Shown here: piece after piece, positions 1 through 64,000 of the stretch | Layout of the letters: every line of letters begins with the position of its first letter | Position numbering within the stretch: the stretch's first letter is position 1 | Assembly (NCBI GenBank): GCA_031423495.1 | Contig: JANPFP010000001.1 | Location: forward strand, 32,030 to 96,029 | Reading direction: 5' to 3' | Origin: Acidobacteriota bacterium | GTDB lineage: Bacteria > Acidobacteriota > Blastocatellia > RBC074 | Length of the DNA: 64,000 bases | Program-made: the position numbers and the translations under genes | The notes under the pieces: model-generated | Seen by the model: only the letters and a program-made list of their open reading frames with translations | Databases searched by the model: none | Told to the model about the DNA's origin: nothing

Positions 1-1313
1 ACGCCGTCGTGATTATGATTACGGCGAACGTGCTGGTCGAAGATACGCTCGCGGCTTTGCGCGGCGGGGCTTATGACTTTATCGGCAAGCCAATCAACTT
101 GAATGAACTGCAAGTCACGATTCGCAACGGCATCGAAGCCAACAAATTACGCAAGGAAGTCCATCAACTGCGCCGCGAGAAATCGCGTGAATTCAGCTTT
201 GAGCAAATCATCGGCAGTTCGCACACGATGCAACGAATGATCGCACTGGCGCGCAAGGTCGCCGAGAGCGAAGCATCGTCGGTGTTGTTGCAAGGCGAAA
301 GCGGTACGGGCAAAGACTTGGTGGCGAAAGCCATTCATTACGGTTCGCGCCGTTCCGAAGCGCCTTTCGTAGCGATCAATTGCGCAGCGATTCCAGGGAC
401 ATTGATCGAGAGCGAACTCTTCGGTTTTGAAAAGGGTTCGTTCACCGACGCCAAAGCGCGCAAAGAAGGTTTATTCGAGCAGGCCGAAGGAGGGACGATC
501 TTTTTAGATGAAATCGGCGAACTCGAACTGAGCTTGCAAGCCAAGCTCTTGCGCGTTTTAGAAGAAGGCGCGTTTCGGCGCGTTGGCGGATTGAAAGACC
601 TGCCGCTTGACGTGCGCATCCTCGCGGCATCAAACCGCGATCTCAAAACTGAGAGCGAAGCCGGACGATTCAGGCTTGATCTTTATTATCGGTTGTCGGT
701 GATTCAGATTGATTTGCCGACCTTGCGCGAACGCGGCGATGACGTGTTGTTGCTGGCTGATTACTATCTCGCGCAATTCAATCGCCAATTCAGCAAGGGC
801 AAGCGCCCGGCGGTACGCGGCCTGATGCCAGAAGTCGCAGCGATCTTTCGTCGCTACGGTTGGCCGGGCAACGTGCGCGAACTACGCAACGTGATCGAAC
901 GCGTGATGATTCTCGAAGACGGCGACCAGATTACGACAATGTATTTGCCGCGCGGCCTTATGGCAGAAATGCTGGCCGAAGAGCCAACCGTTCCCCACGC
1001 TCCCCACGCCGCTGCGGCTGCGGCCACGATGACGACGAACTATGTTCCGTCGGTGGTCGCGCCGCAGCCAACCATAGAAGTTCCTGCGCTGACGGAAACG
1101 CCTGCGGCAGTGCCGATGACGATTCCCGTAAGCACAACCTTTCAACTGCCTACGCAAGGCTTGCAACTCGAAGAGTTCGAGTTGTCGCTGGTGCGGCAGG
1201 CCATCGAACGCAGCCACGGCAATCAAACGCGCGCGGCTGAATTGCTGGGCATCTCGCGCGATCAGTTGCGCTATCGTTTGAAAAAACTCGAAGACATTCC
1301 AGCGGAGCCATAA
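1..1313 (+). CDS. sigma-54-dependent Fis-family response regulator (NtrC-like), 5' partial; receiver domain runs off the window start
   Basis: AAA+ sigma-54 activator motifs [15 protein letters not shown] and GAFRRVGG, C-terminal Fis-type HTH ([19 protein letters not shown]); ~70-aa Pro/Ala-rich linker between the AAA+ and HTH domains. Confidence 0.85.
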
Positions 1314-1316
1314 ACT

Positions 1317-2441
1317 ATGGCGAGCGATTCTCCCTTACCGATTTTGCCAAACATAACGAGCCTGCCGCCCGCTTGCGAAGCCTTGCTCAATGCGCTGACT
1401 GACGGCGTGTGCGTGCAAACGCTTGACTCGCACATCGTCAAAGCCAATCCCGCGTTCGCCGCCATGCTCGGCCTGCCACTCGATCAAATCATTGGTCACA
1501 CCTGCGCTGAAGTGTTTGGCTGCACGAATGAGACGGGCAGCGTGCCGTCGTTTTGCGCGCGGCAAGCCAGCCACGCTACGCATGAACCTGCGAGCGAAGA
1601 AATCAACGGACGCCTGCCCGGCCAACGGCTGCGCGCGCGCGTCTCGCCCGTGCTGGACGAGGGCGGCAACGTGACGGCTTATGTGATGGTGGTACGCGAC
1701 GTGACCGATGTGGTCGCGCGCGAACGCGAACAAGCCCGCGTCGAGCAACTAGCACGTTTCGGCGAACTCGCCGCCGGACTCGCACACGAAATCAAAAATC
1801 CGCTCGCGGGCATTCAAGGCGCGATGGATATTTTGCTGCAACGTTGTGCCGACCACGCGCCCGAACGCGAAGTACTCGCCAACGTCAAACACGAAGTCAG
1901 TCGCATCAACAATACGGTGCAAATGCTGCTCGAACGAGCGCGCCCGCGTACGCTGAACTTCCGTCCGACTTCGATCAACGAGACGACGCAACAGGCCGTC
2001 AATCTGGCGCGCGCGAGTTTGACCGGTGAACGCCGCCAACGCATCTGCATCGAATTCACGCCCGCCGCGACCGCACCCGTGCTGCCCGCCGACGCGGCGC
2101 AACTCGAAGACGCCATCCTCAACCTCATTCTCAACGCCGTCGAAGCCATCGAAGGCATCAAAGGTATCGAAGACGGGGACAGGGGCGCGATCACCGTCGA
2201 AGTCCGCCATCCCGACGAAAACCCCAACCACACGATCATTGCCGTCACCGACACCGGACGCGGCATCGCCGCCGCCGACCTGCAACGTATTTTCAGCCCG
2301 TTCTATACGACCCACAGCAACGGCACCGGACTCGGCCTGCCCGCCGTACGCCGCATCGCCCGCGCTCACGGCGGACGCGTCGAAGTAAATTCAACGGTCG
2401 GCAATGGCTCTACCTTTTCAATTCACTTGCCGCATCACTAA
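1317..2441 (+). CDS. sensor histidine kinase (PAS - HisKA - HATPase_c), soluble
   Basis: H-box LAAGLAHEIKNPLAGI; N/G boxes LNLILNAVEA and GTGLGL; starts 4 nt after the regulator stop, so probably an operon. Confidence 0.8.
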   Translation: MASDSPLPILPNITSLPPACEALLNALTDGVCVQTLDSHIVKANPAFAAMLGLPLDQIIGHTCAEVFGCTNETGSVPSFCARQASHATHEPASEEINGRLPGQRLRARVSPVLDEGGNVTAYVMVVRDVTDVVAREREQARVEQLARFGELAAGLAHEIKNPLAGIQGAMDILLQRCADHAPEREVLANVKHEVSRINNTVQMLLERARPRTLNFRPTSINETTQQAVNLARASLTGERRQRICIEFTPAATAPVLPADAAQLEDAILNLILNAVEAIEGIKGIEDGDRGAITVEVRHPDENPNHTIIAVTDTGRGIAAADLQRIFSPFYTTHSNGTGLGLPAVRRIARAHGGRVEVNSTVGNGSTFSIHLPHH

Positions 2442-2460
2442 CGAAATTAAGCGCGATAAG

Positions 2461-2543
2461 AGTTATGGGAGTTATAGGAGTTATAGGCCAAAGTGGACTC
2501 ACCTTACTATCTCTTTCACTCCTATAACTCCTATAACTCCCAT
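2461..2543. repeat. AT-rich inverted repeat with 23-bp perfect arms (atgggagttataggagttatagg / cctataactcctataactcccat), each arm made of a tandem 9-mer (gagttatag), with a 32-bp loop
   Basis: read directly from sequence; unusually AT-rich for this window; lies between the HK gene and a USP gene. Confidence 0.6.
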
Positions 2544-2601
2544 CGCACTTTCACTGCGTAATTTCCCCGCAGCCATTGCGCGAATTCCCGCAATAAACGT
2601 G

Positions 2602-2617
2602 CGGCACACACCTTGCA
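2602..2617 (+). promoter_or_regulatory. candidate sigma-54 -24/-12 promoter cGGCACacaccTTGCA upstream of USP gene
   Basis: GG-N10-GC spacing with TTGCA at -12; ~43 nt upstream of the ATG at 2660. Confidence 0.5.
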
Positions 2618-2659
2618 ATTCAACGCGGCAGAGGCTGCGACCAAGCGCAGGGTGTTTTT

Positions 2660-3589
2660 ATGATTCAACTCAAACGTATTTTGTATCCAACTACTGCCTC
2701 GGCGACCGCGTTGCAAGACGGTGATGAAGCCTTGCATTACGCCATCGCGTTGGCGCGTGCTTATGGCGCGGAGTTGTTGCTCTGCCATTGCGTAGAGGCT
2801 ATGCCAATGGTCGCCGACGTAGGTTGGATGACCGCGCGGCAAGATACGCAAATGGCAGCGCGGTTGCGGGGCCTATTGCCTGCGAGTGATGTGCCTGCGA
2901 TCAAAGTGTTGCCCGCAATTAAAGTCTTGATTGAAGACGGCGATCCTGCGACGGAAATCCCGCGCCTCGCCGCCGAACATAACGTTGACTTGATCGTGAT
3001 GCGTTCGCGGCGGCGTCCGCGCGCGGCGGCGTTGTTAGGCTCGACGGCTGAGGCTGTGTGCCGCACTGCGCCTTGCCCGGTGTTGGTCACGCACGCAGAG
3101 GAACACGATTGGGTTAAGCCGCACGACGACACCATCGCGTTGCATCGCATCCTGGTGGCGCATGATTTTTCGAACGATGCGGAGTTGGCGTTTAACTACG
3201 GCATGCTGTTAGCACAGGAATATCAGGCCGAATTGCATTTGTTGCACGTGCTGCCTTTCGCGGCTGTGCCCAGCATGACGACGATTCCCGAAAGCCAAGC
3301 AAACGCGATGCATCAGGCCGCGCGGCGTTTGCAATCCGCCGTACCCGCCGAAACTTACCTGTGGTGCGAAGTCAAACATGCCATCCGCAACGGGCAGCCT
3401 TACCGCGAAATTTTGAGTTACGCCGAAGAGCAAAAAATTGACTTGATCTGTTTGGGCGTACACGGCGCGGGCTTTGCGATGCGCGCGTTGTTCGGCTCGA
3501 ACGCCGACCGCGTCTTGCGGCAAGCGCCATGTCCCGTGCTGATCGCACGTCCGCTGAAACCATTCATCAAAACCGGAGAAACATCATGA
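2660..3589 (+). CDS. universal stress protein, tandem UspA domains
   Basis: two Usp modules (..LLLCHCVE.. and ..LICLGVHGAGF..RVLRQAPCPVLIARP); 309 aa. Confidence 0.85.
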   Translation: MIQLKRILYPTTASATALQDGDEALHYAIALARAYGAELLLCHCVEAMPMVADVGWMTARQDTQMAARLRGLLPASDVPAIKVLPAIKVLIEDGDPATEIPRLAAEHNVDLIVMRSRRRPRAAALLGSTAEAVCRTAPCPVLVTHAEEHDWVKPHDDTIALHRILVAHDFSNDAELAFNYGMLLAQEYQAELHLLHVLPFAAVPSMTTIPESQANAMHQAARRLQSAVPAETYLWCEVKHAIRNGQPYREILSYAEEQKIDLICLGVHGAGFAMRALFGSNADRVLRQAPCPVLIARPLKPFIKTGETS

Positions 3590-4047
3590 AAATCTTACTG
3601 GCCGTTGACGGCTCAGATTACAGCAAGTTTGCCGTTGAGTCGGTCGCCGCGCGTCCGTGGCCGCCCGACAGCGAAGTGAAAGTGCTGTCGGCGATTGAAA
3701 TTCCCTTCACGCCGACGCCTGAAACCTGGTCGCTGCCTGACAGCTATTACGCGCAGATGGAAAAGAACGCGCGCGAAAGCGCCGTGCAAGCGACGCAGGA
3801 AGCCGCTGATCGTTTAGCGCAAAACAGTCCGTCGCAACTGCGCGTCAGCACGGCAACGGAATTGGGTCGCGCGCGCGACGTGATTCTCGACACGGCGGAA
3901 AAGTGGGACGCCGATCTGATTGTGATGGGTTCGCACGGATACAGCGCGATCAAACGCTTCATGCTCGGCTCGGTTTCGCACGTCGTGGCAACCCACGCCC
4001 ACTGTTCGGTCGAGATCGTACGCGAGCGAAAGGCAGCCCAATCATGA
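3587..4047 (+). CDS. universal stress protein, single domain
   Basis: MKILLAVDGSDYSKFAVE...IVMGSHGYSAIKRFMLGSVSHVVATHAHCSVEIVR; ATG overlaps the upstream stop. Confidence 0.85.
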
Positions 4048-4481
4048 TTTCAGAACTAGGCGAAAACGAAGCCCGTGCGTTGTTGCAACGCGGCACGCTG
4101 GGACGGCTGGGCGTATGCGAACCCATCCCCGATGACGAACACCACCGGCCTTACGTCGTACCGGTGAGTTATTGGTACGACGACAACTCGGTCTATGTGC
4201 ATTCGTTGAAGGGCCGCAAGGTTCGCGCGTTGCGCGCCAATCCGCACGCCTGTTTGCAAGTAGACGAAATCGAAAGCCCCTACGTCTGGCGCAGCGCACT
4301 GGCGTCCGTCCTTTATGAAGAAGTCACTGACGCCGCTGAACGCGACCGCATATTGTCGGAGTTATTCAAACGGCTGCCGCACCTGACGCCGGTCGAATCG
4401 CGCATGACCAAAGGGTTGGACGAAACCATCGTCTTTCGGTTGCGCCTGACCAGCGTCACTGGCGTCTTTGAAAAGTGGTAA
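4044..4481 (+). CDS. pyridoxamine 5'-phosphate oxidase-like FMN-binding family protein
   Basis: N-terminal EARALLQRGTLGRLGV motif typical of the PNPOx-like split-barrel family; ATGA overlap with upstream USP. Confidence 0.65.
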   Translation: MISELGENEARALLQRGTLGRLGVCEPIPDDEHHRPYVVPVSYWYDDNSVYVHSLKGRKVRALRANPHACLQVDEIESPYVWRSALASVLYEEVTDAAERDRILSELFKRLPHLTPVESRMTKGLDETIVFRLRLTSVTGVFEKW

Positions 4482-4494
4482 CAATCACCAAAAC

Positions 4495-4523
4495 TGTGGG
4501 GCAGGTTCTCAACCTGCCTCACA
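4495..4523. repeat. palindromic element tgtGGGGCAGGTT-ctc-AACCTGCCtcaca, copy 1 of a 3-member family, followed by a U-rich tract and RBS
   Basis: same core GGGCAGGTT/AACCTGCC recurs at 56635 and 63133. Confidence 0.55.
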
Positions 4524-4542
4524 AATTTTCCGAGGAGGAGTT

Positions 4543-4905
4543 ATGACCATGCCTATCGAACGCGCCGCGTGGAGCGGCTATGTGAAAGAATTCAATCAAC
4601 GTAACACCGCTCGCCCGACGCGGATGGAAGTCTTCGGCGAACTCGGCGCACAGGAAGCCGAACATGATTTACCCTTCAACGGGATCACGCTCGAAGCGGG
4701 CGGACTCGACGCACCCAAGTTGCAAATCATGCTCGGCGTGGCGGCTGCCAACGAACGCCACCTGACCCATACGATCACGCGCGTCACGCGCATCACGCCG
4801 AAACGCGCGGCGGACGGACGCGATGAAGTGCTGGAAATTCAAGACACCGACGGTAATCGCGTCTTGCTCAGTTTCACCGCGTTGCCTGAGTTGCTTTCTG
4901 CCTAA
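4543..4905 (+). CDS. hypothetical protein
   Basis: ORF with strong RBS gaggaggag 6 nt upstream of ATG; no family recognised with confidence. Confidence 0.55.
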   Translation: MTMPIERAAWSGYVKEFNQRNTARPTRMEVFGELGAQEAEHDLPFNGITLEAGGLDAPKLQIMLGVAAANERHLTHTITRVTRITPKRAADGRDEVLEIQDTDGNRVLLSFTALPELLSA

Positions 4906-5096
4906 CTCTCTCAGCGCAGCAACCGCGCCGTTGCGCTTCCTTTCGCAGCGATTCATACGCTGCTTTCAAACGCGGCAACGGTTTCAAGCACGCACGATTG
5001 CCTATCGCGCGCGGCAAGCCCGGCAACCCCACGGAGTGTCGGGCTTGTTCATTTTTCGTAACAGTACTTGGCCTTTGATTTGCACTCGCCACGAGT

Positions 5097-5959
5097 ATGA
5101 GAACGATAGAGGAATTTCACCCACAGGCTTTTTGGCAACGACTGCTCGCCGCAATTGGTATCGCTTGCATTCTTGCCTTCAACGCCCAAGCACAAATTCC
5201 GACACCGCGACCAACACCGATACCGGTGCAGGTTCCGACACCGACACCGACACCGACACCAACACCAACGCCGACGCCCAAAGCAACGCCTGCGCTCAAA
5301 CCAGCAGCGCCAACGGGCGAAGATATCAACGAAGCCCGCGAGTTGTTAAGCGCGCTCGGTTTTTGGGTGATCTTTGCCGAAGAGAAAAAGGGCGGGCACA
5401 TCGAACAGAATCAAAAATTCGACACGTCCATGCGGCATTCGCTGATCGCGTTTCAAAAAATCACGGGGCGTAAGCGCACCGGTGTACTCACCGACGACGA
5501 GTTGGAAGCCTTGCGCAAGGCCAAACGCCACGAAGCCTTAGAGAGCGGTTACGCGCACATCGAAGTTGATCTCGCCCAACAAGTCTTACTCGTGGTGGAC
5601 AGTTACGGCGCGTGTTTGCGCATCCTGCCCATTTCATCAGGCAGCGGCGAGTGGTTCACCGAAGGCGGCAGAACGCGCCGCGCCGTCACGCCCGTGGGCG
5701 TTTCAAAGTCGAGCGCAAGATAGCGGGCTGGCGCAAAAGCGCGCTGGGCTTGCTCTATTACCCCAATTACATAGTTGACGGTATCGCCATTCACGGCAAC
5801 CCGCTCGTACCGCCGCAACCCGCCAGTCACGGCTGCATTCGCATTCCGATGTTCGCGGCCAAAGAGTTTTCTGAAATGGCGGTCATCGGTTTGCCGGTGA
5901 TCATTTATGAGAACAAGTCGCCGGTTGAGAAGCCGATACTGACTTTCGCTAAGCCATAA
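5097..5959 (+). pseudogene. L,D-transpeptidase (signal peptide, PT-repeat linker, PG-binding domain, YkuD catalytic domain) interrupted by a single -1 frameshift near 5695
   Basis: the two track ORFs 5097..5723 and 5612..5959 are consecutive parts of one Ldt: ..RAVTPVG in frame 1, then [11 protein letters not shown]...AIHGNP...SHGCIRIP in frame 2. Confidence 0.6.
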
Positions 5960-6039
5960 AGAGCGCGCATGTAGTCCCGCCTTCCAGGCGGAATGTCTCG
6001 CGCATCAAACCCTTCCGGCTGAAGCCGGTACTACGAACT

Positions 6040-8721
6040 ATGCACGTCATGATCAACCAACAACCTTACGAATTCGCCGACGGCCTCACCGTCTTGCAAG
6101 CCTTGCGCGCCGTTCACTTGGACGTGCCTACGCTTTGCCACGATGAGCGTTTGCAACCGTGCGGCGAGTGTCGAATGTGCCTCGTTGAAATCACGCAACA
6201 CGGGCAAATGCGATTTGCTACGGCGTGCAATACGCCACTCGCCGATGGCATGCAGTTTGCGACGCATACCGCTGCCCTAGAAGACGAGCGTCGCTCTTTA
6301 CTCGCTATGTTGGCTAGTGGTTATCAGACGGAAGTCATAAACCGCTTTCCAGCCAAGCCGTTGCATCAACTGTTTCGGCAATACGATTTGCTCGAGGCGT
6401 GTTACGGCGCGGCGGATGAATCGTTGCGCGACGTGTCGCATCCATACATCACCGTGGATATGGCGCGTTGCATTGATTGTTATCGTTGCGTACGTATCTG
6501 TGACGAAGTGCAGGGCCAATTCGTGTGGGAGATTTTGAATCGCGGCGCTGAGACGCGCATTGCGCCAAGCAATAAAGACGGCACGGCGGCGAACCTGCTG
6601 GCGAGCGCCTGTGTGAGTTGCGGCGCGTGCGTTGACACCTGCCCCAGCGGCGCGCTCGAAGATCAATCCGTCATCGCGTTCGGCGCGGCTACGCAATGGA
6701 CGAAGACGACTTGTCCATATTGCGGCACGGGCTGCGAAATGAACGTCGGCACAAAAGATGACCGCATCGTGCAGATCACGCCTGCGCACGAAGCCCCCGT
6801 CAACAAAGGCCATCTGTGCGTCAAAGGACGTTACGCCTATGAATTTGTTTACGCCGACGACCGCGTCACTTCGCCGATGATTCGTGAAAACAACGAATGG
6901 CGGCGCGTCTCTTGGGACGAAGCGATTCAATTCACCGCCACCCGCTTGCAACAAATCGTCAACGCCCACGGGGCTGACAGCGTAGGCATGCTCGGTTCGG
7001 CGCGCGCAACGAATGAGGAAAACTATCTCACGCAAAAATTCGCCCGCGTCGCGCTTGGCACCAACAACGTAGATTGTTGCGCCCGCGTCTGCCACGCGCC
7101 TACCGCCGCCGCGATGAAACTCACTTTAGGCACAGGCGCGGCGACGAATTCATACGACGACATCGAACGCGCGCATACGATTTTGTTGTGCGGCACGAAC
7201 GCTACAGAAAATCATCCGATCATCGGCGCGCGCATCAAACAGGCTGTCATCAAAGGCGCAAAGCTGATTGTGATTGATCCGCGCCGCATCGAAATGGCTG
7301 ATTACGCCGACGTGCATCTGGCGTTGCGTCCGGGTACGAACGTGCCGCTGCTCAACGCACTCGCCTGCGCCATCATCGAAGAAAAACTCTATGACGAAGC
7401 TTTCATCAGCGAGCGCGTCAGCGACTGGGAAGCCTTTCAAACCTTCATCAAACAGTTCACGCCCGAAAGCGTAGCCGACCTTTGCGGCGTCATCGCCGAA
7501 GCGATTCGCCAAGCCGCGCGGCTCTACGCAACCGGCCAGCCGAGCATGTGTTTGCACGGTTTGGGCATGACCGAACACACGCAAGGCACCGAAGGCGTGA
7601 TGGCACTCGTCAATCTCGCGCTGCTCACCGGCAACCTCGGCAAGCCCGGCGCGGGAGTCAATCCGCTGCGCGGACAAAACAACGTGCAAGGTTCCGCGCA
7701 CATGGGCTGCGAACCAAACAATCTCACAGGCTTTGTTTCGTTAGCTGACGGACGCGCGTTGTTTGAAAGCGTCTGGCAATCCGCCTTGCCAACGACGCAA
7801 GGTTTGAACCTGATGCAGATGATGGATGCAGCAGCGGCAGGCAAGCTCAAGGCGCTCTGGGCGATTGGTTACGACATCCTGCTGACCAACGCGAATACGC
7901 ACGAGACGCGGCGCGCGCTCGACAACCTCGAACTCGTCATCGTGCAGGATATGTTTTTGAACGAGACCGCGCGCGAGTTCGGTACGGTCTTTCTGCCCGC
8001 CGCTTCGTCGTTTGAAAAAGACGGTACGTTTATGAACGCCGAACGCCGCGTGCAGCGCGTACGCAGCTCAATCGCGCCGCGCGGCGAAAGCAAAAGCGAC
8101 TGGCAAATCATTTGCGACTTGGCGCGCGCGCTAGGCCACGGCGCGCAATTCGCTTTTCAATCCGCTGAAGAAATCTGGAACGAAGTTCGTCAGGTGTGGC
8201 CCGCCGGGCGCGGTATCAGTTACGCGCGCATCGAGACGGCGGGCTTACAATGGCCTTGCCCCGACGAAAGCCACGCGGGTACGCAACTCTTGCACGCCAC
8301 GACCTTCCCCATCGGCAAGCAAGCCGCGTTGCGACGAATTGATTATCGCGCTACGCCTGAAACCGTATCAGACGAATTTCCTTTCCTGCTCACGACCGGA
8401 CGTACGCTGCATCAGTTCAACGCAGGCACGATGACGATGCGCACGAAAAACGCGGTGCTGCGTCCGGCTGATACGCTCGACATCGCGCCCGCCGATGCCG
8501 AACGCCTGCAACTGCCCGACGGCGCGCGCGTCCGCGTGATCAGCCGCCACGGTGAAACTGTGATGGCGCTCAAGCATGACGATGCGGTTAAGGCGGGTGA
8601 GTTGTTTGTTACGTTTCACACGGCGGAGGTGTTTTTGAATCACGTGACGAGTCCGCACCGCGATGGGTATGTTGGTGCGCCGGAATACAAGGTGACGGCG
8701 GTGCGGATTGAGCGGATTTGA
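6040..8721 (+). CDS. formate dehydrogenase alpha subunit-like molybdopterin oxidoreductase with fused N-terminal 2Fe-2S and 4Fe-4S ferredoxin domains (Cys-type, not Sec)
   Basis: N-terminal CHDERLQPCGECRMC (2Fe-2S), CxxCxxC clusters, MopB Fe4S4 TKTTCPYCGTGCEM, GHLCVKGR, ARVCHAPT at the FdhF selenocysteine position, 893 aa. Confidence 0.8.
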   Translation: MHVMINQQPYEFADGLTVLQALRAVHLDVPTLCHDERLQPCGECRMCLVEITQHGQMRFATACNTPLADGMQFATHTAALEDERRSLLAMLASGYQTEVINRFPAKPLHQLFRQYDLLEACYGAADESLRDVSHPYITVDMARCIDCYRCVRICDEVQGQFVWEILNRGAETRIAPSNKDGTAANLLASACVSCGACVDTCPSGALEDQSVIAFGAATQWTKTTCPYCGTGCEMNVGTKDDRIVQITPAHEAPVNKGHLCVKGRYAYEFVYADDRVTSPMIRENNEWRRVSWDEAIQFTATRLQQIVNAHGADSVGMLGSARATNEENYLTQKFARVALGTNNVDCCARVCHAPTAAAMKLTLGTGAATNSYDDIERAHTILLCGTNATENHPIIGARIKQAVIKGAKLIVIDPRRIEMADYADVHLALRPGTNVPLLNALACAIIEEKLYDEAFISERVSDWEAFQTFIKQFTPESVADLCGVIAEAIRQAARLYATGQPSMCLHGLGMTEHTQGTEGVMALVNLALLTGNLGKPGAGVNPLRGQNNVQGSAHMGCEPNNLTGFVSLADGRALFESVWQSALPTTQGLNLMQMMDAAAAGKLKALWAIGYDILLTNANTHETRRALDNLELVIVQDMFLNETAREFGTVFLPAASSFEKDGTFMNAERRVQRVRSSIAPRGESKSDWQIICDLARALGHGAQFAFQSAEEIWNEVRQVWPAGRGISYARIETAGLQWPCPDESHAGTQLLHATTFPIGKQAALRRIDYRATPETVSDEFPFLLTTGRTLHQFNAGTMTMRTKNAVLRPADTLDIAPADAERLQLPDGARVRVISRHGETVMALKHDDAVKAGELFVTFHTAEVFLNHVTSPHRDGYVGAPEYKVTAVRIERI

Positions 8722-8781
8722 AATCGGGCGTTGTTGAGAAAGCGCGCTCAGGGTTATGATTCAGGGCAAGGAGGAATGCTA

Positions 8782-9033
8782 ATGAATGGAACGATCACTT
8801 TACCGATTGACGCAGAATTGGCCGGCTGGCTTACCACGGGAGCGGCGACACGAGGCGTCAGGGTTGAAGAATTCGCCGTAGACACCTTACGCCGCGTTGC
8901 CAAAAAGCCGACTATCAACGAAGTCTTCGCCGACGTGCAAGCCGATTTCAAAGCGAGCGGAATGACCGAAGATGAGTTGGGCGATTTGCTGGAAAAAGCC
9001 GTTGCCGAAGTGAGAGCGAGCAACCGTGACTGA
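8782..9033 (+). CDS. putative antitoxin partner of PIN toxin (small acidic protein)
   Basis: 83 aa; RBS ggagga; its stop overlaps the GTG start of the downstream PIN gene (gtgactga). Confidence 0.5.
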   Translation: MNGTITLPIDAELAGWLTTGAATRGVRVEEFAVDTLRRVAKKPTINEVFADVQADFKASGMTEDELGDLLEKAVAEVRASNRD

Positions 9034-9499
9034 AAAATATCTGGTGGTGTTCGACACGGTGGCTTTGGTGCAGCGCGTAATCGCTCCCGAAGGAAACGCC
9101 GCCAAATGCTTTGCTTATTTTGAAGAAGGAGTAATCGCCGTCGCCGTCAGTCACGCCACACTCAAGGAACTCAAAGACGTGCTTTCACGCTCCTACATCC
9201 GCGACAGGTTTCCGCACATCACCGATGCAATTGTTACTTGGCTAACCGATTTATTGCTTGAAGAAGGCGAGTACCGGCGAAACGTACTCAGACATTTCAC
9301 CTACCCGCGCGACCCCAAAGACGAACCGCCCATTAACCTCGCTATCGAAGTCAATGCTCATTACCTCATCAGCCGTGATAAAGACTTGCTTGATTTGATG
9401 AACTGGAACAAACCGGATGGCCGTGAGTTTCAGCGCCGCTTTCGGTTTCTAAAAATCGTCAAGCCGGAAGAATTCTTGCAAGTAATGGAAGGCAATTGA
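9026..9499 (+). CDS. putative toxin-antitoxin system toxin component, PIN family
   Basis: 157 aa; LVVFDTVALVQ...ISRDKDLLDL acidic PIN-like residues; 8-nt overlap with upstream small gene. Confidence 0.65.
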   Translation: MTEKYLVVFDTVALVQRVIAPEGNAAKCFAYFEEGVIAVAVSHATLKELKDVLSRSYIRDRFPHITDAIVTWLTDLLLEEGEYRRNVLRHFTYPRDPKDEPPINLAIEVNAHYLISRDKDLLDLMNWNKPDGREFQRRFRFLKIVKPEEFLQVMEGN

Positions 9500-9502
9500 A
9501 CC

Positions 9503-9589
9503 GCGTAACAAGTCCGCAATGTGACGGCTACGTCGGCGCACCGAAATACAAAGTCACAGCCGTCCAGTTCGAACGCCTCGCCGGATAAA
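9503..9589 (+). other. degenerate duplicate of the fdh 3' end (encodes RVTSPQCDGYVGAPKYKVTAVQFERLAG* versus fdh C-terminus HVTSPHRDGYVGAPEYKVTAVRIERI*)
   Basis: direct comparison of 9503-9589 with 8641-8721; ~75% nt identity; flanks the TA cassette. Confidence 0.6.
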
Positions 9590-9708
9590 GGTCTGCCTGA
9601 GCGAAGAATAAAGGCTCTGCCTGAGCGAAATCGCGCATACAAAACAACACAACTGGGGAACCTTGCGCGGCTGACGGCGCAAAACCGACTTATCGCCATT
9701 TATCCGGG

Positions 9709-9725
9709 CTGGCACGAGGCTTGCC
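9709..9725 (+). promoter_or_regulatory. candidate sigma-54 promoter cTGGCACGaggcTTGCc upstream of Hsp20
   Basis: near-perfect match to TGGCACG-N4-TTGC; ~63 nt upstream of the ATG at 9787. Confidence 0.6.
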
Positions 9726-9786
9726 AATCTCAGAGGTACGCCATCAAACGGTTGGCGCAACTTTAACCCGAAAGGAAATTCGTTTT

Positions 9787-10338
9787 ATGCAAGCCCAAAC
9801 AGCGCTGGAAAAGAAACCGGCAACTAACGCAACTAGCCCCTTCTTTGTCGAAGCCGAGAAGCTCCTGGAAGAGATGAAGGAGGTTTCCCAATCCGTAGCC
9901 AAACGTGCTTACGAATTGTTTGATACGCGAGGCCGCGAACTGGGCCACGAACTCGAAGACTGGTTCCGCGCGGAATTTGAAGTCTTACGCTGGGTGCCCG
10001 TCGAGTTGAAAGAAGCGGACGGCAAATTCGTCGTGCGTGCCGAAGTGCCCGGCTTCAACGCCGCCGACCTCAAGATCAGCGTCGAACCCAAACAACTCAC
10101 CATCAGCGGCAAGAAAGAAGAGACGAAGGAAGAACCAAAAGAAGGGCCAAAAGAAGGAAAAGACGCGAATCGCTACTTCTCAGAATTTCGCGCGAATCAA
10201 TTCTGCCGCACGCTGAACCTGCCCAAAGCGGTGGATACGACACAGGCGCAGGCCGCGCTCAAAGATGGTGTACTCGAATTGACGTTGCCGAAAGCAGCGG
10301 TGAGTGAACCGGTCAACGTCTCCGTCAAACCCAATTAA
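9787..10338 (+). CDS. Hsp20/alpha-crystallin family small heat shock protein
   Basis: alpha-crystallin domain ([37 protein letters not shown]...GVLELTLPK). Confidence 0.85.
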
Positions 10339-10428
10339 CCGAAGCGTGTGCGAAAGAATTCTGCTTGTGCTGTAAAGACAGCGTTCGCGCACGGCGCAGA
10401 ATGAACACATCCCCCAAAACCAACTGTC

Positions 10429-10824
10429 ATGAAAAAACCAATTGAGTACGGTTACAGCAAAACGATTGATATCAGTTACCGGCAAGCCATCGAACGCACC
10501 AAAGAGGCGCTGCAACAGGAAGGTTTCGGCGTGCTGTTCGAGTTGGATTTGCAGGAAAAGCTGCGCGAAAAGCTCGGCGTCGAGCTTCGGCCTTACGTGA
10601 TTTTAGGCGCGTGCAATCCGGCGATGGCTTATCAGACGTTGCAGGCTGAAATTGACATCGGCCTGCTGTTGCCGTGCAACGTGATCGTTTATGAACAGGA
10701 CGGCCAGTCGGTCGTCGCGGCGATTGATGCGGCGAAAATGATGACCGTCGTCGGCAATCCGCAATTGGCCGCCACTGCCGCGCAAGTGAATGAAAAGCTG
10801 CGGCGCGCGATTGACAGTTTGTAA
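10429..10824 (+). CDS. DUF302 domain protein
   Basis: [45 protein letters not shown]... typical DUF302. Confidence 0.7.
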
Positions 10825-10845
10825 AAGCAGAAAAGGAGCAAACGT

Positions 10846-10935
10846 TATGTCTGACTTTCTTTGGATGATTTTGTTTTTCGTAGCTTATTTTGCGCTGATG
10901 CGCTGGGTGTTGCCGCGTTTCGGCGTGGCTACCTG
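10846..10935 (+). CDS. candidate 29-aa hydrophobic peptide ([29 protein letters not shown]), below the track cutoff
   Basis: RBS aaaggag 7 nt upstream of ATG; single predicted TM helix; may be non-coding. Confidence 0.3.
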
Positions 10936-11013
10936 AATGGCTCCGTCGTGTCGCGTCGAGGATCGGCGCAAAGAACCGCAATCAAACAGCAACCTTACTC
11001 ACGGAGAGCAGCA

Positions 11014-11688
11014 ATGAAAAAAGTACTGTTGAGTTTATTCGTGCTGAACGCACTTGCATTCACGGCGCTGGCGCAAGGGCGTGGCCCCAGCCCCAGAATG
11101 ATGGGCGGCATGCAGCAAAAAGACATGGACACGATCCATACCCTGTTTGCCAACCGCAAGAAAATCAAACGCACGGTTACGCCGATTAAACACGGCGTGG
11201 AAACCGTGACCGAGGGTGAAGACGAGGCTACGCGCAAGCTGATCGCCGAACACGTTGCGGCCATGAAAACGCGGCTGGAAAAGAAACAACCGATTCGCAT
11301 GTGGGATCCGCTGTTTGCCGAACTCTTCAAGCACGCCGACAAGATCAAGCTGGAAATTTTGCCCACCGCGAAAGGCGTCAAGGTTGTTGAGACTTCTGAC
11401 GACCCGTACGTCGTGAAGCTGATTCAGGCGCACGCGCAAGGCGTTTCTGAATTCGTCAAAGAAGGCATGCCGAGCATGCACAAGCGCCACGAACTACCCG
11501 GCGCTGATCCATCTGTCGAAAAGTTTCTCGGCAAGGGCGATGGCGTTACGACCTGTCCGGTTACCGGCGAGCCGGTGAATAAGAACATCAGCGCGGTGAT
11601 CGGCAAGCGCACGGTGTATTTCTGCTGTCAGAGTTGCGCGGATGCCGTGAAAAAAGACCCGGCGCTTTATCTCAAAGACTATCAATAA
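11014..11688 (+). CDS. secreted protein with C-terminal YHS/TRASH-type metal-binding domain
   Basis: signal peptide [22 protein letters not shown]; C-terminal TCPVTGEPV...[16 protein letters not shown]. Confidence 0.6.
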
Positions 11689-11701
11689 GGAGCGAAAAAC
11701 C

Positions 11702-11899
11702 ATGACTGTCGAACAAGCATTGCGATTGATTGCGGGCGCTCTCGTGTTAGCCAGCATCGCGCTGGGCTATTACGTCAGCCCTTATTTTTTTCTGTTCACC
11801 GCGTTCATCAGCTTGAACCTGATGCAATCGGCGTTTACGAATTGGTGCCCGATGATGACGCTGTTGCGCAAGGCGGGCTTACGCGACTTACAGGCGTGA
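11702..11899 (+). CDS. DUF2892 (YgaP-like) small membrane protein
   Basis: 65 aa; LRLIAGALVLASIALGYY...FTNWCP motif. Confidence 0.6.
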   Translation: MTVEQALRLIAGALVLASIALGYYVSPYFFLFTAFISLNLMQSAFTNWCPMMTLLRKAGLRDLQA

Positions 11900-11908
11900 G
11901 AGGCTTTC

Positions 11909-13264
11909 ATGTTGAATCGAGCTTTTGCACACACGCTGGCGTTGCTGCTCGCGGTTAGCCACTCGGCCTTCGCGCAAACCGCCGTTGAGCCGCTGACCTT
12001 GCCGCTGGCCGTAGAGATTGCGCTCAAAACCAATCCGCTCACGCGCGCTACCGAAGCAGGCCGTGCGATGGCCGATGCGCAAGTCAGCGAAGCCAAAGCC
12101 GCGCGCTTCCCGCTGTTGCAGGTGAGCGAGAATTTCGCCGCGAGCAACAATCCGGTTTTCGTGTTCGGTTCGTTGCTCGAACAAGCGCGCTTTGCGCAAA
12201 AGAATTTTGATCTGCGCGCGTTGAACAATCCAGCGACGATGAGCAACTTTCGCAGTTCAGTGAATTTCAAACTGCCGCTTTTCGATCAGCGGCAAACCGC
12301 CACGCGCATCAATCGCGCGCAATTCGGTCAACAACAAGCCGACGCGCAAACCAACCTGGTCGCGCAACAGATTCGCTTTGAAACGCTGAAAGCCTTTTAT
12401 GGCGTGCTGCTCGCGCAAGCCCATCAGGAAGTCGCCGACGAAGCCGTCAAGCTCGCCGCAGCCGATGTCAAACGCAGCCGCGACCGCGTCGAAACCGGTC
12501 TCGCCGTCGTCTCAGACCTGCTCGCCGCCGAAGTCCAACTCGCCGAAGCTACGCAACAACAGATTCAAGCCGCTGGCGAAATCGTCATCGCGCGCGCCGC
12601 GCTCAACACCGCGCTCGGCCTGCCCATCAACGCACCGCAAACCATCAACGGAGCTTTGCTCGAAAAAGATTTCGACCTTGCCGAACAGGATGAATTGTTG
12701 CGCCTCGCGCTCGCACACCGTTCTGATTTGTCACGCGCGCAATTACAGGTGCGTTCAAATCAAGAACAGATGCGCGGCACGCGCAGCGAGTGGTTGCCGC
12801 GTCTCGACGTATTCACCAGTGCGGGCGTGAGCAGTCAGGCTTTCAACAACGGCAGCGCAGATTACCTGGTCGGAGCGAGTGTGACGTTCAATCTGTTTGA
12901 CGCCGGACGCAAAGCACGGCTGCAACAGGCGCGCGCGGGGGAAGCGCTGGTCGTCGCCGAACAGCAGCATCTGACGAATCAAATTCGGTTTGAAGTCGTG
13001 CGCGCGCAACAGCAATTCATCAGCGCCCGCGCGCGTTTGAACGTCGCCGGACGCGCCGTCACGCAAGCGACCGAGGCGTTGCGCATCGTGCAGGATCGTT
13101 ATCTCGAAGGCTTGACCACGATCACCGAACTCTTGCGCGCCGAAACCGCTTTGACCCAAACGCGCATGAGTCTCGTCGCGGCGCGTTATGAGCATTACGT
13201 AGGTTACGCCCAAGTGTTGCTGTCGTGCGGCAGGCTGAACGACGTGCAGGTGTTCGTTTCATAA
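11909..13264 (+). CDS. TolC-family outer membrane efflux protein
   Basis: signal peptide, two repeated coiled-coil/beta modules, 451 aa, upstream of MFP and RND genes. Confidence 0.85.
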   Translation: MLNRAFAHTLALLLAVSHSAFAQTAVEPLTLPLAVEIALKTNPLTRATEAGRAMADAQVSEAKAARFPLLQVSENFAASNNPVFVFGSLLEQARFAQKNFDLRALNNPATMSNFRSSVNFKLPLFDQRQTATRINRAQFGQQQADAQTNLVAQQIRFETLKAFYGVLLAQAHQEVADEAVKLAAADVKRSRDRVETGLAVVSDLLAAEVQLAEATQQQIQAAGEIVIARAALNTALGLPINAPQTINGALLEKDFDLAEQDELLRLALAHRSDLSRAQLQVRSNQEQMRGTRSEWLPRLDVFTSAGVSSQAFNNGSADYLVGASVTFNLFDAGRKARLQQARAGEALVVAEQQHLTNQIRFEVVRAQQQFISARARLNVAGRAVTQATEALRIVQDRYLEGLTTITELLRAETALTQTRMSLVAARYEHYVGYAQVLLSCGRLNDVQVFVS

Positions 13265-13273
13265 GAGGTTCAG

Positions 13274-14455
13274 ATGAAGATACTCATTTCCTTTTTTGCC
13301 CTTGCGTTGCTGGCGACATCGTGCGCCAAGCGGCAGCAAGTCGCCGCCGAACAACCCGCCATCGTCAAAAACGTCCCCACCGAAACTATCAAACTGGTTG
13401 CCACGGACGATTATTACGAAGCCGTCGGCACGGTGCGCTCAAAAACCACGACGACGCTTTCGGCCAAGATCGTAGGCACGATCACCGCCGTCCGCGTGAG
13501 CGCAGGCGACCGGGTGCGCGCAGGGCAACCGCTGATCCAAATCGAAAACCGCGATGCGCGCGCGCAAGTCGAACGCGCTGAAGCTGGCTTGCGCACAGCC
13601 CAAACCGCCACCGAAGAAGTCGAGAAAAACATTCGCGTCGCCGCCGCCGCGCAAGCTGCTGCCGAGGCGCAACGCCAATTGGCTGAAAGTACGTTGAAAC
13701 GCTATCAGGCTTTGCTGGAGCGCAAGTCGGTTAGTCCGCAGGAATTCGACGAGACGCAAACGCGCTTCAAAGTCGCCGCCGCCGAAGTCGAACGCGCCGA
13801 ACGCATGTTGCAAGCAGCGCAAGCGCGGCGCGCCGTGGTGCTAGCGGGCATCGAACAAGCCAAATCCGAGGTTGCCGCCGCGCAAGTGATGGCGAGTTAC
13901 GCGCGCATCGTCGCGCCCATCAACGGCGTCGTCACCGCCAAACAAGCTGAAGCCGGTTCGATGGCCGCGCCGGGTACGCCACTGCTCACGCTCGAAGACG
14001 GCGCGAGCTATCGCCTCGAAGCCGCCGTCGAAGAATCGCGCATCCGCAACTTGCGCTTAAACGCGCAAGCTCTGGTCATCATTGACGCGCTGGGCGGCGC
14101 TGAGTTGAACGGCCACGTCGTCGAAATCGTACCCGTCGCCGATCCCGCCAGCCGCAGCTACATCGTTAAGATTGCTTTGCCGCCGCATCGTTTCCTGCGT
14201 TCGGGGCTGTTCGGCAAAGCGCGTTTCAGCGCGGGGCAAAAACAGATGATCGCCGTTCCGAATCAGGCGATTGTGCAGCGCGGCCAACTCACGGGCGTTT
14301 ATGTCGTAGATCAAAACAGCTTCGCGCGCTTGCGCCTCATCTCGCTCGGCAAAGCGCACGGCTCAATGACCGATGTGTTGTCAGGCTTGAACGACGGCGA
14401 ACGCATCGTGACCAGCGCCGCCCTCATTCCGCGCGAAGGAGTGAAAGTGCAATGA
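13274..14455 (+). CDS. efflux RND transporter periplasmic adaptor subunit (MFP)
   Basis: lipoprotein-like N-terminus, long coiled coil, beta-barrel domain; ATGA overlap with RND gene. Confidence 0.85.
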
Positions 14456-17400
14456 GAGAGATAGGGTTCGCAGGCAAACTCGCGCGTGCTTTCATCAATT
14501 CAAAACTCACACCGCTGGTGATTGTGGCTTCGGTGTTGCTCGGTCTCGGTGCGGTCGCGTTGCTGCCGCGCGAAGAAGAGCCGCAAATCATCGTGCCGAT
14601 GATTGACGTATTCGTTGAAATGCCCGGCGCTTCAGTCAAAGAAATCGAAGAGCGCGTTGCCAAGCCGATGGAAAAGTTGCTGTGGGAAGTGCCCGGCGTC
14701 GAGTATTTGTATTCGACTTCGTCGCCCGGTCAGGCAATGGTGATCGTGCGGTTTCTGGTGGGGCAAAACGAAGAAGACGCCATCGTGCGGCTGAATCAAA
14801 AGTTGCTGGCGAATTTCGATTTGATTCCGCCCGGCGCATCGCCGCCGCTGATCAAGCCGCGTTCGATTGATGATGTGCCGATTCTGGCTTTGACGTTGGC
14901 GAGCGAACGTTACGACGGTTTCACGCTGCGCCGCATCGCCGCACAGCTTCACGATCAAATCAAAGAGATCAACGACGTATCCGAAATCAAACTCATCGGC
15001 GGACAGCGCCGCCAATTGCGCGTCACGCTCGATGAAGCGCGGCTGACGGCTTTCAACCTCGCTCCGGCGGCGCTGGCGCCGTTGCTCGAACAGGCCAATC
15101 GGCAATTGCCATCCGGCAGCTTCGCCACCGGCAACCGCGAGTACCTGGTGGAAACCGGCGGGTTCTTGCGCAATGCCGATGAAATCGCCGCCGTCGTCAT
15201 TGGCGTATTCAACGGCAAGCCCGTCTATTTACGTGACGTGGCGAAAATAGAAGACGGCGCGGAAGAGCCTGCCGATTACGTGATGTTCGGCGTCGGGCAA
15301 CACGTGAAAGAATCTTCCACTCCGCACTCCACACTCCGCACTCCGCGTTCGGTTTTGCCCGCCGTCACGCTTTCCATCGCCAAGCGCAAAGGTACGAACG
15401 CGATTGCGATTGCCGAAAAAGTTTTAGAGAAAGTCGAACGCCTCAAAGGCACGTTGATTCCCGCCGATGTCGCGGTGCATACGACGCGCAATTACGGCGA
15501 GACGGCGAGCGAGAAATCGAATGAGTTGCTGTTGCACATGCTCATCGCCATCTTCTCGGTTGCGGCGTTGATCTGGCTCACGCTCGGCCGGCGCGAATCG
15601 GGCATTGTGGCGACGGCGATTCCCGTGACGCTCGCGCTGACACTGGCGGTCTTTTATTTGTATGGCTACACGCTCAATCGCATCACCCTGTTCGCGCTGA
15701 TCTTTTCCATCGGCATTCTCGTGGACGACGCCATCGTCGTCGTCGAAAACATGGCGCGGCATTACCGTCTGCCTGAAAACAAAGGGCGCGCGCTGATTGA
15801 CATCGCGGTCGAGGCCGTTGACGAAGTCGGCAATCCGACGATTCTGGCTACGTTTGCCGTGATCGCGGCGATTCTGCCGATGGCTTTCGTGGGCGGATTG
15901 ATGGGGCCTTATATGAAACCCATCCCGATTGGCGCAACGGCGGCGATGGTCTTTTCGTTGTTGGTCGCTTTCATCGTTACGCCGTGGGCGAGCTTGCGTT
16001 TGCTCAAACGCGACGACAGGCATGGAGATGAGCAGGAAGGGCGAATGACAAAACTCTATCGCGTAGTGATGGGCAAACTCATTCGCGTGCCGGCGTGGCG
16101 TTATGGCTTTTTGCTCGGCGTCGTCCTGCTGTTGTTCGCTTCCCTGGCGCTGGTCGGATTGAAACTCGTGCGCGTCAAGATGCTGCCTTTCGACAACAAG
16201 AGCGAGTTCCAAATCATCGTAGACATGCCCGAAGGCACGCCGCTCGAACAAACCGCCGCCGTCACGCGCGAGATTGGCGAAACGATCAGCGCCGTGCCCG
16301 AAGTCACCGATTACCAGATGTATGTGGGCACGGCGTCGCCTTATAACTTCAACGGACTGGTGCGGCATTACTTCATGCGGCGCGGCGCGAACGTTGCCGA
16401 CCTGCAAGTCAACCTCGTCGGCAAAGGCGAACGCGACGCGCAAAGCCACGACATCGCCAAACGAGTGCGCCCCTCAATTCAAATGATTGCGCAGCGATAC
16501 AACGCGCGCGTGAAAATCGCCGAAGTCCCACCCGGTCCGCCCGTCTTGCAAACGCTGGTCGCTGAAATTTACGGCCCCGATTACGCGCGGCAACTCGCCA
16601 TCGCGCGGCAGATACGCGATGTGTTCGACAACACCGAGGGCGTAGTTGATGTGGATTCATACGCCGAAGACGATCAGCCGAAATATCAATTCATCGTGGA
16701 TAAAGAGAAAGCCGCGCTCAACGGCGTCACGGCTGAACAGGTCGCGGCAACCTTGCGCATCGCGGTCGCGGGGCTGTCGGTCGGCCTCGTGCATCAGCCA
16801 CAGGAAAAAGAAGACGTGCCCATTGTGTTGCAACTCGCACGCGCCGAACGTTCGAGCCTGAACGATCTGAAACAAATCAAAGTGCAGGGACGCAACGGCA
16901 ACCTCGTGGCGCTCGGCGAGTTGGCGCGGGTCGAAGAGCAAATCGCAGAGAAAAGCATTTACCACAAAAACCTGATGCCGGTGACTTATGTGACCGCCGA
17001 CATCGCGGGCAGCGAAGAAAGCCCGGTTTACGCGATTCTCAAACTCAACGAAGCGATAGATCAGCTCAAGCTGCCGGAAGGTTACGCGCTTGAACGTTAT
17101 GTCGCGTCGCTGCCGTTTAGCAGCGACAAATACGCGATGAAATGGGACGGCGAATGGCACATCACTTACGAGGTCTTCCGCGATCTGGGCCTGGCCTTCG
17201 CGGCGGTGCTGGTATTGATTTACATCCTCGTCGTCGGCTGGTTCCAGTCGTTCAAAACGCCGCTGGCGATTATGGCGGCGATTCCGTTTTCGCTCGTAGG
17301 CATCCTGCCCGCGCACGGATTGATGAACGCCTTTTTCACGGCGACTTCGATGATCGGCTTCATCGCGGGCGCGGGCATCGTCGTGCGCAATTCAATCATT

Positions 17401-17709
17401 CTCGTAGATTTCATTGAACTCAGATTGAAAGAAGGCATGCCGCTCGCCGAAGCCGTGATTGACGCAGGCGCAGTGCGCTTTCGCCCGATGATGCTGACGG
17501 CGGCGGCGGTCGTGGTCGGAGCCATCGTGATTTTGTTCGACCCGATCTTTCAAGGGTTGGCGATTTCACTGATGGCGGGCGAAATCGCTTCGCTGTTGCT
17601 GTCGCGCATGACCGTGCCGATTCTTTACTACCTGAGCGAACGAAAAAAACACCAAGCCGCAACGCACGACGACGTGATGCCAGTCGTGGCTTTGGGGCAA
17701 ACACATTGA
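14452..17709 (+). CDS. efflux RND transporter permease subunit (AcrB-like HAE1 signature)
   Basis: 1085 aa, 12-TM layout, TM4 motif [16 protein letters not shown]. Confidence 0.9.
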
Positions 17710-17726
17710 GCAGGAGCTTTGCATTT

Positions 17727-18176
17727 ATGAACGAACAACTTCCCTATTTTTATGACACGACCGTTGAATGGACGAACGCGCGACAAGGCACGTTGAGCGC
17801 GCCTGAGTTGACTTCGCTAACCATCGCAGCGCCGCCTGAATTCAAAGGCCACGCGGGGCTGTGGACGCCCGAACATCTTTTCGTCGCGTCGGTCAATGCG
17901 TGCTTTATGACTACGTTTCTGGCAATTGCGGAGTTGTCGAAACTCGAATTCGTCAGCTTCACCTGCAGCGCGCAAGGAAAGCTGGAAAAGGCCGAATCGC
18001 ATGGCTTCAAAATCACTGAAGTCGTGCTGCATCCGAAACTTGTCATCCGTCACGCGCACGACCTTGCGCGAGCCGAACGAGTTTTGGGAAAGACCGAACG
18101 CAACTGCCTCATCTCTAATTCAATCCATACGGTCGTCAGGCTTGAATCCGAAATTAGCTTAGCACCTGCCAGCTAA
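17727..18176 (+). CDS. OsmC/Ohr family peroxiredoxin-like protein
   Basis: GLWTPEHLFVASVNACFMTTF and ...NCLISNS motifs of the OsmC family. Confidence 0.75.
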   Translation: MNEQLPYFYDTTVEWTNARQGTLSAPELTSLTIAAPPEFKGHAGLWTPEHLFVASVNACFMTTFLAIAELSKLEFVSFTCSAQGKLEKAESHGFKITEVVLHPKLVIRHAHDLARAERVLGKTERNCLISNSIHTVVRLESEISLAPAS

Positions 18177-19774
18177 CGGGCTTGTGCGCGCAACCAGTCA
18201 GCCGCCCGCTGCCCAATCTCGGCCAGCGCAACATTGGTGTCGAGCTTCAGTTCTTTGTCATCAGCAATAAGCATAGGCTGCGCTTCAGCGCGTTGCCGTT
18301 GATAAACCTCCCACGTCGCATCAGACGCGCCTTCGTGTTTGGCCGCACGCGCATCAAGGCGAGCGCGCACCAGTTCGGGCGCGAGTTCGCATTCGATAAG
18401 ACGAAAGGTAGCGCCGAACTCAACAGCCAACGCGCGCGCTTGCTGCCGCTCTTCGGCGCGTTGAAAGGTCGCATCGAGTATTACGCTTTGCCCGCTGGTG
18501 AGCAGTTCACGCGCTTGCTCAAAAATCGTTTGATAGGTGAGGCGGCTGGCTTCGTCTGAGTAAGCACCCGCGCCGTAGTCGCACGGCCCTTTTTCATCTT
18601 TGAACAATTCGCCGCGCACTTCGTCTGAAGAAATTACGCGCAAGCCCAATTCATCGGCCACCGCGCGTGCGACCGAAGTTTTGCCCGCACCCGAAAGCCC
18701 GCGTACGACGATGAGCGCGCGCTGTTTGAGCGGCGCGGCGTAACGTCGCGCCCAATCGAAATAATGTTTGGCGCGCGCGGCGGCGGCTTCGTGTTCGGCT
18801 TCGGTGAATTCAGTTTCGTTCAATTGAAAGCTCAACACCTTGCCGCGCACGTAAGCGCGATAGCAGCGATAGAACGGCAGCAGCGTGAAAAAGTCAGGAT
18901 CGCCACGGCGTCGTTGATAGGCTTCGACAAAATAATAACCGAGGTCGGGGCGTCCGCGCGCGGCCAAGTCCATGTCGAGAAAGGCGGCTTCGCTGGCTAC
19001 ATCGTCGCAGCGGAAGCGTTCGTTGAATTCGATGCAATCGTAAATGCAAATGTCGTGGTCGAGTACGCAAATGCTTTCGCAGCGCACGTCGCCGTGACCA
19101 TCCACAATGCGGCCTTCGCGCTGGCGGCGTTCAAACAATTCGGTATGCGTCGTGATCCAATCGTTAACCCAGGCTTTGATCGCTTCGTGGTCAGCCGCGC
19201 TGATCGTGCGTCCGATGAAAGGTTCGGCTTGCGCGAAATTCTCTTCCCAGTTGTGGCGGATTTCGTCGCGGCTGCCCCAGCGTGCGATGTCACGTCCGCG
19301 TACGGCGTTGTGATGAAACTCGGCCAGACGCGCGGCGATGCGGTCAATCATCATTTCGGTCGCTTCGTTGCGCGCTACGAGTTGGTCGAGCATGCGTTCA
19401 GTGGGCAGCCGGTTCATCCATACGCAATGATCTATGAGCTTGCCGTGGCGGCCTGAGAACGCGATCTTGCCGTCGGTTTCGACTACGCCACCGAGGCCGA
19501 TATAAGTGTCAGCGCACAAGCGGCGATTGAGGCGAATCTCGTCTTCACAGGCTTTCATCCGCTTGTCTAAAGTCGTGAAATCGAGGAAGCCGAAATTGAC
19601 CGGCTTTTTGAGTTTGACGACGCGCGTGCGGCCCAACAGTAAAACCGAAATATGCGTTTGAATCATTTCAATCGGCAATTCTTCGGGCGGCCATTCGGGC
19701 GCGTGCTTTAACTGTTCAACCTGTGCCAACCAGGTTGGCAGATCGGTTTTTTCCGCTGCGTAATTTGACGCCAT
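18173..19774 (-). CDS. bifunctional aminoglycoside phosphotransferase-like / P-loop ATP-binding protein
   Basis: N-terminal APH-like kinase fold (HGDVRCESICV..DCIEFNERFRCDD), C-terminal P-loop VVRGLSGAGKTS. Confidence 0.65.
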   Translation of the reverse strand: MASNYAAEKTDLPTWLAQVEQLKHAPEWPPEELPIEMIQTHISVLLLGRTRVVKLKKPVNFGFLDFTTLDKRMKACEDEIRLNRRLCADTYIGLGGVVETDGKIAFSGRHGKLIDHCVWMNRLPTERMLDQLVARNEATEMMIDRIAARLAEFHHNAVRGRDIARWGSRDEIRHNWEENFAQAEPFIGRTISAADHEAIKAWVNDWITTHTELFERRQREGRIVDGHGDVRCESICVLDHDICIYDCIEFNERFRCDDVASEAAFLDMDLAARGRPDLGYYFVEAYQRRRGDPDFFTLLPFYRCYRAYVRGKVLSFQLNETEFTEAEHEAAAARAKHYFDWARRYAAPLKQRALIVVRGLSGAGKTSVARAVADELGLRVISSDEVRGELFKDEKGPCDYGAGAYSDEASRLTYQTIFEQARELLTSGQSVILDATFQRAEERQQARALAVEFGATFRLIECELAPELVRARLDARAAKHEGASDATWEVYQRQRAEAQPMLIADDKELKLDTNVALAEIGQRAADWLRAQAR

Positions 19775-19822
19775 ATTGACTCACCTCTCTCACGATGCCG
19801 GGGGAAACTCCCCAACTTGCAG

Positions 19823-19838
19823 CGGCACAGTGCTTGCA
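19823..19838 (+). promoter_or_regulatory. candidate sigma-54 promoter gCGGCACagtgcTTGCA upstream of the small-protein/holin-family operon
   Basis: GG-N10-GC with TTGCA; ~69 nt upstream of the ATG at 19906. Confidence 0.5.
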
Positions 19839-19905
19839 CACTTGTAAATTGCTGCTGGCGTAACCTCACAGGCAACAACCGAACCATTCAAGAAAGGAGC
19901 ATCCG

Positions 19906-20115
19906 ATGAAAACCGCTAAACTCATCAAGCGAGAAGAGCAAGTACTGCCACCCAACCAACCCGTCGCGCGCGCCCAACCGCCCATCACTCGCTCACCAAC
20001 GATGCGAGAGGTCGTAGCCCAATGGGTGCAAGAGCATAAAATCGCACGCCCGACGAATCCGCGTAAGGAATTTGCCGCGTTATTCATTTCCTCGCCGCAA
20101 ACTGTTTCGGCTTGA
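19906..20115 (+). CDS. hypothetical small protein (69 aa)
   Basis: strong RBS aaaggag 7 nt upstream of ATG. Confidence 0.4.
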   Translation: MKTAKLIKREEQVLPPNQPVARAQPPITRSPTMREVVAQWVQEHKIARPTNPRKEFAALFISSPQTVSA

Positions 20116-20168
20116 ACGAGACCGCAATGACTGTGCCGCGAGACACTAAAGGTAGGAGTATTTATCCC

Positions 20169-20534
20169 ATGAAATTTTTGATTCGGTGGGGTTGCAACGC
20201 CATCGCCATTTACGCCGCCGTGAAGTGGTTGCCGGGTTTGTATTTCGCCGGCGCGTGGTGGCAACTGTGCCTCGTCGCGCTGATTCTCGGCTGTTTGAAT
20301 GCGTTGGTGCGTCCGTTGCTGGAATTCCTCACTTGCCCGTTGATTCTGCTGACGCTGGGCTTGTTCGTGTTGGTAATCAACGCAGCATTGCTGTGGTTCA
20401 CGGCAGCGATTGCCGCGCGGCTCGACATTCCCTTTCACATCGCAAGTTTCTGGTCGGCGTTCTGGGGCGCACTGGTGATCAGCATTATTAGTTCGACGCT
20501 GTCGTTGCTCATCAGCGACGATGAAGAAAAGTGA
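20169..20534 (+). CDS. phage holin family / DUF360 (YvlD-like) membrane protein
   Basis: CLNALVRPLLEFLTCPLILLTLGLFVLVINAALLWF matches the conserved core of the YvlD/Phage_holin_4_2 family; RBS aggtaggag. Confidence 0.75.
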   Translation: MKFLIRWGCNAIAIYAAVKWLPGLYFAGAWWQLCLVALILGCLNALVRPLLEFLTCPLILLTLGLFVLVINAALLWFTAAIAARLDIPFHIASFWSAFWGALVISIISSTLSLLISDDEEK

Positions 20535-20541
20535 GGTGGCA

Positions 20542-20763
20542 ATGAAAACGCTCAAAGTGCAACTCACTCAACAAGACGATAACGGCACAGTGGTCGTCAA
20601 AACTCTGACGGGCGATGACGCCGAGCAGTGGCAGAAATGGGTGGATAGCGTTTGCCTACTGGCCTGGAATCACCGGCAAAACCCTGACTGGAGCCGCCTG
20701 CATTGGGAAGTGCGCAAACTCGAAAGCCCGAAGCCGCCGCGCGATCACGAAAGCATTGCCTGA
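20542..20763 (+). CDS. hypothetical small protein (73 aa)
   Basis: RBS gaggtgg; overlaps the upstream gene end. Confidence 0.4.
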   Translation: MKTLKVQLTQQDDNGTVVVKTLTGDDAEQWQKWVDSVCLLAWNHRQNPDWSRLHWEVRKLESPKPPRDHESIA

Positions 20764-20907
20764 GTTCATCATCAAACACGCCTTGTCTCATCCTTTCGCT
20801 CTCTCAGTCAGGCGCGCTACACTGAGCCACCGTTCAAGCAAACCATTCACGTGCAATCTTGCCAGATGACCTGACAGACGACTTGGCAGATATTTTCGCT
20901 GACCTGA

Positions 20908-22929
20908 TTGCCATCGCCCTCCCAAGCTGAGTTTGCCTGGCGCGTTCAATTCGTAACCCAATCTATACCGTCCCCGTCACAGACTTTGCTACTGATGAAA
21001 AACCCTACGCCCCAACCGCCGTCGCTCTCTGCGGCGGAACACCTCAGACAAGAGAATGAAGCGCGCCTGACCGGCCTTATCAATTCGGCCATGGACGCCA
21101 TCATCAGCGTGAACGAACAGCAACAAATCGTGCTGTTCAATCCCGCCGCTGAACAGATGTTTGGTTACGCGCAGGCCGAAATTATGGGCGAGCCACTGAC
21201 GCTGTTGATTCCCGCGCGCTTTCACGCCGGACACGAAAAGCACATTCAACGATTTGGTGAAACCGGAACAACCACGCGCGCGATGGGCGCGCTCAACGCA
21301 ATCAGCGGCGTGCGCAACAGCGGCGAAGAGTTCCCGATTGAGGCTTCGATCTCGCAAGTCGAAGCCAATGGACAAAAACTTTTCACCGTGATTTTGCGAG
21401 ACATCACGCGCCGCCAGCAGGCCGAAGCGCGTTTACGCGAACAAGCCGCGTTGCTCGATTACGCGCAGGAAGCCATTGCCACTTGCGATCTGAATGGGTG
21501 CGTGCGGTTTTGGAATCACGGAGCGGAACGGTTATACGGCTGGCAGTTTGCCGAGGTCGCGGGACGCAACCTCCGTGACGACCTTTATCGCGGCGAGTTC
21601 GCGGCTGCCGAGCAAGCGGCACGAACGCTGCATGAAAAAGGCGAATGGCGCGGCGAGTTGCGGCAGTTCACCAAAGACGGACGCGAACTAGTCGTCGAAA
21701 GCCATTGGGTGCTGGTGCGCGATGACGCCAGAGCGCCTCAACTCATTCTCATCATCAACAACGACATCACCGAAAAGAAACAGCTCGAAGCCCAATTCCT
21801 GCGCGCGCAACGCATGGAAAGCATCGGCACGCTGGCGGGCGGCATCGCGCACGATTTGAACAACATCCTCTCGCCGCTCTCGATGGGCTTGCAGATGATG
21901 CAGATGAAATACGCCGATGATTACGCGCAAAAGATGCTGGGCATGATGACGACGAACGTGCAGCGCGGCGCTGAGATGGTGAAACAGATTCTGCAATTCG
22001 CGCGCGGCGTAGGCGGCGAACGCATCGCGCTGCAACCCAAACACATCGTCAAGGAACTCATCAAAATGCTGGCCGAGACCTTGCCGAAATCTATCACGAT
22101 TAAACAGCAACTCACTGAAAACCCTGCGCTGGTGTTGGGCGATGCGACGCAGCTTCATCAAGTGTTGCTGAACCTGTGCGTCAACGCGCGCGACGCCATG
22201 CCGACGGGCGGTACGCTCACCATCAGTTTGGAAAACACCGAAATCAAAGCCAACTACATGCCGGTCGCGCCTGATGCGAAGCCTGGCCTGTACGTCGTGC
22301 TGAACGTCACCGACACAGGCGAAGGCATCGCGCCCGAACATCTCGAACGCATCTTCGATCCTTTCTTCACGACCAAAGCGCCGGGCAAAGGCACGGGGCT
22401 GGGACTCTCGACAGTCTTCGGCATCGTACGCGCGCACAACGGATTCATCACCGTCGAAAGCGCCATCGGTCGCGGCACGCAATTCAAGGTTCACCTGCCC
22501 GCGCATGTGTGCGAACCCGTTCAGCCTGCCGAAACTAAGCGCCACACGACGCCCGTCGGGCAAGGCGAATTGATTCTCGTCGTAGATGACGAGGCCGCCA
22601 TCCGCGAAATGAATCGCGCGGCGCTCGAGGCTTACGGTTATCGCGTGTTGACTGCCAGCGACGGTGCGACGGCCATTGCGCTTTACGCGCAACACCAAGC
22701 CGAGGTGCAACTCGTCCTCACGGACGTAATGATGCCGGTGATGGACGGCCTCACCATGATTCGCACCTTGCGTACCCTCAATCCTGATTTGCGCGTCATC
22801 TGTTGCAGCGGCACTTCAGGCGTCGGCCAAAACGAAGCACTCGCGCAACTCAACATCCAACGTATTCTGACCAAACCACTCAACGTCGAGATGCTGCTGC
22901 ATGCCGTGGCGCAAGCTCTCAATGACTGA
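20908..22929 (+). CDS. hybrid sensor histidine kinase / response regulator with PAS domains
   Basis: PAS repeats, H-box GGIAHDLNNILSPL, HATPase (DTGEGI, GTGLGL), C-terminal receiver (ILVVDDEAAIRE...LTDVMMPVMDG); true start may be the ATG at ~20995. Confidence 0.85.
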   Translation: MPSPSQAEFAWRVQFVTQSIPSPSQTLLLMKNPTPQPPSLSAAEHLRQENEARLTGLINSAMDAIISVNEQQQIVLFNPAAEQMFGYAQAEIMGEPLTLLIPARFHAGHEKHIQRFGETGTTTRAMGALNAISGVRNSGEEFPIEASISQVEANGQKLFTVILRDITRRQQAEARLREQAALLDYAQEAIATCDLNGCVRFWNHGAERLYGWQFAEVAGRNLRDDLYRGEFAAAEQAARTLHEKGEWRGELRQFTKDGRELVVESHWVLVRDDARAPQLILIINNDITEKKQLEAQFLRAQRMESIGTLAGGIAHDLNNILSPLSMGLQMMQMKYADDYAQKMLGMMTTNVQRGAEMVKQILQFARGVGGERIALQPKHIVKELIKMLAETLPKSITIKQQLTENPALVLGDATQLHQVLLNLCVNARDAMPTGGTLTISLENTEIKANYMPVAPDAKPGLYVVLNVTDTGEGIAPEHLERIFDPFFTTKAPGKGTGLGLSTVFGIVRAHNGFITVESAIGRGTQFKVHLPAHVCEPVQPAETKRHTTPVGQGELILVVDDEAAIREMNRAALEAYGYRVLTASDGATAIALYAQHQAEVQLVLTDVMMPVMDGLTMIRTLRTLNPDLRVICCSGTSGVGQNEALAQLNIQRILTKPLNVEMLLHAVAQALND

Positions 22930-22939
22930 AGCCCCTGCG

Positions 22940-23725
22940 CTACAACATCAGCGCCGCTGCGTTCGGACGGGACGAAGTGGCAAAGCGTTTTTTCGCCAGA
23001 CGAATCATCTCATCGCGGCTGCATTGCATGGCGCGATATTGCGGCAGCACGCCCGCCAGTTTCGTCGGCACAACGGCATCAGCCATTTCGACCAGAATGG
23101 TCAGCCGCCCTTGCGGATCACACGCGCGCAGGTTTTTCAGCGCCGCTTCCAGCAATTCGGGCGCGACGCTCAACAGCGCGAGATCGTATTGCTCATTGAT
23201 GACGTAATCCCATTCTTCAGGAAAAAGGATGCTGGTTAGCTCAACGTGCTGGGTGCTGAAAACCGCTTGCAGCGGCGGAATGCGCTCTGGCGTATCGCAC
23301 AGGATGAGTATGCGCGGCGGATGCGCTGTCGTTTTTTTCGTCGGTTGGCTCCATGGGCTGGTAGCTTGCTTGATGCGTTGCAAGGCTTGCTGCAATTCGG
23401 CAAGCACGAGCGGCTTGCGCAAGAAATCCAACGCGCCGCCGCGCAAGGCCGAGACAACGTTGTCGTAAATCGCCTCACCCGTCACCATCAAGATCGCCGC
23501 GTGCGGCAAACGCACTTTCAGCTTTCGCAACAATTCCAATCCCGAACCGTCGGGCAAGTTGACGTCGAGCAAGATGACTTCGGGTTGTTCTTCAACCGCC
23601 ACCGTTAAGGCTTGCGCACTGTCAGTGGCCTCAACTGTTTCATAACCCCAATCGGTCAACGCCTCACGCAACATCCAACGCTGCGCCGCTTCATCATCCA
23701 CTATCAGTACTTTGGTTTTTTCCAT
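22940..23725 (-). CDS. response regulator (receiver domain plus uncharacterised C-terminal domain)
   Basis: KVLIVDDEAAQRWML...ILLDVNLPDGSG...LMVTGE receiver motifs. Confidence 0.75.
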   Translation of the reverse strand: MEKTKVLIVDDEAAQRWMLREALTDWGYETVEATDSAQALTVAVEEQPEVILLDVNLPDGSGLELLRKLKVRLPHAAILMVTGEAIYDNVVSALRGGALDFLRKPLVLAELQQALQRIKQATSPWSQPTKKTTAHPPRILILCDTPERIPPLQAVFSTQHVELTSILFPEEWDYVINEQYDLALLSVAPELLEAALKNLRACDPQGRLTILVEMADAVVPTKLAGVLPQYRAMQCSRDEMIRLAKKRFATSSRPNAAALML

Positions 23726-23832
23726 ACGCCTCTCAACAAGCTGGGTCGTATTCCACACTTCGACCTATATTTCTGTCTTTGAGCAAAGCACAGCAAATCG
23801 CAGACCACAGCACGCGAACCGTCACACGTCCG

Positions 23833-23848
23833 AGGCACGTCAGTTGCC
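23833..23848 (+). promoter_or_regulatory. candidate sigma-54 promoter aGGCACGtcagTTGCc upstream of the P-type ATPase
   Basis: GGCACG-N4-TTGC; ~83 nt upstream of the ATG. Confidence 0.45.
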
Positions 23849-23929
23849 CTTGTACGTCAGGCAACGAAACGGGTGCGCAAAATCACGCACCGCAAATGAA
23901 AGCAGCGTAAAAATCTCCCCCATTGCCTA

Positions 23930-26455
23930 ATGACACAACTCGTGACCGATCAACTCGCCTTGCTAAACCACCACGGACTAACCGATGCGGAGGCCGCCGC
24001 GCGCTTGCGGCAATACGGCGCGAACACTTTGCCGGAGCCTGTGCCTGATACGTTGCGGCAACGGTTCGTGCGCCAGTTTCGCAATCCGTTGATGTACCTG
24101 CTCATCTTCGCTTTGCTGGTGGATGTCGTCATTTGGGCTATCGAAGGCGCTGACGGTTTGCCGGTGGGATTCACGGCCATCGGGCTGATTCTGTTGTTGA
24201 ATGCGGGGCTGGGCGTATATCAGGAAAACAAGTCAGAAGCCGCGCTGCAACAACTCAAGGCGCTGGCCGCTGCGCGCGTATGGGTATTGCGTGAAGGAAA
24301 GCTCGCGCATCTGTCGAGTGCCGAACTCGTACCCGGCGATGTAGCTCGTCTCGAAGCCGGTGATCGCATTCCGGCGGATGGCAATTTCATCGAAGCGCAA
24401 GGTGTGCTGCTCGATGAATCAACCATGACGGGCGAATCAGTGCCGCTCGACAAAGGCGTCAACGACGAAGCGTTCAGCGGCACGTTGCTGGTGCGCGGCA
24501 AGGGCTATCTTGAAATTACGCGCACCGGCACGGCTAGCGCGATGGGCAAGCTGGCTGAAATGATCGGCGGCATCACTGCCGAAAAGACGCCGCTCGAAAA
24601 ACGCATGGAAGTGTTCGGCTACCAAGTCGCGCGCGCGATTTTGGCGCTCGCCATCGTGATTGCCGTCGCGGGCGTATACGTCGAGGGCATTCATCGTCTC
24701 GGCCACGTATTGCTGTTCGCCGTCGCGCTCGCCGTCGCCGCCGTCCCCGAAGGCTTGCCCGCCGTGTTGACGCTCACGCTCTCGCTCGGCGTCGAACGCA
24801 TGGCGAAACGCAAAGCCGTCGTCCGTCGTTTGAGCGCGGTCGAAGCGCTTGGTTCCGTCACTGTCATCGCCACGGATAAGACCGGGACGCTCACCGAAAA
24901 CCGCATGTTCGTGAAAGACGTAGACACGTCCGACACCGCGCGAGCCTTGCGCGCAATGGCGCTGGCGAACGACGCCGAAATCACGACAGGCGCGGGCGAT
25001 CCGCTCGAACTTGCGCTGCTTGAATACGCGCAAACGCACGGCCTCGCGCTGGCTGAGTTGAATCAACACGCGCCGCGTTTGAGCCTGTTGCCTTTTGATA
25101 GCACGCACAAATACATGCGCGTCACCGTGCAGGAAAACGGTCAGTCGGTGAGTTATCTCAAAGGCGCACCCGAAGTGTTGATTGCGCGCAGCCAATTCAA
25201 CGAAGCCGAGCAACGCAACTGGGAAGAGAAAGCTGAAGCCTATGCGCGCGAAGGCTTTCGTGTGCTGGCGCTCGCGTGGCGCGCGGGCGAAGGCGACGAG
25301 CAACTCAACTGGCTGGGACTCGCGCTGTTGTGGGATCCGCCGCGCCCCGAAGTGCCCGCCGCGATTCGCCACGCGCAGGAAGCAGGCATTCGCGTCGTGA
25401 TGATCACCGGCGATCATCCGGCGACCGCGCTGTCAGTCGCCGCCGAAGTAGGCATTCCGCCCAGCCGCGTCTTGACCGGACTCGACCTCGCCGAATTGTC
25501 TGACGAAGAAATTCGCCGCGCCGTGAAAGAGACCAATGTCTTTGCGCGCGTCGCGCCCGAACACAAGCTGCGCCTCGTCGAAGCCTTGCAGGCCAATGGC
25601 GAAATCGTCGCGATGACCGGCGACGGCGTGAACGATGCGCCTGCCCTCAAACGCGCCGACATCGGCATCGCAATGGGGCTACGCGGCAGCGACGTAGCCC
25701 GCGAAGTCGCGCACCTCGTTTTGCTCGACGACAATTTCGCCACCATCGTCGCCGCCGTCGCCGAAGGGCGCGGCATTTATGAAAACATTCAGAAATTCAT
25801 TCGCTTTCTGTTCTCGACCAACTTCGCTGAAATTTTGATTGTGGTCTTGGGTGTCGCCGGTTCGTTCGCGTTGGGCTTGCGCGACAGCACGGGCGGCTTG
25901 CTGTTGCCGCTGACGGCGGTGCAATTGCTGTGGATCAACATTGTCGCCGACGGCCCGCCCGCACTCGCCCTCGGACTCGACCGCAGCGCGGGCGTAATGA
26001 ACGCGCCACCACGCCATCCGCAAGCGCCGCTGCTCGACCCGGTGTCGTTACGCTTCATCCTGCTCGCGGGCGGCTTGCTCGCGCTGGTGGGCGGAATGTT
26101 TTTAGTCGCGCTACCTCGTTACGGTTACAGCGAAACCGTCACGCGCACCATCGTGTTTCTTTACGTATCCATCGCCAAGCTGATTTTCGCTTATCCCGCG
26201 CGCCGCGTCGCCGCCGAACCGTCACACAACCTCGCCTTACACGTGACCATCGTGTTGAGCGTAGCGTTGCAATTGCTGACGGCTTACGTGCCCGCCTTGC
26301 GCACGCTGTTGGGATTGGAGCAACCCGACGGCTTGGCGATGGCGTGGCTCGGCGGTGCAGTCATACTGAGTTGGCTTGTCGCTGAATCGTTCAGCCGCCT
26401 GTTGCATTCAACGATGCATTCAACGACGCAAACGCGCGGGCAAAGAAATGCATGA
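23930..26455 (+). CDS. cation-transporting P-type ATPase (type II, Ca2+/Mg2+-like)
   Basis: DKTGTLT phosphorylation site, [22 protein letters not shown]-terminal cation ATPase domain, 841 aa. Confidence 0.9.
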
Positions 26456-26468
26456 AGTTTCCCAAATG

Positions 26469-26510
26469 AAAATAGGTGGGACAGGATACGATCCTGTCCC
26501 ACCTATTTTC
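26469..26510 (+). terminator. rho-independent terminator: perfect 19-bp stem aaaataggtgggacaggat / atcctgtcccacctatttt followed by a T-run
   Basis: read directly; lies 14 nt after the ATPase stop. Confidence 0.75.
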
Positions 26511-26526
26511 TGCGGAGGTTTTGTTT

Positions 26527-27558
26527 ATGTACGGCAATCTGACCAAACGGCTGTCAATGTTATTGATTGGGCTGTCTGCTTTTGCGCACGCGCAAACCGG
26601 CAGCCGCGAACCGCATACGTTTTTGCAAAAACATTTGGCGTTTACTGCCGCCGACCTCGCCGCGTTGGAACAAGGCCAGGTCATCGCTAAACAACCCAAA
26701 GCCAGCGAGACGCGCGAACTCGTCACCTTTGGCGCAGTCAAAGTGGCGACGGCGCGCGATAGTTTCGTCAGCCGCTTCCGCGACATCGTGAATTTCAAAC
26801 GCAGCGCAAACGTGCAGCAGATCGGCAAGTTTCAAGCGACGCCCGCAGTGAGCGACCTCAACGGATTCACTCTCGATGAAGACGATTACCGCGCGCTCAA
26901 GCAATGCAACGTCGCCGATTGCGACCTCAAGTTGCCCAAACATCAGATCGAACGCATGCGCCGCGAAATCAATTGGAACGCGCCCGATAGCCGCGCTCAG
27001 GCGTTGGCGCTGTTCAAACAGATGCTGGTTGATTACGTCGCGGCTTATCAACGCGGCGGCAACGCGGCGCTCGGCGAATATCACGATCAAAAACAACCGC
27101 TGCGGCTGGCCGATGAATTTCACGGCTTGTTGCAGCAAACGCCTTACCTCGTTGAATACGTGCCTGAGTTTCACCGCTACCTCGAACAGTATCCCAATCA
27201 GACGTTGCCGCAGGTCGAGAATTTCATCTATTGGTCGAAAGAAAAGTTCGGCCTCAAACCCGTGCTGACGCTCACGCACGTCACGATCTATCAACGACCG
27301 CACGGACTCTTTTCCGCACTGATCGCGTCCAAACAGATTTACGCCAGTCATTATTACGAAGCCTCGCTCGGCCTCACGGCGTTCGTACCGTCAGCGCAAA
27401 GCGCGTATCTGCTTTATCTCAACCGTTCGCGCGTAGACGCTCTGCGCGGCTGGCTCGGCGGCACCAAACGCTCGCTCATCACGCGCGAGTTGCGCAACGG
27501 CACTGAGAAGAACTTACAACTCATCAAGCAGCGGCTCGAATCTCCCGCCAGCCAGTGA
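26527..27558 (+). CDS. hypothetical secreted protein
   Basis: signal peptide MYGNLTKRLSMLLIGLSAFAHAQ; RBS ggagg. Confidence 0.5.
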   Translation: MYGNLTKRLSMLLIGLSAFAHAQTGSREPHTFLQKHLAFTAADLAALEQGQVIAKQPKASETRELVTFGAVKVATARDSFVSRFRDIVNFKRSANVQQIGKFQATPAVSDLNGFTLDEDDYRALKQCNVADCDLKLPKHQIERMRREINWNAPDSRAQALALFKQMLVDYVAAYQRGGNAALGEYHDQKQPLRLADEFHGLLQQTPYLVEYVPEFHRYLEQYPNQTLPQVENFIYWSKEKFGLKPVLTLTHVTIYQRPHGLFSALIASKQIYASHYYEASLGLTAFVPSAQSAYLLYLNRSRVDALRGWLGGTKRSLITRELRNGTEKNLQLIKQRLESPASQ

Positions 27559-27569
27559 GATCAACCACC

Positions 27570-28643
27570 ATGCCCAACCTACAAAGACAACGCTCGACCA
27601 TAATTTTTCTGACAATTGGAACCGCACTGGCGCTGACGCTGTGCGCATACATCGTCGCGCCTTTCTCACGTCCCATCGTCGCCGCCGCGCTGTTTGCGGT
27701 CGTCTTTCATCCCGTGCATCAGCGCGTCACGCGCATCGTAAGCAACGCCAGCGCCGCCGCGCTGCTCTCAACCATTCTCGTACTCCTCATCGTCACGCTG
27801 CCGCCGTTGCTGTTAAGCGTAGCCCTGCAACGCGAACTCTCTGACCTTTATCGCACGCTGCAAGCGCAAAGCGCGTCTGATGGAGGCATCTGGCAATGGA
27901 TCGCTCATCAACTCGAACGCGTTACACACTGGTCGCGCCAATTCGTCGCCTTCGCAGATTTCGACTTCCGCGCGCTCGTGCTCGAACGATTGCAACAATG
28001 GAGCAATGCCCTGCTCACGCGCGCTGCGCAATTCGTCGGCAACCTGACTTCGTTCATCGTCGAACTCGTCGTGGCCTTCTTCACGCTGTTCTTTCTTTTG
28101 CGTGACGGCGCAGAGCGCGTGCGCTGGCTGCTCGCGCGTGCCCCGCTGCGTGCCACGCAACTCGAACAGCTTTCTTCCGGCATCTATCGCACCATCATCG
28201 CCAGCGTATACGGCAGCCTCGCCGTCGCCCTCGCGCAAGGCACGTTGCTCGCACTCGCTTTCTGGACGCTCGGCCTTCCCTCGCCGCTCTTGTGGGGCGT
28301 CGTCACCGGACTGTTCTCATTGGTTCCGTTGGTAGGTTCCGCCGCCATCTGGCTGCCCGCCGCGCTGGTGTTGATCTTCACGGGTCACTGGATCAAAGGC
28401 CTGCTGCTGCTCGGGTGGGGCGCAGGTGTAGTCGGTTTAGCCGACAACGTAATCCGCCCGCTGGTGATTCACGAACAAGTTCAATTCAGCACGATCTATG
28501 TTTTCTTCGCGTTGCTCGGCGGCGTGCAAGCCTTCGGACTGCTCGGCCTCATCATCGGGCCGGTCGTGCTGGCGGTGACGCAAACCTTGATCAAATTACT
28601 GTGGGAAGAAAGCCGCGCACCAGATTCAACGCAAGCTGGTTGA
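27570..28643 (+). CDS. AI-2E family transporter (PerM/UPF0118)
   Basis: 8-TM layout and conserved C-terminal LVPLVGSAAIWLPAALVL..GLADNVIRPLV motif. Confidence 0.8.
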   Translation: MPNLQRQRSTIIFLTIGTALALTLCAYIVAPFSRPIVAAALFAVVFHPVHQRVTRIVSNASAAALLSTILVLLIVTLPPLLLSVALQRELSDLYRTLQAQSASDGGIWQWIAHQLERVTHWSRQFVAFADFDFRALVLERLQQWSNALLTRAAQFVGNLTSFIVELVVAFFTLFFLLRDGAERVRWLLARAPLRATQLEQLSSGIYRTIIASVYGSLAVALAQGTLLALAFWTLGLPSPLLWGVVTGLFSLVPLVGSAAIWLPAALVLIFTGHWIKGLLLLGWGAGVVGLADNVIRPLVIHEQVQFSTIYVFFALLGGVQAFGLLGLIIGPVVLAVTQTLIKLLWEESRAPDSTQAG

Positions 28644-28667
28644 CCAATCCTGGTTATGCACTGAACC

Positions 28668-29174
28668 TCAATAGTTCCGCCTATAAACGATGCCGGTGTG
28701 AGCTACATGAAAAGCAATGAAGCAACAAGCCAACATCTCGAAAAGCCACCACCGATAGGGCCAATTCCAGTAGAGCCTGCGACCAACCATGCCAAGGCCG
28801 ATCAACCAGATGAGTGGTGTATACGCCGGTGCGAGAAATCCAGCCCAACTCGTACTCCACGCGGATTGCGGAAAGAGCATAAGCGCACACCAAGCCATCA
28901 GGTATAAAATTGCCCCCACCACAAACAACTGCAAGCCTCGGCGTTGCATGTCCGTCGTCACTTCAAGCGGCATCAGGAATGGCAGGAGCAAAACAGCGAA
29001 GCGCAAGATGTTCTCGCCATATCCCACGAACGGCGGAATCTCCCGCCAAAACTCATCCGGTGCAAATGCGGGCGGCAAAAAGCTGGGGAAAACTAAGTTC
29101 CACACAAGTATCGGTACGATCAGCAAGCCACAACTCCAAAGATAGCGCCGCCAGCCTGAGTTACTGATAGCCAT
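28668..29174 (-). CDS. hypothetical membrane protein
   Basis: multiple TM helices; RBS ggaggt upstream of MAISNS start. Confidence 0.5.
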   Translation of the reverse strand: MAISNSGWRRYLWSCGLLIVPILVWNLVFPSFLPPAFAPDEFWREIPPFVGYGENILRFAVLLLPFLMPLEVTTDMQRRGLQLFVVGAILYLMAWCALMLFPQSAWSTSWAGFLAPAYTPLIWLIGLGMVGRRLYWNWPYRWWLFEMLACCFIAFHVAHTGIVYRRNY

Positions 29175-29323
29175 GTCATTAACCTCCAAGGGAACTGTCG
29201 TTAGATGAAGTTCCGGGTTCTGCCTCAAGCAATCCTTCGCCACTCTCAATCAATGTCTTGAACTGTTGAATGAATCGCCCAGCCGGAGCGCCATCCACCA
29301 GATCGTGATCGAAGCCGGCAGCC

Positions 29324-29695
29324 TTAGCGAGGCAATAACTTAGCGATTCCGCGCGCGGCCAGCAGCGCCAGCAATCCGCCTGCGGCAATCGCTGGGATCA
29401 CTGTGGCCCAGCCCCGAATTGGCTTGTAAAGCGCGCCACTGTCGCGAAGCTCAATGTACCCCACGGGCGTAATGCGCACGCCGCCGCCACCGCCGGAGCC
29501 TTGCTCGCCTTGTTGTGTTCCGCCGCCGCCTCCGAATCCGTATACGACTTTGGCAATGGGAATCACTGCGACGCTGCCGCGTTCTATCGGCGCACCGAAG
29601 ATGGTCGCGGCATTGGCGCTGCCGCCCAACTGTTGGGCCAGTCGGTTTAAAAAATTCTCTTGGGGTTGGTTTTCACTTCTTTTCTCTTCAAGCAT
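29324..29695 (-). CDS. GerW/YtfJ family protein
   Basis: VAVIPIAKVVYGFGGGGG...GGGGG...ITPVGYIE glycine-rich core typical of GerW/YtfJ; RBS ggaggt. Confidence 0.6.
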   Translation of the reverse strand: MLEEKRSENQPQENFLNRLAQQLGGSANAATIFGAPIERGSVAVIPIAKVVYGFGGGGGTQQGEQGSGGGGGVRITPVGYIELRDSGALYKPIRGWATVIPAIAAGGLLALLAARGIAKLLPR

Positions 29696-30125
29696 CTCTA
29701 CCTCCTTCCAAGGTTCCAGCACGCATTGTCGTCTCACGCAACTTCTTCGCGATGAATGGCGACAACCACAGCACAATCATTCCGAACGAGAGAAAGCCTC
29801 CGCGCGTGAGGTCGTAGTCCTGGATCATTCGCTCCCACGAATATCCGAACACGAACACCCCCAAGCCGAACTCGAAGGCCAGTGTGAGCGCCACCCACAA
29901 CAACCCCACCAACAACAATGCCTTTGTACTCTCTGCCCGAATCCAGCGGATAAAGGTATAAGCGACGACGAGGATGATCAGCATCCCTGTAAACACGGCG
30001 ATCTGCCGCGCGCGGAAATCGCCGACGTACGGTTTCAGCATCAACTCGCGCAACGTGCCGTGAATGGATTCCGAGACGATGATGAGTAACCAAACCGCCA
30101 ATGCTTTGAAAAAGATTGCTTTCAT
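29688..30125 (-). CDS. hypothetical membrane protein (operon partner of GerW-like gene)
   Basis: 4 predicted TM helices; RBS gaggaagg; 8-nt overlap with downstream gene. Confidence 0.5.
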   Translation of the reverse strand: MKAIFFKALAVWLLIIVSESIHGTLRELMLKPYVGDFRARQIAVFTGMLIILVVAYTFIRWIRAESTKALLLVGLLWVALTLAFEFGLGVFVFGYSWERMIQDYDLTRGGFLSFGMIVLWLSPFIAKKLRETTMRAGTLEGGRDA

Positions 30126-30246
30126 TCTTCCTTCCTCAATTTTGATTCTGCGCTTCACGGGGCAATCACTGTGCCTGCTGGATTGCGCAAGCGCGAAAGT
30201 GGGCAGGCGTGGTGCGGCTAAATGGCTCACTCGATTGCTTTCCCAA

Positions 30247-31173
30247 TCAGTGGGTTGAGGTTTGCAGTTCGGGCGTAAGCCACAGCCCGTGCCGCGCTTC
30301 ATCTTCTTCCACCAAAGCTGGTACGACCGCCGGTTTGCGCGGACGCGCGATCAAGACCGGACAAGGCGCTTGCCGCAACACGCGGTCTACATTGGAACCG
30401 AAGAGCGCACGCATGCCGAAGCCCGCGCCATGCGTACCCATGCAAATCAGATCAATCTTTTCTTCTTCGGCGTAAAGCAAAATTTCGCGGTAAGGCTTGC
30501 CCGCGCGCACGTTGTGTTTGACGCGGCTCCACCACTGCACATCGTCAGTAACAGCGCGGTGCAAGAGACCGGCGGCGCGTTCGACTTCGGTGTCAACGCC
30601 GGGCGGCGCGAGCACGTGCAAGGTGTGCAACTCAGCTTGAAACTGTTGCGCCAGCGAAGTCGCAAAGGTGAGCGCTACTTCGGCGTCGCTCGAAAAATCG
30701 TGCGCCAGCAAAATGCTTTCAAGGCCGACGTCGTTGCTGGTCAAGCCCGCCCATTCGCGTTCGCCGGGATGCGTGATGAGTACGGGACAAGGTGCGGTGC
30801 GACAGATGGCTTCGGCAGTCGAACCCAAGAGCGCCGCAGCGTGCGGACGGCGGCGCGAACGCATCACGATCAAGTCGGCGCGCTGTTCGGCGGCGGCACG
30901 CGCGATTTGAGTCGCGGCTTCGCCTTGCACGAGCAACGGCTGCCAATCAATCGCGTCAGGACAAGCCAGACAAACGTGTTCTGCCAACTCGTTGCGCAAC
31001 GTGGCCTGCATCACTGCCACTTGCGCGAACGCAGGCGCGGCGTTTGATTCGATGCAATGACAAACGGTGAGTTCGGCCTGATAAGCGCGCGTCAACGCGA
31101 CGGCATATCGCAAGGCCTGCGCTGATTCGGGTGAGATATCCACCGGACAAAAAATTCGTTTTAGTTCCAACAT
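30247..31173 (-). CDS. universal stress protein, tandem UspA domains
   Basis: paralog of 2660..3589 (shared strings ..RPHAAALLGSTAEAICRTAPCPVL.., LICMGTHGAGFGMRALFGSNVDRVLRQAPCPVLIARP). Confidence 0.85.
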   Translation of the reverse strand: MLELKRIFCPVDISPESAQALRYAVALTRAYQAELTVCHCIESNAAPAFAQVAVMQATLRNELAEHVCLACPDAIDWQPLLVQGEAATQIARAAAEQRADLIVMRSRRRPHAAALLGSTAEAICRTAPCPVLITHPGEREWAGLTSNDVGLESILLAHDFSSDAEVALTFATSLAQQFQAELHTLHVLAPPGVDTEVERAAGLLHRAVTDDVQWWSRVKHNVRAGKPYREILLYAEEEKIDLICMGTHGAGFGMRALFGSNVDRVLRQAPCPVLIARPRKPAVVPALVEEDEARHGLWLTPELQTSTH

Positions 31174-31224
31174 ACGCTCTTCCCCGCTGTCGAAATGCAC
31201 AGCGGCCTCCGTTCATCGCGCATG

Positions 31225-31242
31225 TTTGCAAGGTGTATGCCG
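31225..31242 (-). promoter_or_regulatory. candidate sigma-54 promoter tCGGCATacaccTTGCAaa (minus strand) upstream of USP 31173
   Basis: almost identical to the 2602 element (cGGCACacaccTTGCA). Confidence 0.5.
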
Positions 31243-31553
31243 AGCTAGTTTGCGCACAATTCCCCAGCCCGGCGAATACTTGGTTCGCACTTTTCCCCCT
31301 CCGGCAGTGAAAGCCGTTGGAAAGCTGCGGCATCGCGCTTGCTCTGAGGTGATGCGTGAAAATTGAATGGCAAACTAATTTCAGACAGAGGTAATAACCA
31401 TGATCCTTCCCGTACAAATCACCTTTCGCAATATGGAAAGCTCTCCAGCCGTATGGCCTTTGCGCATAGGCCGCGTGGCTCGTGACGCAACTCAACGCAA
31501 GTACGATCTCACTTACCTACACCACAATCTTTCGCATGGAATGCCTCCCCTCA

Positions 31554-31952
31554 TTATTCGATTAACAGCCGCTCGCCTTTGAATGATTGAAATGCTTCTT
31601 TGAACATCGCGCGGTGATGCGTCTCGCGTTCAAGCGCCAGCCGGAAACTGGCGACGGCGTCTTTGCGTCCGTCTTCCTGCGCTTCGCGGATGAAGCGCGG
31701 ATACATCTCTTCGATCTCTTCGTCTTCGCCGTTGGCCGCGTGGTCAAGGTTTTCAATGGTGGTTTTCACTCCGCCCGCGACGCGCAAATGATTGACGCCG
31801 TGAATCGCCTCGGCTCCGGCGGCTTCTAAAAACAACTGCGCGATTTCGGGGAAGCCCTCCTGCATCGCCTGCATCGCAAACGCCGTGTATTCGAGCCGCG
31901 CCGTCGCTTCGCCCGTAATGGCGGCTTTCAGATTGGTGACAGTCTTGGTCAT
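31554..31952 (-). CDS. rubrerythrin/ferritin-like diiron protein (no rubredoxin domain)
   Basis: E..E..H ligand pattern (EATARLE, EAIHG, ERETHH); ~132 aa. Confidence 0.7.
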   Translation of the reverse strand: MTKTVTNLKAAITGEATARLEYTAFAMQAMQEGFPEIAQLFLEAAGAEAIHGVNHLRVAGGVKTTIENLDHAANGEDEEIEEMYPRFIREAQEDGRKDAVASFRLALERETHHRAMFKEAFQSFKGERLLIE

Positions 31953-31974
31953 GGTTCGCTCCTTCTCCAATGGG

Positions 31975-32007
31975 TTGTAGAACAAGATGCTATCTTGCTC
32001 TACAACC
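31975..32007. promoter_or_regulatory. 33-bp near-perfect palindrome GTTGTAGAACAAGAT-gct-ATCTTGCTCTACAAC between divergent rubrerythrin and USP genes (operator-like)
   Basis: 15-bp arms with 1 mismatch; located in a divergent promoter region. Confidence 0.5.
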
Positions 32008-32009
32008 AC

Positions 32010-32028
32010 TGAAGCAAGCCTGATGCCG
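32010..32028 (-). promoter_or_regulatory. candidate sigma-54 promoter cCGGCATcaggcTTGCt (minus strand) upstream of rubrerythrin-like gene
   Basis: GG-N10-GC with TTGC. Confidence 0.45.
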
Positions 32029-32165
32029 CTACCTGTTTGCGGCTTTTGACGCAGTTGGCCGTGCTAATTGCGCACAATCCCCCACCACCAAAGAGGCATA
32101 TCAATTGCTCATCATCAGCCGACGGATACATCACTGGATGCACCACAACTACGAGGAGCAATACG

Positions 32166-33083
32166 ATGAATAAGCTAATGAAAATCCTGATTGCCCACGA
32201 TGGCTCTGACGGAGCCAATGCCATGTTGGATGATTTGCATCGCGCCGGTTTGCCGCGTTACGCCGAGGCCGCAGTCGTCTCTGTCGCCGAGTCATACGTA
32301 TTGCTGGCCAGCGGTTTGGGCGGCATTGCGCCTGCATTTGCGACAGAGGGCATCAACAGCGTGAGCCGAGCGCGCACGTTGGCTGAACAAGCCGCCGTGC
32401 GCTTGCAGGTAGAGTTTCCCGAATGGCAAGTGCGTCATACGGCGCTCTTTGGTCCGCCTACCCAAAAGTTGCTCGAAGAAGCCGACGCCTGGCAAGCCGA
32501 TCTCATGGTGTTCGGCTCGCACGGCCACAGTGTGCTGGGGCGTCTCTTTTTCGGCAGCGTCTCGCACAACGTCATTCATCACGCGCCATGCTCCGTTCGC
32601 ATCGCGCGCGGCTCGCACAAAGAAGCCAGCGCGCCTATCCGCCTCATCGTCGGCGTAGACGGTTCGCCGCATGCTGAAGCCGCCCTCAACGCAATCGCCG
32701 CGCGCGCCTGGCCGCCAGGCAGCGAAGCCCGCATCGTCAGCGCCTATCATTTGCAAAACCAAAGCGTCGAGCCGCTGGCCTACCACGAAAACGCCGACGC
32801 ACAACTGGCGGAATGGATTGCCGCCGCACACAAAAGCGCCGAAACCATCGCGGCGGGCGCGGCTGCGCGTCTCTTGCCGACGGGGTTGCAAACTTCCATC
32901 GCGGTTAAAGAAGCGAGTCCGAAACAGTTGTTGCTGGACGAAGCCGAAAGCTGGAAGGCCGACTGCATCTTTGTCGGCGCGCGCGGCCTGAGCGATTTCA
33001 AGCGCCTGTTGCTGGGCAGCGTTTCAACCGCCGTCGTCACGCGCGCGCACTGTTCGGTCGAAGTCGTGCGAACACACTCGTAA
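32166..33083 (+). CDS. universal stress protein, tandem UspA domains
   Basis: MKILIAHDGSDGANAML...LMVFGSHGHSVLGRLFFGSVSHNVIHHAPCSVRIAR and second module ..[33 protein letters not shown]; RBS gaggag. Confidence 0.85.
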   Translation: MNKLMKILIAHDGSDGANAMLDDLHRAGLPRYAEAAVVSVAESYVLLASGLGGIAPAFATEGINSVSRARTLAEQAAVRLQVEFPEWQVRHTALFGPPTQKLLEEADAWQADLMVFGSHGHSVLGRLFFGSVSHNVIHHAPCSVRIARGSHKEASAPIRLIVGVDGSPHAEAALNAIAARAWPPGSEARIVSAYHLQNQSVEPLAYHENADAQLAEWIAAAHKSAETIAAGAAARLLPTGLQTSIAVKEASPKQLLLDEAESWKADCIFVGARGLSDFKRLLLGSVSTAVVTRAHCSVEVVRTHS

Positions 33084-33097
33084 AACGCGGAGCCACC

Positions 33098-34085
33098 ATG
33101 AACAACACCTTTTGTGAGCGCGTCATCGCCAGTGCGCAAATGCGTCCCGACAAGATTACGATGATTGCGCCCGGCAAAGACGGCGCTGAAACGATCACCT
33201 TCGGCGCGATGCTCGAACAGATTCGCAGCCTCGCCTTTCGCCTTTCGCAAGAGCAGATCGGGTTCGGCGACCGCGTAGCCCTGCTCGGCGAAAATCATCC
33301 GCACTGGTCGCTGGCTTATCTCGGCGCGTTGTTTCGCGGCGCGGTCGCTGTGCCGCTTGATCCGGCCTCCACCATCGAAGCGTTGACGCACTTCCTCAAT
33401 GATTCACAAGCCAAAATCGCTTTCGTCGCGCTTTCGTCTTTCGACAAGTTTCACGCCGTATGCGAACGGCTGGGCCGCAAAATTCCCGCCGTCTCGTTGC
33501 TGCCTTCGCCTATGCAGAATGGCTACGCGAGTTTTGCCGATTGGGCGCATACGCCCGTGCCGCCAGAATTCGTTAACGCCTTGCCACCCGCGCAAGCCGC
33601 AGACATCGCGGGCTTGATGTATACGTCCGGCACGACCGGCACGCCCAAAGCCGTGCCCATCACGCACGGTGCGATCTTTGCCGAAGCCGACGGCGTGCAG
33701 GCGGCGCTCAACATTTCAGAACACGAAGTCGTCTTAAGCCTGTTGCCGCTCTTTCACGTTTATTCGCAAGTGGTGAATCTGTGGCTCTCAACGATTCATC
33801 GGCGCGCAGGTTTATTACGTCACTGAATTGACGAGCGCAGCGATTGAGCGCGCCTTGCACGACAGTCACGCCACCGCGCTCGTCGGCGTGCAGTGCGTCT
33901 GGCCGCGCGGTTCCAAACTCATTCGTCCGGCGCAGATCAAACTCAGCTTTGGCGCACCTTTCATGCCAGCCGAAGCCTTCACGGCTGACGTGAACGGCGA
34001 AGCGCGTTATCAAGCTGTCACTACTTTGCTCAAACGGCGTATTCAACAAATGCTCAATGAATTGCGGAAATTGCCGAAGAGGTAA
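33098..34085 (+). pseudogene. remnant of an AMP-dependent synthetase/ligase (acyl-CoA synthetase): N-terminal ~240 aa, then a frameshift near 33800 and a premature end
   Basis: AMP-binding motif MYTSGTTGTPKAV and LPLFH; continuation (..YYVTELTSAAIERALHDSHATALVGV) lies in another frame (ORF 33828..34085), and the C-terminal ~250 aa of a normal ligase are missing. Confidence 0.5.
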
Positions 34086-34141
34086 AGGTCATTCGCTATC
34101 AGATATGCCCCAACGAAACCTTCCCCGATAACATCCGCCGC

Positions 34142-34966
34142 TTGGCACAACAACAAGCAGACAAAGCCTTGCGTCATCTGGCTGCGATTGACGTTGACCG
34201 CGACACGGCGATTCATCAACCACGGCGTTGTTTCAAACGCATTCGCGGACTCTTGCACTTGTTACGTCAGCTTCTGCCCGCCAAAGTTTATCGACGCGAG
34301 AACCGTTACTATCGCGATGCCGGACGTAGCCTCGCGTGTTTGCGCGAACCCATCGCGCTCGTGCAAACCCTTGATCGGCTGGCGCAATCGCACGAACACG
34401 CCGAAGCCTTCGCCGAATTCCGACGCGCCTTGCAAGCTGTCAGCGCCTTGCAAGGGCTGCACGCCGAACGCATTGCCGCCAGTCTCGTCAAGACGCTGAA
34501 AACCGCCCGCGCGCCCATCGCCAACTGGCCGCTGGCGACGGATGAGCGTCAAACAATGACCGGAGGCATGGCTGCTGTCTACCGGAAAGGCCGCGCGCGA
34601 ATGGTTCAGGCACAGCGCAAACCTTCGACCGAAAACTTTCATGCGTCGCGCAAACAAGTGCGTTACCTGCACGACGGCTTGCAGTTGTTCAAATCGCTCG
34701 AACCCACAACGCTCAGTCAGTACGCGCTGGAACTCAACGAATTGGCCCTTGAGTTGGAAAGCTATTTAAGCGAATTGCATGACCTCGCGGTCTTGCGCCA
34801 ATGGCTGCTGCTCGTCACGCAAGAACTATGGCCGTTGGAACAAGCTGAACCGTTGACCCCATCCACGCACGGCAATCCGTCGTGCGCGCGCTCATCAAAC
34901 CGCTTGGTAAAAAACTTTTTGATCAATCGCCTCAAGGCTTTCGTCAAACTCGTAAAGAGTGGCTGA
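34142..34966 (+). CDS. CHAD domain-containing protein (start codon uncertain; track uses TTG)
   Basis: AIHQPRRCFKRIRGLLHLLR and repeated helical His/Arg-rich CHAD-like segments. Confidence 0.5.
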   Translation: MAQQQADKALRHLAAIDVDRDTAIHQPRRCFKRIRGLLHLLRQLLPAKVYRRENRYYRDAGRSLACLREPIALVQTLDRLAQSHEHAEAFAEFRRALQAVSALQGLHAERIAASLVKTLKTARAPIANWPLATDERQTMTGGMAAVYRKGRARMVQAQRKPSTENFHASRKQVRYLHDGLQLFKSLEPTTLSQYALELNELALELESYLSELHDLAVLRQWLLLVTQELWPLEQAEPLTPSTHGNPSCARSSNRLVKNFLINRLKAFVKLVKSG

Positions 34967-35216
34967 GCGCGAAGCGCAAGCGGGTTACAGTTTTACGGCT
35001 ATTCTGCCTTACAGTGCGGAAACGCTCACAGCCTGAGCGAACTCGCCCACTTCATTGCGAAAATTCTCATGCGCAAAAGCGATAAGTCCTTGAATAGCGT
35101 GTCTGCGTTGCGCGACATAGCGGTTGCACTGTTGTCAGACGGCAAGCAAATAAACGTCAGTTGTTCGCTTGCCGTTGACCGTGAACCAATGACTGAAATT
35201 TAGAAGGAGTAAAACC

Positions 35217-35693
35217 ATGAAAAGTGCTACTGCAATGGTGCCCGCAAAAATATCTGGCGGGTTGACAACCGATCCGTTCCGCGAATTCGAGCGGCGCATG
35301 AATCGTTTCTTCGGCGGGAATTTCGGCTTCTTGCCGGAAGGCGAAGAAAGTTTCTCGCTGGCGACTTGGGCTCCGGCCTGCGATGTTTATGAGAACGAAA
35401 ACGAACTTGTTGTCAAAGCCGAATTGCCTGACGTGAAAAAAGAAGACGTGAAAGTCAGCATTGATAACAACGTGCTGACCCTCACTGGCGAACGCAAGTT
35501 TGAGGAAGAGACGAAGCGCGAAAATTACCATCGGCTGGAACGCAGCTACGGCGAATTTCTGCGCAGCTTCACCCTGCCCAACTACGTGGATGCGGCCAGG
35601 ATCAACGCCGAATTCAAGGACGGCATGCTGAAGGTCACGATGCCCAAACGCGCGGAAGCCAAACCCAAACAGATCGAAATCAAGGCGAGCTAA
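35217..35693 (+). CDS. Hsp20/alpha-crystallin family small heat shock protein
   Basis: [44 protein letters not shown]...GMLKVTMPK. Confidence 0.85.
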
Positions 35694-35732
35694 CTTTTGA
35701 ACTCGCATGATTTTCGCTTTGATCAGTAAGCG

Positions 35733-35782
35733 AAAAAAACCATCCGCCAGCACAACCAGTGTGGGCGGATGGTTTTTTTTTG
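35733..35782 (+). terminator. rho-independent terminator (aaaaaaaccatccgcc-loop-ggcggatggttttttttt), preceded by a second small hairpin
   Basis: 9-bp GC-rich stem flanked by an A-run and a T-run, 40 nt after the Hsp20 stop. Confidence 0.8.
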
Positions 35783-35928
35783 TTGGGCGCAAATCAATCG
35801 CGCTATCGAAATTTTACTCAGCCCTTGAGGCTTTCTGCTCAGGCCAGAGCGAAGTTTTCCGCAAATATCCTGCGCCACTGCGTCAATTCGCGCGGCATCT
35901 GATTTGCTCCTGTGTCAGCGAGGAATAT

Positions 35929-36264
35929 ATGAAAGAACCGAAAGCCCTTCGACTACAACTCACGACGCGCTACGCCGAGTTACGCGAACGCTTGGCGCGC
36001 ATCAGCAACGACGAACGCCGCGCGAGCGAACCGCTCGACGCCGATTTCGCCGAGCAAGCCGTCGAACGCGAGAACGACGAAGTACTCACCGCGCTCGACG
36101 GTTCGATTCGCGCCGAGATGGCGCAACTCGAAAAAACGCTCGCGCGTTTAGACAGCGGCGATTACGGCGTATGCGAATCGTGCGGCAAAGCGATTGCTCC
36201 CAAGCGACTGGAAGCCTTGCCGTTCGCTACGCGCTGTGTGGCGTGCGAAGAGCGCAACGCGTAA
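35929..36264 (+). CDS. DksA/TraR family C4-type zinc finger protein
   Basis: coiled coil plus C-terminal CESCGKAIAPKRLEALPFATRCVACEE. Confidence 0.75.
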   Translation: MKEPKALRLQLTTRYAELRERLARISNDERRASEPLDADFAEQAVERENDEVLTALDGSIRAEMAQLEKTLARLDSGDYGVCESCGKAIAPKRLEALPFATRCVACEERNA

Positions 36265-36284
36265 CGCACGGAATCGGCAAGAGT

Positions 36285-37082
36285 ATGAGCTTACGCAAAA
36301 CCCTGAATCTGCCCAAAGAACACGGCGCGTGGGCGATGTTGTATGTGTCCTTCGTGCTGGGCGTGTTAGTCGCCGGTCGCATCAACCTGCCTGTCGCCTT
36401 GTTGTTGCTGACCGTCACCGCACTGTTCATCTCGCGCGAATCGCTCTTGATCTGGTGGCGTGCGCATCGGCGCGGACGTTCTGCACCTGACGCCGCGCGC
36501 TTGTTGCTGATTTATTTTTCGCTCGCTGCTGTGGGAGGGCTGTGGCTGTTATTCGGTCATCGGCTGTGGTGGCTTGCGCTGTTGGGATTGTTCGGTTTGG
36601 GATTGCTGATTCTCAACGGCAATCAGGGCGCGCAATTGGCGGATCGTTCGTTGCGCAATGAGTTGCTGGCGATTGTCGGCTTAACGCTGACCGCGCCGGC
36701 GGCTTATTACGCAGCGAGCGGTTTATGGAACGCGCAGACCATCTGGCTCTGGGCGTTGAGTTCAACCTATTTCATCAGCAGCGTTTTTTACATCAAGTTG
36801 CGCGTGGCGCGGTTGCATCCGCAAGGGCAAGACGCGGCGTTGCAGGCCGGGCGTCATTGCCTCCTTTACCATTCGTTTCTGTTGAGCGCGCTTTTACTGC
36901 TCTGGCTCACCGGTAGCTTGCCGTTATTCGCGCTGGTCGCGTTCGCGCCCGCCGTCGCGCGCGCCTTCTGGAGCCTGATCAAGCCTGTACAACGCATCAA
37001 CCTGACGCGCGCCGGTATTTTCGAAATCGCGTATTCGCTCATTTTTCTCACCTTCATCGCGCTCTCATTCCGGTGGCATTAA
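36285..37082 (+). CDS. YwiC-like family membrane protein
   Basis: 265-aa polytopic membrane protein beginning MSLRKTLNLPKEHGAWAMLYVSF; immediately upstream of PFOR. Confidence 0.5.
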   Translation: MSLRKTLNLPKEHGAWAMLYVSFVLGVLVAGRINLPVALLLLTVTALFISRESLLIWWRAHRRGRSAPDAARLLLIYFSLAAVGGLWLLFGHRLWWLALLGLFGLGLLILNGNQGAQLADRSLRNELLAIVGLTLTAPAAYYAASGLWNAQTIWLWALSSTYFISSVFYIKLRVARLHPQGQDAALQAGRHCLLYHSFLLSALLLLWLTGSLPLFALVAFAPAVARAFWSLIKPVQRINLTRAGIFEIAYSLIFLTFIALSFRWH

Positions 37083-37084
37083 CC

Positions 37085-40000
37085 ATGAACAAACCTCTTG
37101 TCACACTCGACGCCAACGAAGCCGTAGCGCATGTGGTTTATCGCCTCAATGAAGTCATTGCGCTTTATCCGATCACGCCTTCGTCGCCGATGGGCGAATG
37201 GGCTGATGCGTGGGCGACAGCGGGTACGCCGAACCTCTGGGGCACGGTTCCCGCCATCGTTGAAATGCAAAGCGAAGGCGGCGCAGCGGGCGCGATTCAC
37301 GGCGCTCTGCAAACCGGCGCGTTGGCGACGACGTTCACCGCGTCGCAAGGGCTGTTGTTGATGATTCCGAATATGTACAAGATCGCGGGCGAACTCACGC
37401 CCGCCGTCTTGCACGTAGCCGCGCGCGCACTGGCCGCGCAAGGACTTTCGATTTTCGGCGACCACAGCGATGTGATGGCGGCGCGCGCGACGGGTTTCGG
37501 CATGCTTTGTTCCGCGTCGGTGCAAGAGGCGATGGACTTTGCGCTGATCGCGCAAGCCGCCACGCTCGAGGCGCGCATCCCGTTCATTCATTTCTTCGAC
37601 GGCTTTCGCACTTCGCACGAAGTCGCCAAAGTAGAGTTACTCAGCGAAGACGAGATGCGCGCGATGATTGATTTGGATTTGGTATTCGCGCATCGGCAAC
37701 GTGCGTTGTCGCCCGACCATCCCGTCATTCGCGGTACGGCGCAAAACCCGGACGTTTATTTTCAGGCGCGCGAAACCGTCAATCCGTTTTATCTCGCTTG
37801 CCCAAACATCGTGCAAAACGCGATGGATCGTTTCGCGCAACTCACCGGTCGCCGCTATCAACTGTTTGAATATCACGGCGCACCCGATGCCGAGCGCGTG
37901 ATCGTGTTGATGGGTTCGGGCGCTGAAGCCGCGCACGAGACGGTTGATTACCTGAACGCGCGCGGCACGAAAGTCGGTGTGTTGAAAGTGCGTTTGTATC
38001 GTCCTTTCGACGCGCAGCGATTCGTCGCGGCCTTGCCCGCTACGACTAAAGCCATTGCCGTGCTTGACCGCACGAAAGAGCCGGGCAGTGCGGGCGAACC
38101 GCTTTATCAGGATTGCCTGACCGCTTTATATGAAATCGCGGGGCACGAATTCGCTTGGCCCGCGATGCCGCGCGTGGTCGGAGGTCGTTACGGCCTTGCG
38201 TCCAACGAATTCACGCCCGCGATGATCAAGGCGGTCTTCGATAACCTCGCGCTCACGCAACCTAAAAATCATTTCACCATCGGCATCAACGACGACGTGA
38301 CGCATACGAGTTTGCCTTTTGATGACAGCTTTTCGACCGAGCCTGACAATGTCGTGCGCGCGTTGTTTTACGGCCTCGGCTCTGACGGCACGGTGGGCGC
38401 GAATAAAAATTCGATCAAGATCATCGGCGAGAATACGGCGAATTATGCGCAGGGTTATTTCGTTTACGATTCCAAAAAATCCGGCGCGATGACGGTCTCG
38501 CATCTGCGCTTCGGGCCGCAGCCGATTCGTTCGTCTTATCTCATCACGCAAGCCAATTTCGTCGCCTGCCATCAACCGATTTTTTTGGAACGTTACGACA
38601 TGGTTGCGCCGCTCAACGCGGGCGGTACTTTTTTGCTGAACGCACCTTGGAAAGCAGACGAAGTTTGGGACCACCTGCCGCGCGCAATGCAGCAACAAAT
38701 TATCGCCAAGCACATCAGGCTTTACGCGATTGACGCGAACAAGGTTGCGCAAGCCAGCGGTATGGGCAATCGCATCAACACCGTGATGCAGGTGTGTTTT
38801 TTCGCGCTCTCAGGCGTGCTGCCTAAAGACGAAGCCATCGCCGCCATCAAACACGCGATTGAAAAAAGCTACGCAAACAAGGGCGATGAAATGGTGGCGA
38901 TGAACATCAATGCTGTAGACCAAACCATGTCGCAACTTTTTGAAGTCACCGTGCCTGCGCAAACCAGCAGCCTATTCGAATTGCCGCCGCCGGTCGCTCA
39001 GACCGCGCCGCCATTCGTGCGCGACGTGCTGGGCATGATGATCGCGGGACGCGGCGATGAATTGCCCGTGAGCGAGTTGCCGTGTGACGGCACTTATCCG
39101 AGCGGCACGGCGCGTTGGGAAAAACGCAATCTGGCGTTGGAGATTCCCGCGTGGGATTCGCAAGTCTGCATTCAATGCGGCAAGTGCGCGATGGTGTGTC
39201 CGCACAGCGTGATTCGCATCAAGGTTTACGATGAGAAAGAGCTTGCCGCCGCACCGGTGACGTTCAAAGCCTGCGACGCCAAAGACCGCGAGTGGCACGG
39301 GATGAAATACACCATTCAGGTCGCGCCCGAAGATTGCACCGGCTGCGGCATTTGCGTAGACGTTTGCCCCGCCAAAAACAAAACCCAAACGCGCCTCAAG
39401 GCTTTGAATATGACGCCGCAACCGCCGTTGCGCGCGGCGGAACGCGACAACTGGGATTTCTTTTTGACGCTGCCCGAAATGGATCGCCGCCTGGTGAAAA
39501 TCTCGAACATCCGCCAGCAACAGTTGCAGGAACCGCTGTTTGAATTTTCAGGCGCGTGCGCGGGCTGCGGCGAAACGCCTTACATCAAGCTGGTCACTCA
39601 ATTGTTCGGCGACCGCACGCTCATCGCCAACGCGACGGGCTGCTCTTCGATTTATGGCGGCAATCTGCCTACGACGCCTTACACGATGAACGCCGACGGG
39701 CGCGGGCCGGCGTGGGCGAATTCACTCTTTGAAGACAACGCCGAATTCGGCCTGGGCTTTCGCGTATCACTCGACAAACAAAAAGAGTTCGCTACGCAGT
39801 TGTTGCAACGATTGTCGCAAATCGTCGGCGATGAATTGACGCGCGGCTTGCTCACGGCTGACCAACACGACGAAGCTGGTATTTATGAACAGCGCGAGCG
39901 TGTGGCTTTGTTAAAAGAGAAACTGCGCGGTGTTGATTCCGTTGAAGCGCGGCAGTTGCTGCAACTGGCCGACCTGCTGGTTCGCAAGAGCGTGTGGATC

Positions 40001-40672
40001 ATCGGTGGCGATGGCTGGGCTTATGACATTGGCTTCGGCGGACTCGATCACGTAATGGCGACAGGGCGCAACGTCAACATCCTCGTACTCGACACCGAAG
40101 TTTATTCCAACACGGGCGGACAGATGTCGAAAGCTACGCCACGCGGCGCTGTCGCCAAGTTCGCGGCGGGGGGTAAACCTGGGCCGAAAAAAGACCTGGG
40201 CTTGATGGCGATGACTTACGGCAACGTTTATGTCGCCCGCGTAGCGATGGGCGCGCGCGATGAACATACGCTGAAAGCCTTTCTCGAAGCGGAAGCTTAC
40301 GACGGGCCATCGCTCATCATTGCTTACAGCCACTGCATTGCGCACGGCATCAATATGACGACCGGCATGCAGAATCAGAAAGCGGCGGTGGACTCAGGGC
40401 AATGGCTGCTCTATCGCTTCCATCCTGACCGCGCACAGCAAGGCGAGAATCCGCTGCAACTCGATTCGCGCGCGCCCAAAATTCCACTCGAGCAATACCT
40501 CTATCGGGAAAACCGTTTCAAGATGTTGACCAAGAGTCAGCCTGAACAAGCGCGGCAATTGTTGAAAGAAGCACAGGCCGATGTTTATTCGCGCTGGCAT
40601 TTGTATGAATACCTCGCCGCGCGCCAGCCAGAACACCAGAAGCCGGAACCCAAATCCACGGGGGCGCAATGA
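37085..40672 (+). CDS. nifJ: pyruvate:ferredoxin (flavodoxin) oxidoreductase, homodimeric PFOR
   Basis: 1196 aa; N-terminal [28 protein letters not shown]; two 4Fe-4S motifs [12 protein letters not shown] and [12 protein letters not shown]; TPP domain [16 protein letters not shown]. Confidence 0.95.
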
Positions 40673-41700
40673 TAGACATCAGCACGCATTATCTGGGCTT
40701 GCAGTTGCGCTCGCCGCTCGTTGTTTCGGCATCGCCGCTGTCAGAAGAGTTGGACAACATCAAACGGATGGAAGACGCGGGCGCAGCCGCCGTCGTGTTG
40801 TACTCGCTGTTTGAAGAGCAACTGGAACACGACCAACGAGAGTTGGAACATCACCTGTCACACGGCACTGAGAGTTACGCCGAAGCGTTGAGTTACTTTC
40901 CCGAACCGACGCACTTCCGGCTCGGCCCCGAAGGTTATTTGAATCACATTCGGCGCGCGAAAGAGTCTGTCGCCATTCCCATCATCGCCAGCCTGAACGG
41001 CGACCGGCCCGGCAACTGGACGAGTTACGCCAAAGAGATGCAACAGGCGGGCGCTGATGCATTGGAGTTGAATATCTATTATCTGCCGACTGATCCGAAT
41101 TTGTCGGGGGGCGAAGTCGAGGCGAACTATCTGGAAATTCTGCGCGAAGTAAAAGCGCAGGTGACGATTCCCGTGGCCGTCAAACTCAGTCCGTTTTTCA
41201 GCAGCCTCGCGCACATGGCGCAGCGGCTGGACGCAGCAGGTGCGAGCGGGCTGGTGCTGTTCAACCGTTTCTATCAACCTGACATTCATCTCGAAACGCT
41301 GGACGTGCGCCCCAACATCATTCTCAGCACACCGCAGGCGCTGCGGTTGCCGATGCGCTGGGTTGCGATTCTCTATGGACGCATTCGCGCTGATCTGGCT
41401 GCGACCAGCGGCATTCATACGGCGCAGGACGCGCTGAAGATACTGATGGCAGGCGCGCGCGTTACACAACTCTGCTCAGTGTTATTCCGCCACGGCATTG
41501 ACCACATACGCATCATCGAACGCGAACTCAGTCAATGGCTGACAGAACACGAATACGAATCGGTCACGCAACTGCTGGGCAGCATGAGCCAACTCAATTG
41601 CGCTGATCCGGCTGAATTTGAACGCGCGCAATACGTGCGGGCGCTGCATACGTTCACCCTCACGCACGCGCAACCGGCAGAAGCTATCGTCCACGGGTGA
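40669..41700 (+). CDS. dihydroorotate dehydrogenase-like (PyrD-family TIM barrel) protein
   Basis: DHOD fold signature (..[13 protein letters not shown]..., ..[11 protein letters not shown].., ..[10 protein letters not shown]..); start overlaps PFOR stop (ATGA). Confidence 0.7.
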
Positions 41701-41804
41701 ACAAACAGCGCCATTAAACCTATGAGAAAGCGTTCGAATCGCCAGTCTGCTCCGTCGTCACCGACCAGAAGGCAAGCGAGTTGTTTCCAAACAACCTAGC
41801 CACC

Positions 41805-42704
41805 TTACCTGACAACCTCTACCGAACAATGCGCACGTGCTGCGACGGCGGAAGAAACGCTGCCGAGCAGGATGCGGTCAAGCCTTCCCATCCCGTGCGA
41901 GCCGACGAAGATGCAATCAGCACCCCAGCGTTCAGCTTCGTTGACAAGCAACTGTTTGGGGTCGCCTTGCTTCATCAAATGCGTAACGCGCAGGTTGGCA
42001 CCTTTCAGCCGGTTGGCAGCTTTTTCGATGGCGGCGGTGATGCGTTCGTTTTCTTCGGCGATCCACTGCGACATCGGAGTGATCACGCCTTGTTCGTTAA
42101 GCGCGTTGCGAACGCCTTGGGAGGCGAGCGTCCAGTTCGCCGCGACGATCATCGCTTCGTCATCGGATGACCAGTGGCGGCGCGCGAGTGTTTGCACCAT
42201 TTCATCGGCGCACTCTGAACCGTCTACGCCAACGACTAAACGCAAAGGCTGACCAGGCTCTTTGTCATTGTCTCGTGCAACGCGTACCGAGCAGCGCGCG
42301 TGTTGCAACACGCCGTGCGAGACGCTGCCGAAAAAGAAACGGCCCAACGCGGTGCGTCCGTGCGAACCCAGCACGAACAAGTCGGGCTGCCATTCATCGG
42401 CGCGCCACACCAGTGAACTCACGGGCGAACCGGTCACGGCTTCGGCGTGTACGTGCCATTCGGGGAAAAGCGTTTTCACTACGTTTTGCGCTTCGTGCGC
42501 GAGTTGCAAGGCTTCGTCTTGATGCTTGCTCTCTTCGGCGGGAAAAGCCGTATCTACGCCGCCGTAGCTGGCAGGTAATGGAATCCATGATTCCGCTACG
42601 GACACAACGCGCGCCTCGACTTTGCGCGGCAAGCCCGCGCGTTGCAGATCAACCAACGCAGCTTCCGCGCAAGCCGAACCGTCATAACAAATCAGAATTT
42701 TCAT
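41805..42704 (-). CDS. universal stress protein, tandem UspA domains
   Basis: [17 protein letters not shown]...[36 protein letters not shown] and second module. Confidence 0.85.
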
Positions 42705-42790
42705 TTTGCCTCCTACCATCGAAACAAGTCAGGCAAACAGCCTGGCTCACGATTACTTAATCACTAACGCTGAACTGCGTTCGCTGAAGA

Positions 42791-42811
42791 GAATGGCAAC
42801 TGTTGTTCCAG
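42791..42811 (-). promoter_or_regulatory. candidate sigma-54 promoter cTGGAACaacagTTGCc (minus strand) upstream of USP 42704
   Basis: TGG-N..-TTGC with canonical spacing; weaker -24 (TGGAAC). Confidence 0.4.
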
Positions 42812-42860
42812 ACCGATTTCACAAGGTGATTGGGGACTTTCGCCACGCTGGCTGGGGAAA

Positions 42861-43343
42861 TTAACTGTCTTGCCGACCTTTGCTCACAACTTTGAACACG
42901 GGAAAGTCCGCCGCGATCTTTTCAAATTCCGCGAGCGGCGCGTCTTTGCTCACGGGCACATGCGGACGCGCGCCGGGCGCTCGTTGCAGGTAAGCCTTGA
43001 TGATCGGCGCGCGTAGTTCGAGGGGAACATCTTCGAGTCGTATCTCTTCACGACCACCGCTGCGCAGCGCCGCTTTGCCTCCGGCTGCGCGAACGTTGCG
43101 AACCCATTGCCCGTCATTGCCGAGCATTGACACCAAATAGCGCTGCCCTTCAACGACAGCGACAACCACGGGCAACGAAAAAACTTTGCCTGACTTTCGC
43201 CCGATCACTTCCAACGCCAAGAGGTAATTGGGGGTGATGCCAGACGCTCCCACCGCAGCCCACATGCGATTGAGGAGGCTCGCAATCCAGCCGGGTCGTC
43301 GCCCCCTATATAACCAGTGTGTGAATTCGGCCAGCATAACCAT
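42861..43343 (-). CDS. nitroreductase-family deazaflavin-dependent oxidoreductase-like protein (DUF385/PNPOx-like)
   Basis: ~160 aa split-barrel-like protein (..GRKSGKVFSLPVVVAVVEGQRYLVSMLGNDGQWVRNVRAAGG..); RBS aaggag. Confidence 0.55.
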   Translation of the reverse strand: MVMLAEFTHWLYRGRRPGWIASLLNRMWAAVGASGITPNYLLALEVIGRKSGKVFSLPVVVAVVEGQRYLVSMLGNDGQWVRNVRAAGGKAALRSGGREEIRLEDVPLELRAPIIKAYLQRAPGARPHVPVSKDAPLAEFEKIAADFPVFKVVSKGRQDS

Positions 43344-43368
43344 TGCTCCTTCTTTGCTCTCGCTTGAG

Positions 43369-44850
43369 CTAAAGCCCGTCCGGCAAAATGACGAATTGAA
43401 AGGTGCTATCGCGGCTTGGCAGATACGCCGCATCGCCGCCATAACGCACAGTGATCCAGTGAATGCCCGCTTTGAAGCGGTTCGTTGAAAACCTCGCCTT
43501 GCCATTCGTCAGTGAAAGCGGCGGGCTGATGGGTACACCGTTTTCCCACAATTGCACTTGGCCGGTTGGCGTGCCGCTGCTGCTTGTCGCGGCATTGACG
43601 AAGATTCTGAATTGGATTGCTTGCCCAACCTTGGCTGGATTAGGCAGCGAATCCAGTCGCGTGTTGGTGGCGTCACGAATGACTGCCGTGCAAGTGTTGG
43701 TGAATACGTCAACGTGGCCGAGTGGGCTGCCTGCGATGTTATTTGCCGTAACCAAATCGGGGCTGCCGTCGCCATTGACATCGCGCGCCGCCAACACCGT
43801 CGGCGCGGCTCCGATCACCAGCAGTTCTTTCAGATGAAAGCCGCCCATGCCATCGCCCGACAGAATTTCTATGGTGTCAGTACTTTCGCGCGCCGCCGCC
43901 AGATCAAGCCATCCGTCGCGATTGAAATCGGCGGCCTGCATGTTTGAAAGCGGAACTGCTACACCGAATATCGTCACGTGACCGTCGTTCCACCACACTT
44001 CGATGAAGTTGTGTCCCTGACGCTGAAAGGCATAAGCCAAATCAGGCCGCCCGTCGCGATTGAAATCGCCAGCGATCAAGGAAACAGGGCGTCCAGCGAC
44101 GCGGAGACTGTTCGTTACGCTAAAGCCGCCCGCGCCATCTCCCTGCCAGACTGACACGAAATCAGATTGCACCGTCGCCAGATCAACCTGGCCGTCGCCA
44201 TTGAAATCAGCCAGCGCGAGCAAGTGCGGAAACGCCGTCTCAACCAATTTCCACGGGCAAAAGAGATTCACCTCATCGCCCAGCAACACCGCGAGTCCGG
44301 TTACCCCATCGGTGATTCCGACGACTAGATCAAGCTTGCCGTCGCGATTGAAATCAGCCGCCGCGATGGAAAACGCATCGGGCAATCCGAACCAGCGCGA
44401 GGCGCTGAAACGTCCGTTGCCTTCACCCGGCCAGACGACGACGCCGTGCAACACCGTGCCATTGTGATAAAGCGCCGCGAGGTCGGCATGACCGTCGCCG
44501 TTGAAATCTCCGCTGACGATTCCATCCGCTTGCGCAAAACCATTGAAATCGAGCGCGAGCCTCACAGCATTGCTGAAGCTTCCATCCCCCATGCCCATCC
44601 ATACGGACACAGCATCAACGCTGGTCACTGCAGCGAGATCAGGCTTGCCGTCGCGATTGAAATCAGCCACCGCCGCCGCGTTCACCTTGCGCGCCGTCAA
44701 CGCATTCCAGCGGCTGGATACATCGAACGGTAAACTGTCGCAGCCTGCCGAGGCAGATGACTGTGCGTATGTGACGACACTGATCAGTAGGCAAAGCAAG
44801 GTCGTCATTGTGAATATAAGCGCCAATCGGTAAGGGCTTTCATTGCACAT
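43369..44850 (-). CDS. secreted FG-GAP/VCBS repeat protein with C-terminal Ig-like domain
   Basis: signal peptide; 8 or more repeats of ADFN(R/G)DG.(P/L)DLA; RBS gaggtagg. Confidence 0.75.
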   Translation of the reverse strand: MCNESPYRLALIFTMTTLLCLLISVVTYAQSSASAGCDSLPFDVSSRWNALTARKVNAAAVADFNRDGKPDLAAVTSVDAVSVWMGMGDGSFSNAVRLALDFNGFAQADGIVSGDFNGDGHADLAALYHNGTVLHGVVVWPGEGNGRFSASRWFGLPDAFSIAAADFNRDGKLDLVVGITDGVTGLAVLLGDEVNLFCPWKLVETAFPHLLALADFNGDGQVDLATVQSDFVSVWQGDGAGGFSVTNSLRVAGRPVSLIAGDFNRDGRPDLAYAFQRQGHNFIEVWWNDGHVTIFGVAVPLSNMQAADFNRDGWLDLAAARESTDTIEILSGDGMGGFHLKELLVIGAAPTVLAARDVNGDGSPDLVTANNIAGSPLGHVDVFTNTCTAVIRDATNTRLDSLPNPAKVGQAIQFRIFVNAATSSSGTPTGQVQLWENGVPISPPLSLTNGKARFSTNRFKAGIHWITVRYGGDAAYLPSRDSTFQFVILPDGL

Positions 44851-44864
44851 TGCCTACCTCACTT

Positions 44865-45581
44865 TCATCTGTGGCCTTTCAACAGATAGACCAGAAAAAA
44901 TCCTTCGATCGCTCCGACCACTGCGCCGGTAACGGCGAGCGTCGCGGCAATGAACAGGCCGGCTCGCCAACCGACGCCGAGTTGTCCCGTGATTCCAACG
45001 CCCATAAAGATCAATGGCATCCCTGCTGCCCAGGCCAACGCATTTGCAGGCAGCCACCAAACAGCGTGGCTCACGTGGCGGCGCAGCACGCGCCATTGCG
45101 GCAGCGCGAGAATTATTCCGAGTGCCGCGCCCATGGCCGCCGCCAAGCCAAACATCAACGCATCGTTCATCGCTGGCGGAGGGCCGCTCGCACCTGTCGC
45201 GCTCAAGTTAATGATCGTACTTGGCAACATTCCCAACATCCATGCGATGAAGGCTCCCAACGCGGTTGCGCCAATCCAGACGCGCGCCATCAACGTTTCG
45301 AGGTATGAGCGCAACACACGCCATTGTGCGTAACCGACGATAACGCCTTCGGCCACGCCGATCATCACCATCAAGCTGGCTACTGCCAATACGCCCGCAG
45401 TGCTACGCGGCTCGCCCATCAGCAACATCACTCCAATGCCGATGGCTGCCGCCAATCCCAAACCGAACAACTCACCGAGCGCGTTGGCCACTATCCAGCG
45501 CCGCCACAAACGCCAATGCCAGTGCGTTGGTGACGGCACGGCAGGCGTCAACCAATACGGGTTGTTCAGCGTCAGTTTCAT
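44865..45581 (-). CDS. hypothetical polytopic membrane protein (internally duplicated)
   Basis: two similar 4-TM halves each containing PQWRVLR. Confidence 0.5.
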   Translation of the reverse strand: MKLTLNNPYWLTPAVPSPTHWHWRLWRRWIVANALGELFGLGLAAAIGIGVMLLMGEPRSTAGVLAVASLMVMIGVAEGVIVGYAQWRVLRSYLETLMARVWIGATALGAFIAWMLGMLPSTIINLSATGASGPPPAMNDALMFGLAAAMGAALGIILALPQWRVLRRHVSHAVWWLPANALAWAAGMPLIFMGVGITGQLGVGWRAGLFIAATLAVTGAVVGAIEGFFLVYLLKGHR

Positions 45582-45970
45582 ATCACGCCACCTTTCCATT
45601 CAGGCGGCGCAGACTGGGCGTGCCGCCCTTCCCACCACCAGCAGAAAGCGAACAACAGTGCCGGAATCGCCGTGAGGACAATGAGTGGCAGCGCCTCACG
45701 GCTGGCGGTTTGAGTGAAGAACAGTGCGCCGCTGACGACGACCAGCAAGCTGCCTGCCAGTTCCCAACGCAACGCGATGAGCAAGCCCGCCAGCATCAAC
45801 AGATGCAAACCTTGCAACAGCCACACCGACAGCGGCGGTCGTTGCGGCGCGTTAAAGAACCATTCGAGATGCTCGACGAAAAATGCGCCCCACAAGAGAA
45901 ACAACATCACGCTCAAGCCGCGCGCCGTCCAGCGCACGACGGGCAATAATTCAAATTGACGAGTTTCCAT
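45578..45970 (-). CDS. hypothetical membrane protein
   Basis: RBS aaaggagg; 4-nt overlap with downstream gene. Confidence 0.5.
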   Translation of the reverse strand: METRQFELLPVVRWTARGLSVMLFLLWGAFFVEHLEWFFNAPQRPPLSVWLLQGLHLLMLAGLLIALRWELAGSLLVVVSGALFFTQTASREALPLIVLTAIPALLFAFCWWWEGRHAQSAPPEWKGGVI

Positions 45971-45999
45971 CTCAGCCTCCTTTTTGCAGGGGATTGCGA

Positions 46000-46926
46000 T
46001 CAGGTTGCGCTATGCGCTGCCAGCATCTGTTGCGGCATGGGCGCGGCAGGGCGCGCGGCAGCCTGTTCAAAATAAAACTGCGTACATTCCGACTCGCGCC
46101 CGCGCACGATGCGACGGCCTGCCAGCGGGCCGAACTCGGCGGTTATGACGGTGCATTGCCGTTCGCCCCCGTAGCCGTTGTAATCGCCATCGTAGTAAAT
46201 CACGACCCAGTCGCGCGTCTTGCCTGCTTGATGCGCGTGTGCCGTGTTGGAAAACAGCGCCGTGTAATGCCGCTCGCCGCGCACCGCATGCAAAATCGGC
46301 AGCCACGCTTCCTGTTGCGGATTGAAGCGGCGCGGCGCGATTTTCGTCAGTTCATCTTTGTGAGCTTTGGTGCGGTACTCCTCATCCACACTGAGAATTT
46401 CACTCACCGTAGGCGCGGGCATCTGCGAGTCCCCCACAGACCTACGCACACGCCCCAGTCGGCTTGCCAACGAATCGCGGATGCCCGCGACACTTTTGCC
46501 GCCGAATCCTTTCAGTTCAAACAAGCGTCCGTCGTGCGCAGCGGCTTCAAGTTCTTCGAGCGAATGAATGTGAAGCTCTTCGTGCAAACGCTCCGCCAGT
46601 CGCTTGCCGATGCCTGTCACCGAAGCCAACGCCTCGACCGGATCGCCCTCGCCGCGCAAACGATCAAGCATAGGCAGTCGCCCTGTCTTCACCATTTGAT
46701 GCAACGAACGCGAAAGGCTCTCGCCAATGCCGGGCAGTTCGCGCAAGCCAGGGAGACCTTTCTCTTTCACCAATTCATCCAGCGGGCGCGGCCAGTTCAG
46801 CACGGTCAGCGCGGCGCGGCGATAGGCTTCGACGCGAAAGCGATTGGCCTGTTGGGCTTCGAGTACGTCGGCGACTTCGGCCAGCCGCGCGGCAATTTCA
46901 GTGTTGATGCGATGAAGCTCAGACAT
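46000..46926 (-). CDS. helix-hairpin-helix protein with PolX (Pol beta-like) N-terminal region and an uncharacterised C-terminal domain
   Basis: N-terminal ~170 aa resembles the 8-kDa plus fingers HhH region of PolX (FRVEAYRRAA...LPGIGESL...VTGIGKRLAERL); no nucleotidyltransferase palm recognisable. Confidence 0.45.
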   Translation of the reverse strand: MSELHRINTEIAARLAEVADVLEAQQANRFRVEAYRRAALTVLNWPRPLDELVKEKGLPGLRELPGIGESLSRSLHQMVKTGRLPMLDRLRGEGDPVEALASVTGIGKRLAERLHEELHIHSLEELEAAAHDGRLFELKGFGGKSVAGIRDSLASRLGRVRRSVGDSQMPAPTVSEILSVDEEYRTKAHKDELTKIAPRRFNPQQEAWLPILHAVRGERHYTALFSNTAHAHQAGKTRDWVVIYYDGDYNGYGGERQCTVITAEFGPLAGRRIVRGRESECTQFYFEQAAARPAAPMPQQMLAAHSAT

Positions 46927-47000
46927 ACGCTTGTTCCTCGCTTAACGTTTGCTATCCCGTGCGACCACAATCGGCTTTGATGGCGGAGCTGGGCGCGCAC

Positions 47001-47441
47001 TCAGCCAAACCTTGACGGGATTGCTGTGGCCCCGTCCTGCACCCGCACCCAGATCAGGTAATAGCCCTCGTTGATCGAAAGCGGCGCGACGCCTTCCAAT
47101 CGCTCAGGGCTGGCGGACGTGAGATGAATCTCGCCTGCGTATTCACACAGCGGTGGTGGCAATTGCGGCGTATCCGTAAAGATGCGCAAGCTCACGCGAT
47201 TCTTAGCCAGCGCCGATGAAAAATTTTTACCGAGCAGCGTGACCTTTTTGCCCGGACGCAAATGCGGCTCGCCATTCGCGCCGACGGGTTGCACGCTCAG
47301 AATTTCAGGCGCAGCCGATTCATTGGGCGGCTTGACCGACTGACCGTGGACAATGGCAGTTGACCAGCCCAACGCCAGGCAGCCCAACGCCAGACAAGTC
47401 AGCGCACTGGTTGTCAGCATGATTTTTCTCGTGTTGTTCAT
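47001..47441 (-). CDS. hypothetical secreted protein/lipoprotein
   Basis: signal peptide MNNTRKIMLTTSALTCLALGCLALG; RBS aaggagg. Confidence 0.5.
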   Translation of the reverse strand: MNNTRKIMLTTSALTCLALGCLALGWSTAIVHGQSVKPPNESAAPEILSVQPVGANGEPHLRPGKKVTLLGKNFSSALAKNRVSLRIFTDTPQLPPPLCEYAGEIHLTSASPERLEGVAPLSINEGYYLIWVRVQDGATAIPSRFG

Positions 47442-47659
47442 AAGTCCTCCTTTTTGAGAATCAAACAAACAAGGTACTGCAACTGTCAGACCATTGCGTT
47501 TGGTGGTGATAAAGCTGAATTTTTCGCAGTAGATGAAAGGCGATTGATGGATTTCGCGCGGCTTGAATGGCAAGACCCAACGGGACGCCAAGATGCGGCT
47601 CTCCGTTGGGTCTTAGTGGACACTGCCTTGAATGCAGGTCGCTGGGTAGGAAGCAAAAC

Positions 47660-48073
47660 TCAGTGATGATGCTGTTGATAGTTGATGAGATGGCCTTCGG
47701 CGTCACCGACGAATTGAATCTCTCTCACGATCGGAGTCGCGATACCAAACCCAGCGCCGTGATAGCTGATCTTAAACGCAGCCGCTTTGTCACGCGCGAC
47801 CGGCTCGCAATGAAAGGTCGTCACGAGTTTGCCGCGTACGCCTTTATCGTAGGTGTAAACGAAGAAGCATGGCTTGCCCTGTTCCATCAACGCGCCGTCA
47901 TGCACGATAAGGTAATCACCACTTAACAAGGCTCCATGCAAAGCCACTGTGCGTTCAAAACGCACTACGACTTGCTGTTTCTCTTCGATCACCGGGTTGG
48001 CGAAAGCAGCCGTCGCAACTCCGAATGAACAAACCAACGCAACTGACATCAGAAATTTAGAAAAGCTATTCAT
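47660..48073 (-). CDS. hypothetical secreted protein
   Basis: signal peptide, C-terminal HHH; RBS aaaggagg. Confidence 0.5.
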   Translation of the reverse strand: MNSFSKFLMSVALVCSFGVATAAFANPVIEEKQQVVVRFERTVALHGALLSGDYLIVHDGALMEQGKPCFFVYTYDKGVRGKLVTTFHCEPVARDKAAAFKISYHGAGFGIATPIVREIQFVGDAEGHLINYQQHHH

Positions 48074-48394
48074 AACGATACCTCCTTTACGTTTTGGACG
48101 CGCACCGGAAGGCCTCTAACGAGGTCGTAATGATGCGAAAGAAAAGTCTCTTTCTGTTTTGCGCTCCGATGTCGCGTCCGTCTTGCTTGCTGCAAATAAC
48201 ACGCCAACAAAAATCAGCCTGCCTTTGAGGAATCTCGCGCAAGCCGCGCGTCAATTTGCGCTAAATTCGGTAAGGCTGCGCAGTTCAAAGCGGCGATTCA
48301 CTCACAATGCACGCGGCATCACGATTGCACTGCTGAACTGGTGAAGCGCTGATTAGCGGCGAATTTCGTTTATCACTAGAGGAGTAAAAACAAT

Positions 48395-48724
48395 ATGACC
48401 GCAACCGCCCCGACTAAAGAATCAACTGGCATTTTGGAAAAGAGCTTGCACGTAGGCGAACGAGTCGCCCAAGCCGTAATCCAAACCGAACGTGTCAAAG
48501 ACCAACTTACGCACGCGGTAGAAGACTTGAAAGTAGACGTGAAGGCCGAAGCCCAGCGCGCGATCAAACGCACGCGCCGCGTGGCAGAAGACTTGACCGA
48601 AGACACCGCCTATCGCATCAAGCACGATCCGTTCCGCGCCGTGGCTTGTACGTTCGGTGCGGGCTTCGCGCTGGGCGCGTTAGCGAGTTGGGCCGTAACG
48701 CGACGCCAAAAGGAATGCGTATGA
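48395..48724 (+). CDS. DUF883 (YqjD/ElaB-like) membrane-anchored protein
   Basis: coiled-coil N-terminus and C-terminal TM (FRAVACTFGAGFALGALASWAV) typical of ElaB/YqjD. Confidence 0.65.
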   Translation: MTATAPTKESTGILEKSLHVGERVAQAVIQTERVKDQLTHAVEDLKVDVKAEAQRAIKRTRRVAEDLTEDTAYRIKHDPFRAVACTFGAGFALGALASWAVTRRQKECV

Positions 48725-48828
48725 GAAACAACTTCATCAAAAAAGAACACGCGCATTGGTGGATGATCGCCGTCGCGATTGTGTTCGGCATCGTCGTTTT
48801 CTTTGCCTATCACCTACACGCCTACTAA
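48721..48828 (+). CDS. candidate 35-aa single-TM peptide (MRNNFIKKEHAHWWMIAVAIVFGIVVFFAYHLHAY)
   Basis: ATG overlaps the DUF883 stop (gtatga). Confidence 0.35.
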   Translation: MRNNFIKKEHAHWWMIAVAIVFGIVVFFAYHLHAY

Positions 48829-49023
48829 CTCATTCATAGTGATGAGGCCTCGGCCATTTTCTAAACTCTGTGTCGGCTCCGTCTCGGCCCTCATAGCCGG
48901 GAACCATCCTTTGTGAGTGATGGTGAAATTTCCGCATCACATTCAACCAACCCGCCGGGAACGATACTTGCTGCGGCATTTTACGTAGTTACATTTCATC
49001 AAAAATAAATCACGAGGATAAAG

Positions 49024-50931
49024 ATGGGCGAGCATAACATTTCTTCCATGCACGACCTGCAACAATCACAGCAGTTCATGCATGCCTTACTCAACGATCT
49101 GACTGCGTTAGAGCGAATGATTGAAAGCGGACGTATCGAAACCGGTGTGCGTCGCATAGGCGCTGAACAGGAGATGTTTCTGGTGGATGCCGGAATGCGC
49201 CCTGCCTCAGTCGCGCCGCAGGTATTGGATGCGTTGAATGAGCCGCGCCTGACGACTGAAATTGGACGCTTTAACCTCGAAGCCAATTTATCACCGCAAC
49301 TATTTGCTGGCGGATGTTTGCGCGCGATGGAACAAGAGTTGATTGAATTGGTCGCCTTGGCGCGTCGCGGCGCAGCAATGCAACAAGCTGACATTGTGTT
49401 GACCGGCATCTTGCCAACGATTCGACAGTCTGATCTGGCAATCGAAAACCTCTCGCCTGGCCCGCGATACGAGGAACTGAATCAAGTGTTGCAACGATTG
49501 CGGGGCAATCATTTTAATTTACACATCAAAGGGCTAGACGAATTGCAACTCACGCACGATAACGTCTTGCTCGAAGCCTGTTGCACGAGCTTCCAGGTGC
49601 ATTTGCAAGTAGGCCCCTCGGAATTCGCACAGCTTTATAATTTGGCACAGGTCATCACTGCGCCGGTGTTGGCCGCTGCCGCCAATGCGCCATTACTGAT
49701 GGGGCATCGGCTTTGGCACGAGACACGGATCCCGCTGTTTCAAAACGCGGTGGATGAACGCTCTGACGCGCGGCAGTTACGCTCACATCCGCCGCGCGTC
49801 AGTTTTGGCGAAAGCTGGGTCAAGGATTCAGTACTCGAAATTTTCCGCGAAGAAATCGCACGCTTTCGCGTCGTGCTGACCAAACACATAGAAGAAGACG
49901 CACTAGCGGTTTTAGCGTCAGGCACCTTGCCTGAATTGACGGCGCTCCGTTTGCATAACGGTACGGTTTGGCGCTGGAACCGCCCTTGTTATGGCGTGGC
50001 TGGTGGCATCGCGCATTTGCGCATCGAAAACCGTGTCATTCCTGCGGGGCCTTCCATCATTGATGAAATGGCGAATGCGGTATTCTTTCTGGGCCTGATG
50101 ACGGCCTTGCCGGAAGAGTATGGGGATGTCACGCGCCGACTAAGTTTTGATGAAGCCAAAGAAAATTTCTTCGCTGCTGCGCGACACGGCTTAAAAGCAC
50201 AACTCAACTGGATCGGCGGGCAAAGCCGGCCTGCTGCAAACTTGATTCTCGAACATCTTTTGCCGCTGGCGCGCGCCGGATTGAAATCAGTCAACATCCC
50301 AAGCGCCGACATTGACCGCTATCTGGGCGTGTTGGAAGAACGCGTTATCCGTGACCAAAACGGAGCGCAATGGACGTTGCGCTCGCTCAGCGCGCTCGGC
50401 CAACAAGGCACGCGTGAACAAAGACTCGCGGCAATAACCTCTGCGATGGTGCGCAATCAACGCAACGACAAGCCAGTCTGTGAGTGGGAACTTGCTCAGT
50501 TGGATGGCGCGCTTAAGTGGAAACACAACTACCAAACAGTTGGTCAGTTTATGTCTACCGATCTTTTCACCGTGCGGCCTGATGACTTGGTTGATTTGGC
50601 TGCGTGCGTGATGGATTGGCGGCACGTACGCCACGTTCCCGTCGAAGACGATGAAGGCCGTCTCGTTGGCCTTGTCTCGCATCGTGAACTGCTGAAATTA
50701 GTCGCACAAGGGACTGCTCGCAATGCTCAAGTTACCGTCAGCGAGGTGATGAAGCCGCAGCCATTCACCGTCACGCCGCAAACAGCTACGCTCGACGCCA
50801 TCGCGATAATGCGGCAACAAGGCATAGGCTGCCTGCCTGTGGTAGAAAACGGCAAACTCGTAGGATTAATCACTGCGCACGATTTTCTGCGGCTTTCAGC
50901 CGAGATATTGGAAGCAGAGTTAAAGTCATAA
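49024..50931 (+). CDS. glutamate-cysteine ligase family 2 (carboxylate-amine ligase) fused to a tandem CBS-domain pair
   Basis: GCL2/YbdK-like core ([11 protein letters not shown]...), C-terminal two CBS domains ([12 protein letters not shown].., [12 protein letters not shown]..). Confidence 0.7.
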
Positions 50932-50951
50932 GTAATTTTCAGCAAATGGCT

Positions 50952-52121
50952 TTAGTTGTTCTGCCGACGCCTTATCACGACCAGCTTGCCGCCAATCTTG
51001 GCATGCTTGCGATAGCCGAGCAGGTGACAAATTTCGATGACAAACCAACGAGCAATGCGCGTGTCAATCACCAGTGAGTTTTCATCCTCCATCACACGGC
51101 TTACGCCAGGCCACCATGCAAGAGTTCGATCTATGCCGAATTTTCGTAACCAAGCCGCCAGTTTCAACCACAACGGCTTAACGGGGCGAATCAGAAAGAA
51201 ACCGTCTTCACCCTGTGCCTGATAGAGCGGCATAAAAAGCCAGCTCCGCTCAGGCGCGCGCACTTCGCCTTTGCGTTCGGTTGCAAGCAGAATGCCGCGC
51301 TCCACTTCCTGAAAATTGACGTAACCCGGTTTCATCACGAATTCATCCTCAGGTTTGATCGCATGGCGATAACGAACTTCAAAAAACGACGGTAAGCTGC
51401 GCCGTGCTTCTATCAGGGTACGACATTGGGCGCGCCAGTGAGGCACTGCTTGACGTGGCAAACAGCCCGCCGTCACCAGCGTAATCCAGATAGCGGCTTC
51501 ATGATTTTTCAATGCCGAAGCCGAATGGTGCTGCCCGGCCTCAAAACCGAGCGCGGCGTGACCAAGGTCGTTTATGTAATTGAGCAGCGTACCTTCAATG
51601 CTTTCTTCCAGACCGAGAATAATAGGTGTGCCGAGTGCTTGTGCGAACCGGCGATTCGCCAGGGTGTCGCTGATCAAACCAAAGGGCGAACCAGCCGACG
51701 AGGTCGTATGCAAATCAAGAAAGATGGCTTGGCTGAATTTGCCAGCTAACTGAGCTTCGATTACCGCCAGCAATTCGTGCTGTTCTTTACTCTCAGCGGT
51801 TTCGATTTCTCCTAAAATGCCTTCCTTGAGTTGATAAACTCGGCTTGGCACCCACATACGATTTAAGTCGAAATCAATAAATCGCTGGCCCCGATACAAT
51901 GCTGCCACGTTGCCGGCAAGGGCGACGAGTTTGCCGTTGAAAGGCGGATGATGCTGTTGCATATGACGCAATACGTTTTGCAACGCCAGCACGCCGGCTG
52001 GTTCGTTGCCATGCATGCCGCCTGTGCAAACTACCAATGGCCCAAAAACTGTGCCGCCATAACTTCCCAAGCGCCGTTGGAACTGAGCCTCGATCTCTTT
52101 GCTTTCTCTCACAGCTAACAT
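50952..52121 (-). CDS. succinylglutamate desuccinylase/aspartoacylase family protein
   Basis: Zn-binding CTGGMHGNEPAG and downstream H/E residues of the AstE/AspA family. Confidence 0.7.
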   Translation of the reverse strand: MLAVRESKEIEAQFQRRLGSYGGTVFGPLVVCTGGMHGNEPAGVLALQNVLRHMQQHHPPFNGKLVALAGNVAALYRGQRFIDFDLNRMWVPSRVYQLKEGILGEIETAESKEQHELLAVIEAQLAGKFSQAIFLDLHTTSSAGSPFGLISDTLANRRFAQALGTPIILGLEESIEGTLLNYINDLGHAALGFEAGQHHSASALKNHEAAIWITLVTAGCLPRQAVPHWRAQCRTLIEARRSLPSFFEVRYRHAIKPEDEFVMKPGYVNFQEVERGILLATERKGEVRAPERSWLFMPLYQAQGEDGFFLIRPVKPLWLKLAAWLRKFGIDRTLAWWPGVSRVMEDENSLVIDTRIARWFVIEICHLLGYRKHAKIGGKLVVIRRRQNN

Positions 52122-52247
52122 CGAATGAACCTTACCACCTCTCTTTTCTCGGTTGTCTGCAAACACAATGCCCAACTCATTTTGCGGACTTCTGCTCAAT
52201 GAATTTGCCTTTCTGAATGCAAATTGCGCGGAATCTCCCAATAAATG

Positions 52248-52264
52248 CTGGCATCTGATTTGCT
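52248..52264 (+). promoter_or_regulatory. candidate sigma-54 promoter cTGGCATctgatTTGCT upstream of pentaheme cytochrome
   Basis: GG-N10-GC; ~65 nt upstream of the ATG at 52328. Confidence 0.5.
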
Positions 52265-52327
52265 AGCTTTCGCCATATATCCATTTGAAAAATTCGCTCA
52301 CCTGTTGGGTAGCAAAGGAGAAACATC

Positions 52328-53137
52328 ATGTTCAAACGATTGATCGTATTAGTTGCATTGCTGCCGGGTATATTCATGCTCGCCTCCAACCAACTTGAAA
52401 AAGCGGCAGCTCAGGATGTATTGGCTGCCTTCAAAGGCAATAATTGTGTCACCTGTCACGTCAGGTTGACTGCGCCATACAAAGTAACTTCGCGCTATGC
52501 TGAATGGCACATCTCAACGCACATGGATAAAAAAATTGGCTGCGAGAAATGTCATGGCGGAGACGCTGCGGTAGCGGATGCAGCTAAAGCTCATGTCGGT
52601 GTTCAATCAGCGACAAATCCAGACAGCAAATTGCACGCAAAGAATCTGGCGACGACCTGCAATGCCTGCCACAAAGAAATCACCAGCTCATTCGTCGAGA
52701 GCAAGCACTATCAAAATTTGACTGGCGCCGGACTTGGGCCGAGTTGCATTACCTGCCACGGGCATATGGCTTCTGAAGTGATTTATACGCCCGCCCAAAC
52801 CGCCAAACTTTGCGCCAGTTGCCATGATTCAACGAACGCGCTGATGCCCAAACGCCCTGAAATTCCCGGCAAAGCTGAGGTGACGATGCAAGCCATCCGT
52901 CGCGCCAATATGGTTACGCTTTGGGCTGAGAGATTGGTGAATGAAGCCAAGGAAAAAAAGATGGAGATCGCGGATGCTGAAAAAGAAATGAAGATCGTCC
53001 GCGCCATGATGGCCGAATCTGTGATCGCCTGGCACAGCTTCAACTTGGATGTTGTGCAAAGAAAAGCTGACGCTGCATTCGAAACCGGCACGAAGTTAAA
53101 AGACGAATTGCGCGCCAAGCTTTATCCGAACCGCTAA
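52328..53137 (+). CDS. membrane-anchored pentaheme c-type cytochrome
   Basis: 5 CxxCH (CVTCH, CEKCH, CNACH, CITCH, CASCH); N-terminal TM/signal anchor; paralog at 62313..63110. Confidence 0.8.
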   Translation: MFKRLIVLVALLPGIFMLASNQLEKAAAQDVLAAFKGNNCVTCHVRLTAPYKVTSRYAEWHISTHMDKKIGCEKCHGGDAAVADAAKAHVGVQSATNPDSKLHAKNLATTCNACHKEITSSFVESKHYQNLTGAGLGPSCITCHGHMASEVIYTPAQTAKLCASCHDSTNALMPKRPEIPGKAEVTMQAIRRANMVTLWAERLVNEAKEKKMEIADAEKEMKIVRAMMAESVIAWHSFNLDVVQRKADAAFETGTKLKDELRAKLYPNR

Positions 53138-53199
53138 TGACTCAATTAGCCTGCGGTTATTTGCGACCACTTCGCACTCTCTGCCACCTACAAACTAAG

Positions 53200-53245
53200 C
53201 ACAGCCAAACCATTTGGCGCGTGGTTTGGCTGTGTTCAATTTTAG
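53200..53245 (+). terminator. rho-independent terminator: 13-bp perfect stem cacagccaaacca / tggtttggctgtg plus U-tract
   Basis: read directly; 60 nt after the cytochrome stop. Confidence 0.7.
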
Positions 53246-53316
53246 CCAACCAAAAGCCGATTCCTTACATTGAGAAATCGCTTGCGGAATAGTCCCCAAC
53301 TTTGCCTTTTTCGCGG

Positions 53317-53332
53317 TGGTACGAGTGTTGCA
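53317..53332 (+). promoter_or_regulatory. candidate sigma-54 promoter TGGTACgagtgTTGCA upstream of decaheme cytochrome gene
   Basis: matches TGGCAC-N5-TTGCA at 14 of 16 positions; ~85 nt upstream of the ATG at 53416. Confidence 0.55.
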
Positions 53333-53415
53333 CTCCCCGTAGTCGAACGACTCAATTGAGTCAAAATCCGCAGCAATTATCCTTTTGCTGTAACTCTTGG
53401 ATGAGGTACTCATAA

Positions 53416-54462
53416 ATGAAAGCAATCAAACTCATCTGCGTTGTATTTTTTGGACTGGGCGTATTACTGCTGGCACTTTCGCCACGCATTGCCCAGTTCT
53501 CGTTATTCAACCGTTCTGTCGTGACTGCTAAGGCTTTACCACCTGACGACTTGAGCAAATACGTTGGCAGCGATTCGTGCGCAGAATGCCACGGAGCCGA
53601 GGTCGCCCGTTATGAACTGACGGCGCACAGCAAAACCAAACTCATCAGTGACAAGGTGAATTTGCGCGGTTGCGAATCGTGCCACGGCGGCGCGCGCGAT
53701 CACGTAGCCTTTTATCTGGACATTCAAAAAGCGAACGAAGCGGGCAAGGAAGCCGAGGCGGAAAAGTTAATGAACGATACCGTGAAAGCTGCGGCGGCCT
53801 CGCTATCTTCGTTCAAGAACATGCCTGCCGCGCAGGCCACGGCGACTTGTTTGAAATGCCACGAAGGCACGCAAGGCCGCAGCGAAGAACGCTTCAATTA
53901 CCGACGCGGCGAACACGCGCGACACGGCGTTTCGTGCAACGATTGTCACTCTTCGCACGAACCCAAACGCACTGAGTTTCTGTTAAAAGCGCCTGAGCCG
54001 GGCTTGTGTTACACCTGCCACGCCGAACAGAAAGCCTCGTTCGCCAAACCTTTCCATCACAAAGTGCCCGAAGGCGGCATGAACTGTTCTGATTGCCACA
54101 ATCAGCACGGCGGATTCGCGGGCAAGTCGTTGCGCAATTCGGTCAACGGCGATTCGGCTTGCGTGAAATGCCACGCCGATAAACAGGGGCCGTTCGTGTT
54201 TGAGCATGCACCGGTCAAAGTCGAAGGCTGTCAGGCTTGCCATACGCCGCACGGCTCGACCAACCCGAAATTGCTGACGCGCAACGTCGTCAGGTTCCTG
54301 TGCCTTGAATGCCACTCGAATACACCTGAGTTGACGGGCGACGGAGCCGGGCTGGGTACGCAATCGCCGACGGGGCACGACCTGACACAACCGCGTTATC
54401 AAAATTGCACGGTCTGCCACATTGACATTCACGGCTCAAACAAAGAGCGGTTCTTCCGCTAA
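53416..54462 (+). CDS. periplasmic decaheme c-type cytochrome, MtrA/MtoA/PioA-like
   Basis: 348 aa with exactly 10 CxxCH (CAECH, CESCH, CLKCH, CNDCH, CYTCH, CSDCH, CVKCH, CQACH, CLECH, CTVCH); signal peptide; followed by a large OM beta-barrel gene. Confidence 0.8.
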
Positions 54463-54480
54463 GAGGAAAGGAGGCTGACA

Positions 54481-56622
54481 ATGAATATTCAAAGTAAATC
54501 AATGCAACGGTGGCTCTCCTGCTTGTTCGTGGGAGCCTGCACAACACTTTGCTTCTCCGGTGGCGCATGGGCGCAATCCGTCGAGAAGGCTGAAACGAGC
54601 CAGCAAGCACGTGAGGCTGACAGCGAACTCGAACGCGCCAAAGCCATCGTCAACAAACCCAAAGAGAACAAACCCGTAAAGACCGAAACAGGCCGTACGT
54701 GGGGCGTTTATTCGACGACCAGTTCGCTGGAAGTCGGCTATCGCTTCGTCAATGCGCGCGGCAGCGAAGCACGTTATCTGTCGGACGTGAATGTGCGCGA
54801 TGGTTTGCGCGTGCTGGAATCCACTGTGGATATGCGCGCGCGACCGGGAACTGGTTTGCTCTTCGATCACATGCGCGCCGAAGTACACAACGCGGGCGGC
54901 GATCAAAGTCAGAGCTTTGCGTTGCGTATGGACAAAACCAAATGGTATCGCTTCGATAGCAACGTCAGGCGGTTTAATTATTATCGTTCGCCGGGGCCGA
55001 ATTTCGCGTTGGGCTTTCGCGATTACGATTTGCGGCAACAGGTGTCTGATTACAGCTTGCGGTTGTTGCCGCAACGCGCCGTGCGCTTCAACGTGGGTTA
55101 TGCCCGCAGCATGGCGAAAGGCCGTTATAACCCGACCTACAGCTTTCAACGCGACATCTTTCAGTTGTTCGGCGATACGCGCTGGGAAGCCAACGATTAC
55201 CGGCTCGGAATGGACGCCACTTATCGCAAGTGGGATTTTAACGTAGAGCAACTTTATCGCACCTTCCGTAACGATCCCGACATCAACTCACGACCGGGCG
55301 GCGATTTGGGTTTCAACCCGACGGACGGCGGCAGACTTACGCTGCTTGATCGGGCGACGCCACAACGTTCGACGGCGGCGGTCATTCGCGGCAGTGTGCG
55401 CGGCAGTGTGGCGGAACGCGTGCATGTCGTGTTACGCGGCTTGCACGATGAAGAGCGAATGCGCGCGGCTTATTACGAAATTGCCAGCGGCAGAAACAAC
55501 AACAACGTTGCCATGCCGAGTTACGTGCTGACGCTGCCCGCTCCCGGCGCGAATGTCACTAGGCCGAACAGCCGCGTAGACGCCGCTGTCAGTTTCGACA
55601 TCAATGATCATCTGACCTTGAGCAATACGTTTGGCTATACCGCGTTCAAGATTCTCGGCAACACCGACGTGACGGCGACGACCGTGTTGCAACCCGCGAC
55701 GGGGCCGCCAACGACTACGACGACGCGGCAAGTGTTCACGAATTACATCACCGACCTGACTTCCTATTCCAACACGCTGGCGTTGGACATCAGTTATGGC
55801 CGCAAGTTCAGCGCCAATTTAGGCTGGCGCGCCATGCAACGTGATGTTTCGCTGGCGAATAACTTTCTCACGGCGACCAGTCCGATTTCGGCCACCAATC
55901 CGCAAATCGGGAGCGAAAGCGAATCTATCGGCACGCACGCTTTCATCGGCGGTCTGCGGGTGCGTCCGACTGAGAACACCAGCTTTATGTTCGACATCGA
56001 ACAGGGGCAGAACAACAACTCGTTCGTGCGTATCAATCCACTTGATTACCTGCGCATCCGCGCGCGCGCGCAAGTGAAAGCGACTGATAAGTTAGGTTTC
56101 ACAGGCACATTCACTTCGACGGATCGCACCAATCCTACGCCGCAGGTGAACAACGAATCTGACGCGCGTAGTTACACGGTGGCAGTGAATTGGGAACCCA
56201 AAGAGCGCGTGTGGCTTGATGCCGGATACGACTATCACGACCTGTTTGCGACGGGGAACATTCTTTACACGCTCAATGTCGGCGGCACGAACCAACGCAT
56301 TTCGGGCCGGTCGCTTTATTACGCGCGCATCAATTCAGTTTATTTGAACACGCGGTTGGGGTTGAGCAAACGTCTTGATCTGATGATGTTCTATTACTAC
56401 ATCATGGATCGCGGCATTCCGTCGGTCAGTTTGGGGCCGAACGACAACGCCAATGCGCTGCCACTCAGACGCCACAATCCTGAAGCCCGCCTCGCTTATC
56501 GCTTCACCAACCACGTGACCGGCAATCTGAGTTACCGACATTACAGCTACAACGAGCGCGATTTCTTCGTGCAGGATTATCGTGCAAACATCCTCACGAG
56601 CAGTCTGCGTTTCACTTTTTAA
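54481..56622 (+). CDS. MtrB/PioB-like outer membrane beta-barrel (porin partner of decaheme cytochrome)
   Basis: 713 aa, signal peptide, alternating amphipathic strands, C-terminal ...LRFTF aromatic terminus; size and synteny match MtrB/MtoB. Confidence 0.6.
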   Translation: MNIQSKSMQRWLSCLFVGACTTLCFSGGAWAQSVEKAETSQQAREADSELERAKAIVNKPKENKPVKTETGRTWGVYSTTSSLEVGYRFVNARGSEARYLSDVNVRDGLRVLESTVDMRARPGTGLLFDHMRAEVHNAGGDQSQSFALRMDKTKWYRFDSNVRRFNYYRSPGPNFALGFRDYDLRQQVSDYSLRLLPQRAVRFNVGYARSMAKGRYNPTYSFQRDIFQLFGDTRWEANDYRLGMDATYRKWDFNVEQLYRTFRNDPDINSRPGGDLGFNPTDGGRLTLLDRATPQRSTAAVIRGSVRGSVAERVHVVLRGLHDEERMRAAYYEIASGRNNNNVAMPSYVLTLPAPGANVTRPNSRVDAAVSFDINDHLTLSNTFGYTAFKILGNTDVTATTVLQPATGPPTTTTTRQVFTNYITDLTSYSNTLALDISYGRKFSANLGWRAMQRDVSLANNFLTATSPISATNPQIGSESESIGTHAFIGGLRVRPTENTSFMFDIEQGQNNNSFVRINPLDYLRIRARAQVKATDKLGFTGTFTSTDRTNPTPQVNNESDARSYTVAVNWEPKERVWLDAGYDYHDLFATGNILYTLNVGGTNQRISGRSLYYARINSVYLNTRLGLSKRLDLMMFYYYIMDRGIPSVSLGPNDNANALPLRRHNPEARLAYRFTNHVTGNLSYRHYSYNERDFFVQDYRANILTSSLRFTF

Positions 56623-56634
56623 TAACCCAATTCG

Positions 56635-56661
56635 GTAGGGCAGGTTACTAACCTGCCCTAC
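56635..56661. repeat. palindromic element GTAGGGCAGGTT-acta-AACCTGCCCTAC, copy 2, between beta-barrel and monoheme cytochrome genes
   Basis: perfect 12-bp arms; followed by aatttcggaggaaaatccATG. Confidence 0.6.
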
Positions 56662-56679
56662 AATTTCGGAGGAAAATCC

Positions 56680-57033
56680 ATGAATTCGACTGCCAAAAAA
56701 ACTGTGGCCGCACTCTTAGCCACCGTAGCTTTGACACTCTCTTTTTATGCGTCCCTGTCGGCTCCTGAGGCTGAAGCTTTCCAGAGCGTCAAGAGTTTGT
56801 ACGCCTCGAAATGTGCGGTTTGCCACGGTAACGACGGAAGCGCGAACACAGCCAAAGGCAAGGAATTGAAAGTTCGTAACTTGAAATCTGAGGAATTCAA
56901 AAAAATGCCCGACGCCAAAGCTATGGAAGTTATGCTCAAGGGCAAGGGCAAGATGGAAGGCTATGAAAAAACTCTCGGCAAGGAGAAGTGCGAACAATTG
57001 CTCGCCTATTGCCGCGAGCTTTCAAACAAATAA
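56680..57033 (+). CDS. periplasmic monoheme class-I cytochrome c (MtoD-like)
   Basis: signal peptide; single CAVCHG; ~117 aa. Confidence 0.7.
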   Translation: MNSTAKKTVAALLATVALTLSFYASLSAPEAEAFQSVKSLYASKCAVCHGNDGSANTAKGKELKVRNLKSEEFKKMPDAKAMEVMLKGKGKMEGYEKTLGKEKCEQLLAYCRELSNK

Positions 57034-57161
57034 GCTGTTACCTGCATCGGAATAGATACGGGTTGGTGAGTTGTTGCGTTCCATCCTGGCAGTCGCGCAA
57101 TTCGCCAGCCCTTTTATTATTTGCCGATTATTTCTGCCGATTATTTCTGGAGAACATTGCT

Positions 57162-57791
57162 ATGGGAGCTAATATAACCATTGTGATTGCCGTCATCCTG
57201 TTCAGCATCGCTCTGATTGCCTGGCTGATCTGGCGTCCGTCAATAACCGCCACGCGCGGAGGCAAGATGCTGGCCTTCGTTACGTTGCTGGTGTTTCCAC
57301 TGTTAGCCGGTGGCCTGGGCGTCAATGAACAACTGGCGCATTCCAAGACGACCAATTTCTGTCTGTCGTGCCACGTGATGGAAGATTACGGCAAGAGTTT
57401 GCACGTAGATGATCGCAGCCTCGTCCCCGCCATCCATTATCAGAACAACCTCGTGCCGCGCGACAACGCCTGTTTTACCTGCCACACCGATTACACGATG
57501 TTCGGCGATATGAATGCGAAGTTGCGCGGCTTGAAACACGTATACGCTTATTACATTGGCAAGCCGCAGCAGCCGATCAAGTTGTATACGCCTTACAACA
57601 ACCGCGAATGTTTGCATTGCCATTTGGGCGCGCGCTCTTACCAGGAATCAGAAGCGCACACCAAAAAGCCGCAACGTCTTGAACAAATGCGGCTCAATCA
57701 ACTGAGTTGCAGCACTACGGATTGCCATAACAACGTCCACAACATCAAAACGCTGAAAGAGGCGTCCTTTTGGAAGGAGTCCGGCAAATGA
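57162..57791 (+). CDS. NapC/NirT family membrane-anchored multiheme cytochrome (CymA-like quinol dehydrogenase)
   Basis: N-terminal TM helix; CLSCH, CFTCH, CLHCH plus an atypical CSTTDCH; spacing typical of NapC/NrfH. Confidence 0.7.
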   Translation: MGANITIVIAVILFSIALIAWLIWRPSITATRGGKMLAFVTLLVFPLLAGGLGVNEQLAHSKTTNFCLSCHVMEDYGKSLHVDDRSLVPAIHYQNNLVPRDNACFTCHTDYTMFGDMNAKLRGLKHVYAYYIGKPQQPIKLYTPYNNRECLHCHLGARSYQESEAHTKKPQRLEQMRLNQLSCSTTDCHNNVHNIKTLKEASFWKESGK

Positions 57792-58012
57792 ATCACCCAC
57801 TCACAAAAATCGAAAAACGGATTCGCCTTTCCGGCTTGCTGATTATCGCAGGGCTGTTAGTGGAACTGATTACGTTGCGCTGGTCTCATCCAACTGCGTT
57901 TCTGTTCTTCCTGCTGCTGGGCGGTACACTGATGGCGGCAGGCATTCTGATTTATCTTTTCTCTCTGGCTTCGATTGGCGCGACCGATGAGCGATCCGAT
58001 CTTGCCAAATAG
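57788..58012 (+). CDS. small membrane protein (74 aa)
   Basis: two TM helices; ATG overlaps the CymA-like stop (aaatgaatc). Confidence 0.4.
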   Translation: MNHPLTKIEKRIRLSGLLIIAGLLVELITLRWSHPTAFLFFLLLGGTLMAAGILIYLFSLASIGATDERSDLAK

Positions 58013-58057
58013 CGTTCCCCCCGCAGCCGATTAGGAATGAGGAATGGCGGGCGGCGC

Positions 58058-59383
58058 TCAATCAATGTCGCGCGCCTCTGTTTGCGCTTGCGACAAATTG
58101 ACGCCGCTCAATAACCACAACCCGCCGACAAACAACACCAACAGCGAAAGAATCGCCAGCCGGTATTGTCCGGTGAATTGATAGGCCAGCCCAAACAGCA
58201 AAGGCCCCAGCCAACTCGCGCCCTTGTCGGTGATTTCATAAAAACTGAAATACTCGGCCTCGTGGCCGACGGGAATCATTTGCGCGAACAGCGAACGACT
58301 CAGTGCTTGACTGCCGCCCAACACCACCGCGATGACTGCGCCGAGCCAATAGAACTGTGCCGCCGTGTGTAAAAAGCCGTAAAGATAAAACAACGCGCCA
58401 ATCCAAATCAGTAAGCTCAACATCACGGCGCGTTTGGCTCCCATCACTTTGGCGAGCGCGTTGAAAAGCAAGCTGCCGCCAAAGGCTACGAATTGCACGA
58501 GCAAAATCACTTGCGTCAGCGTAGCGATTGAGAGCCGCAATTCTTCTTGTCCGAATTGCGAAGACAGCGTGATGACTGTTTGAATGCCGTCGTTGAATAA
58601 CAAATAGGCGAGCAAAAATCGCAGCGTATGCGGCGCACGACGAATCTTGCCGAACGTGGCGCGCAAGCGAGTGAATCCGGCGGACAGATAATTCGTTGCG
58701 CTTGGTTGGGTTGGCATCGAGGGACGATTGCGCAGGATAGCCACCGGAATCAATGTGAACACCGCCCACCACACGCCCGCCGAAGCGAGGCTTAATCGCA
58801 CGGCGCGTTCGGTCGTCAGTCCCCAACGTTCGGCTTGCGTGACGAGCAATAGATTCAAGGCCAACAGCAATCCGCCGCCGAGATAACCGAGCGCCCAACC
58901 AATCGAAGATACGCGGTCGCGTTCGTCCGGCGCGGCGATTTCGGGCAAGAAGGCGTTGTAAAAAACGATGGATGGATGATAGGCAAACGTCGCCAACAGA
59001 AAGAGCGCGCCGCCTGCCAGATAATGCGTACCTTGCAACCAATACATCGCCATCGTCGCGCCTGATCCGACAAAAGCGCACACGCCGAGCAATTCGCGTT
59101 TGCGATTGGTCGTATCGGCCAACGCGCCTACGACGGGCAACACCAAAACTTGCACGGCAACCGAAAGCGCGATGAGGTAAGGAAAGTAAGCTCCCGCGCG
59201 AATGCTCAAGCCCAACGGATGCACGTAACCATTTTCATCTGCTGCGGCCTTCGTAATGACCGTCAGCCACGGGCCGTAAAACACCGTCACCACGCTGGTA
59301 TAAAACGCCGAGTTCGCCCAGTCGTAAAAATACCAGCCGAACCGCGCGCGTTTCATAGCGACGGGCGAGACACAATCATCCAT
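58058..59383 (-). CDS. MFS transporter
   Basis: 12-TM layout, 441 aa. Confidence 0.75.
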   Translation of the reverse strand: MDDCVSPVAMKRARFGWYFYDWANSAFYTSVVTVFYGPWLTVITKAAADENGYVHPLGLSIRAGAYFPYLIALSVAVQVLVLPVVGALADTTNRKRELLGVCAFVGSGATMAMYWLQGTHYLAGGALFLLATFAYHPSIVFYNAFLPEIAAPDERDRVSSIGWALGYLGGGLLLALNLLLVTQAERWGLTTERAVRLSLASAGVWWAVFTLIPVAILRNRPSMPTQPSATNYLSAGFTRLRATFGKIRRAPHTLRFLLAYLLFNDGIQTVITLSSQFGQEELRLSIATLTQVILLVQFVAFGGSLLFNALAKVMGAKRAVMLSLLIWIGALFYLYGFLHTAAQFYWLGAVIAVVLGGSQALSRSLFAQMIPVGHEAEYFSFYEITDKGASWLGPLLFGLAYQFTGQYRLAILSLLVLFVGGLWLLSGVNLSQAQTEARDID

Positions 59384-59487
59384 AAACTACCTCCGCCGCT
59401 TTCTTGAGCAATCGTCAAGCCGTGAGTGTGGCTGCGTGATTTCGCGCAAGCCACGCTCATCGTTGCGCAATATGACACAGCTTTAGG

Positions 59488-59504
59488 CTGGCATCGCACT
59501 TGCA
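59488..59504 (+). promoter_or_regulatory. candidate sigma-54 promoter cTGGCATcgcacTTGCA upstream of USP
   Basis: TGGCA-N..-TTGCA with canonical spacing; ~25 nt upstream of the ATG. Confidence 0.5.
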
Positions 59505-59527
59505 CTCCGCAGTGTCGGAGGTGAGTT

Positions 59528-59977
59528 ATGAAAATTCTTGTAGCAGTAGATGGTTCAGCAAGCAGTCAAGCCGCAGTGGCTTCGGTCGCGGCGCGTCCGT
59601 GGCCGACGGGCAGCGAAATCAAAATTCTGGCAGTCGCCGAGTTGCACATTATTCCTACGCAGGAGTTTGGCATGTTGCCGCCGAGCTATTACGACAGCGC
59701 GGCGGATGCGGCGCATACGTTGGCGCAGGCTGCGGTCAAAGCGGCAACGGACGTAATCCAACATCGCACGACGACCGGTTTAACGGTGGCGACCGATATC
59801 AAGACGGGCTTCGCCAAATCGGTCATTCTCGATGAAGCCGAAAAGTGGGGCGCTGATTTGATCGTATTGGGTTCGCACGGATACAAAGGCTTGCAACGCT
59901 TTTTGCTCGGCTCGGTTTCGCAAGCGGTCGCCGCGCATGCGACGTGTTCGGTCGAAATCGTGCGGGTGAAAAAGTAA
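59528..59977 (+). CDS. universal stress protein, single domain
   Basis: MKILVAVDGSASSQAAV...LIVLGSHGYKGLQRFLLGSVSQAVAAHATCSVEIVR. Confidence 0.85.
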   Translation: MKILVAVDGSASSQAAVASVAARPWPTGSEIKILAVAELHIIPTQEFGMLPPSYYDSAADAAHTLAQAAVKAATDVIQHRTTTGLTVATDIKTGFAKSVILDEAEKWGADLIVLGSHGYKGLQRFLLGSVSQAVAAHATCSVEIVRVKK

Positions 59978-59993
59978 CAACTATAGAGCGCAG

Positions 59994-60110
59994 ACAAATT
60001 AGACAGGATTGACAGGATTTTCAGGATTCACAGGATAAGGAAAACGCTGAAAAGTCCATGTCTATTGCAGAATCCTGTCTATCCTGAAAATCCTGTCTAT
60101 CCTGCCTAAT
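59994..60110. repeat. AT-rich inverted repeat of ~35-bp arms built from four 9-mer iterons (gacaggatt / tcaggattt / cacaggata) with a ~32-bp loop
   Basis: left arm agacaggattgacaggattttcaggattcacaggata; right arm is its approximate reverse complement aatcctgtctatcctgaaaatcctgtctatcctg. Confidence 0.6.
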
Positions 60111-60132
60111 TCTGCTTGAGAGCGAAAACGTT

Positions 60133-61305
60133 ATGGCGCGCATTGTCATTCTCGGCGGGGGCTTCGCCGGTGTCGTCACCGCCGAAGCCCTCGCGCAACA
60201 ACTGGGCAGCGAACACGAAATCACGCTGATTGCGCGACAACGCGAATTCACGTTTTATCCGGCGCTGGTGCGGCTGGCCTTCGACCAATGTCATGTTGAA
60301 GACGTGTTCTTTGATCTCGAGGGTTCATTGCTTTCGCAACGCGTCAAGTTCATCCAGGCCGAGATTCTCTATCCTGACCCACTCAGCGAAACGGTCGTAA
60401 TTCGTCAAGCAGAGCGTGAACGCGCTGTGCCTTACGATTATTTGGTGATGGCGTTGGGGCGACGTCTGGCGACCCGCGAAATCAAAGGCTTCGACGCGCA
60501 CGCGCATCATCTGTTGTCAGTAGGTGCGGCGTTGCGCTTGGGCGAAGCCGTCAAACATTTTCACGCAGGCAACGCCATCATCGGATATTGCCCCGAAGCG
60601 CGGCTGGTCGTACCGGTGTTTGAAACGGCCTTCGCCTTAGATCGCGTATTGCGCGAACGCGGCGAACGTGAGGCTACGCAAATCAGCATCTTGAGTCCGG
60701 GCAAGCTCGGCGAATTTTTAGGCGGTGAGGAATTGCTGCCCGCTTTGCAAAAGGCGCTAGCGAAACACGACATCACTGTAACGACTGAGTTTCCGGTTGA
60801 CTTGATCGGTGACCGCGAAATCTGGGCGCGCGACAATCGGCGAATGCCTTACGATTTGTTGATGTTGATTCCGCCCTTCGCCGGGCCGGATGAAGTGGCT
60901 TATCGCGGCTTGACCGACGAGACCGGCTTCGTCCGCGTAGACCGACAGATGCGCGTGCGCAGCGCGCGCAACGTTTACGCCGCCGGAGATTGTGTGAGTT
61001 TGATCGGGCCGAAGATGGGCCACCTCGCCGTGCTGCAAGCCGATGTCGTCGCCGCCAACCTCATCGCCGAACTCAGTGGACGCGAACCCGAAACCCGCTA
61101 CGAACACGAACTAACGCTCATCATCAACGAAGATGGCGAGGATTCACTTTTCTTTCACAAGGAACTTTGGGATGGCGGGCTGGGGACGATTCGACAAGGC
61201 CGTTTTTGGAGTTGGGCGAAACAAGCCCATACGAATTACTGGGCGCGAATGCACAAACTCAGTCCGATTGAAAAAGCTAACCACCCTTCTGAAAGCGACT
61301 CCTGA
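60133..61305 (+). CDS. FAD-dependent pyridine nucleotide-disulfide oxidoreductase (sulfide:quinone oxidoreductase / NDH-2-like)
   Basis: Rossmann ILGGGFAGV motif, second FAD/NAD site YAAGDC; 390 aa. Confidence 0.65.
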   Translation: MARIVILGGGFAGVVTAEALAQQLGSEHEITLIARQREFTFYPALVRLAFDQCHVEDVFFDLEGSLLSQRVKFIQAEILYPDPLSETVVIRQAERERAVPYDYLVMALGRRLATREIKGFDAHAHHLLSVGAALRLGEAVKHFHAGNAIIGYCPEARLVVPVFETAFALDRVLRERGEREATQISILSPGKLGEFLGGEELLPALQKALAKHDITVTTEFPVDLIGDREIWARDNRRMPYDLLMLIPPFAGPDEVAYRGLTDETGFVRVDRQMRVRSARNVYAAGDCVSLIGPKMGHLAVLQADVVAANLIAELSGREPETRYEHELTLIINEDGEDSLFFHKELWDGGLGTIRQGRFWSWAKQAHTNYWARMHKLSPIEKANHPSESDS

Positions 61306-61414
61306 AGGCAGAAGAAAACATGGAAATAAGGGAACAAACGGAAGTTGCTCTATTTTTTCATTTTTCGTCTGCTCCGTTATTTCTGTCTGTTCCGTACTCT
61401 CAAAAAAGCCTTCG

Positions 61415-62284
61415 TCATCCGCGCACCACTTCAACAGAACATTCTGCGCGTGCCGCTACGCCCGCCGAAACGCTGCCGATCATGATGCGTTCAAAGCGTC
61501 CCAGACCGCGTCCGCCGATGAAGATCACATCGGCTTGCCAACGCTCTGCTTCGTCACAAAGCAGCTTTTTCGGTTCTTCGTCTTTCACAACTGACGAAGC
61601 GTATAAGCCCGTCGTACTCAGCAATGCTTCGCCGTGTTGCATCATGTCTGAGATGCGGGTGCGTTCATCGGCGAGCCATTTTTCGAGTGTCAACATTGTT
61701 TGTTGCGATGAGGCGGGCAACGTATAAGGCGCACCGTTCACCAGTCGCACCTCGCTGCCTTGCGGCCAGTGGCGCGCGGCGACCGCCTTGATGGCGGCTT
61801 CCGCGCCCGGCGAACCGTCTACGCCAACGATGATGCGGGCGGGTTCATCGGGCTGGCGCGCGTGGGTGCGAATGCGAGCGACGTGAACGGAACAACGCGC
61901 TTCGTGCAAAACCTTTTGCGAGACGCTGCCGAAAAAGAAGCGCCCCAACGCCGTGCGTCCGTGTGAACCGATGACGATCAAGTCGGGCTGCCAAACATCG
62001 GCTTCGGCCAGCAAGACGCTGGCGGGCGAACCAAACTCGGTGCGCGCGTCTATGTTCCATTCAGGAAAAGCGAGCTCCAGCGCGGTGCGCGCACGACGCG
62101 CGAGCGCCAGGTTTTCTTGATCGTGCGTAATGCCCTGATACGTCTCAAGCGCAGAAGGCGGCGGCAGCCACGTTTCGGAGACCGCCAACACGAGCGCTTC
62201 GGCGTGGAGCGGCAACCCCGCGCGCGGCAAATCAGCCAACGCGGCATCGGCGCATTCAGAGCCGTCATAAGCGATTAGAATTTT
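61415..62284 (-). CDS. universal stress protein, tandem UspA domains
   Basis: MKILIAYDGSECADAAL...[36 protein letters not shown] and second module; 13 nt downstream of the cytochrome gene. Confidence 0.85.
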   Translation of the reverse strand, partial: KILIAYDGSECADAALADLPRAGLPLHAEALVLAVSETWLPPPSALETYQGITHDQENLALARRARTALELAFPEWNIDARTEFGSPASVLLAEADVWQPDLIVIGSHGRTALGRFFFGSVSQKVLHEARCSVHVARIRTHARQPDEPARIIVGVDGSPGAEAAIKAVAARHWPQGSEVRLVNGAPYTLPASSQQTMLTLEKWLADERTRISDMMQHGEALLSTTGLYASSVVKDEEPKKLLCDEAERWQADVIFIGGRGLGRFERIMIGSVSAGVAARAECSVEVVRG

Positions 62285-62312
62285 CATCAGTTCTTTCATT
62301 TTGTTTTTACTC

Positions 62313-63110
62313 TCAACGTAGGTTCAGCTTTTGGCGCAAGGCATCGCGCGCTTTGACACCTTGCTGATAGGCGTTATCGGATTGCTTGCGTACGTTCGTT
62401 AAATCAAACGTATGCCAATTAATTTTTGCTTCGACCAATTGCCGCTCCGCCGTTTGCAGCGCAGCGCTTTCAGCTTCGTGCGGCAAATGGCGCTGTTCGG
62501 TTTGCGCCAACAATAGGTTCGCCCATAACACGACGGCGTTCGCGCGTTGCAACGCCGTCATGGTTTCAGCCGCTTGTTTGGGGATTTCAGGACGTGGCTG
62601 CAAGTAATTCAACGCGTCATGGCAACGCGCGCAGAGGTTGGCGGTTTCGTTGGGCGCGGTAATCACTTGCGTAGCCATATGCGCGTGGCAGGTGTTGCAA
62701 CTCGCCCCGATGCCGATTCCTTTCAGGTTTTGATAATGCTTGCTCTGAACAAAAGCCTTGACGATGTTCTGATGACAAGATGCGCACGTGGCGGGCTGGT
62801 TGCGGTAATGCAAGCGGCTGTCAGCGTGTGACGACGGGCGCATGCCGTAATGAGTTTTTTTCAGGTCGCGCGTCGTCGGATCGCCGCCGTGACATTTGTC
62901 GCACGTGACGCCTTTGGCTTGATGCCGCGAGAGTTGCCATTCATAAAAACGCGCGCTCAGTTGCAACGGCTCCTGCAATCCGCCGTGGCAACTGACGCAG
63001 GTGTTTTCGTCCGTCCAGGTTTGTTGAGCTTGTGGCGGACTGCTTGTCGTTGGCCAGCTCAAAACGCCACAAAAGCCTAATAACAGCCCTAATCGCCAGC
63101 GTCTTCGCAT
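62313..63110 (-). CDS. pentaheme c-type cytochrome (paralog of 52328..53137)
   Basis: CVSCH, CDKCH, CASCH, CNTCH, CARCH; signal peptide MRRRWRLGLLLGFCGVLSW; RBS gaggag. Confidence 0.8.
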   Translation of the reverse strand: MRRRWRLGLLLGFCGVLSWPTTSSPPQAQQTWTDENTCVSCHGGLQEPLQLSARFYEWQLSRHQAKGVTCDKCHGGDPTTRDLKKTHYGMRPSSHADSRLHYRNQPATCASCHQNIVKAFVQSKHYQNLKGIGIGASCNTCHAHMATQVITAPNETANLCARCHDALNYLQPRPEIPKQAAETMTALQRANAVVLWANLLLAQTEQRHLPHEAESAALQTAERQLVEAKINWHTFDLTNVRKQSDNAYQQGVKARDALRQKLNLR

Positions 63111-63132
63111 AAGATTACTCCTCAGAAAAAGT

Positions 63133-63159
63133 GTAGGGCAGATTCCCAACCTGCCCTAC
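63133..63159. repeat. palindromic element GTAGGGCAGaTT-ccc-AACCTGCCCTAC, copy 3, immediately upstream (minus strand) of the pentaheme cytochrome RBS
   Basis: 11-bp perfect arms gtgtagggcag / ctgccctacac. Confidence 0.6.
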
Positions 63160-63179
63160 ACTTTCGATCCATTCAGTCG

Positions 63180-63353
63180 CTATGCGAGGTGGCGCGCTTC
63201 GTGCCAGGCCAGATCGCATTCCTCGTGTCCGCAATGACAAGTCACATCGGGCAGGTTCGCGGCGTAGCGGCAAAAGTCGCTGCAATACTCGCCATCGAAT
63301 TCCGCCAGACAGTGGCACGTCGGATGGGCGCATACATCGGTTGGTTCAGTCAT
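63180..63353 (-). CDS. 57-aa Cys/His-rich metallothionein-like protein (below the 60-aa track cutoff)
   Basis: MTEPTDVCAHPTCHCLAEFDGEYCSDFCRYAANLPDVTCHCGHEECDLAWHEARHLA: 8 Cys, 6 His; YCSDFC resembles YCSEAC of the bacterial SmtA/BmtA family; TAATG coupling with the upstream gene. Confidence 0.5.
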   Translation of the reverse strand: MTEPTDVCAHPTCHCLAEFDGEYCSDFCRYAANLPDVTCHCGHEECDLAWHEARHLA

Positions 63354-63805
63354 TATGATTTTCGCTCCTCATCGCGCTGCCACCAGACGTGCGCGAGTTT
63401 GTTTTCGTGCGAAAAATCGTAGCGCGTCTTGCCGCTGAAAGCCTTTTCCAGCGCATGTCCCAGTCGTTGTGCCAGATGTTCGGTCGTCGTTGTGACGATC
63501 AGTTCGTTATCCTCGCCCTCTTCCCAATTCATAATGCGCGCGAGCGGATTGTCTTCGGCGGCGCGTTCGGCTTCGTTGGCGAGCAGGCGTTCGATTTCTT
63601 CGTAATGCTTGACGAGAAAGCCGCCCGAAAGATGTACGTAACCGTTCGGCACTGCGCCTCGAATCGCCTGACATGCCGGACAAACCACCGTCACCGGCGG
63701 GCGAAAATGCGGGTGCTTCTTGCTTTGGCTGTCGGGGTTGGGCCGCGACCAGCGGCGGTCGGCGTAAACATTCCCGCAATCGGCACACACTGCCGGTTCG
63801 CTCAT
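63353..63805 (-). CDS. zinc-ribbon protein (two CxxC pairs; NMD3-like N-terminal zinc ribbon?)
   Basis: VCADCGNV...VVCPACQAI; start MSEPAV. Confidence 0.45.
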   Translation of the reverse strand: MSEPAVCADCGNVYADRRWSRPNPDSQSKKHPHFRPPVTVVCPACQAIRGAVPNGYVHLSGGFLVKHYEEIERLLANEAERAAEDNPLARIMNWEEGEDNELIVTTTTEHLAQRLGHALEKAFSGKTRYDFSHENKLAHVWWQRDEERKS

Positions 63806-64000
63806 AGCGCGGCGCGTATGGTGGCGTCCGGCCTCGTGGTCTACGCGCTTGGTAAATGTTTGATTGCTGTAACATTTCTTCGTCTGCATAAAATCCTTTG
63901 CGTGGTGATACCTCAAAAGGCAAAACGAACGACAGAGCGACGACGATCATCCTCCCAGCAAACGCCGTTTCACATTCCTTCTCGCGGTTCGTCCCTCACA

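Follow-up and report, generated by a model that had tools for sequence, protein, structure and literature searches.

The closest described analogues of the locus analysed here are the sigma-54-dependent NmpR system of M. xanthus, the mycobacterial DosR system and the lxa island of Burkholderia, and the locus has gene content in common with all three regulons. In other phyla, analogous USP regulons depend on sigma-70 together with Anr or DosR; the cores described below are of the sigma-54 type. Sigma-54 requires an AAA+ activator. In the textbook view, it is class II activators and repressors, not enhancer-binding proteins (EBPs), that usually occupy sites centred at about -43.5; DevR architecture has boxes at -42.5 and -63.5, and the proximal box in our locus lies at about -43.5.

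We analysed a window of 64,000 nucleotides (the whole stretch of DNA) from an acidobacterium of the Blastocatellia. We consider it probable, at roughly 80 per cent, that its sigma-54 promoters form one two-component-controlled stress regulon with a common box, and that the EBP encoded in the window is the putative binder of that box. A first-pass annotation had proposed a coordinated sigma-54 stress/low-oxygen regulon of stress, cytochrome and transporter genes, with an NtrC-family activator and with contents resembling those of a dormancy regulon. The coordination is upheld, because the cores are spacing-specific, intergenic and gene-directed, because they are conserved upstream of orthologues at about 55 per cent protein identity, because one 18-bp palindromic site is common to the promoters at helically phased distances, and because in relatives a target USP stands in synteny with the EBP-kinase operon, which has the same box and promoter there; the low-oxygen part we infer.

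All ten sites of that annotation are present, to within 1-4 nt of the positions given there. Their 16-nt cores lie on the plus strand at 2602-2617, 9710-9725, 19823-19838, 23833-23848, 52249-52264, 53317-53332 and 59489-59504, and on the minus strand at 31227-31242, 32013-32028 and 42795-42810; two deviate from GGCA at -24 (TGGAAC at 42810 and TGGTAC at 53317). All ten are intergenic and point to the adjoining gene, with 25-92 nt between the -12 GC and the start codon (25-90 nt had been claimed). The exact pattern GGCA-N6-TTGC occurs 21 times in the 64-kb window; dinucleotide shuffles give 5.15 +/- 2.4, and none of 100 reaches 21, so that the claimed enrichment stands and only the accompanying chance estimate of about 2 was too low. 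A control with N8 spacing showed no enrichment in the window (2 matches versus 5 expected), and TGGCA-N7-TTGCW with at most one mismatch gave 21 matches versus 11.8 expected, a count that 2 of 100 shuffles attain; none of these matches coincides with a claimed site. The core enrichment is spacing-specific. Of the 21 exact matches, seven fall within genes (2854, 6247, 8102 and 36184 on the plus strand; 20124, 45745 and 51283 on the minus strand) and are probably due to chance.

A generic sigma-54 PWM with a cut-off of at least 11 bits gave 36 matches in the window, 17 of them in coding DNA (about 13.7 expected, that is, chance level) and 19 in intergenic DNA, which makes up 9 per cent of the sequence (about 1.4 expected). 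All 19 are directed at genes. About nine intergenic sites are added (30175-, 31329+, 32095+, 35894+, 48205-, 48315+, 48958+, 52172- and 59421-), together with one more, weak site at 23806-, and "at least ten" understates what amounts to about 19-20 sigma-54 promoters. GG and TTGC are unchanged in 19/19 cores (consensus YGGCAY-N5-TTGCW), and we infer from the sequence that transcription starts at these cores.

Most promoters have a common 18-bp palindrome upstream, with the consensus TTGCGGAAATTTCCGCAA and half-sites in two variants, TTGCGC-like and TTGGGG-like. Measured from GG, its centre is 18.5 + n x 10.5 nt upstream and so in phase with the -12 element. The box-GG distances have a period peak at 10.4-10.6 bp, with R = 0.93 in the window and R = 0.71 in independent loci, the phase being the same in both. 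Because the window also supplied the training set of the box PWM, counts within the window (11 of 11 matches of at least 14 bits are intergenic) are circular, and the one independent test consists of 124 kb of Blastocatellia loci outside the training set. There, 26 pairs have the box upstream of the core and 0 have it downstream (0.28 expected). Across the whole window, the crude pattern TTGCG-N8-CGCAA shows no enrichment (15 matches versus 12 expected); its significance derives from intergenic position and phasing, not from the whole-window count. Boxes are weak or out of phase at 19824, 30175, 35894 and 42809, and the box lies 3' of the core at 23834. Five back-to-back promoter pairs use common boxes. 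The box is also conserved in relatives; the common box, its helical phasing, the divergent promoter pairs, the nine or so further sites and the phylum all go beyond that annotation. One common box phased to the sigma-54 cores is direct evidence for one regulator, not for assorted sigma-54 promoters. Promoter units of single orientation and their predicted targets are as follows (distances are from box centre to GG; L numbers denote loci of relatives).

2576-2617, plus strand: promoter unit (box 2576-2593, core 2602-2617, CGGCACACACCTTGCA) for a tandem USP (2660-3589), a single USP (3529-4047) and PNPOx (to 4481); the box, TTGCGCGAATTCCCGCAA (23 bits, 18.5 nt), is perfectly palindromic, and the unit is kept in L001-L014.
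9621-9725, plus strand: promoter unit of Hsp20 (9787-10338), with box 9621-9638 (17.1 bits, 81.5 nt) and core 9710-9725 (TGGCACGAGGCTTGCC, 15.5 bits); the L001 orthologue has a 10-bp indel between boxes and core.
19798-19838, plus strand: promoter unit for operon 19906-22929 (69-aa ORF, YvlD, 84-aa ORF, heme-PAS hybrid kinase); core CGGCACAGTGCTTGCA, box CCGGGGGAAACTCCCCAA (11.5 bits, 17.5 nt).
23792-23807, minus strand: weak candidate core of the response-regulator gene (TGGTCTGCGATTTGCT, 9.5 bits), unlike the strong cores of its orthologues (TGGAACAATTCTTGCA).
23833-23890, plus strand: promoter unit for the P-type ATPase, 360-aa ORF and AI-2E transporter operon (23930-28643); core 23833-23848 (AGGCACGTCAGTTGCC, 12.7 bits), box 23873-23890 (15.9 bits) centred 47.5 nt downstream of GG. 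The downstream box is also present in L001; in the orthologue from L014 a box lies upstream instead, at 69.5 nt.
30161-30206, minus strand: promoter unit of a 145-aa membrane protein (30125-29688); core AGGCACAGTGATTGCC (11.5 bits), weak box only (10.1 bits, 22.5 nt).
35847-35908, plus strand: promoter unit for operon 35929-41700 (DksA/TraR-like, YwiC, PFOR, DHO-dehydrogenase-like; DksA/TraR domains at 5.8e-13 in the first protein); core CGGCATCTGATTTGCT, box 12.7 bits at 38.5 nt.
42795-42810, minus strand: GGAA-variant core of a tandem USP (42704-41805), TGGAACAACAGTTGCC (11.1 bits); the intergenic DNA contains no box of at least 9 bits, and there is a 12.3-bit match at 69.5 nt.
48920-48972, plus strand: promoter unit of a 635-aa CBS-domain protein (49024-50931); core GGGAACGATACTTGCT (12.0 bits), box 15.7 bits at 29.5 nt.
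53282-53332, plus strand: promoter unit of the cytochrome cluster 53416-57791 (by Pfam, MtoA-like decaheme with ten CXXCH motifs, MtoB-like porin, monoheme c and NapC/CymA-like proteins); core TGGTACGAGTGTTGCA (15.2 bits), box TTGCGGAATAGTCCCCAA (21.7 bits, 27.5 nt).

The five bidirectional units are the following.

31227-31343: cores 31227-31242 (minus; tandem USP 31200-30247) and 31328-31343 (plus; 60-aa ORF at 31400), with common box 31250-31267 (19.8 bits) at 17.5 and 70.5 nt from the two promoters.
32013-32109: cores 32013-32028 (minus; rubrerythrin, 31952-31554) and 32094-32109 (plus; operon 32166-34966 of tandem USP, AMP-binding protein and CHAD protein); box 32068-32085 (17.9 bits) at 18.5 and 49.5 nt, and weak box 32037-32054, which matches TTGCG-N8-CGCAA with 1 mismatch yet scores below 9 bits.
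48191-48329: cores 48191-48206 (minus; secreted 137-aa protein, 48073-47660) and 48314-48329 (plus; DUF883/ElaB-like protein, 48395-48724); boxes 48225-48242 and 48256-48273 (19.4 and 11.5 bits) at 28.5/59.5 nt from one promoter and 81.5/50.5 nt from the other.
52158-52264: cores 52158-52173 (minus; AstE/AspA-family protein, 52121-50952) and 52249-52264 (plus; pentaheme cytochrome with five CXXCH motifs, 52328-53137); boxes 52182-52199 and 52224-52241 (19.5 and 15.6 bits), each close to one promoter (at 18.5 or 17.5 nt) and far from the opposite one (at 59.5 or 60.5 nt).
59407-59504: cores 59407-59422 (minus, 9.9 bits; Atg22-like MFS transporter, 59383-58058) and 59489-59504 (plus, 15.1 bits; single-domain USP, 59528-59977); boxes 59432-59449 and 59463-59480 (18.3 and 9.3 bits) at 19.5/50.5 and 49.5/18.5 nt.

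Four regulatory genes accompany these promoters.

9-1313, plus strand: NtrC-family EBP (Pfam Sigma54_activat 6e-68, AAA_lid_14, HTH_8 1.6e-15).
1317-2441, plus strand: cytoplasmic PAS histidine kinase (PAS, HisKA, HATPase_c), co-operonic with the EBP.
20908-22929, plus strand: hybrid sensor kinase (PAS-PAS-HisKA-HATPase-REC by Pfam), first PAS of the FixL/DosP heme type.
22940-23725, minus strand: response regulator (Response_reg 3e-25) whose C-terminal half of 130 aa has no Pfam match.

Pfam bears out the domains of the EBP-kinase pair that the annotation had placed at 1-2441, as well as its hybrid kinase and response regulator at 20908-23725; the motif quoted there for the AAA+ domain (GAFRRVGG) is not the GAFTGA loop. 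The L1 loop reads GSFTDA in the window; a loop of GSFTDA or GAFTDA in place of GAFTGA we count against the main reading, and no NCBIfam equivalog reaches its cutoff for this protein. The window edge truncates the EBP gene at the 5' end, and the gene's own promoter lies beyond that edge. In orthologues (L001 and others) a receiver domain, MAKEKILVVDDE, comes first. The HTH does not vary among orthologues. The first PAS domain of the hybrid kinase matches BjFixL (1dp6) at 6e-20 and keeps the proximal His and the R206 equivalent; the distal R220 of FixL is replaced by Asn, so that the ligand of this domain is uncertain. The hybrid kinase is kept near the EBP in L001, L012 and L014. No HTH is detectable in the response regulator, for which the AF2 model is unusable (pLDDT 42.6). 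Its orthologues (L007, L014) have sigma-54 cores with phased boxes, and by these predicted promoters it is a conserved regulon member.

The -24/-12 elements are kept in orthologous intergenic regions, which the annotation had named as a test of its sites: in Blastocatellia, cores are found upstream of orthologous USPs at 54-59 per cent protein identity. The order EBP-HK-USP-PNPOx is syntenic in eight relatives' loci, and in L001, L003, L007, L010 and L014 the EBP operon is itself preceded by a core and boxes; in L001 and L003 the core leaves only a leader of about 6 nt, a point counted against the reading. Further conserved targets are Hsp20, the REC regulator and the P-type ATPase. Close relatives show clean 10-bp indels between box and core at two promoters, and in Blastocatellia loci the box lies about 70 and 92 nt upstream of GG (about -95 and -117 from the start). 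RpoN is encoded in 3/3 surveyed Acidobacteria genomes; rpoN was not found in the DNA examined.

Might true sigma-54 promoters have their 18-bp box bound by a different transcription factor, either the REC protein 22940-23725 or an unlinked co-activator or repressor, with the EBP binding elsewhere or serving the neighbouring USP operon only? Binding of the EBP to the box is a prediction, the position at about -43.5 is that of class II factors and resembles the DevR boxes, and the REC protein is conserved in the regulon with an output domain that lacks an assignment. However, the EBP is the sole AAA+ activator in the window and is syntenic with a box-bearing target, its gene is preceded by box and core in relatives, the Blastocatellia boxes at about 70 and 92 nt occupy a typical EBP enhancer position, tandem 18-bp palindromes 2-4 turns apart fit Fis-type HTH dimers, and the REC protein has no detectable HTH. 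We therefore regard a different binder as unlikely. That several EBPs respond to different signals, the clustering reflecting a generally sigma-54-rich genome and no single regulon, is quite improbable: the two half-site variants, the weak boxes at several promoters and a view of only 64 kb of the genome would allow it, but one PWM catches boxes at 14 or more promoters in the same phase, finds phased boxes in distant relatives as well, and the boxes are common to divergent pairs.

We give hardly any credence to sigma-70-type promoters with a class II factor bound to the box in the manner of FNR/Anr or DevR (about -41.5) and a fortuitous GG-N10-GC. Although the proximal box resembles class II geometry and DevR architecture, and sigma-70 with Anr or DosR serves analogous USP regulons elsewhere, the invariance of GG and TTGC in the 19 cores and the spacing-specific enrichment argue against it. 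Among relatives the distance from core to gene is constant and the box shifts to about 70 and 92 nt upstream of GG, and a moving box is irreconcilable with the set distance of class II activation. Matches to FNR-type motifs fall in coding DNA, and by Pfam the window encodes no CRP/FNR or NarL-type regulator.

Under the single-regulon reading, the window would be a genomic island in which about 19-20 sigma-54 promoters would drive about 40 of about 60 genes, among them seven of the eight USP genes, Hsp20, rubrerythrin, PNPOx, the P-type ATPase and DksA-like/PFOR operons, the CBS protein, the MtoAB/CymA-type cytochrome cluster and transporters. Dimers of the NtrC-family regulator 9-1313 would most likely bind the box, with the PAS kinase (1317-2441) and the FixL-type heme-PAS hybrid kinase (20908-22929) as putative partners; phosphorylation would let the EBP form an AAA+ ring, seated on one box or two, that remodels the closed complex of the sigma-54 holoenzyme. 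Between the box centre and the -12 element there are 3 to 10 full helical turns; in this lineage there are usually only 3, which places the box at about -43.5, adjoining the polymerase. The promoters are unusually compact, and this short distance means that two boxes can serve two back-to-back promoters with GG elements 68-110 bp apart. The signal is most likely oxygen or redox limitation, given the FixL-type heme-PAS domain of the hybrid kinase, which supports but does not prove such a signal, and the gene content common with the DosR, lxa and NmpR regulons. Because the EBP and the heme-PAS kinase would themselves be regulon members, the system would be subject to positive feedback.

The 16-nt sigma-54 -24/-12 element (hereafter the core), written as GGCA-N6-TTGC (= TGGCAC-N5-TTGC), has 21 exact matches in the window. 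Dinucleotide shuffles yielded 5.15 +/- 2.4 matches, and none of 100 shuffles reached the observed count; the first-pass annotation had set the chance expectation too low, at ~2, but the enrichment stays. At N8 spacing, there were 2 matches compared to 5 expected, and at N7 spacing with one mismatch allowed, there were 21 compared to 11.8 expected, with no claimed site among them. The core signal is therefore spacing-specific. We also scanned the whole window with a generic sigma-54 position weight matrix (PWM; threshold of at least 11 bits) and obtained 36 matches. Intergenic DNA, which makes up 9 per cent of the window, holds 19 of them (~1.4 expected). The other 17 lie in coding DNA (~13.7 expected) and are therefore at chance level, and the seven exact GGCA-N6-TTGC matches within genes are probably also due to chance.

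The ten core sites proposed from the initial reading were all recovered, within a few nucleotides of where they had been placed. They are intergenic and aimed at the neighbouring gene, with 25–92 nt between the GC of the -12 element and the start codon. About nine further intergenic cores were found (30175-, 31329+, 32095+, 35894+, 48205-, 48315+, 48958+, 52172-, and 59421-; position of the GG, and strand), as well as a weak additional core at 23806-. In 19 aligned cores, the GG and the TTGC are invariant (19/19) and the consensus is YGGCAY-N5-TTGCW; the GG and GC of the predicted cores are separated by exactly 10 nt, as is required of sigma-54 promoters. Cores are missing from an RND efflux operon (~10–19 kb) and from a stretch of FG-GAP and unknown genes (~43–48 kb), and these stretches look like non-regulon inserts. 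A search of the window and of the relatives' loci that we examined found no encoded RpoN-box peptide. RpoN was encoded by 3/3 Acidobacteria genomes covered by an earlier survey, and a 2025 cross-phylum survey of sigma-54 does not mention the phylum.

When 100 nt upstream of each core were read, a recurrent 18-bp palindrome (hereafter the box) was found, a candidate for the common upstream activator sequence that had been suggested as a check, with its centre 17.5–81.5 nt from the GG. The box consensus after iterative PWM refinement is TTGCGGAAATTTCCGCAA, in which T2, G3, G5, C14, C16, and A17 are near-invariant. All 11 box PWM matches of at least 14 bits in the window are intergenic, but this count is circular, since the same window served to train the PWM; the crude pattern TTGCG-N8-CGCAA is not enriched across the window (15 matches, 12 expected). 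At ten promoters, the box is centred 17.5–19.5 nt from the first G of the GG, and other boxes are centred at 27.5–29.5, 38.5, ~50, ~60, ~70, and 81.5 nt. A Rayleigh scan of these distances peaks at a period of 10.4–10.6 bp (R = 0.93). With a further 12.5 nt between the GG and the -12 GC, the spacing of the box centre and the -12 element comes to a whole number of helical turns, between 3 and 10. Boxes at promoters 19824, 30175, 35894, and 42809 are weak or out of phase, and the sole strong box of the P-type ATPase promoter is located downstream of the core, an arrangement also seen in L001, one of the homologous loci from other genomes. In five intergenic regions, promoters stand back to back, with GG elements 68–110 bp apart and boxes common to both:

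31241 minus and 31329 plus: bidirectional pair, one common box at 31250–31267
32027 minus and 32095 plus: bidirectional pair, two common boxes
48205 minus and 48315 plus: bidirectional pair, two common boxes
52172 minus and 52250 plus: bidirectional pair, two common boxes
59421 minus and 59490 plus: bidirectional pair, two common boxes

In a genome scan with the first universal stress protein (USP) of the window, the nearest relatives were metagenome-assembled genomes (MAGs) of Acidobacteriota (82–94 per cent identity), followed by MAGs of Blastocatellia and Pyrinomonadaceae (54–59 per cent identity). An origin in Gallionellaceae (Betaproteobacteria), to which the mto-like cluster and the GC content had seemed to point, was rejected on this result. 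The gene order of the NtrC-family enhancer-binding protein (EBP), kinase, USP, and PNPOx is kept in eight loci, and the core is kept 5' of the USP gene even in distant ones. As an independent test, we applied both PWMs (the box PWM trained on the window and the generic sigma-54 one) to 124 kb of Blastocatellia loci, with Markov controls. We found 26 pairs with a box 10–130 nt upstream of a core and none with a box downstream, compared to 0.28 expected. The box–core distances again have a period of 10.4–10.6 bp, in the same phase as in the window (R = 0.71). The conserved targets are USPs (with PNPOx), Hsp20, a receiver protein, the P-type ATPase, and the EBP operon itself; conservation in orthologous intergenic regions, another of the proposed checks, thus holds for the cores 5' of the USP, EBP, Hsp20, response regulator, and ATPase orthologues. 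The usual Blastocatellia layout has two boxes, ~70 and ~92 nt upstream of the GG, and in the window lineage the two-box module sits at 18.5 and ~40.5 nt, five turns closer. Between close relatives, the USP and Hsp20 promoters differ by clean 10-bp indels (one helical turn) between box and core. A comparable promoter set was not found in the EBP–USP locus of a Nitrospirota genome (L016). Locus L012 (CAZTUB010000012.1), labelled 'uncultured Clostridia bacterium', encodes an EBP with 69 per cent identity, a USP, and a hybrid kinase and carries phased box and core units, all as in the Blastocatellia loci; the bin is probably mislabelled or chimeric. In the closest relatives (L001, 7073–7105; L003, 358–390), only 16 nt separate the ATG of the EBP gene from the end of the core that precedes it, which implies a leader of ~6 nt without a Shine–Dalgarno (SD) sequence, compared to 60–75 nt in Blastocatellia.

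Domain scans confirm that the window opens with an activator and its kinase, as the first reading had it: an NtrC-family EBP at 9–1313 (PF00158, the sigma-54 interaction AAA+ domain, 6e-68; PF02954, a Fis-type helix-turn-helix [HTH], 1.6e-15) and a PAS kinase at 1317–2441. The EBP orthologues (64–86 per cent identity) start with a receiver domain (MAKEKILVVDDE...), and the window copy lacks its N-terminus at the window edge. The EBP promoter itself lies outside the window, and the one contig retrieved by searching with the PAS kinase was just 4.4 kb long. The motif GAFRRVGG, cited earlier for this protein, is different from the L1 loop, which spans residues ~143–148 of the partial EBP and reads GSFTDA in the window and GAFTDA in the Blastocatellia orthologues, in place of the canonical GAFTGA. 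All eight EBP orthologues have such a non-GAFTGA loop, in which F and T are kept and the fifth residue is Asp rather than Gly, whereas the unrelated outgroup EBPs of L016 and L020 have GAFTGA. The GAFTGA loop contacts region I of sigma-54. Its F and T are critical in sigma-54 activators (PMC7057263).

By association, this EBP is the best candidate for the protein that binds the box, because the window encodes no other AAA+ activator, because its gene is syntenic with a box-bearing target, because its own operon carries a core and boxes in five relatives (L001, L003, L007, L010, and L014), and because its HTH is invariant across orthologues, matching the conserved box. We consider it improbable that some other factor occupies the site. 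It is also unlikely that several unrelated EBPs serve these promoters, since one PWM and one phase cover the boxes. If the promoters were instead of the sigma-70 type, with a class II factor at the box, the box would be tied to the promoter, but the core is fixed near the genes while the box shifts between 18.5 and 92 nt, and this explanation fails. So does the proposal that the sites were spread by a dispersed repeat or mobile element: a repeat search revealed USP paralogy, FG-GAP repeats, and small hairpins, but no longer common sequence around the promoters. The shared box, the single phase, and the conservation in relatives support the original suggestion of a coordinated sigma-54 regulon.

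The textbook sigma-54 enhancer is located away from the promoter and acts through DNA looping, often with IHF, with the AAA+ ring positioned over -20 to -12 (PMC7057263). A site centred at ~-43.5 is atypical in this respect. On one reading, the enhancer of this lineage has shifted to the immediate neighbourhood of the promoter: an EBP dimer would bind there, three helical turns from the -12 element and abutting the holoenzyme footprint, so that the AAA+ ring could reach sigma-54 from the adjacent site with little or no looping. Such adjacent sites would permit compact bidirectional pairs, with GG elements 68–110 bp apart, around two common sites. The two-box module would be confined to whole-turn positions (18.5/40.5 nt in the window, ~70/92 nt in Blastocatellia) and would shift relative to the promoter by 10-bp indels between close relatives. 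We assign this short-range reading as a whole (promoter-adjacent enhancer, little or no looping, compact pairs, and whole-turn positions) a probability of roughly 0.35. If it is true, these loci offer a natural series of enhancer-distance variants for one activator and may even reveal a separate, short-range way of activating sigma-54 that is tied to the GAFTDA loop variant; the helically quantised adjacent sites would bear on how near an EBP may sit and on the need for looping.

According to Pfam and NCBIfam scans, the window encodes eight USPs, Hsp20, rubrerythrin, PNPOx, a P-type ATPase operon, an MFS transporter, a 635-aa CBS protein, and a pentaheme cytochrome, together with a cluster of an MtoA-like decaheme cytochrome, an MtoB-like porin, a monoheme cytochrome c, and a NapC/CymA-like protein (10, 0, 1, and 3 CXXCH motifs, respectively). 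The hybrid kinase and response regulator of the first-pass annotation were likewise recovered at 20908–23725, and the first gene behind promoter 35894 was identified by family scan:

20908–22929: PAS-PAS hybrid kinase
22940–23725, minus strand: receiver protein
35929–36264: DksA/TraR zinc-finger protein, 111 aa

The DksA/TraR gene heads an operon with YwiC, PFOR, and DHO-dehydrogenase-like genes; a longest-ORF reading, which had put the YwiC-like protein first behind 35894, was rejected. A porin–cytochrome cluster of the MtoA/MtoB/CymA type and two pentaheme cytochromes occur in an Acidobacteriota genome (52328–57791 and 62313–63149). The main cluster is located behind regulon promoters, which points to joint induction of the stress genes and extracellular electron transfer. 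Convincing cores were found neither for the second pentaheme–USP operon (63149–61415) nor for an AAA_33 gene (18173–19774), whose product may be linked to Rv2004c. A 60-aa ORF behind a regulon promoter (31400–31582) is truncated, overlaps the 3' end of the rubrerythrin gene, and has no Pfam match; its N-terminus, MILPVQITFRNMESSPAV, resembles the ribosome hibernation factor HPF/RaiA, and the ORF may be what remains of a gene. Between a formate-dehydrogenase-like gene and the Hsp20 promoter (8731–9499) lie a small ORF and a PIN-domain (VapC-like) gene, which together are probably a toxin–antitoxin pair; L001, with its tighter arrangement, lacks this segment.

In the hybrid kinase, the first of the two PAS domains matches those of FixL (6e-20) and DosP, which are of the heme-PAS type. 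Equivalents of the proximal His (H200 of BjFixL) and of R206 are kept, and R220, the distal residue that contacts bound O2 in FixL, is replaced by Asn. The kinase gene belongs to an operon preceded by a regulon promoter, and it is kept near the EBP in L001, L012, and L014. The heme-PAS match and the gene content make oxygen, redox, or a gas the most likely input, which is in line with the low-oxygen signal proposed at the outset; we rate the chances of this assignment as even.

Several hairpins accompany these operons. The 34-nt ones among them have the form GTAGGGCAGG-loop-CCTGCCCTAC:

4496–4529: 34-nt hairpin
26476–26509: 34-nt hairpin
31977–32010: 34-nt hairpin
56635–56668: 34-nt hairpin
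63133–63166: 34-nt hairpin
2443–2565: long hairpin of short tandem GGAGTTATA units, between the kinase stop codon and the USP promoter
59997–60111: long hairpin of short tandem CAGGATT units, between the USP gene at 59528 and a Pyr_redox gene

The five short hairpins sit between or after genes of regulon operons, one of them within the 5' leader of rubrerythrin, and could be REP-like elements, intercistronic stabilisers, or terminators. Tracts of ctcccatcactcccatcac, similar to the units at 2443–2565, are found upstream of the USP promoter in L002–L004. The USP leader (2618–2660) and its orthologues in L001–L014 have GGAGG ~30 nt before the ATG and, after it, a 5–7-bp hairpin whose stem differs by orthologue (CTGCG/CGCAG, GCTG/CAGC, CATCG/CGATG, and GGGCC/GGCCC) and which may bring the SD sequence nearer to the start codon. 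RNAalifold gave no consensus structure for the orthologous leaders, single-sequence folds of the leaders were no better than shuffles (z of +0.64 to -1.65), and an Rfam scan of the window returned no matches.

By architecture and content, the closest characterised case is NmpRSTU of Myxococcus xanthus, which comprises the globin-coupled kinase NmpU, the hybrid kinase NmpS, the double-receiver protein NmpT, and the NtrC-like NmpR, whose hypoxia-induced regulon has 7 promoters and 23 genes (PMC11841059). NmpR is an NtrC-like response regulator that acts with sigma-54, controls its own expression, uses two enhancer sites at each promoter, and is fed by a multi-kinase relay with a heme sensor and a hybrid kinase (PMC11841059). 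The system proposed for the window is similar in these respects, and the two share in kind the CBS protein, USP, and P-type ATPase targets. They differ in phylum, in the heme sensor (globin-coupled NmpU compared to heme-PAS here), and in size, as there are ~20 promoters and eight USP genes in this window alone. An NtrC-like regulator and a hybrid kinase are also encoded in the window. The C-terminal half of the receiver protein (22940–23335, minus strand; ~130 aa) has no family match. An AF2 model of the protein, at a pLDDT too low to be usable (42.6), has alternating strand–helix units there, and this half could be a degenerate second receiver like that of NmpT. The NmpR site GCGCA-N5-TGCGC, with at most one mismatch, has 15 matches in the window compared to 20.6 expected. 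None of the 15 form tandem pairs upstream of regulon promoters, and the match at 2567–2581 in the first USP promoter region merely overlaps the 18-bp box.

The content of the DosR/DevR dormancy regulon of Mycobacterium tuberculosis is also similar (several USPs, hspX [Hsp20], ctpF [P-type ATPase], and the CBS protein Rv2626c; PMC3177182), and so are its autoregulation, its heme-binding sensor kinases (PMC3177182), and its tandem, helically phased palindromes at -42.5 and -63.5, which are common to divergent genes. DosR, however, is a NarL/LuxR-type regulator of sigma-70-type promoters with a 20-bp box and the GAF-heme kinases DosS and DosT, whereas the system in the window has an AAA+ EBP, sigma-54 elements, an 18-bp box, and a predicted PAS heme domain; Pfam and NCBIfam scans found neither a LuxR-type HTH nor a GAF kinase among the window proteins. 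The resemblance, which is limited to content and geometry, is convergence and not homology. The lxa locus of Burkholderia cenocepacia, a low-oxygen island of ~50 genes with one motif at 17 intergenic points, also encodes six USPs, a cation ATPase, and two-component systems (PMC3721108), but its motif is Anr/FNR-like (TGA-N6-TCA), implying CRP/FNR regulators with sigma-70. Regulators of that family recognise a TTGAT-N4-ATCAA-type box centred near -41.5. No CRP/FNR regulator is encoded in the window, no FNR-like motif is located at class II distance upstream of regulon genes, and the 45 matches to the FNR consensus in the window (23 expected) are nearly all in coding DNA.

Classical activators such as NtrC (at glnAp2), ZraR, and NifA combine receiver, AAA+, and Fis-type HTH domains and act from tandem palindromic sites; dependence on the helix face is known, as are divergent sigma-54 promoters with common enhancer sites (zraP/zraSR). 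The window system differs from them in its proximal site, which directly adjoins the polymerase footprint (centre ~18.5 nt from the GG), and in its GSFTDA/GAFTDA L1 loop. New here are the common 18-bp site, with its helical quantisation and its place beside the promoter, the bidirectional units, the kinase with a heme-PAS domain, and the assignment to Acidobacteriota.

Acidobacteriota rank with the most abundant bacteria of soil and freshwater and are hard to culture, and, to our knowledge, their regulation is almost unstudied; in our literature search, we came across no sigma-54 or USP regulon described for Acidobacteria. The analysis yields a concrete regulon proposal, with a regulator, a predicted DNA site, ~20 promoters, and candidate sensors. 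It stands as an independent solution beside those of Actinobacteria (DosR with sigma-70), Proteobacteria (Anr/FNR), and Myxococcota (NmpR with sigma-54), with a box geometry that is very near that of DevR yet built on sigma-54 promoters. The proposed regulon joins persistence functions (USPs, Hsp20, a DksA-like factor, rubrerythrin, and PFOR) to an electron-transfer cluster of the MtoAB/CymA type, and this linkage suggests how such bacteria cope with fluctuating oxygen.

Follow-up and report, generated by a model that had tools for sequence, protein, structure and literature searches.

The window, by which we mean the whole 64-kb stretch of DNA analysed here, holds seven genes for universal stress proteins (USPs); the host is an uncultured soil-type acidobacterium of the class Blastocatellia. 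The preliminary description had claimed this number, five of them with tandem domains, and both counts stand: all seven ORFs match PF00582 (Usp) with scores far above the 24-bit Pfam cut-off, and the tandem domains lie in the five genes at 2660, 30247, 32166, 41805 and 61415 (Table 1). The gene put at 3587 is real, though its start is one base off (3586). The motif G-x2-G-x9-G-[ST] is found in all USP domains except the N-terminal ones of the two group-A proteins. The tandem USPs fall into two groups; members of one are 54% identical, those of the second about 48%, and identity across the groups is 26-32%. They are old paralogues and not recent ones, a possibility considered earlier. Assuming 50 USP genes in a genome of 4-6 Mb, seven in a single 64-kb window has a Poisson P of 2e-6 to 2e-5.

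Nearly all the companion genes listed earlier were recovered by Pfam, though the matches of the nitroreductase-like DUF385/F420H2_quin_red protein (23.5 bits vs a cut-off of 22) and of DUF883 (E=0.06) are marginal; the 'metallothionein-like ORF' fits a 57-aa ORF with eight Cys. The proposed pairing of USPs with the two pentahaem cytochromes (44% identical, five CxxCH each) applies to the one at 62313-63149, 13 nt upstream of USP 61415, but not to its paralogue at 52328, whose nearest USP is 6.4 kb off.

Ahead of the first USP operon lie the genes of an NtrC-family enhancer-binding protein (EBP) and a PAS histidine kinase. The EBP has the sigma-54 interaction domain (PF00158, E=6e-68), AAA_lid_14, HTH_8 and the tail of Response_reg; its full-length orthologue in the relative L004 is a REC-AAA+-HTH protein of 504 aa. 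Its loop reads GSFTDA/GAFTDA, not the canonical GAFTGA, and it reaches no equivalog cut-off in NCBIfam (best AtoC, 369 bits vs 714). Of the solved structures, ZraS is the nearest to the kinase core; the kinase's PAS domain has four Cys (C32, C63, C69, C80) conserved in the window's subfamily; a second EBP-paired kinase subfamily, in other Blastocatellia, has a PAS domain without them. Besides the window, at least 28 of the 80 relatives have this pair (9-2441) next to the USP operon, their EBP orthologues being 65-87% identical. The inverted repeat that follows the kinase gene is unique in the window, with 0 expected by chance. Other regulators in the window are a hybrid kinase at 20908 and a response regulator at 22940.

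Table 1. Genes and predicted regulatory elements of the window.
Feature	Position	Strand	Remarks
Sigma-54 enhancer-binding response regulator (EBP)	9-1313	+	N-terminus cut by window edge
Cytoplasmic histidine kinase	1317-2441	+	PAS_9/PAS_4, HisKA, HATPase_c; 4 nt after EBP gene
Inverted repeat, 45-nt arms of tandem GGAGTTATA 9-mers	2443-2565		between kinase gene and USP promoter
Palindromic upstream site TGCGCGAATTCCCGCA	2577-2592	+	USP 2660 operon
Sigma-54 promoter CGGCACACACCTTGCA	2602-2617	+	USP 2660 operon
Operon: tandem USP, single USP, PNPOx-like, DUF5335	2660-4905	+	DUF5335 at 4543-4905
Tandem-domain USP	2660-3589	+	PF00582
Single-domain USP	3586-4047	+	PF00582
Pyridox_ox_2 (PNPOx-like)	4044-4481	+	Pfam
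Upstream sites	9622-9637, 9654-9669	+	Hsp20a
Sigma-54 promoter	9710-9725	+	Hsp20a
Hsp20a (Hsp20/DUF2934)	9787-10338	+	Pfam
OsmC	17706-18176	+	Pfam
YvlD unit: 69-aa ORF, YvlD, 80-aa ORF	19823-20763	+	sigma-54 promoter 19823-19838
Phage_holin_4_2/YvlD	20169-20534	+	Pfam
Quasi-palindromic -24/-12 site	23833-23848	+	ahead of cation ATPase
Palindrome TGCGCAAAATCACGCA	23874-23889	+	ahead of cation ATPase
Type-II P-type cation ATPase	23930-26455	+	
GerW unit: 145-aa membrane ORF, Spore_YtfJ/GerW, 168-aa ORF	28668-30176	-	promoter 30161-30176
Spore_YtfJ (GerW)	29324-29695	-	Pfam
Tandem-domain USP	30247-31200	-	PF00582; likely start 31173
Promoter	31227-31242	-	USP 31173
Shared palindrome	31251-31266		USP 31173 and divergent promoter
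Divergent promoter	31328-31343	+	
60-aa ORF	31400-31582	+	downstream of divergent promoter; overlaps rubrerythrin 3' end
Rubrerythrin	31554-31952	-	Pfam
Promoter	32013-32028	-	rubrerythrin
Shared palindrome	32069-32084		rubrerythrin (-) and USP (+) promoters
Promoter	32094-32109	+	USP 32166
Tandem-domain USP	32166-33083	+	PF00582
Truncated AMP-binding gene	33098-33826	+	follows USP 32166
Hsp20b (second Hsp20)	35217-35693	+	Pfam
Palindromes	35805-35820, 35848-35863	+	DksA-YwiC-PFOR-DHOD
Sigma-54 promoter	35893-35908	+	DksA-YwiC-PFOR-DHOD
Unit DksA-YwiC-PFOR-DHOD	35929-41700	+	
DksA/TraR	35929-36264	+	Pfam
YwiC	36285-37082	+	
PFOR	37085-40672	+	Pfam
DHO_dh-like	40669-41700	+	Pfam
Tandem-domain USP	41805-42719	-	PF00582; likely start 42704
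Weaker -24/-12 site TGGAACAACAGTTGCC	42795-42810	-	USP 42704
Secreted 137-aa protein	47660-48073	-	promoter 48191-48206 (-)
Shared palindrome	48226-48241		137-aa gene (-) and DUF883-like gene (+)
DUF883-like 109-aa gene	48395-48724	+	promoter 48314-48329
Palindrome	48921-48936	+	CBS/GCS2 gene
-24/-12 site	48957-48972	+	CBS/GCS2 gene
CBS pair with weak GCS2 match	49024-50931	+	Pfam
Two cytochrome units	52183-57791	+	sigma-54 promoters, both with palindromes
Pentahaem cytochrome	52328-53137	+	first unit
Decahaem cytochrome	53416-54462	+	second unit
713-aa outer-membrane-barrel-like protein	54481-56622	+	second unit
Cytochrome c	56680-57033	+	second unit
NapC/NirT-like protein	56988-57791	+	second unit
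Palindrome	59433-59448	+	USP 59528
Sigma-54 promoter TGGCATCGCACTTGCA	59489-59504	+	USP 59528
Single-domain USP	59528-59977	+	PF00582
Co-oriented run: zinc-ribbon-like, 8-Cys, pentahaem cytochrome, tandem USP	61415-63889	-	
Tandem-domain USP	61415-62299	-	PF00582
57-aa ORF, 8 Cys	63180-63353	-	
178-aa zinc-ribbon-like ORF	63353-63889	-	

A consensus scan holding GG and TGC fixed gave 35 sigma-54 matches in the 64 kb, 20 of them in the 8.8% of the DNA that is non-coding (binomial P=6.5e-13). Of these 20, 18 are intergenic -24/-12 promoters in the correct orientation, with a gene on the same strand starting 5-150 nt downstream. When trained solely on distant relatives, a position weight matrix (from L009 onward) gave 12 matches, all but one intergenic. 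Five USPs (2660, 31173, 32166, 42704 and 59528) have an intergenic promoter of their own, and USP 3586 overlaps the stop codon of USP 2660 by 4 nt. The same promoter type precedes Hsp20a, rubrerythrin, DksA-YwiC-PFOR-DHOD, CBS-GCS2, the DUF883-like gene, the GerW and YvlD operons and both cytochrome units, where a palindromic site usually accompanies it. The earlier claim that this USP-rich, dormancy-like set is wired to sigma-54 and not to a DosR-type regulator is thus strongly borne out at most units, and on a firmer footing than it first had; it does not extend to OsmC, Hsp20b, the DUF385 protein or the seventh USP (61415), which have no sigma-54 promoter in the window. OsmC, whose gene overlaps the end of an RND efflux operon by 4 nt, is probably part of that operon and not of the regulon. 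Membership of Hsp20b is not supported, since neither the window nor six orthologues have a sigma-54 site upstream of it, and the 111 nt between the run that ends with USP 61415 and the window end contain no canonical GG/GC promoter. The rpoN gene is not in the 64 kb.

Upstream of 12 or 13 of the 18 promoters lies a 16-bp palindrome, TGCGGAAATTTCCGCA, which independent motif discovery returned both from the window and from 176 upstream regions of relatives (16.3 bits in the latter). Its distances to the GG are 18, 28, 38, 50, 60, 70 and 82 nt in the window and cluster at 18, 28, 39, 50, 61, 71, 82, 92 and 103 nt in the relatives, i.e., with a helical period of about 10.7 bp (Rayleigh p ~1e-30, relatives). 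Single palindromes serve divergent promoters, and the centre of that at 31251-31266 is 18 nt from one GG dinucleotide and 70 nt from the other. At three USP promoters of this lineage no more than 18 nt separate the centre from the -24 GG; an enhancer seldom lies so near, and these sites may therefore act differently or bind another protein. Five of the 18 promoters have no detectable palindrome, among them that of the YvlD unit, and none over threshold lies upstream of USP 42704; more than one EBP may therefore be involved. The palindrome ahead of the cation ATPase is downstream of the plus-strand promoter reading, which makes the assignment, to the ATPase or to the divergent response regulator (22940-23758), ambiguous. 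The 60-aa ORF at 31400, for which no homologue was found, is of uncertain coding status.

Comparison with 80 loci of other Blastocatellia genomes indicates that this arrangement is conserved. Orthologues of the group-A tandem USP have GGYAY-N6-TGC within 200 nt upstream in 71 of 80 cases (0.03 expected per locus), GG and GC being invariant at exact spacing while protein identity ranges from 50 to 94%; the first element is GGCAC in 69 of the 71, and the second is TTGC in every one. The stricter GGCAY-N5-TTGC, also recorded upstream of 71 of the 80 orthologues, occurs at 180 sites in the relatives against about 17 expected, and the palindrome lies within 170 nt of 118/179 strict sites (66%, vs 3.3% of random windows), although many of these promoters are orthologous and the statistics overstate their independence. 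The palindrome and promoter at 2577-2617 are conserved in L004-L008. The gene order of the 2660-4905 operon recurs in many loci, and recurrent orders across the class are EBP-PAS-HK-USP-USP-PNPOx-DUF5335, CBS/GCS2-EBP (the former directly upstream of the latter in many relatives) and USP/DHOD-PFOR-Hsp20-CBS; PFOR-DHOD-Hsp20-CBS/GCS2 clusters adjoin USP orthologues. A sigma-54 site of their own is found in 12 of 17 orthologues of the CBS/GCS2 gene and in 9 of 12 of the 137-aa gene. The same promoter type precedes pyruvate phosphate dikinase (PPDK), ADP-forming acetyl-CoA synthetase/GNAT, cytochrome c, BON, archease and Crp-like genes in relatives. Sequence thus shows the promoters and the palindrome, that both are conserved and helically phased, and that they are syntenic with the genes of the two-component system.

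What is new here is this regulatory layer of sigma-54 promoters and palindrome. We consider it probable that a sigma-54-dependent regulon, conserved class-wide in the Blastocatellia, has its core in the window; it looks like a single survival programme in which most USPs share one promoter-palindrome switch. The kinase, which may sense redox or oxygen through its four conserved PAS cysteines, would phosphorylate the EBP. This particular EBP would presumably be the protein that binds the palindrome, always on one side of the helix and either ahead of a -24/-12 promoter or in the space between two divergent ones; it would then remodel sigma-54 RNA polymerase, turning on roughly 13-18 transcription units of the window. 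The predicted output comprises six of the seven ATP-binding-type USPs, an Hsp20, a rubrerythrin, a PNPOx-like flavoprotein, the CBS/GCS2 protein, DksA-YwiC-PFOR-DHOD, membrane stress proteins, the porin-cytochrome-like multihaem cluster and possibly the cation P-type ATPase. Gene content is what points to a hypoxia or dormancy role: most likely, otherwise aerobic heterotrophs would outlast energy or oxygen limitation by growth arrest and protection, pyruvate-based ferredoxin-linked metabolism and alternative electron disposal.

It is possible, though we would not lean that way, that the same regulon answers to general starvation, stationary phase or desiccation-rehydration and not to oxygen or redox. 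USPs, Hsp20, DksA, YvlD, DUF883-like, BON and YtfJ proteins are typical of general or stationary-phase stress, a second EBP-paired kinase subfamily does without the four Cys, and arid soils are rich in Blastocatellia; PFOR, rubrerythrin, ADP-forming acetyl-CoA synthetase, PPDK and the multihaem cytochromes, however, point to low-oxygen metabolism, and the window's own kinase subfamily keeps its cysteines. We are more doubtful still that several EBPs are at work and that the window is a mosaic of small adjacent sigma-54 regulons. Only one EBP gene lies in the window, and the promoters sharing the palindrome and its phasing include those of the cytochrome units and USP 59528, even if these promoters use TGGCAT/TGGTAC vs CGGCAC at USP-A, the palindrome is absent from 61/179 strict sites in relatives as well as from the five promoters here, and further regulators (the hybrid kinase and the response regulator) are encoded in the window.

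The palindrome could in principle be a CRP/FNR-like or other sigma-70 class II site near -41, the -24/-12 likeness being incidental. The palindrome's 5-N6-5 geometry resembles that of CRP-family sites, its centre at the three close USP promoters falls at about -42 from the predicted start, and one relative has a Crp-like gene behind the same promoter type. We think this very improbable given the invariant GG/GC of the orthologous promoters, the position of most relatives' palindromes 50-100 nt upstream and helically phased, where enhancers, unlike class II sites, typically lie, and the absence of a CRP-family gene from the window. That the USPs cluster by chance or through a duplication artefact, with no functional coupling, is scarcely credible: even with 50 USPs in the genome the Poisson P does not exceed 2e-5, the paralogues are old, and promoters and synteny are conserved.

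The regulon proposed here, a class-wide sigma-54/EBP programme for surviving stress or energy limitation, is best read as functionally analogous to those of DosR (Mycobacterium) and OsdR (Streptomyces) without being of that family. DosR/DevR of M. tuberculosis (DosS/DosT-DosR) is a two-component system beside a USP gene that controls about 50 genes, among them several tandem-domain USPs, hspX (Hsp20), the P-type ATPase ctpF, the CBS-pair protein Rv2626c, nitroreductase- or flavoprotein-type proteins and ferredoxin-linked functions, from promoters with tandem, helically phased palindromic sites common to divergent gene pairs (PMC3177182; PMC5069765). The window likewise has its two-component pair adjoining a USP gene and phased palindromes shared by divergent units, and the solved structures nearest to its tandem USPs include Rv2623 (3CIS/2JAX), although the M. 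tuberculosis USPs are only distant kin (E 1e-7 to 1e-9). DosR, however, is a NarL/LuxR-type regulator of sigma-70-type promoters with haem-GAF sensor kinases, whereas the window has an NtrC-type AAA+ EBP, -24/-12 promoters and a PAS kinase with four Cys; the site sequences are unrelated, and the DosR system has nothing that corresponds to PFOR, DksA, the multihaem cytochromes or the GCS2-like domain. Streptomyces coelicolor has a chromosomal island, the OsdK/OsdR region (SCO0167-SCO0221), where 8 of the 11 USP genes are neighbours of the two-component system in control; genes of redox and pyruvate metabolism, pyruvate phosphate dikinase among them, are found there too (PMC5069765). In the window's relatives a PPDK gene also follows a sigma-54 promoter. 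OsdR, though, is of the DosR type and uses a GGGACC-type box; its island includes nitrate reductase, and sigma-54 is not involved.

In its machinery the window resembles AtoSC/ZraSR/NtrBC, i.e., a REC-AAA+-HTH_8 EBP, a ZraS-like kinase core, palindromic upstream activating sites in helical phase and -24 GG/-12 GC promoters, but differs in the GSFTDA loop, in that some sites abut the -24 element and in the regulon content (USPs, Hsp20, PFOR, cytochromes). An in-silico survey of Planctomycetia, another phylum, found COG0589 (UspA) enriched among predicted sigma-54 targets; it describes no EBP, enhancer motif or clustered island and does not mention Acidobacteriota (PMC12316311). The window's regulatory parts thus look different from those of the tuberculosis dormancy regulon, though the programme they would serve appears comparable.

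The assignment of this gene set to sigma-54, made in the preliminary description, is strongly supported by the results of this work, which bring together a conserved promoter, a conserved enhancer and a candidate two-component regulator. A search of the window with the consensus TGGCAC-N5-TTGCW, in which the GG and the TGC were fixed and at least 9 of the 11 positions were required, returned 35 matches; 20 of these fall within the 8.8% of the DNA that is non-coding (binomial P=6.5e-13), and at 18 of the 20 a gene starts on the same strand 5-150 nt downstream. The window sites that combine a -24 GG and a -12 GC at fixed spacing with an intergenic, gene-facing position number 18, and the units behind them are given in the table. 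About 24-26 genes of the window lie behind a promoter accompanied by the palindrome described below, and about 10 more behind a sigma-54 site without it. The wiring does not extend to all the genes for which it was claimed, as no sigma-54 promoter was found in the window for OsmC, for the second Hsp20 gene (Hsp20b), for the DUF385 protein or for USP 61415. The OsmC gene is part of an RND efflux operon, and USP 61415 is co-oriented with, and behind, the second pentahaem cytochrome, the region upstream extending past the window end. The rpoN gene is absent from the 64-kb window.

Features of the window, with the transcription units that stand behind a sigma-54 site
Feature	Position	Strand	Sigma-54 site
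Sigma-54 enhancer-binding response regulator (EBP)	9-1313	+	
PAS histidine kinase	1317-2441	+	
Inverted repeat	2443-2565		
USP 2660, then USP 3586, PNPOx, DUF5335	2660; 3586		yes
L,D-transpeptidase, PG_binding_1 part; YkuD catalytic part	5097-5723; 5612-5959		yes, weak
Hsp20a	9787-10338		yes
AAA_33/zeta-like kinase	18173-19774		
Plus-strand promoter	19823	+	
Sigma-54-like site	20122-20137	-	
69-aa ORF, YvlD, 80-aa ORF			yes
Response regulator	22940-23758		
Two-way -24/-12 element	within 23833-23889	both	
Palindrome	23874-23889		
P-type ATPase			yes
145-aa ORF, GerW, 168-aa ORF			yes
USP 31173 (likely start)	31173	-	yes
Palindrome	31251		
60-aa ORF	31400		yes
Rubrerythrin			yes
Palindrome	32069		
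USP 32166	32166		yes
AMP-binding enzyme	33098-33826		
Hsp20b	35217-35693		
DksA-YwiC-PFOR-DHOD			yes
USP 42704 (likely start)	42704	-	yes
365-aa ORF	45883-46980	+	
308-aa ORF	46000-46926	-	
Secreted 137-aa protein			yes
DUF883-like gene			yes
Palindrome	48226		
CBS/GCS2 protein	49024-50931		yes
Porin-cytochrome-like cluster	52328-57791		
Pentahaem cytochrome			yes
Decahaem cytochrome, barrel-like protein, cytochrome c, NapC			yes
USP 59528	59528		yes
USP 61415 (protein 62299)	61415-62299	-	
Metallothionein-like ORF	63180-63353	-	

In the 100 nt upstream of the window's sigma-54 sites, motif discovery brought out a 16-bp palindrome, TGCG-N8-CGCA with an AT-rich centre, whose matches scoring 15 or more in the window are all intergenic (10 of 10). 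Because the window had itself supplied the training sequences, an independent test was needed, and one genome per species was scanned with an alignment of the group-A USPs (the tandem proteins 2660 and 31173). This yielded 80 loci, of which nearly all bear the label Blastocatellia, Pyrinomonadaceae, Chloracidobacterium or Acidobacteriota; identity reaches 94% in the closest one. The element GGYAY-N6-TGC is present no more than 200 nt upstream of the USP orthologue in 71 of the 80 loci (median 57 nt), against a background expectation of 0.03 per locus; in all 71 promoters the GG, the next C and A, and the TTGC are invariant, and 69 of them read GGCAC. Genera or families with cultured members, such as Chloracidobacterium and Pyrinomonas, have this promoter too. 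The stricter GGCAY-N5-TTGC occurs at 180 sites in 1.09 Mb of the relatives' DNA, where about 17 would be expected, and there it also precedes the orthologues of the 137-aa protein, CBS/GCS2, PNPOx, DksA, the DUF883-like protein, the P-type ATPase and Hsp20a. The motif obtained de novo from the 150 nt upstream of 176 such sites, TGCGGAAATTTCCGCA (16.3 bits), is the palindrome of the window, and it lies within 170 nt upstream at 118 of 179 relatives' sites (66%), compared with 3.3% of random 170-nt windows. Position weight matrices built from loci L009 onward only, and then run over the window, gave 12 promoter matches, 11 of them intergenic, and 16 palindrome matches, 12 of them intergenic.

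The distances between the centre of the palindrome and the -24 GG are 18, 18, 18, 28, 28, 30, 38, 50, 50, 50, 60, 70, 82, 82 and 82 nt in the window, and in the relatives they cluster at about 18, 28, 39, 50, 61, 71, 82, 92 and 103 nt, with a best period of 10.7 bp (Rayleigh p about 1e-30, which overstates independence because many of these promoters are orthologous). Palindromes 31251, 32069 and 48226 each lie between divergent sigma-54 promoters and are phased with both. TGCGGAAATTTCCGCA is, in other words, common to the target promoters and helically phased, as an upstream activating sequence should be. At three USP genes, however, the palindrome abuts the promoter, and the 18-nt spacing there, common to the relatives with 88-94% identity, is unusually tight for an EBP, which is why a class II site of the CRP/FNR type was considered. 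Such a reading was rejected on two grounds, the invariance of the GG and GC across orthologues and the position of the palindrome in most relatives, 50-100 nt upstream and phased. The dependence on the face of the helix fits activation of the enhancer type and argues against a sigma-70 class II activator.

Some sites of the window deserve mention in their own right. A very strong sigma-54-like site on the minus strand, CGGCACAGTCATTGCG (PWM score 19.5), stands 363 nt ahead of the AAA_33/zeta-like kinase gene and faces the plus-strand promoter 19823; its direction is antisense to the 69-aa ORF, and either a long-leader or an antisense promoter is conceivable. The -24/-12 element in AGGCACGTCAGTTGCC can be read on both strands, and the adjacent palindrome follows the element when it is read on the plus strand and precedes it when it is read on the minus strand, so that the target may be the response-regulator gene instead of, or besides, the P-type ATPase. 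Between the stop codon of the histidine kinase and the USP enhancer there is an inverted repeat, unique in the window, with 45-nt arms of three tandem GGAGTTATA 9-mers each, and degenerate copies occupy the same place in the close relatives L005-L007.

A candidate activator is encoded nearby, with the AAA+ sigma-54 interaction domain (PF00158, E=6e-68), a lid domain and a helix-turn-helix domain (HTH_8); its full-length orthologue in the relative L004 (7105-8619) is a REC-AAA+-HTH protein of 504 aa. The gene of the PAS histidine kinase starts 4 nt after that of the EBP and is followed by the first USP promoter. At least 28 of the 80 loci have an EBP orthologue (65-87% identity) next to the USP operon, frequently in the order CBS/GCS2-EBP-kinase-(PNPOx-DUF5335)-USP-USP or EBP-USP-USP-PNPOx-hybrid kinase, and blocks of PFOR-DHOD-Hsp20-CBS/GCS2 adjoin the second USP paralogue. 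The NCBIfam equivalog cut-off was reached neither by the EBP (best AtoC, 369 bits vs 714) nor by the AAA_33 kinase, CBS/GCS2, PNPOx, DUF385 or ATPase proteins. In the loop that contacts sigma-54, where GAFTGA is usual, the EBPs of the window and of L004 have GSFTDA and that of the relative L012 has GAFTDA; the F and T are retained, and the Asp replacing the second G is conserved in the orthologues examined. Four cysteines of the kinase PAS domain (C32, C63, C69 and C80) are conserved across the ten members of its subfamily, whereas they are missing from a second kinase subfamily, which accompanies the EBP in other genomes. This four-Cys domain may be an Fe-S or thiol redox sensor, and we infer that the kinase senses redox or oxygen and that the EBP would be the protein binding the palindrome. 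A Blastocatellia-type EBP-kinase-USP locus with a sigma-54 promoter was also seen on a contig labelled 'uncultured Heliobacteriaceae' (L011, CAYWDW010000579.1), which is probably mis-binned.

As to the USPs themselves, seven genes, five of them with tandem domains, had been announced, and PF00582 bears this out with whole-domain scores of 98-199 bits (cut-off 24 bits) and two domains in five of the seven proteins. The second gene exists too, but its start is at 3586 rather than 3587; the two genes overlap at the first one's stop codon, and this start agrees with the gene call of an independent assembly. The ATP-binding subclass motif G-x2-G-x9-G-[ST] (UspFG/MJ0577 type) is present in 10 of the 12 USP domains and missing from the N-terminal domains of both group-A proteins. 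The tandem proteins form two groups with 26-32% identity between them: 2660 and 31173 share 54%, and 32166, 42704 and 62299 share about 48%, the single-domain 59528 having about 38% identity to the latter three. Recent paralogy, raised as a check in the preliminary description, is ruled out by these identities of 26-54%, which indicate old groups rather than recent duplicates. Their concentration may be a local one: even with 50 USPs in a genome of 4-6 Mb, the Poisson probability of finding seven of them within 64 kb would be 2e-6 to 2e-5, and it remains below 0.0013 after correction for all genome windows. An island acquired by horizontal transfer finds no support, because GC content is even along the window (0.50-0.61), no tRNA is present in it and the neighbourhood is kept within the class. 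The Rfam scan of the window returned no RNA family.

The companions listed for these genes could be confirmed by Pfam for both Hsp20 proteins, OsmC, rubrerythrin, PFOR, the DHO_dh-like protein, Pyridox_ox_2, DksA/TraR, YvlD (Phage_holin_4_2) and Spore_YtfJ, and an ORF of 57 aa with 8 Cys fits the metallothionein-like one. The CBS-GCL2 protein has its CBS pair and a weak match to GCS2; the DUF385 match barely exceeds the cut-off, and that to DUF883 is faint. A resemblance of the N-terminus of the 60-aa ORF 31400 to HPF/RaiA was considered, but neither its frame translations nor a BLAST comparison with the ORFs of the relatives supported it. The L,D-transpeptidase, apparently split over two overlapping frames, may be a frameshift or a pseudogene, and the split is also present in L004. 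The AMP-binding enzyme gene encodes 242 aa only, which match 230 of the 384 profile positions, at the N-terminal end; an identical product is called in an independent Logan assembly (L003), so the gene is truncated and not an assembly error. At 45883-46980 the longest ORF (365 aa) has no family match, but the antisense ORF of 308 aa has HHH_8/HHH_5, a PolX-like N-terminus, and therefore the real gene is probably that of the minus strand.

What this regulon is for is suggested by its content, which may serve dormancy or hypoxia. In the relatives the same type of promoter is followed by genes for pyruvate phosphate dikinase, an ADP-forming acetyl-CoA synthetase/GNAT fusion, cytochromes c, a BON protein, archease and a Crp-like regulator. 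After a strict sigma-54 site, L010 (12217-12426) and L016 (8326-8541) carry a 70-aa protein with DnaJ-type CxxCxGxG zinc-finger repeats, of which no homologue was found in the window. The window's own cytochrome cluster consists of the pentahaem and decahaem cytochromes, a 713-aa outer-membrane-barrel-like protein, a monohaem cytochrome c and a NapC/NirT-like protein, an arrangement of the porin-cytochrome type that is preceded by two sigma-54 promoters with the palindrome; it is a hint that this genome of the Blastocatellia may encode extracellular electron transfer. PFOR and the ADP-forming acetyl-CoA synthetase could yield ATP from pyruvate without respiration, rubrerythrin would protect against peroxide, and the multihaem cytochromes with the barrel-like protein could offer a route for electron disposal. 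It is these predicted functions that make oxygen or energy limitation the favoured trigger, the main rival being a general starvation or desiccation response. One may go further with oxygen or energy limitation, tentatively and with doubt about the whole, and picture a class-wide dormancy/anoxia-survival programme of Blastocatellia that evolved independently of DosR, in which the four-Cys, possibly Fe-S, PAS kinase would sense O2/redox and act through the NtrC-type EBP with its unusual GAFTDA loop on phased palindromes, turning on about 35 genes of the island for ATP-binding USPs, chaperones, PFOR-based substrate-level energy conservation and a porin-cytochrome conduit through which electrons would be disposed of outside the cell.

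Acidobacteriota rank with the most abundant bacteria of soils, and Blastocatellia are a major class of aerobic soil bacteria; to our knowledge, their phylum's persistence through anoxic, dry and nutrient-poor periods is poorly understood and few of its regulons are defined. The locus offers a concrete regulatory circuit open to experiment (kinase, EBP, 16-bp site, 13-18 promoters and a gene list) that is conserved across the whole class Blastocatellia. Since PFOR and the porin-cytochrome-like cluster are placed in the regulon, an anaerobic capacity so far unrecognised is suggested in organisms held to be aerobes. The motif and promoter models are directly usable for mapping the regulon in any Blastocatellia genome and for reading metatranscriptomes.

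No paper connecting Acidobacteria or Blastocatellia with USPs or with sigma-54 regulons came up in our literature search; a 2025 in-silico survey, in which Acidobacteriota are unmentioned, reports USP genes (COG0589) as enriched among predicted sigma-54 targets of Planctomycetia (PMC12316311). The parallel with dormancy regulons drawn in the preliminary description was compared with the lists in PMC3177182 and PMC5069765, and it holds for gene content at the level of Pfam families only. Regulons of the DosR type are marked by induction through hypoxia, NO or CO and by a role in non-replicating survival. Members of the DosR regulon of M. tuberculosis are hspX, ctpF, several USPs of the tandem type, the CBS protein Rv2626c and flavin/nitroreductase-type proteins, and its DosR sites are tandem, helically phased palindromes common to divergent genes (PMC3177182), whilst S. 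coelicolor has 8 of its 11 USP genes grouped next to osdRK, where a PPDK gene lies as well (PMC5069765). Like DosR, the window has tandem USPs, Hsp20, a P-type ATPase, a CBS protein and flavin/nitroreductase-type proteins, and M. tuberculosis Rv2623 is among the closest solved tandem USPs (E 1e-7 to 1e-9). Unlike DosR, with its Dev boxes and sigma-70-type promoters, it has -24/-12 promoters and an unrelated palindrome; it holds no response regulator of the NarL/LuxR family, and its kinases, unlike the haem-GAF kinases DosS/DosT, have PAS domains only, with no GAF domain detected. Sigma-54 in place of a DosR-type regulator, as had been proposed, is strongly supported, and for the reasons given the window, like the DosR and Osd systems in content and layout, is their analogue and not a member. 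A USP/Hsp20/redox survival island of the Mycobacterium or Streptomyces kind can rest on sigma-54 as well, which makes it a case of convergent regulon architecture.

Follow-up and report, generated by a model that had tools for sequence, protein, structure and literature searches.

The locus lies within a stretch of 64,000 nucleotides from an uncultured acidobacterium, which was analysed as a whole and is called the window here. It opens with fdh, a formate dehydrogenase alpha-type gene that starts at 6040 on the + strand and encodes 893 aa, including what appears to be a foreign C-terminus. The Pfam domains Fer2_4, Fer4, Molybdop_Fe4S4, Molybdopterin and Molydop_binding were found in its product. 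Behind fdh follow a toxin-antitoxin (TA) gene pair, a second short piece of fdh and an Hsp20 gene (9787-10338) with HSP20 and DUF2934 domains in Pfam. The features are listed below together with the evidence on which each assignment is based.

6040..8502, + strand: native 5' part of fdh (Pfam domains; identity to the fdh of L138)
8439..8502, + strand: left, homologous junction zone (alignment of window, L138 and L135)
8503..8721, + strand: imported fdh 3' end of xenologous origin, the final 73 codons counting the stop (drop in identity to L138)
8633..8724, + strand: predicted hairpin of ~24 bp within the imported tail, with core arms at 8652-8661 and 8698-8707
8722..8781, + strand: spacer with a probable TA promoter and ribosome-binding site (blocks conserved in L005)
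8782..9033, + strand: antitoxin gene, 83 aa (8-nt overlap with the toxin start; conserved partner position)
9026..9499, + strand: PIN_3 toxin gene, 157 aa (Pfam PIN_3 and TIGR00305 above cut-offs)
9496..9500, + strand: right junction, TTGA(A) (alignment with L135 and L138)
9496..9588, + strand: displaced native fdh tail of 30 codons and stop, a pseudogene fragment (collinearity with L138 and L135)
9585..9629, + strand: 24-nt tandem duplication spanning the stop codon of the displaced tail (TRF)
9589..10338, + strand: Hsp20 gene with the native spacer before it (synteny in L138 and L135-L137)

L001 (SRR20217191) and L002 (SRR20217190), two assemblies made independently from different runs, contain the same junction sequence. 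The predicted hairpin is built around a 10-nt perfect inverted repeat detected by repeat search and folds with -39.2 kcal/mol (z=-2.39); 5 out of 200 shuffled sequences folded equally well, and the fdh tails of L138, L128 and L129 contain no such hairpin. A tandem repeat following the TA pair had already been noticed when only the sequence was read, and it is indeed present, with the period corrected from 22 bp to 24 and the extent from 9586-9637 to 9585-9629 (1.9 copies, 95% matches in TRF). Its unit is single-copy in L135 and L138, the doubling being specific to the window, and the motif has no further exact occurrence within the 64 kb. No significant Rfam family was detected at the locus.

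The PIN toxin-antitoxin pair

The toxin scores well above the cut-offs of both family models, with 49.6 bits against 27 for PIN_3 (PF13470, E=8.4e-13) and 53.3 bits against 29.15 for TIGR00305 (NCBIfam). The toxin has the acidic active-site residues conserved in the PIN fold; D10, E48, D96, D99, E100, D118 and D120 are invariant among 20 homologues of 47-86% identity. The C-terminal EGN directly before the stop codon is natural in the family, since P0035 ends in the same way and P0020 ends in ESN. A search by sequence returned no solved structure for the toxin. The antitoxin gave no match above noise in Pfam or NCBIfam; a partner gene of 82-86 aa adjoins every close PIN homologue examined in the same position. 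Both genes are under purifying selection, as indicated by dN/dS values of 0.10-0.14 for the antitoxin and 0.07-0.11 for the toxin across three genomic contexts. The family scores, the invariant acidic residues and the dN/dS values suggest that the two products act as toxin and antitoxin.

The spacer in front of the pair contains the blocks GCGTTG (8727-8732), TATGAT (8755-8760) and AAGGAGG (8768-8774). These putative promoter and ribosome-binding blocks are kept in L005, where the same cassette follows a different gene, and a consensus promoter scan found no canonical sigma-70 site. The ends of the cassette are compact: the right junction coincides exactly with the toxin stop codon, and in two contexts the cassette starts 1-6 nt past the stop codon of the upstream gene. 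Such ends are not expected from random illegitimate joining; they may mark a defined boundary of the cassette or result from streamlining at a later stage.

Cassette-free relatives and the two fdh tails

We compared the locus with relatives lacking the cassette. In L138 and in L135/L136/L137 one fdh tail stands directly before the 164-nt spacer leading to Hsp20, and the TA pair is absent. These empty sites bear out the sequence-only reading, which had placed the entry of the cassette at the 3' end of fdh and had predicted a single fdh tail in relatives without it. In blastn, positions 444-3113 of L138 aligned with 6040-8697 of the window and positions 3051-4468 with 9496-10971 (84%). Identity of the window fdh to that of L138 is 88% overall; in bins of 30 nt it amounts to 0.83-0.97 up to 8490 (0.97 in the bins spanning 8431-8490), falls to 0.57 in bin 8491-8520 and stays within 0.57-0.80 from there on. 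Because identity to L138 is about 90% up to about 8500 and 57-80% beyond, the segment from about 8503 to 9499, consisting of the xenologous fdh 3' end, the 60-nt spacer, the antitoxin and the PIN_3 toxin, is by these alignments an imported one.

The three-part structure of the locus and both of its junctions can be read directly from the alignments. On the left, a run of 62 nt with one mismatch to L138/L135 is followed by an immediate collapse of similarity, and alignment with both relatives places the break after GATGCCG(AACG), at ~8500-8506. On the right, native fdh homology starts exactly at TTGAA. The letters TTGA(A), a minimum estimate of this microhomology, are common to the stop codon of PIN (AAT TGA) and the Leu-Asn codons of native fdh (TTG AAC); immediately 5' of them stands AGGCAA (PIN) in the window and GC(C/A)TTC (fdh) in the relatives. 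The left breakpoint lies at about 8503, but the native copy resumes only at the equivalent of 8635. The intervening 132 nt of native fdh are absent, their place having been taken by the imported segment of ~1 kb.

The recurrence of the fdh tail after the TA pair was correctly recognised from the sequence, although its coordinates shift by 1-7 nt, from 8641-8721 and 9503-9589 to 8635-8715 and 9496-9576. This in-frame homology comprises 27 codons, starting with TTGAAT and TTGAAC, respectively, and is statistically supported in local searches (blastn E=5e-7; tblastx E=7e-11); other flanking direct repeats occurred at 1 of 84 sliding control positions in the window. The two tails share 20 of 27 residues and ~70% of their nucleotides. 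Their 24 nucleotide differences are distributed 3/2/19 over the codon positions, affecting 19 of 27 third positions and 5 of 54 first and second positions. Since the differences fall mostly on third positions, the tails diverged under purifying selection.

The downstream tail (translation LNRVTSPQCDGYVGAPKYKVTAVQFERLAG, stop TAA at 9586-9588) is 83% identical to the native tail of L138 and 86% to that of L135, with a third-position identity of 0.74-0.81, and it is collinear with both relatives together with the spacer and Hsp20. For the upstream tail the corresponding values are about 71-73% and 0.30-0.33, and its third-position identity to the downstream tail is 0.30. It is as far from the single tail of the relatives as are fdh genes of other genera, and its protein agrees with other fdh lineages (P0124, P0123) at every conserved position. 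As judged from these comparisons, the upstream tail is foreign and part of a functional gene, and the downstream tail is the native one. The description of the fdh tail as duplicated had to be abandoned because the single tail of the relatives is orthologous to the downstream, not the upstream, copy. The accompanying view that the displaced copy is decaying proved sound, as the downstream tail carries R->C and E->K substitutions at positions invariant in the alignment of fdh homologues.

The upstream tail also stands out in composition. In the last 54 codons of fdh 85% end in G or T, versus 44% in the remaining gene, which the downstream tail resembles. A change point in third-position composition was located at 8557 (LLR 18.9, reached by 0 of 500 permutations), ~50 nt inside the divergence breakpoint. 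Because of this offset, and because the TA genes do not share the third-position G/T bias of the upstream tail, the imported piece may itself be a mosaic.

Related loci show further rearrangement. In L003/L004 the TA pair is still present, together with the foreign fdh tail contiguous with it and 16 nt of the native tail; the bodies of fdh and Hsp20 and about 10 kb have been lost. Flank identities conflict as to whether the insertion was inherited vertically or transferred between the window and L003 lineages. In addition, 17 other distinct loci of this TA family are flanked by partial copies of neighbouring gene ends. Among them are TA arrays located upstream of glyA, and one array offers a mirror-image before/after pair: L094 and L078 are 97-100% identical in their background, and the PIN-b cassette is found only in L094. 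There the functional glyA adjoins a foreign glyA head, which is 83-89% identical and shows its last difference at +61, and the native 33-nt glyA head is displaced to the other side of the cassette. This pair is an independent mirror case of the fdh locus.

Route of entry and competing explanations

The locus combines a homologous junction with a microhomology junction and a small deletion in the recipient, which is the signature of homology-facilitated illegitimate recombination (HFIR). We consider it about 75% probable that the locus arose in this way, from a donor segment of ~1 kb joined by homology on the left and by microhomology on the right. The 62-nt run immediately 5' of the breakpoint would be the anchor. 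Both the recombination pathway and the manner in which the DNA entered the cell are inferred. The ancestral locus would have had the order YkuD, fdh, spacer, Hsp20. The donor was probably another Blastocatellia-like lineage, in which a putative RHH-type antitoxin/PIN_3 toxin operon would have lain directly downstream of the donor's own fdh. A homologous crossover would have taken place in the near-identical run ending about 8502, and the right join would have used 4-5 nt of TTGA(A) shared by the PIN stop codon and fdh codons 866-867, so that the ~1 kb segment replaced 132 nt of the resident gene. Past the crossover the donor fdh tail (about 30% diverged) would have entered as 'foreign' DNA along with the TA pair because it was too diverged to pair. 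Such an event would leave the fdh reading frame intact with a xenologous C-terminus, the TA operon behind fdh under its own promoter, and the native last 31 codons stranded downstream, drifting as a pseudogene. Once established, the pair presumably is a standard type II module, with a PIN RNase toxin and a labile neutralising antitoxin that represses the operon, and as such would be hard to delete.

Site-specific integration, which had been suggested from the sequence, would make the segment the remnant of a small integrative element with a surrogate fdh 3' end in its attP. Loss of the integrase and of most of the element would have come later, with the TA pair surviving by addiction. The topology is the same as that of icd, e14 and icdC (PMC13626634), where the functional gene runs on into the insert and a pseudogene of the C-terminal part is found on the far side. 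The tight cassette boundaries fit as well, and recombinases occur near some related loci, a large serine recombinase gene in L040 even abutting the downstream repeat copy. We nevertheless regard this origin as unlikely. The search for integrase or attachment-site signatures that had been proposed along with it returned neither: precomputed Pfam lists show no integrase or transposase in the conserved neighbourhood on either side, which encodes Usp, PNPOx, YkuD, Hsp20, DUF302, OEP and RND components, and the insert holds the fdh tail, antitoxin and toxin only. An identical core is missing, the tails sharing no identical run longer than 8 nt (AGTCCGCA). Recombination at att sites keeps the copy from the crossover onward, as would a Campbell-type event, whereas here the native copy begins 132 nt past the left breakpoint. 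Neither plasmid nor phage relatives of the cassette were detected. An integron gene cassette was rejected, taking as the mark of attC an imperfect palindrome RYYYAAC...GTTRRRY at the cassette 3' end; no inverted repeat lies downstream of PIN, where the sequence is fdh coding sequence.

Alternatively, a circular molecule of fdh tail and TA pair might have integrated by a Campbell-type single crossover, followed by deletion of the first part of the second copy. Direct repeats of 50 nt and 185 nt exactly delimit the cassette gain or loss by which L078 and L094 differ, and cassette arrays that each carry the same gene-end copy (L078, L094, L021) could be shuffled by repeat recombination. At the fdh locus, this origin is improbable to a still higher degree: it needs two events where one suffices, requires recombination within a segment only about 70% identical, and leaves copies of unequal length (219 nt of foreign and 93 nt of native tail). 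Duplication of the fdh tail in place, as a long target duplication on cassette insertion with decay of the non-functional copy, would account for two copies bracketing the cassette and for the damaging substitutions in the downstream one. It is refuted by the codon-position pattern given above and by the orthology of the downstream copy to the single tail of L138/L135, from which the upstream copy is distant, and retains practically no probability. Equally negligible are two tandem fdh paralogues around the TA pair, the second mostly deleted, and a chimeric assembly of two strains. The clade does show deletions next to the TA pair (L003/L004, L135), but relatives have a single fdh contiguous with Hsp20 and the downstream tail and spacer are collinear with that gene's end. 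The chimera is contradicted by the junction between PIN and the native tail, which recurs in the two assemblies from different runs and in part in L003/L004, two further assemblies.

Wider meaning and relation to known systems

How chromosomal TA modules that lack mobile-element genes enter genomes is still debated. Under the HFIR reading, the fdh locus and the L094/L078 glyA pair would provide base-pair-resolved before/after evidence for integrase-free entry, with a homologous crossover inside a conserved gene next to the insert at one end and a join at a microhomology at the other. A housekeeping enzyme would thereby gain a foreign C-terminus as a by-product, and in L003/L004 the TA pair has outlasted the genes around it. 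We tentatively propose, as something possible rather than probable, that TA operons in Blastocatellia-type Acidobacteriota spread routinely without recombinases, taking along a copy of a conserved neighbouring gene's end that would serve in their next host as a one-sided homology arm. If true, each transfer would keep the host gene intact with a xenologous end and strand the native end beyond the cassette, and new cassettes would add to earlier ones rather than replace them, giving arrays such as those upstream of glyA. In that case, serial TA invasions could be read from the stranded gene ends, and if the pattern is general, these ends could serve to polarise or count horizontal TA acquisitions in uncultured bacteria.

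The pair resembles type II PIN systems (VapBC-like; PF13470, TIGR00305) in its two-gene operon, where a small upstream gene overlaps that of a PIN toxin of ~157 aa, in its conserved acidic residues, in the strong purifying selection on both genes and in its many unrelated chromosomal contexts. It differs in that the antitoxin falls outside the curated families and the toxin has no sequence match to solved structures. Arrays of displaced gene ends are familiar from polymorphic toxins, namely the orphan C-terminal toxin-immunity modules of Rhs/CDI and the T6SS effector-immunity arrays in Vibrio, where an incoming module recombines in the conserved part of the gene and pushes the old 3' end downstream. 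The glyA-head arrays in L078/L094 are comparable. In the polymorphic systems the displaced end is a toxin module of the host gene itself, whereas fdh, glyA and an aldehyde dehydrogenase would be merely homology anchors for unrelated TA operons.

Prophage e14 and phage 21 at icd in E. coli extend icd into the prophage and leave the icdC pseudogene at the far end (PMC13626634). An insert-supplied surrogate 3' end by which the host gene stays intact, a native 3' end lying beyond as a pseudogene and mostly silent differences are common to both cases. However, e14 is a prophage of 15 kb that brings an integrase and an att core of its own, and the insert in the window measures 1 kb, without recombinase or core and with copies of unequal length. 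Belot et al. 2026 (PMC13617665) put forward a model of chromosomal TA acquisition and erosion, in which compact TA islets without mobile-element genes occupy high-turnover regions and spread by recombination of flanking core genes while their neighbourhood erodes; double homologous recombination in flanking genes and, at one TA locus, duplicated palindromic res-like sites are described. The region in the window likewise varies between relatives, but neither surrogate and displaced gene ends nor one-sided homology are described in that study.

HFIR in natural transformation (de Vries & Wackernagel 2002; Prudhomme et al. 2002; Meier & Wackernagel 2003; summarised in PMC6382021) is known from laboratory transformation of a few competent species. 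The anchor junction, the loss of a short stretch of recipient DNA by the anchor and the trapping of ~1 kb of foreign DNA correspond to the fdh locus, and the junction at a microhomology of a few bp probably does so too, with the difference that here they are deduced from the natural genome of an uncultured acidobacterium. A further difference is that the 'foreign' DNA would open with a diverged homologue of the same gene that provides the anchor, which would explain the apparent duplication of the fdh tail.

The toxin–antitoxin pair and its neighbours

In the window the formate dehydrogenase gene (fdh) is followed by a toxin–antitoxin (TA) pair and then by a second sequence resembling the end of fdh. 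We refer to the fdh 3' end upstream of the pair, which is part of the functional gene, as tail 1 and to the copy after the toxin as tail 2.

6040-8721, fdh, molybdopterin formate dehydrogenase, 893 aa
8782-9033, antitoxin gene, 83 aa
9026-9499, toxin gene, 157 aa, overlapping the 83-aa gene by 8 nt
8635-8715 and 9496-9576, in-register homologous stretches of tail 1 and tail 2

Read in a single frame, the DNA directly 3' of the toxin stop encodes LNRVTSPQCDGYVGAPKYKVTAVQFERLAG followed by a stop codon, and the C-terminus of fdh is LNHVTSPHRDGYVGAPEYKVTAVRIERI, also up to the stop. The two tails share 20 of 27 residues and about 70% of nucleotides, a similarity supported by local searches (E=5e-7 with blastn, E=7e-11 with tblastx). 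The tail copy described in the sequence-only reading is therefore present, with coordinates that had been wrong by one to seven bases. A tandem repeat 3' of it also exists, although at 9585-9629 with a period of 24 and 1.9 copies instead of the 22 bp at 9586-9637 proposed before. Its 24-nt unit (ATAAAGGCTCTGCCTGAGCGAAGA) contains the tail 2 stop codon; alignment shows it as single-copy in two relatives lacking the cassette (L135 and L138) and duplicated in the window. Two further assemblies, built from different sequencing runs, show the same junction between PIN gene and tail.

The 157-aa protein scores above the curated cut-offs of Pfam PIN_3 and of NCBIfam TIGR00305, which NCBIfam describes as 'putative toxin-antitoxin system toxin component, PIN family'. 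No curated family in Pfam or NCBIfam matched the 83-aa protein. Since the toxin ends in EGN and a stop, a natural C-terminus within the PIN family (P0035), it is not truncated. Across 20 homologues the acidic residues of the PIN domain do not vary, and dN/dS of both TA genes is 0.07-0.14 over three contexts. By every sequence criterion tested the module would be classed as an ordinary PIN_3 type II TA member.

Native and foreign fdh tails

An exact-protein look-up with the Hsp20 protein of the window gave no match. A homologue search with the same protein yielded relatives whose Hsp20 proteins are 90% and 84% identical to it, and these provide the empty sites. L138 carries an intact 899-aa fdh, then 164 nt, then Hsp20 and DUF302; L135, L136 and L137 share the gene order Usp-Usp-PNPOx-YkuD-fdh-Hsp20 with an internally deleted fdh. 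None of them has the TA pair, and all show the single fdh tail that had been expected at a site without the cassette. In blastn, L138 444-3113 corresponds to window 6040-8697 (88%) and L138 3051-4468 to window 9496-10971 (84%). Tail 2, spacer and Hsp20 of the window align collinearly with the only fdh tail, spacer and Hsp20 of the relatives, with homology beginning at TTGAA. The nearest fdh homologues in the protein database (L128-L130, 74-75% identity), each with one fdh tail and lacking the TA pair, were set aside as empty sites as too distant.

Tail 2 is 83-86% identical to the tails of L138 and L135, with third-position identity of 0.74-0.81, whereas tail 1 reaches only about 72%, with third-position identity of 0.30-0.33. 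Tail 2 is therefore native and tail 1, on the functional gene, foreign; the tail duplication claimed by the sequence-only reading was not borne out. The 24 differences between the tails are distributed 3/2/19 across codon positions, which rules out neutral decay of a fresh spare copy. Third positions are only 30% identical between them, a distance as large as or larger than that seen when fdh is compared between genera of one family. Judged by this pattern, nearly all divergence of both tails must have accrued under selection as coding sequence. In-place duplication with decay is excluded by the codon-position pattern together with the orthology of tail 2 to the single tail of the relatives. 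Tandem fdh paralogues and an assembly chimera are both excluded by the synteny of the relatives and the independent assemblies. In tail 2, residues that do not vary among about 70 fdh homologues are altered (R->C and E->K), and the ratio of non-silent to silent changes in this tail against the relatives is elevated. This fits relaxed constraint since displacement, so that the suspected decay of the displaced copy did hold.

We determined the extent of the import by comparison of the fdh gene to L138 in 30-nt bins. Identity is 0.83-0.97 up to 8490 and 0.57-0.80 from there to the stop. By alignment the left break lies after GATGCCG(AACG), at about 8500-8506, at the end of a 62-nt run with one mismatch to both relatives. 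A separate measure agrees closely: the strongest single change point of third-position composition in the whole fdh is found at 8557 (LLR 18.9, matched in 0 of 500 permutations). The last 54 codons (8557-8718) are 85% G/T-ending compared to 44% before, with C3 of 0.13 and A3 of 0.02. This bias is not seen in the rest of fdh, the TA genes, Hsp20 or tail 2, the composition of which is that of the fdh body. Donor codon usage as the whole cause was considered and found incomplete, the bias starting about 50 nt inside the import and being absent from the TA genes. The import therefore spans about 8503-9499, comprising 73 xenologous fdh codons, a 60-nt spacer, antitoxin and toxin. The native DNA it replaced is the equivalent of 8503-8634, 132 nt. 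At the right junction the toxin end GGC AAT TGA meets the native fdh restart TTG AAC, with TTGA(A) common to both.

A hairpin of about 24 bp is predicted in tail 1 (8633-8724; -39.2 kcal/mol, z=-2.39), its feet falling where the tail 2 homology starts and on the stop codon of fdh. No such hairpin occurs in the fdh tails of L138, L128 and L129. The predicted structure might be an insulator or terminator before the TA promoter, or chance.

Two further observations concern the surroundings. In L135, 4802-5836 (corresponding to window 6039-6599, 7053-7185 and 8369-8717) shows two internal fdh deletions that leave 344 aa, and fdh is entirely lost from L003 and L004, two relatives that carry the TA pair. 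The gene appears dispensable and decaying in the clade, though its frame was kept when the TA pair inserted. Compared with L135 and L138, the window has additional genes downstream of Hsp20/DUF302, spanning about 10 kb (10972-20722) and including OEP as well as RND membrane-fusion and pump genes. The TA pair lies at the margin of a high-turnover region.

The cassette in other loci

Two other settings contain close homologues of the TA genes, at 94% and 88% protein identity. In L003/L004 the pair still has 200 nt of foreign fdh tail attached, as well as 16 nt of tail 2 (TTGATACGCGACAGGT), marking L003 as a deletion derivative of the junction in the window. The bodies of fdh and Hsp20 have been deleted, as have about 10 kb of efflux genes further on. 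L003 1-1310 and L004 correspond to window 4347-4493, 8524-9513, 10265-10337 and 20770 onward, the TA pair being left with stubs of its old neighbours. The pair is a survivor of deletions, consistent with TA addiction blocking those that include it. In L005/L006 the same 740-bp unit (window 8751-9488) lies behind an unrelated 514-aa membrane-protein gene (gene X). After the unit, 248 nt or more of the gene X tail recur at 87.5% identity, now with a stop codon. The L005 junction is a few nt deeper into PIN than that of the window. On these two grounds, the L003 remnant of tail 2 and the position of the L005 junction, a common fixed right end of the cassette in window, L003 and L005, suggested by blastn end points, was dropped. 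A consensus promoter scan upstream of the antitoxin returned no canonical site. GCGTTG and TATGAT blocks 5' of the antitoxin are kept between the fdh and gene X contexts, and this conservation suggests that the operon carries its own promoter.

We surveyed 87 loci of the PIN family from genome and metagenome collections for repeats between 2.5 kb upstream and 1.5 kb downstream of the PIN gene. Same-strand flanking repeats were detected in 6/40 genome loci, plus L005 and the window, and in 12/45 metagenome loci; distinct loci besides the window, L005 included, numbered 17. As a control, pseudo-cassettes were slid along the window, and 1 of 84 had a flanking repeat. A stricter control with matched flanks in the same loci gave 4/58 pseudo-cassettes versus 6/29 real cassettes, some of the control hits being neighbouring cassette arrays. 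The enrichment is real but modest. Flanking repeats were not found at four closer PIN homologues (L007, L131, L133 and L134). Readable repeats are ends of adjoining genes:

Gene ends found as flanking repeats
3' tails: fdh; gene X; 476-aa gene (L022); aldehyde dehydrogenase (L042/L080); 357-aa gene (L021)
5' heads: glyA (L033/L078/L094); 338-nt head (L103)

Third-position bias recurs in L021 (5/8/30) and in L080, where a single codon phase holds 7 of the 8 differences. L021 813-3986 contains a gene tail, MazEF, a 95-nt tail fragment, a second pair, RHH-PIN_3 and a 258-nt tail copy, and is an array built on a gene tail. Its second pair consists of a gene with RHH-antitoxin-like sequence at its start and a 138-aa gene without an assigned family. 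L108 2510-5330 carries several different TA cassettes with imperfect palindromes of about 100 nt between them (GACCGCGGAT...ATCCGCGGTC), at which the integron GTTRRRY core is absent; it is another kind of cassette array with the same PIN_3 family. At L040 (4485-6230) a 548-aa large serine recombinase gene adjoins the downstream copy of a 277-nt repeat bracketing a 2.9-kb insert that holds the TA pair. This may be a genuine integrative element.

On Pyrinomonadaceae-like contigs two or three different TA cassettes lie directly upstream of glyA (L078 2230-4545; L094 1020-3450; L033 3277-4542; L034 2806-4465). The types are Phd-Doc, MNT-HEPN and two of RHH-PIN_3, and content varies among near-identical strains: L078 has Phd-Doc, MNT-HEPN and RHH-PIN, L094 has Phd-Doc, PIN-a and PIN-b. 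Behind each cassette stands a copy of the glyA start, made up of the ribosome-binding site and 11-25 codons, whose ATG is overlapped by the toxin stop. Since their background is 97-100% identical and PIN-b is present in L094 only, L094 and L078 form a second before/after pair. The glyA head beside the functional gene in L094 is 83-89% identical over about 200 nt, with the last difference at +61, and is foreign. The native head of 33 nt is left upstream of PIN-b. This arrangement mirrors that at fdh and supports the same mechanism with one-sided homology.

Mechanism and known systems

A near-identity junction, a second junction at an apparent microhomology of a few bp, and the loss of a little recipient DNA by the anchor together match the signature of homology-facilitated illegitimate recombination (HFIR). 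The donor's own fdh tail, about 30% diverged, would start the DNA unable to pair past the conserved run. The apparent duplication would arise because this unpaired incoming DNA begins with the diverged tail. After an att-type event, by which an integrative element would have entered, or a Campbell-type event, the native copy would persist from the crossover onward, which is not seen. Such events should further leave equal-length copies or an identical core, and neither is present; nor does the conserved neighbourhood contain a recombinase. Needing an extra deletion, the att-type event is improbable, and the Campbell-type event just as much so; the site-specific integrative element suggested by the sequence-only reading found no support. 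At the cassette no integron attC or known RNA element was found, and no close relative of the TA pair on a sequenced plasmid or phage.

Several features go beyond HFIR alone. The right junction sits precisely on the toxin stop, and in two contexts the cassette begins 1-6 nt past the stop codon of the upstream gene. The late onset of the G/T3 bias, which the TA genes do not share, and the predicted hairpin in tail 1 belong here as well.

The fdh locus is now explained, its value being the mechanistic resolution, and it suggests that TA invasion may leave a footprint that can be read more generally. The fdh architecture resembles the displacement arrays formed by Rhs/CDI and T6SS toxin loci. The latest synthesis on chromosomal TA acquisition (Belot et al. 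2026, PMC13617665) proposes entry by mobile elements, streamlining and spread through homologous recombination at flanking core genes, and reports one locus with duplicated palindromic res-like sites; one-sided homology is not described there, nor are gene ends that act as surrogates or are displaced. In the literature we found no description of TA cassettes with flanking partial gene-end copies, or of TA cassettes tied to HFIR. Prophage e14 at icd/icdC (PMC13626634) is a known case of the same architecture, in which a surrogate replaces the gene end and the native end is displaced. Unlike e14, the fdh architecture would arise without a recombinase, from a 1-kb segment.
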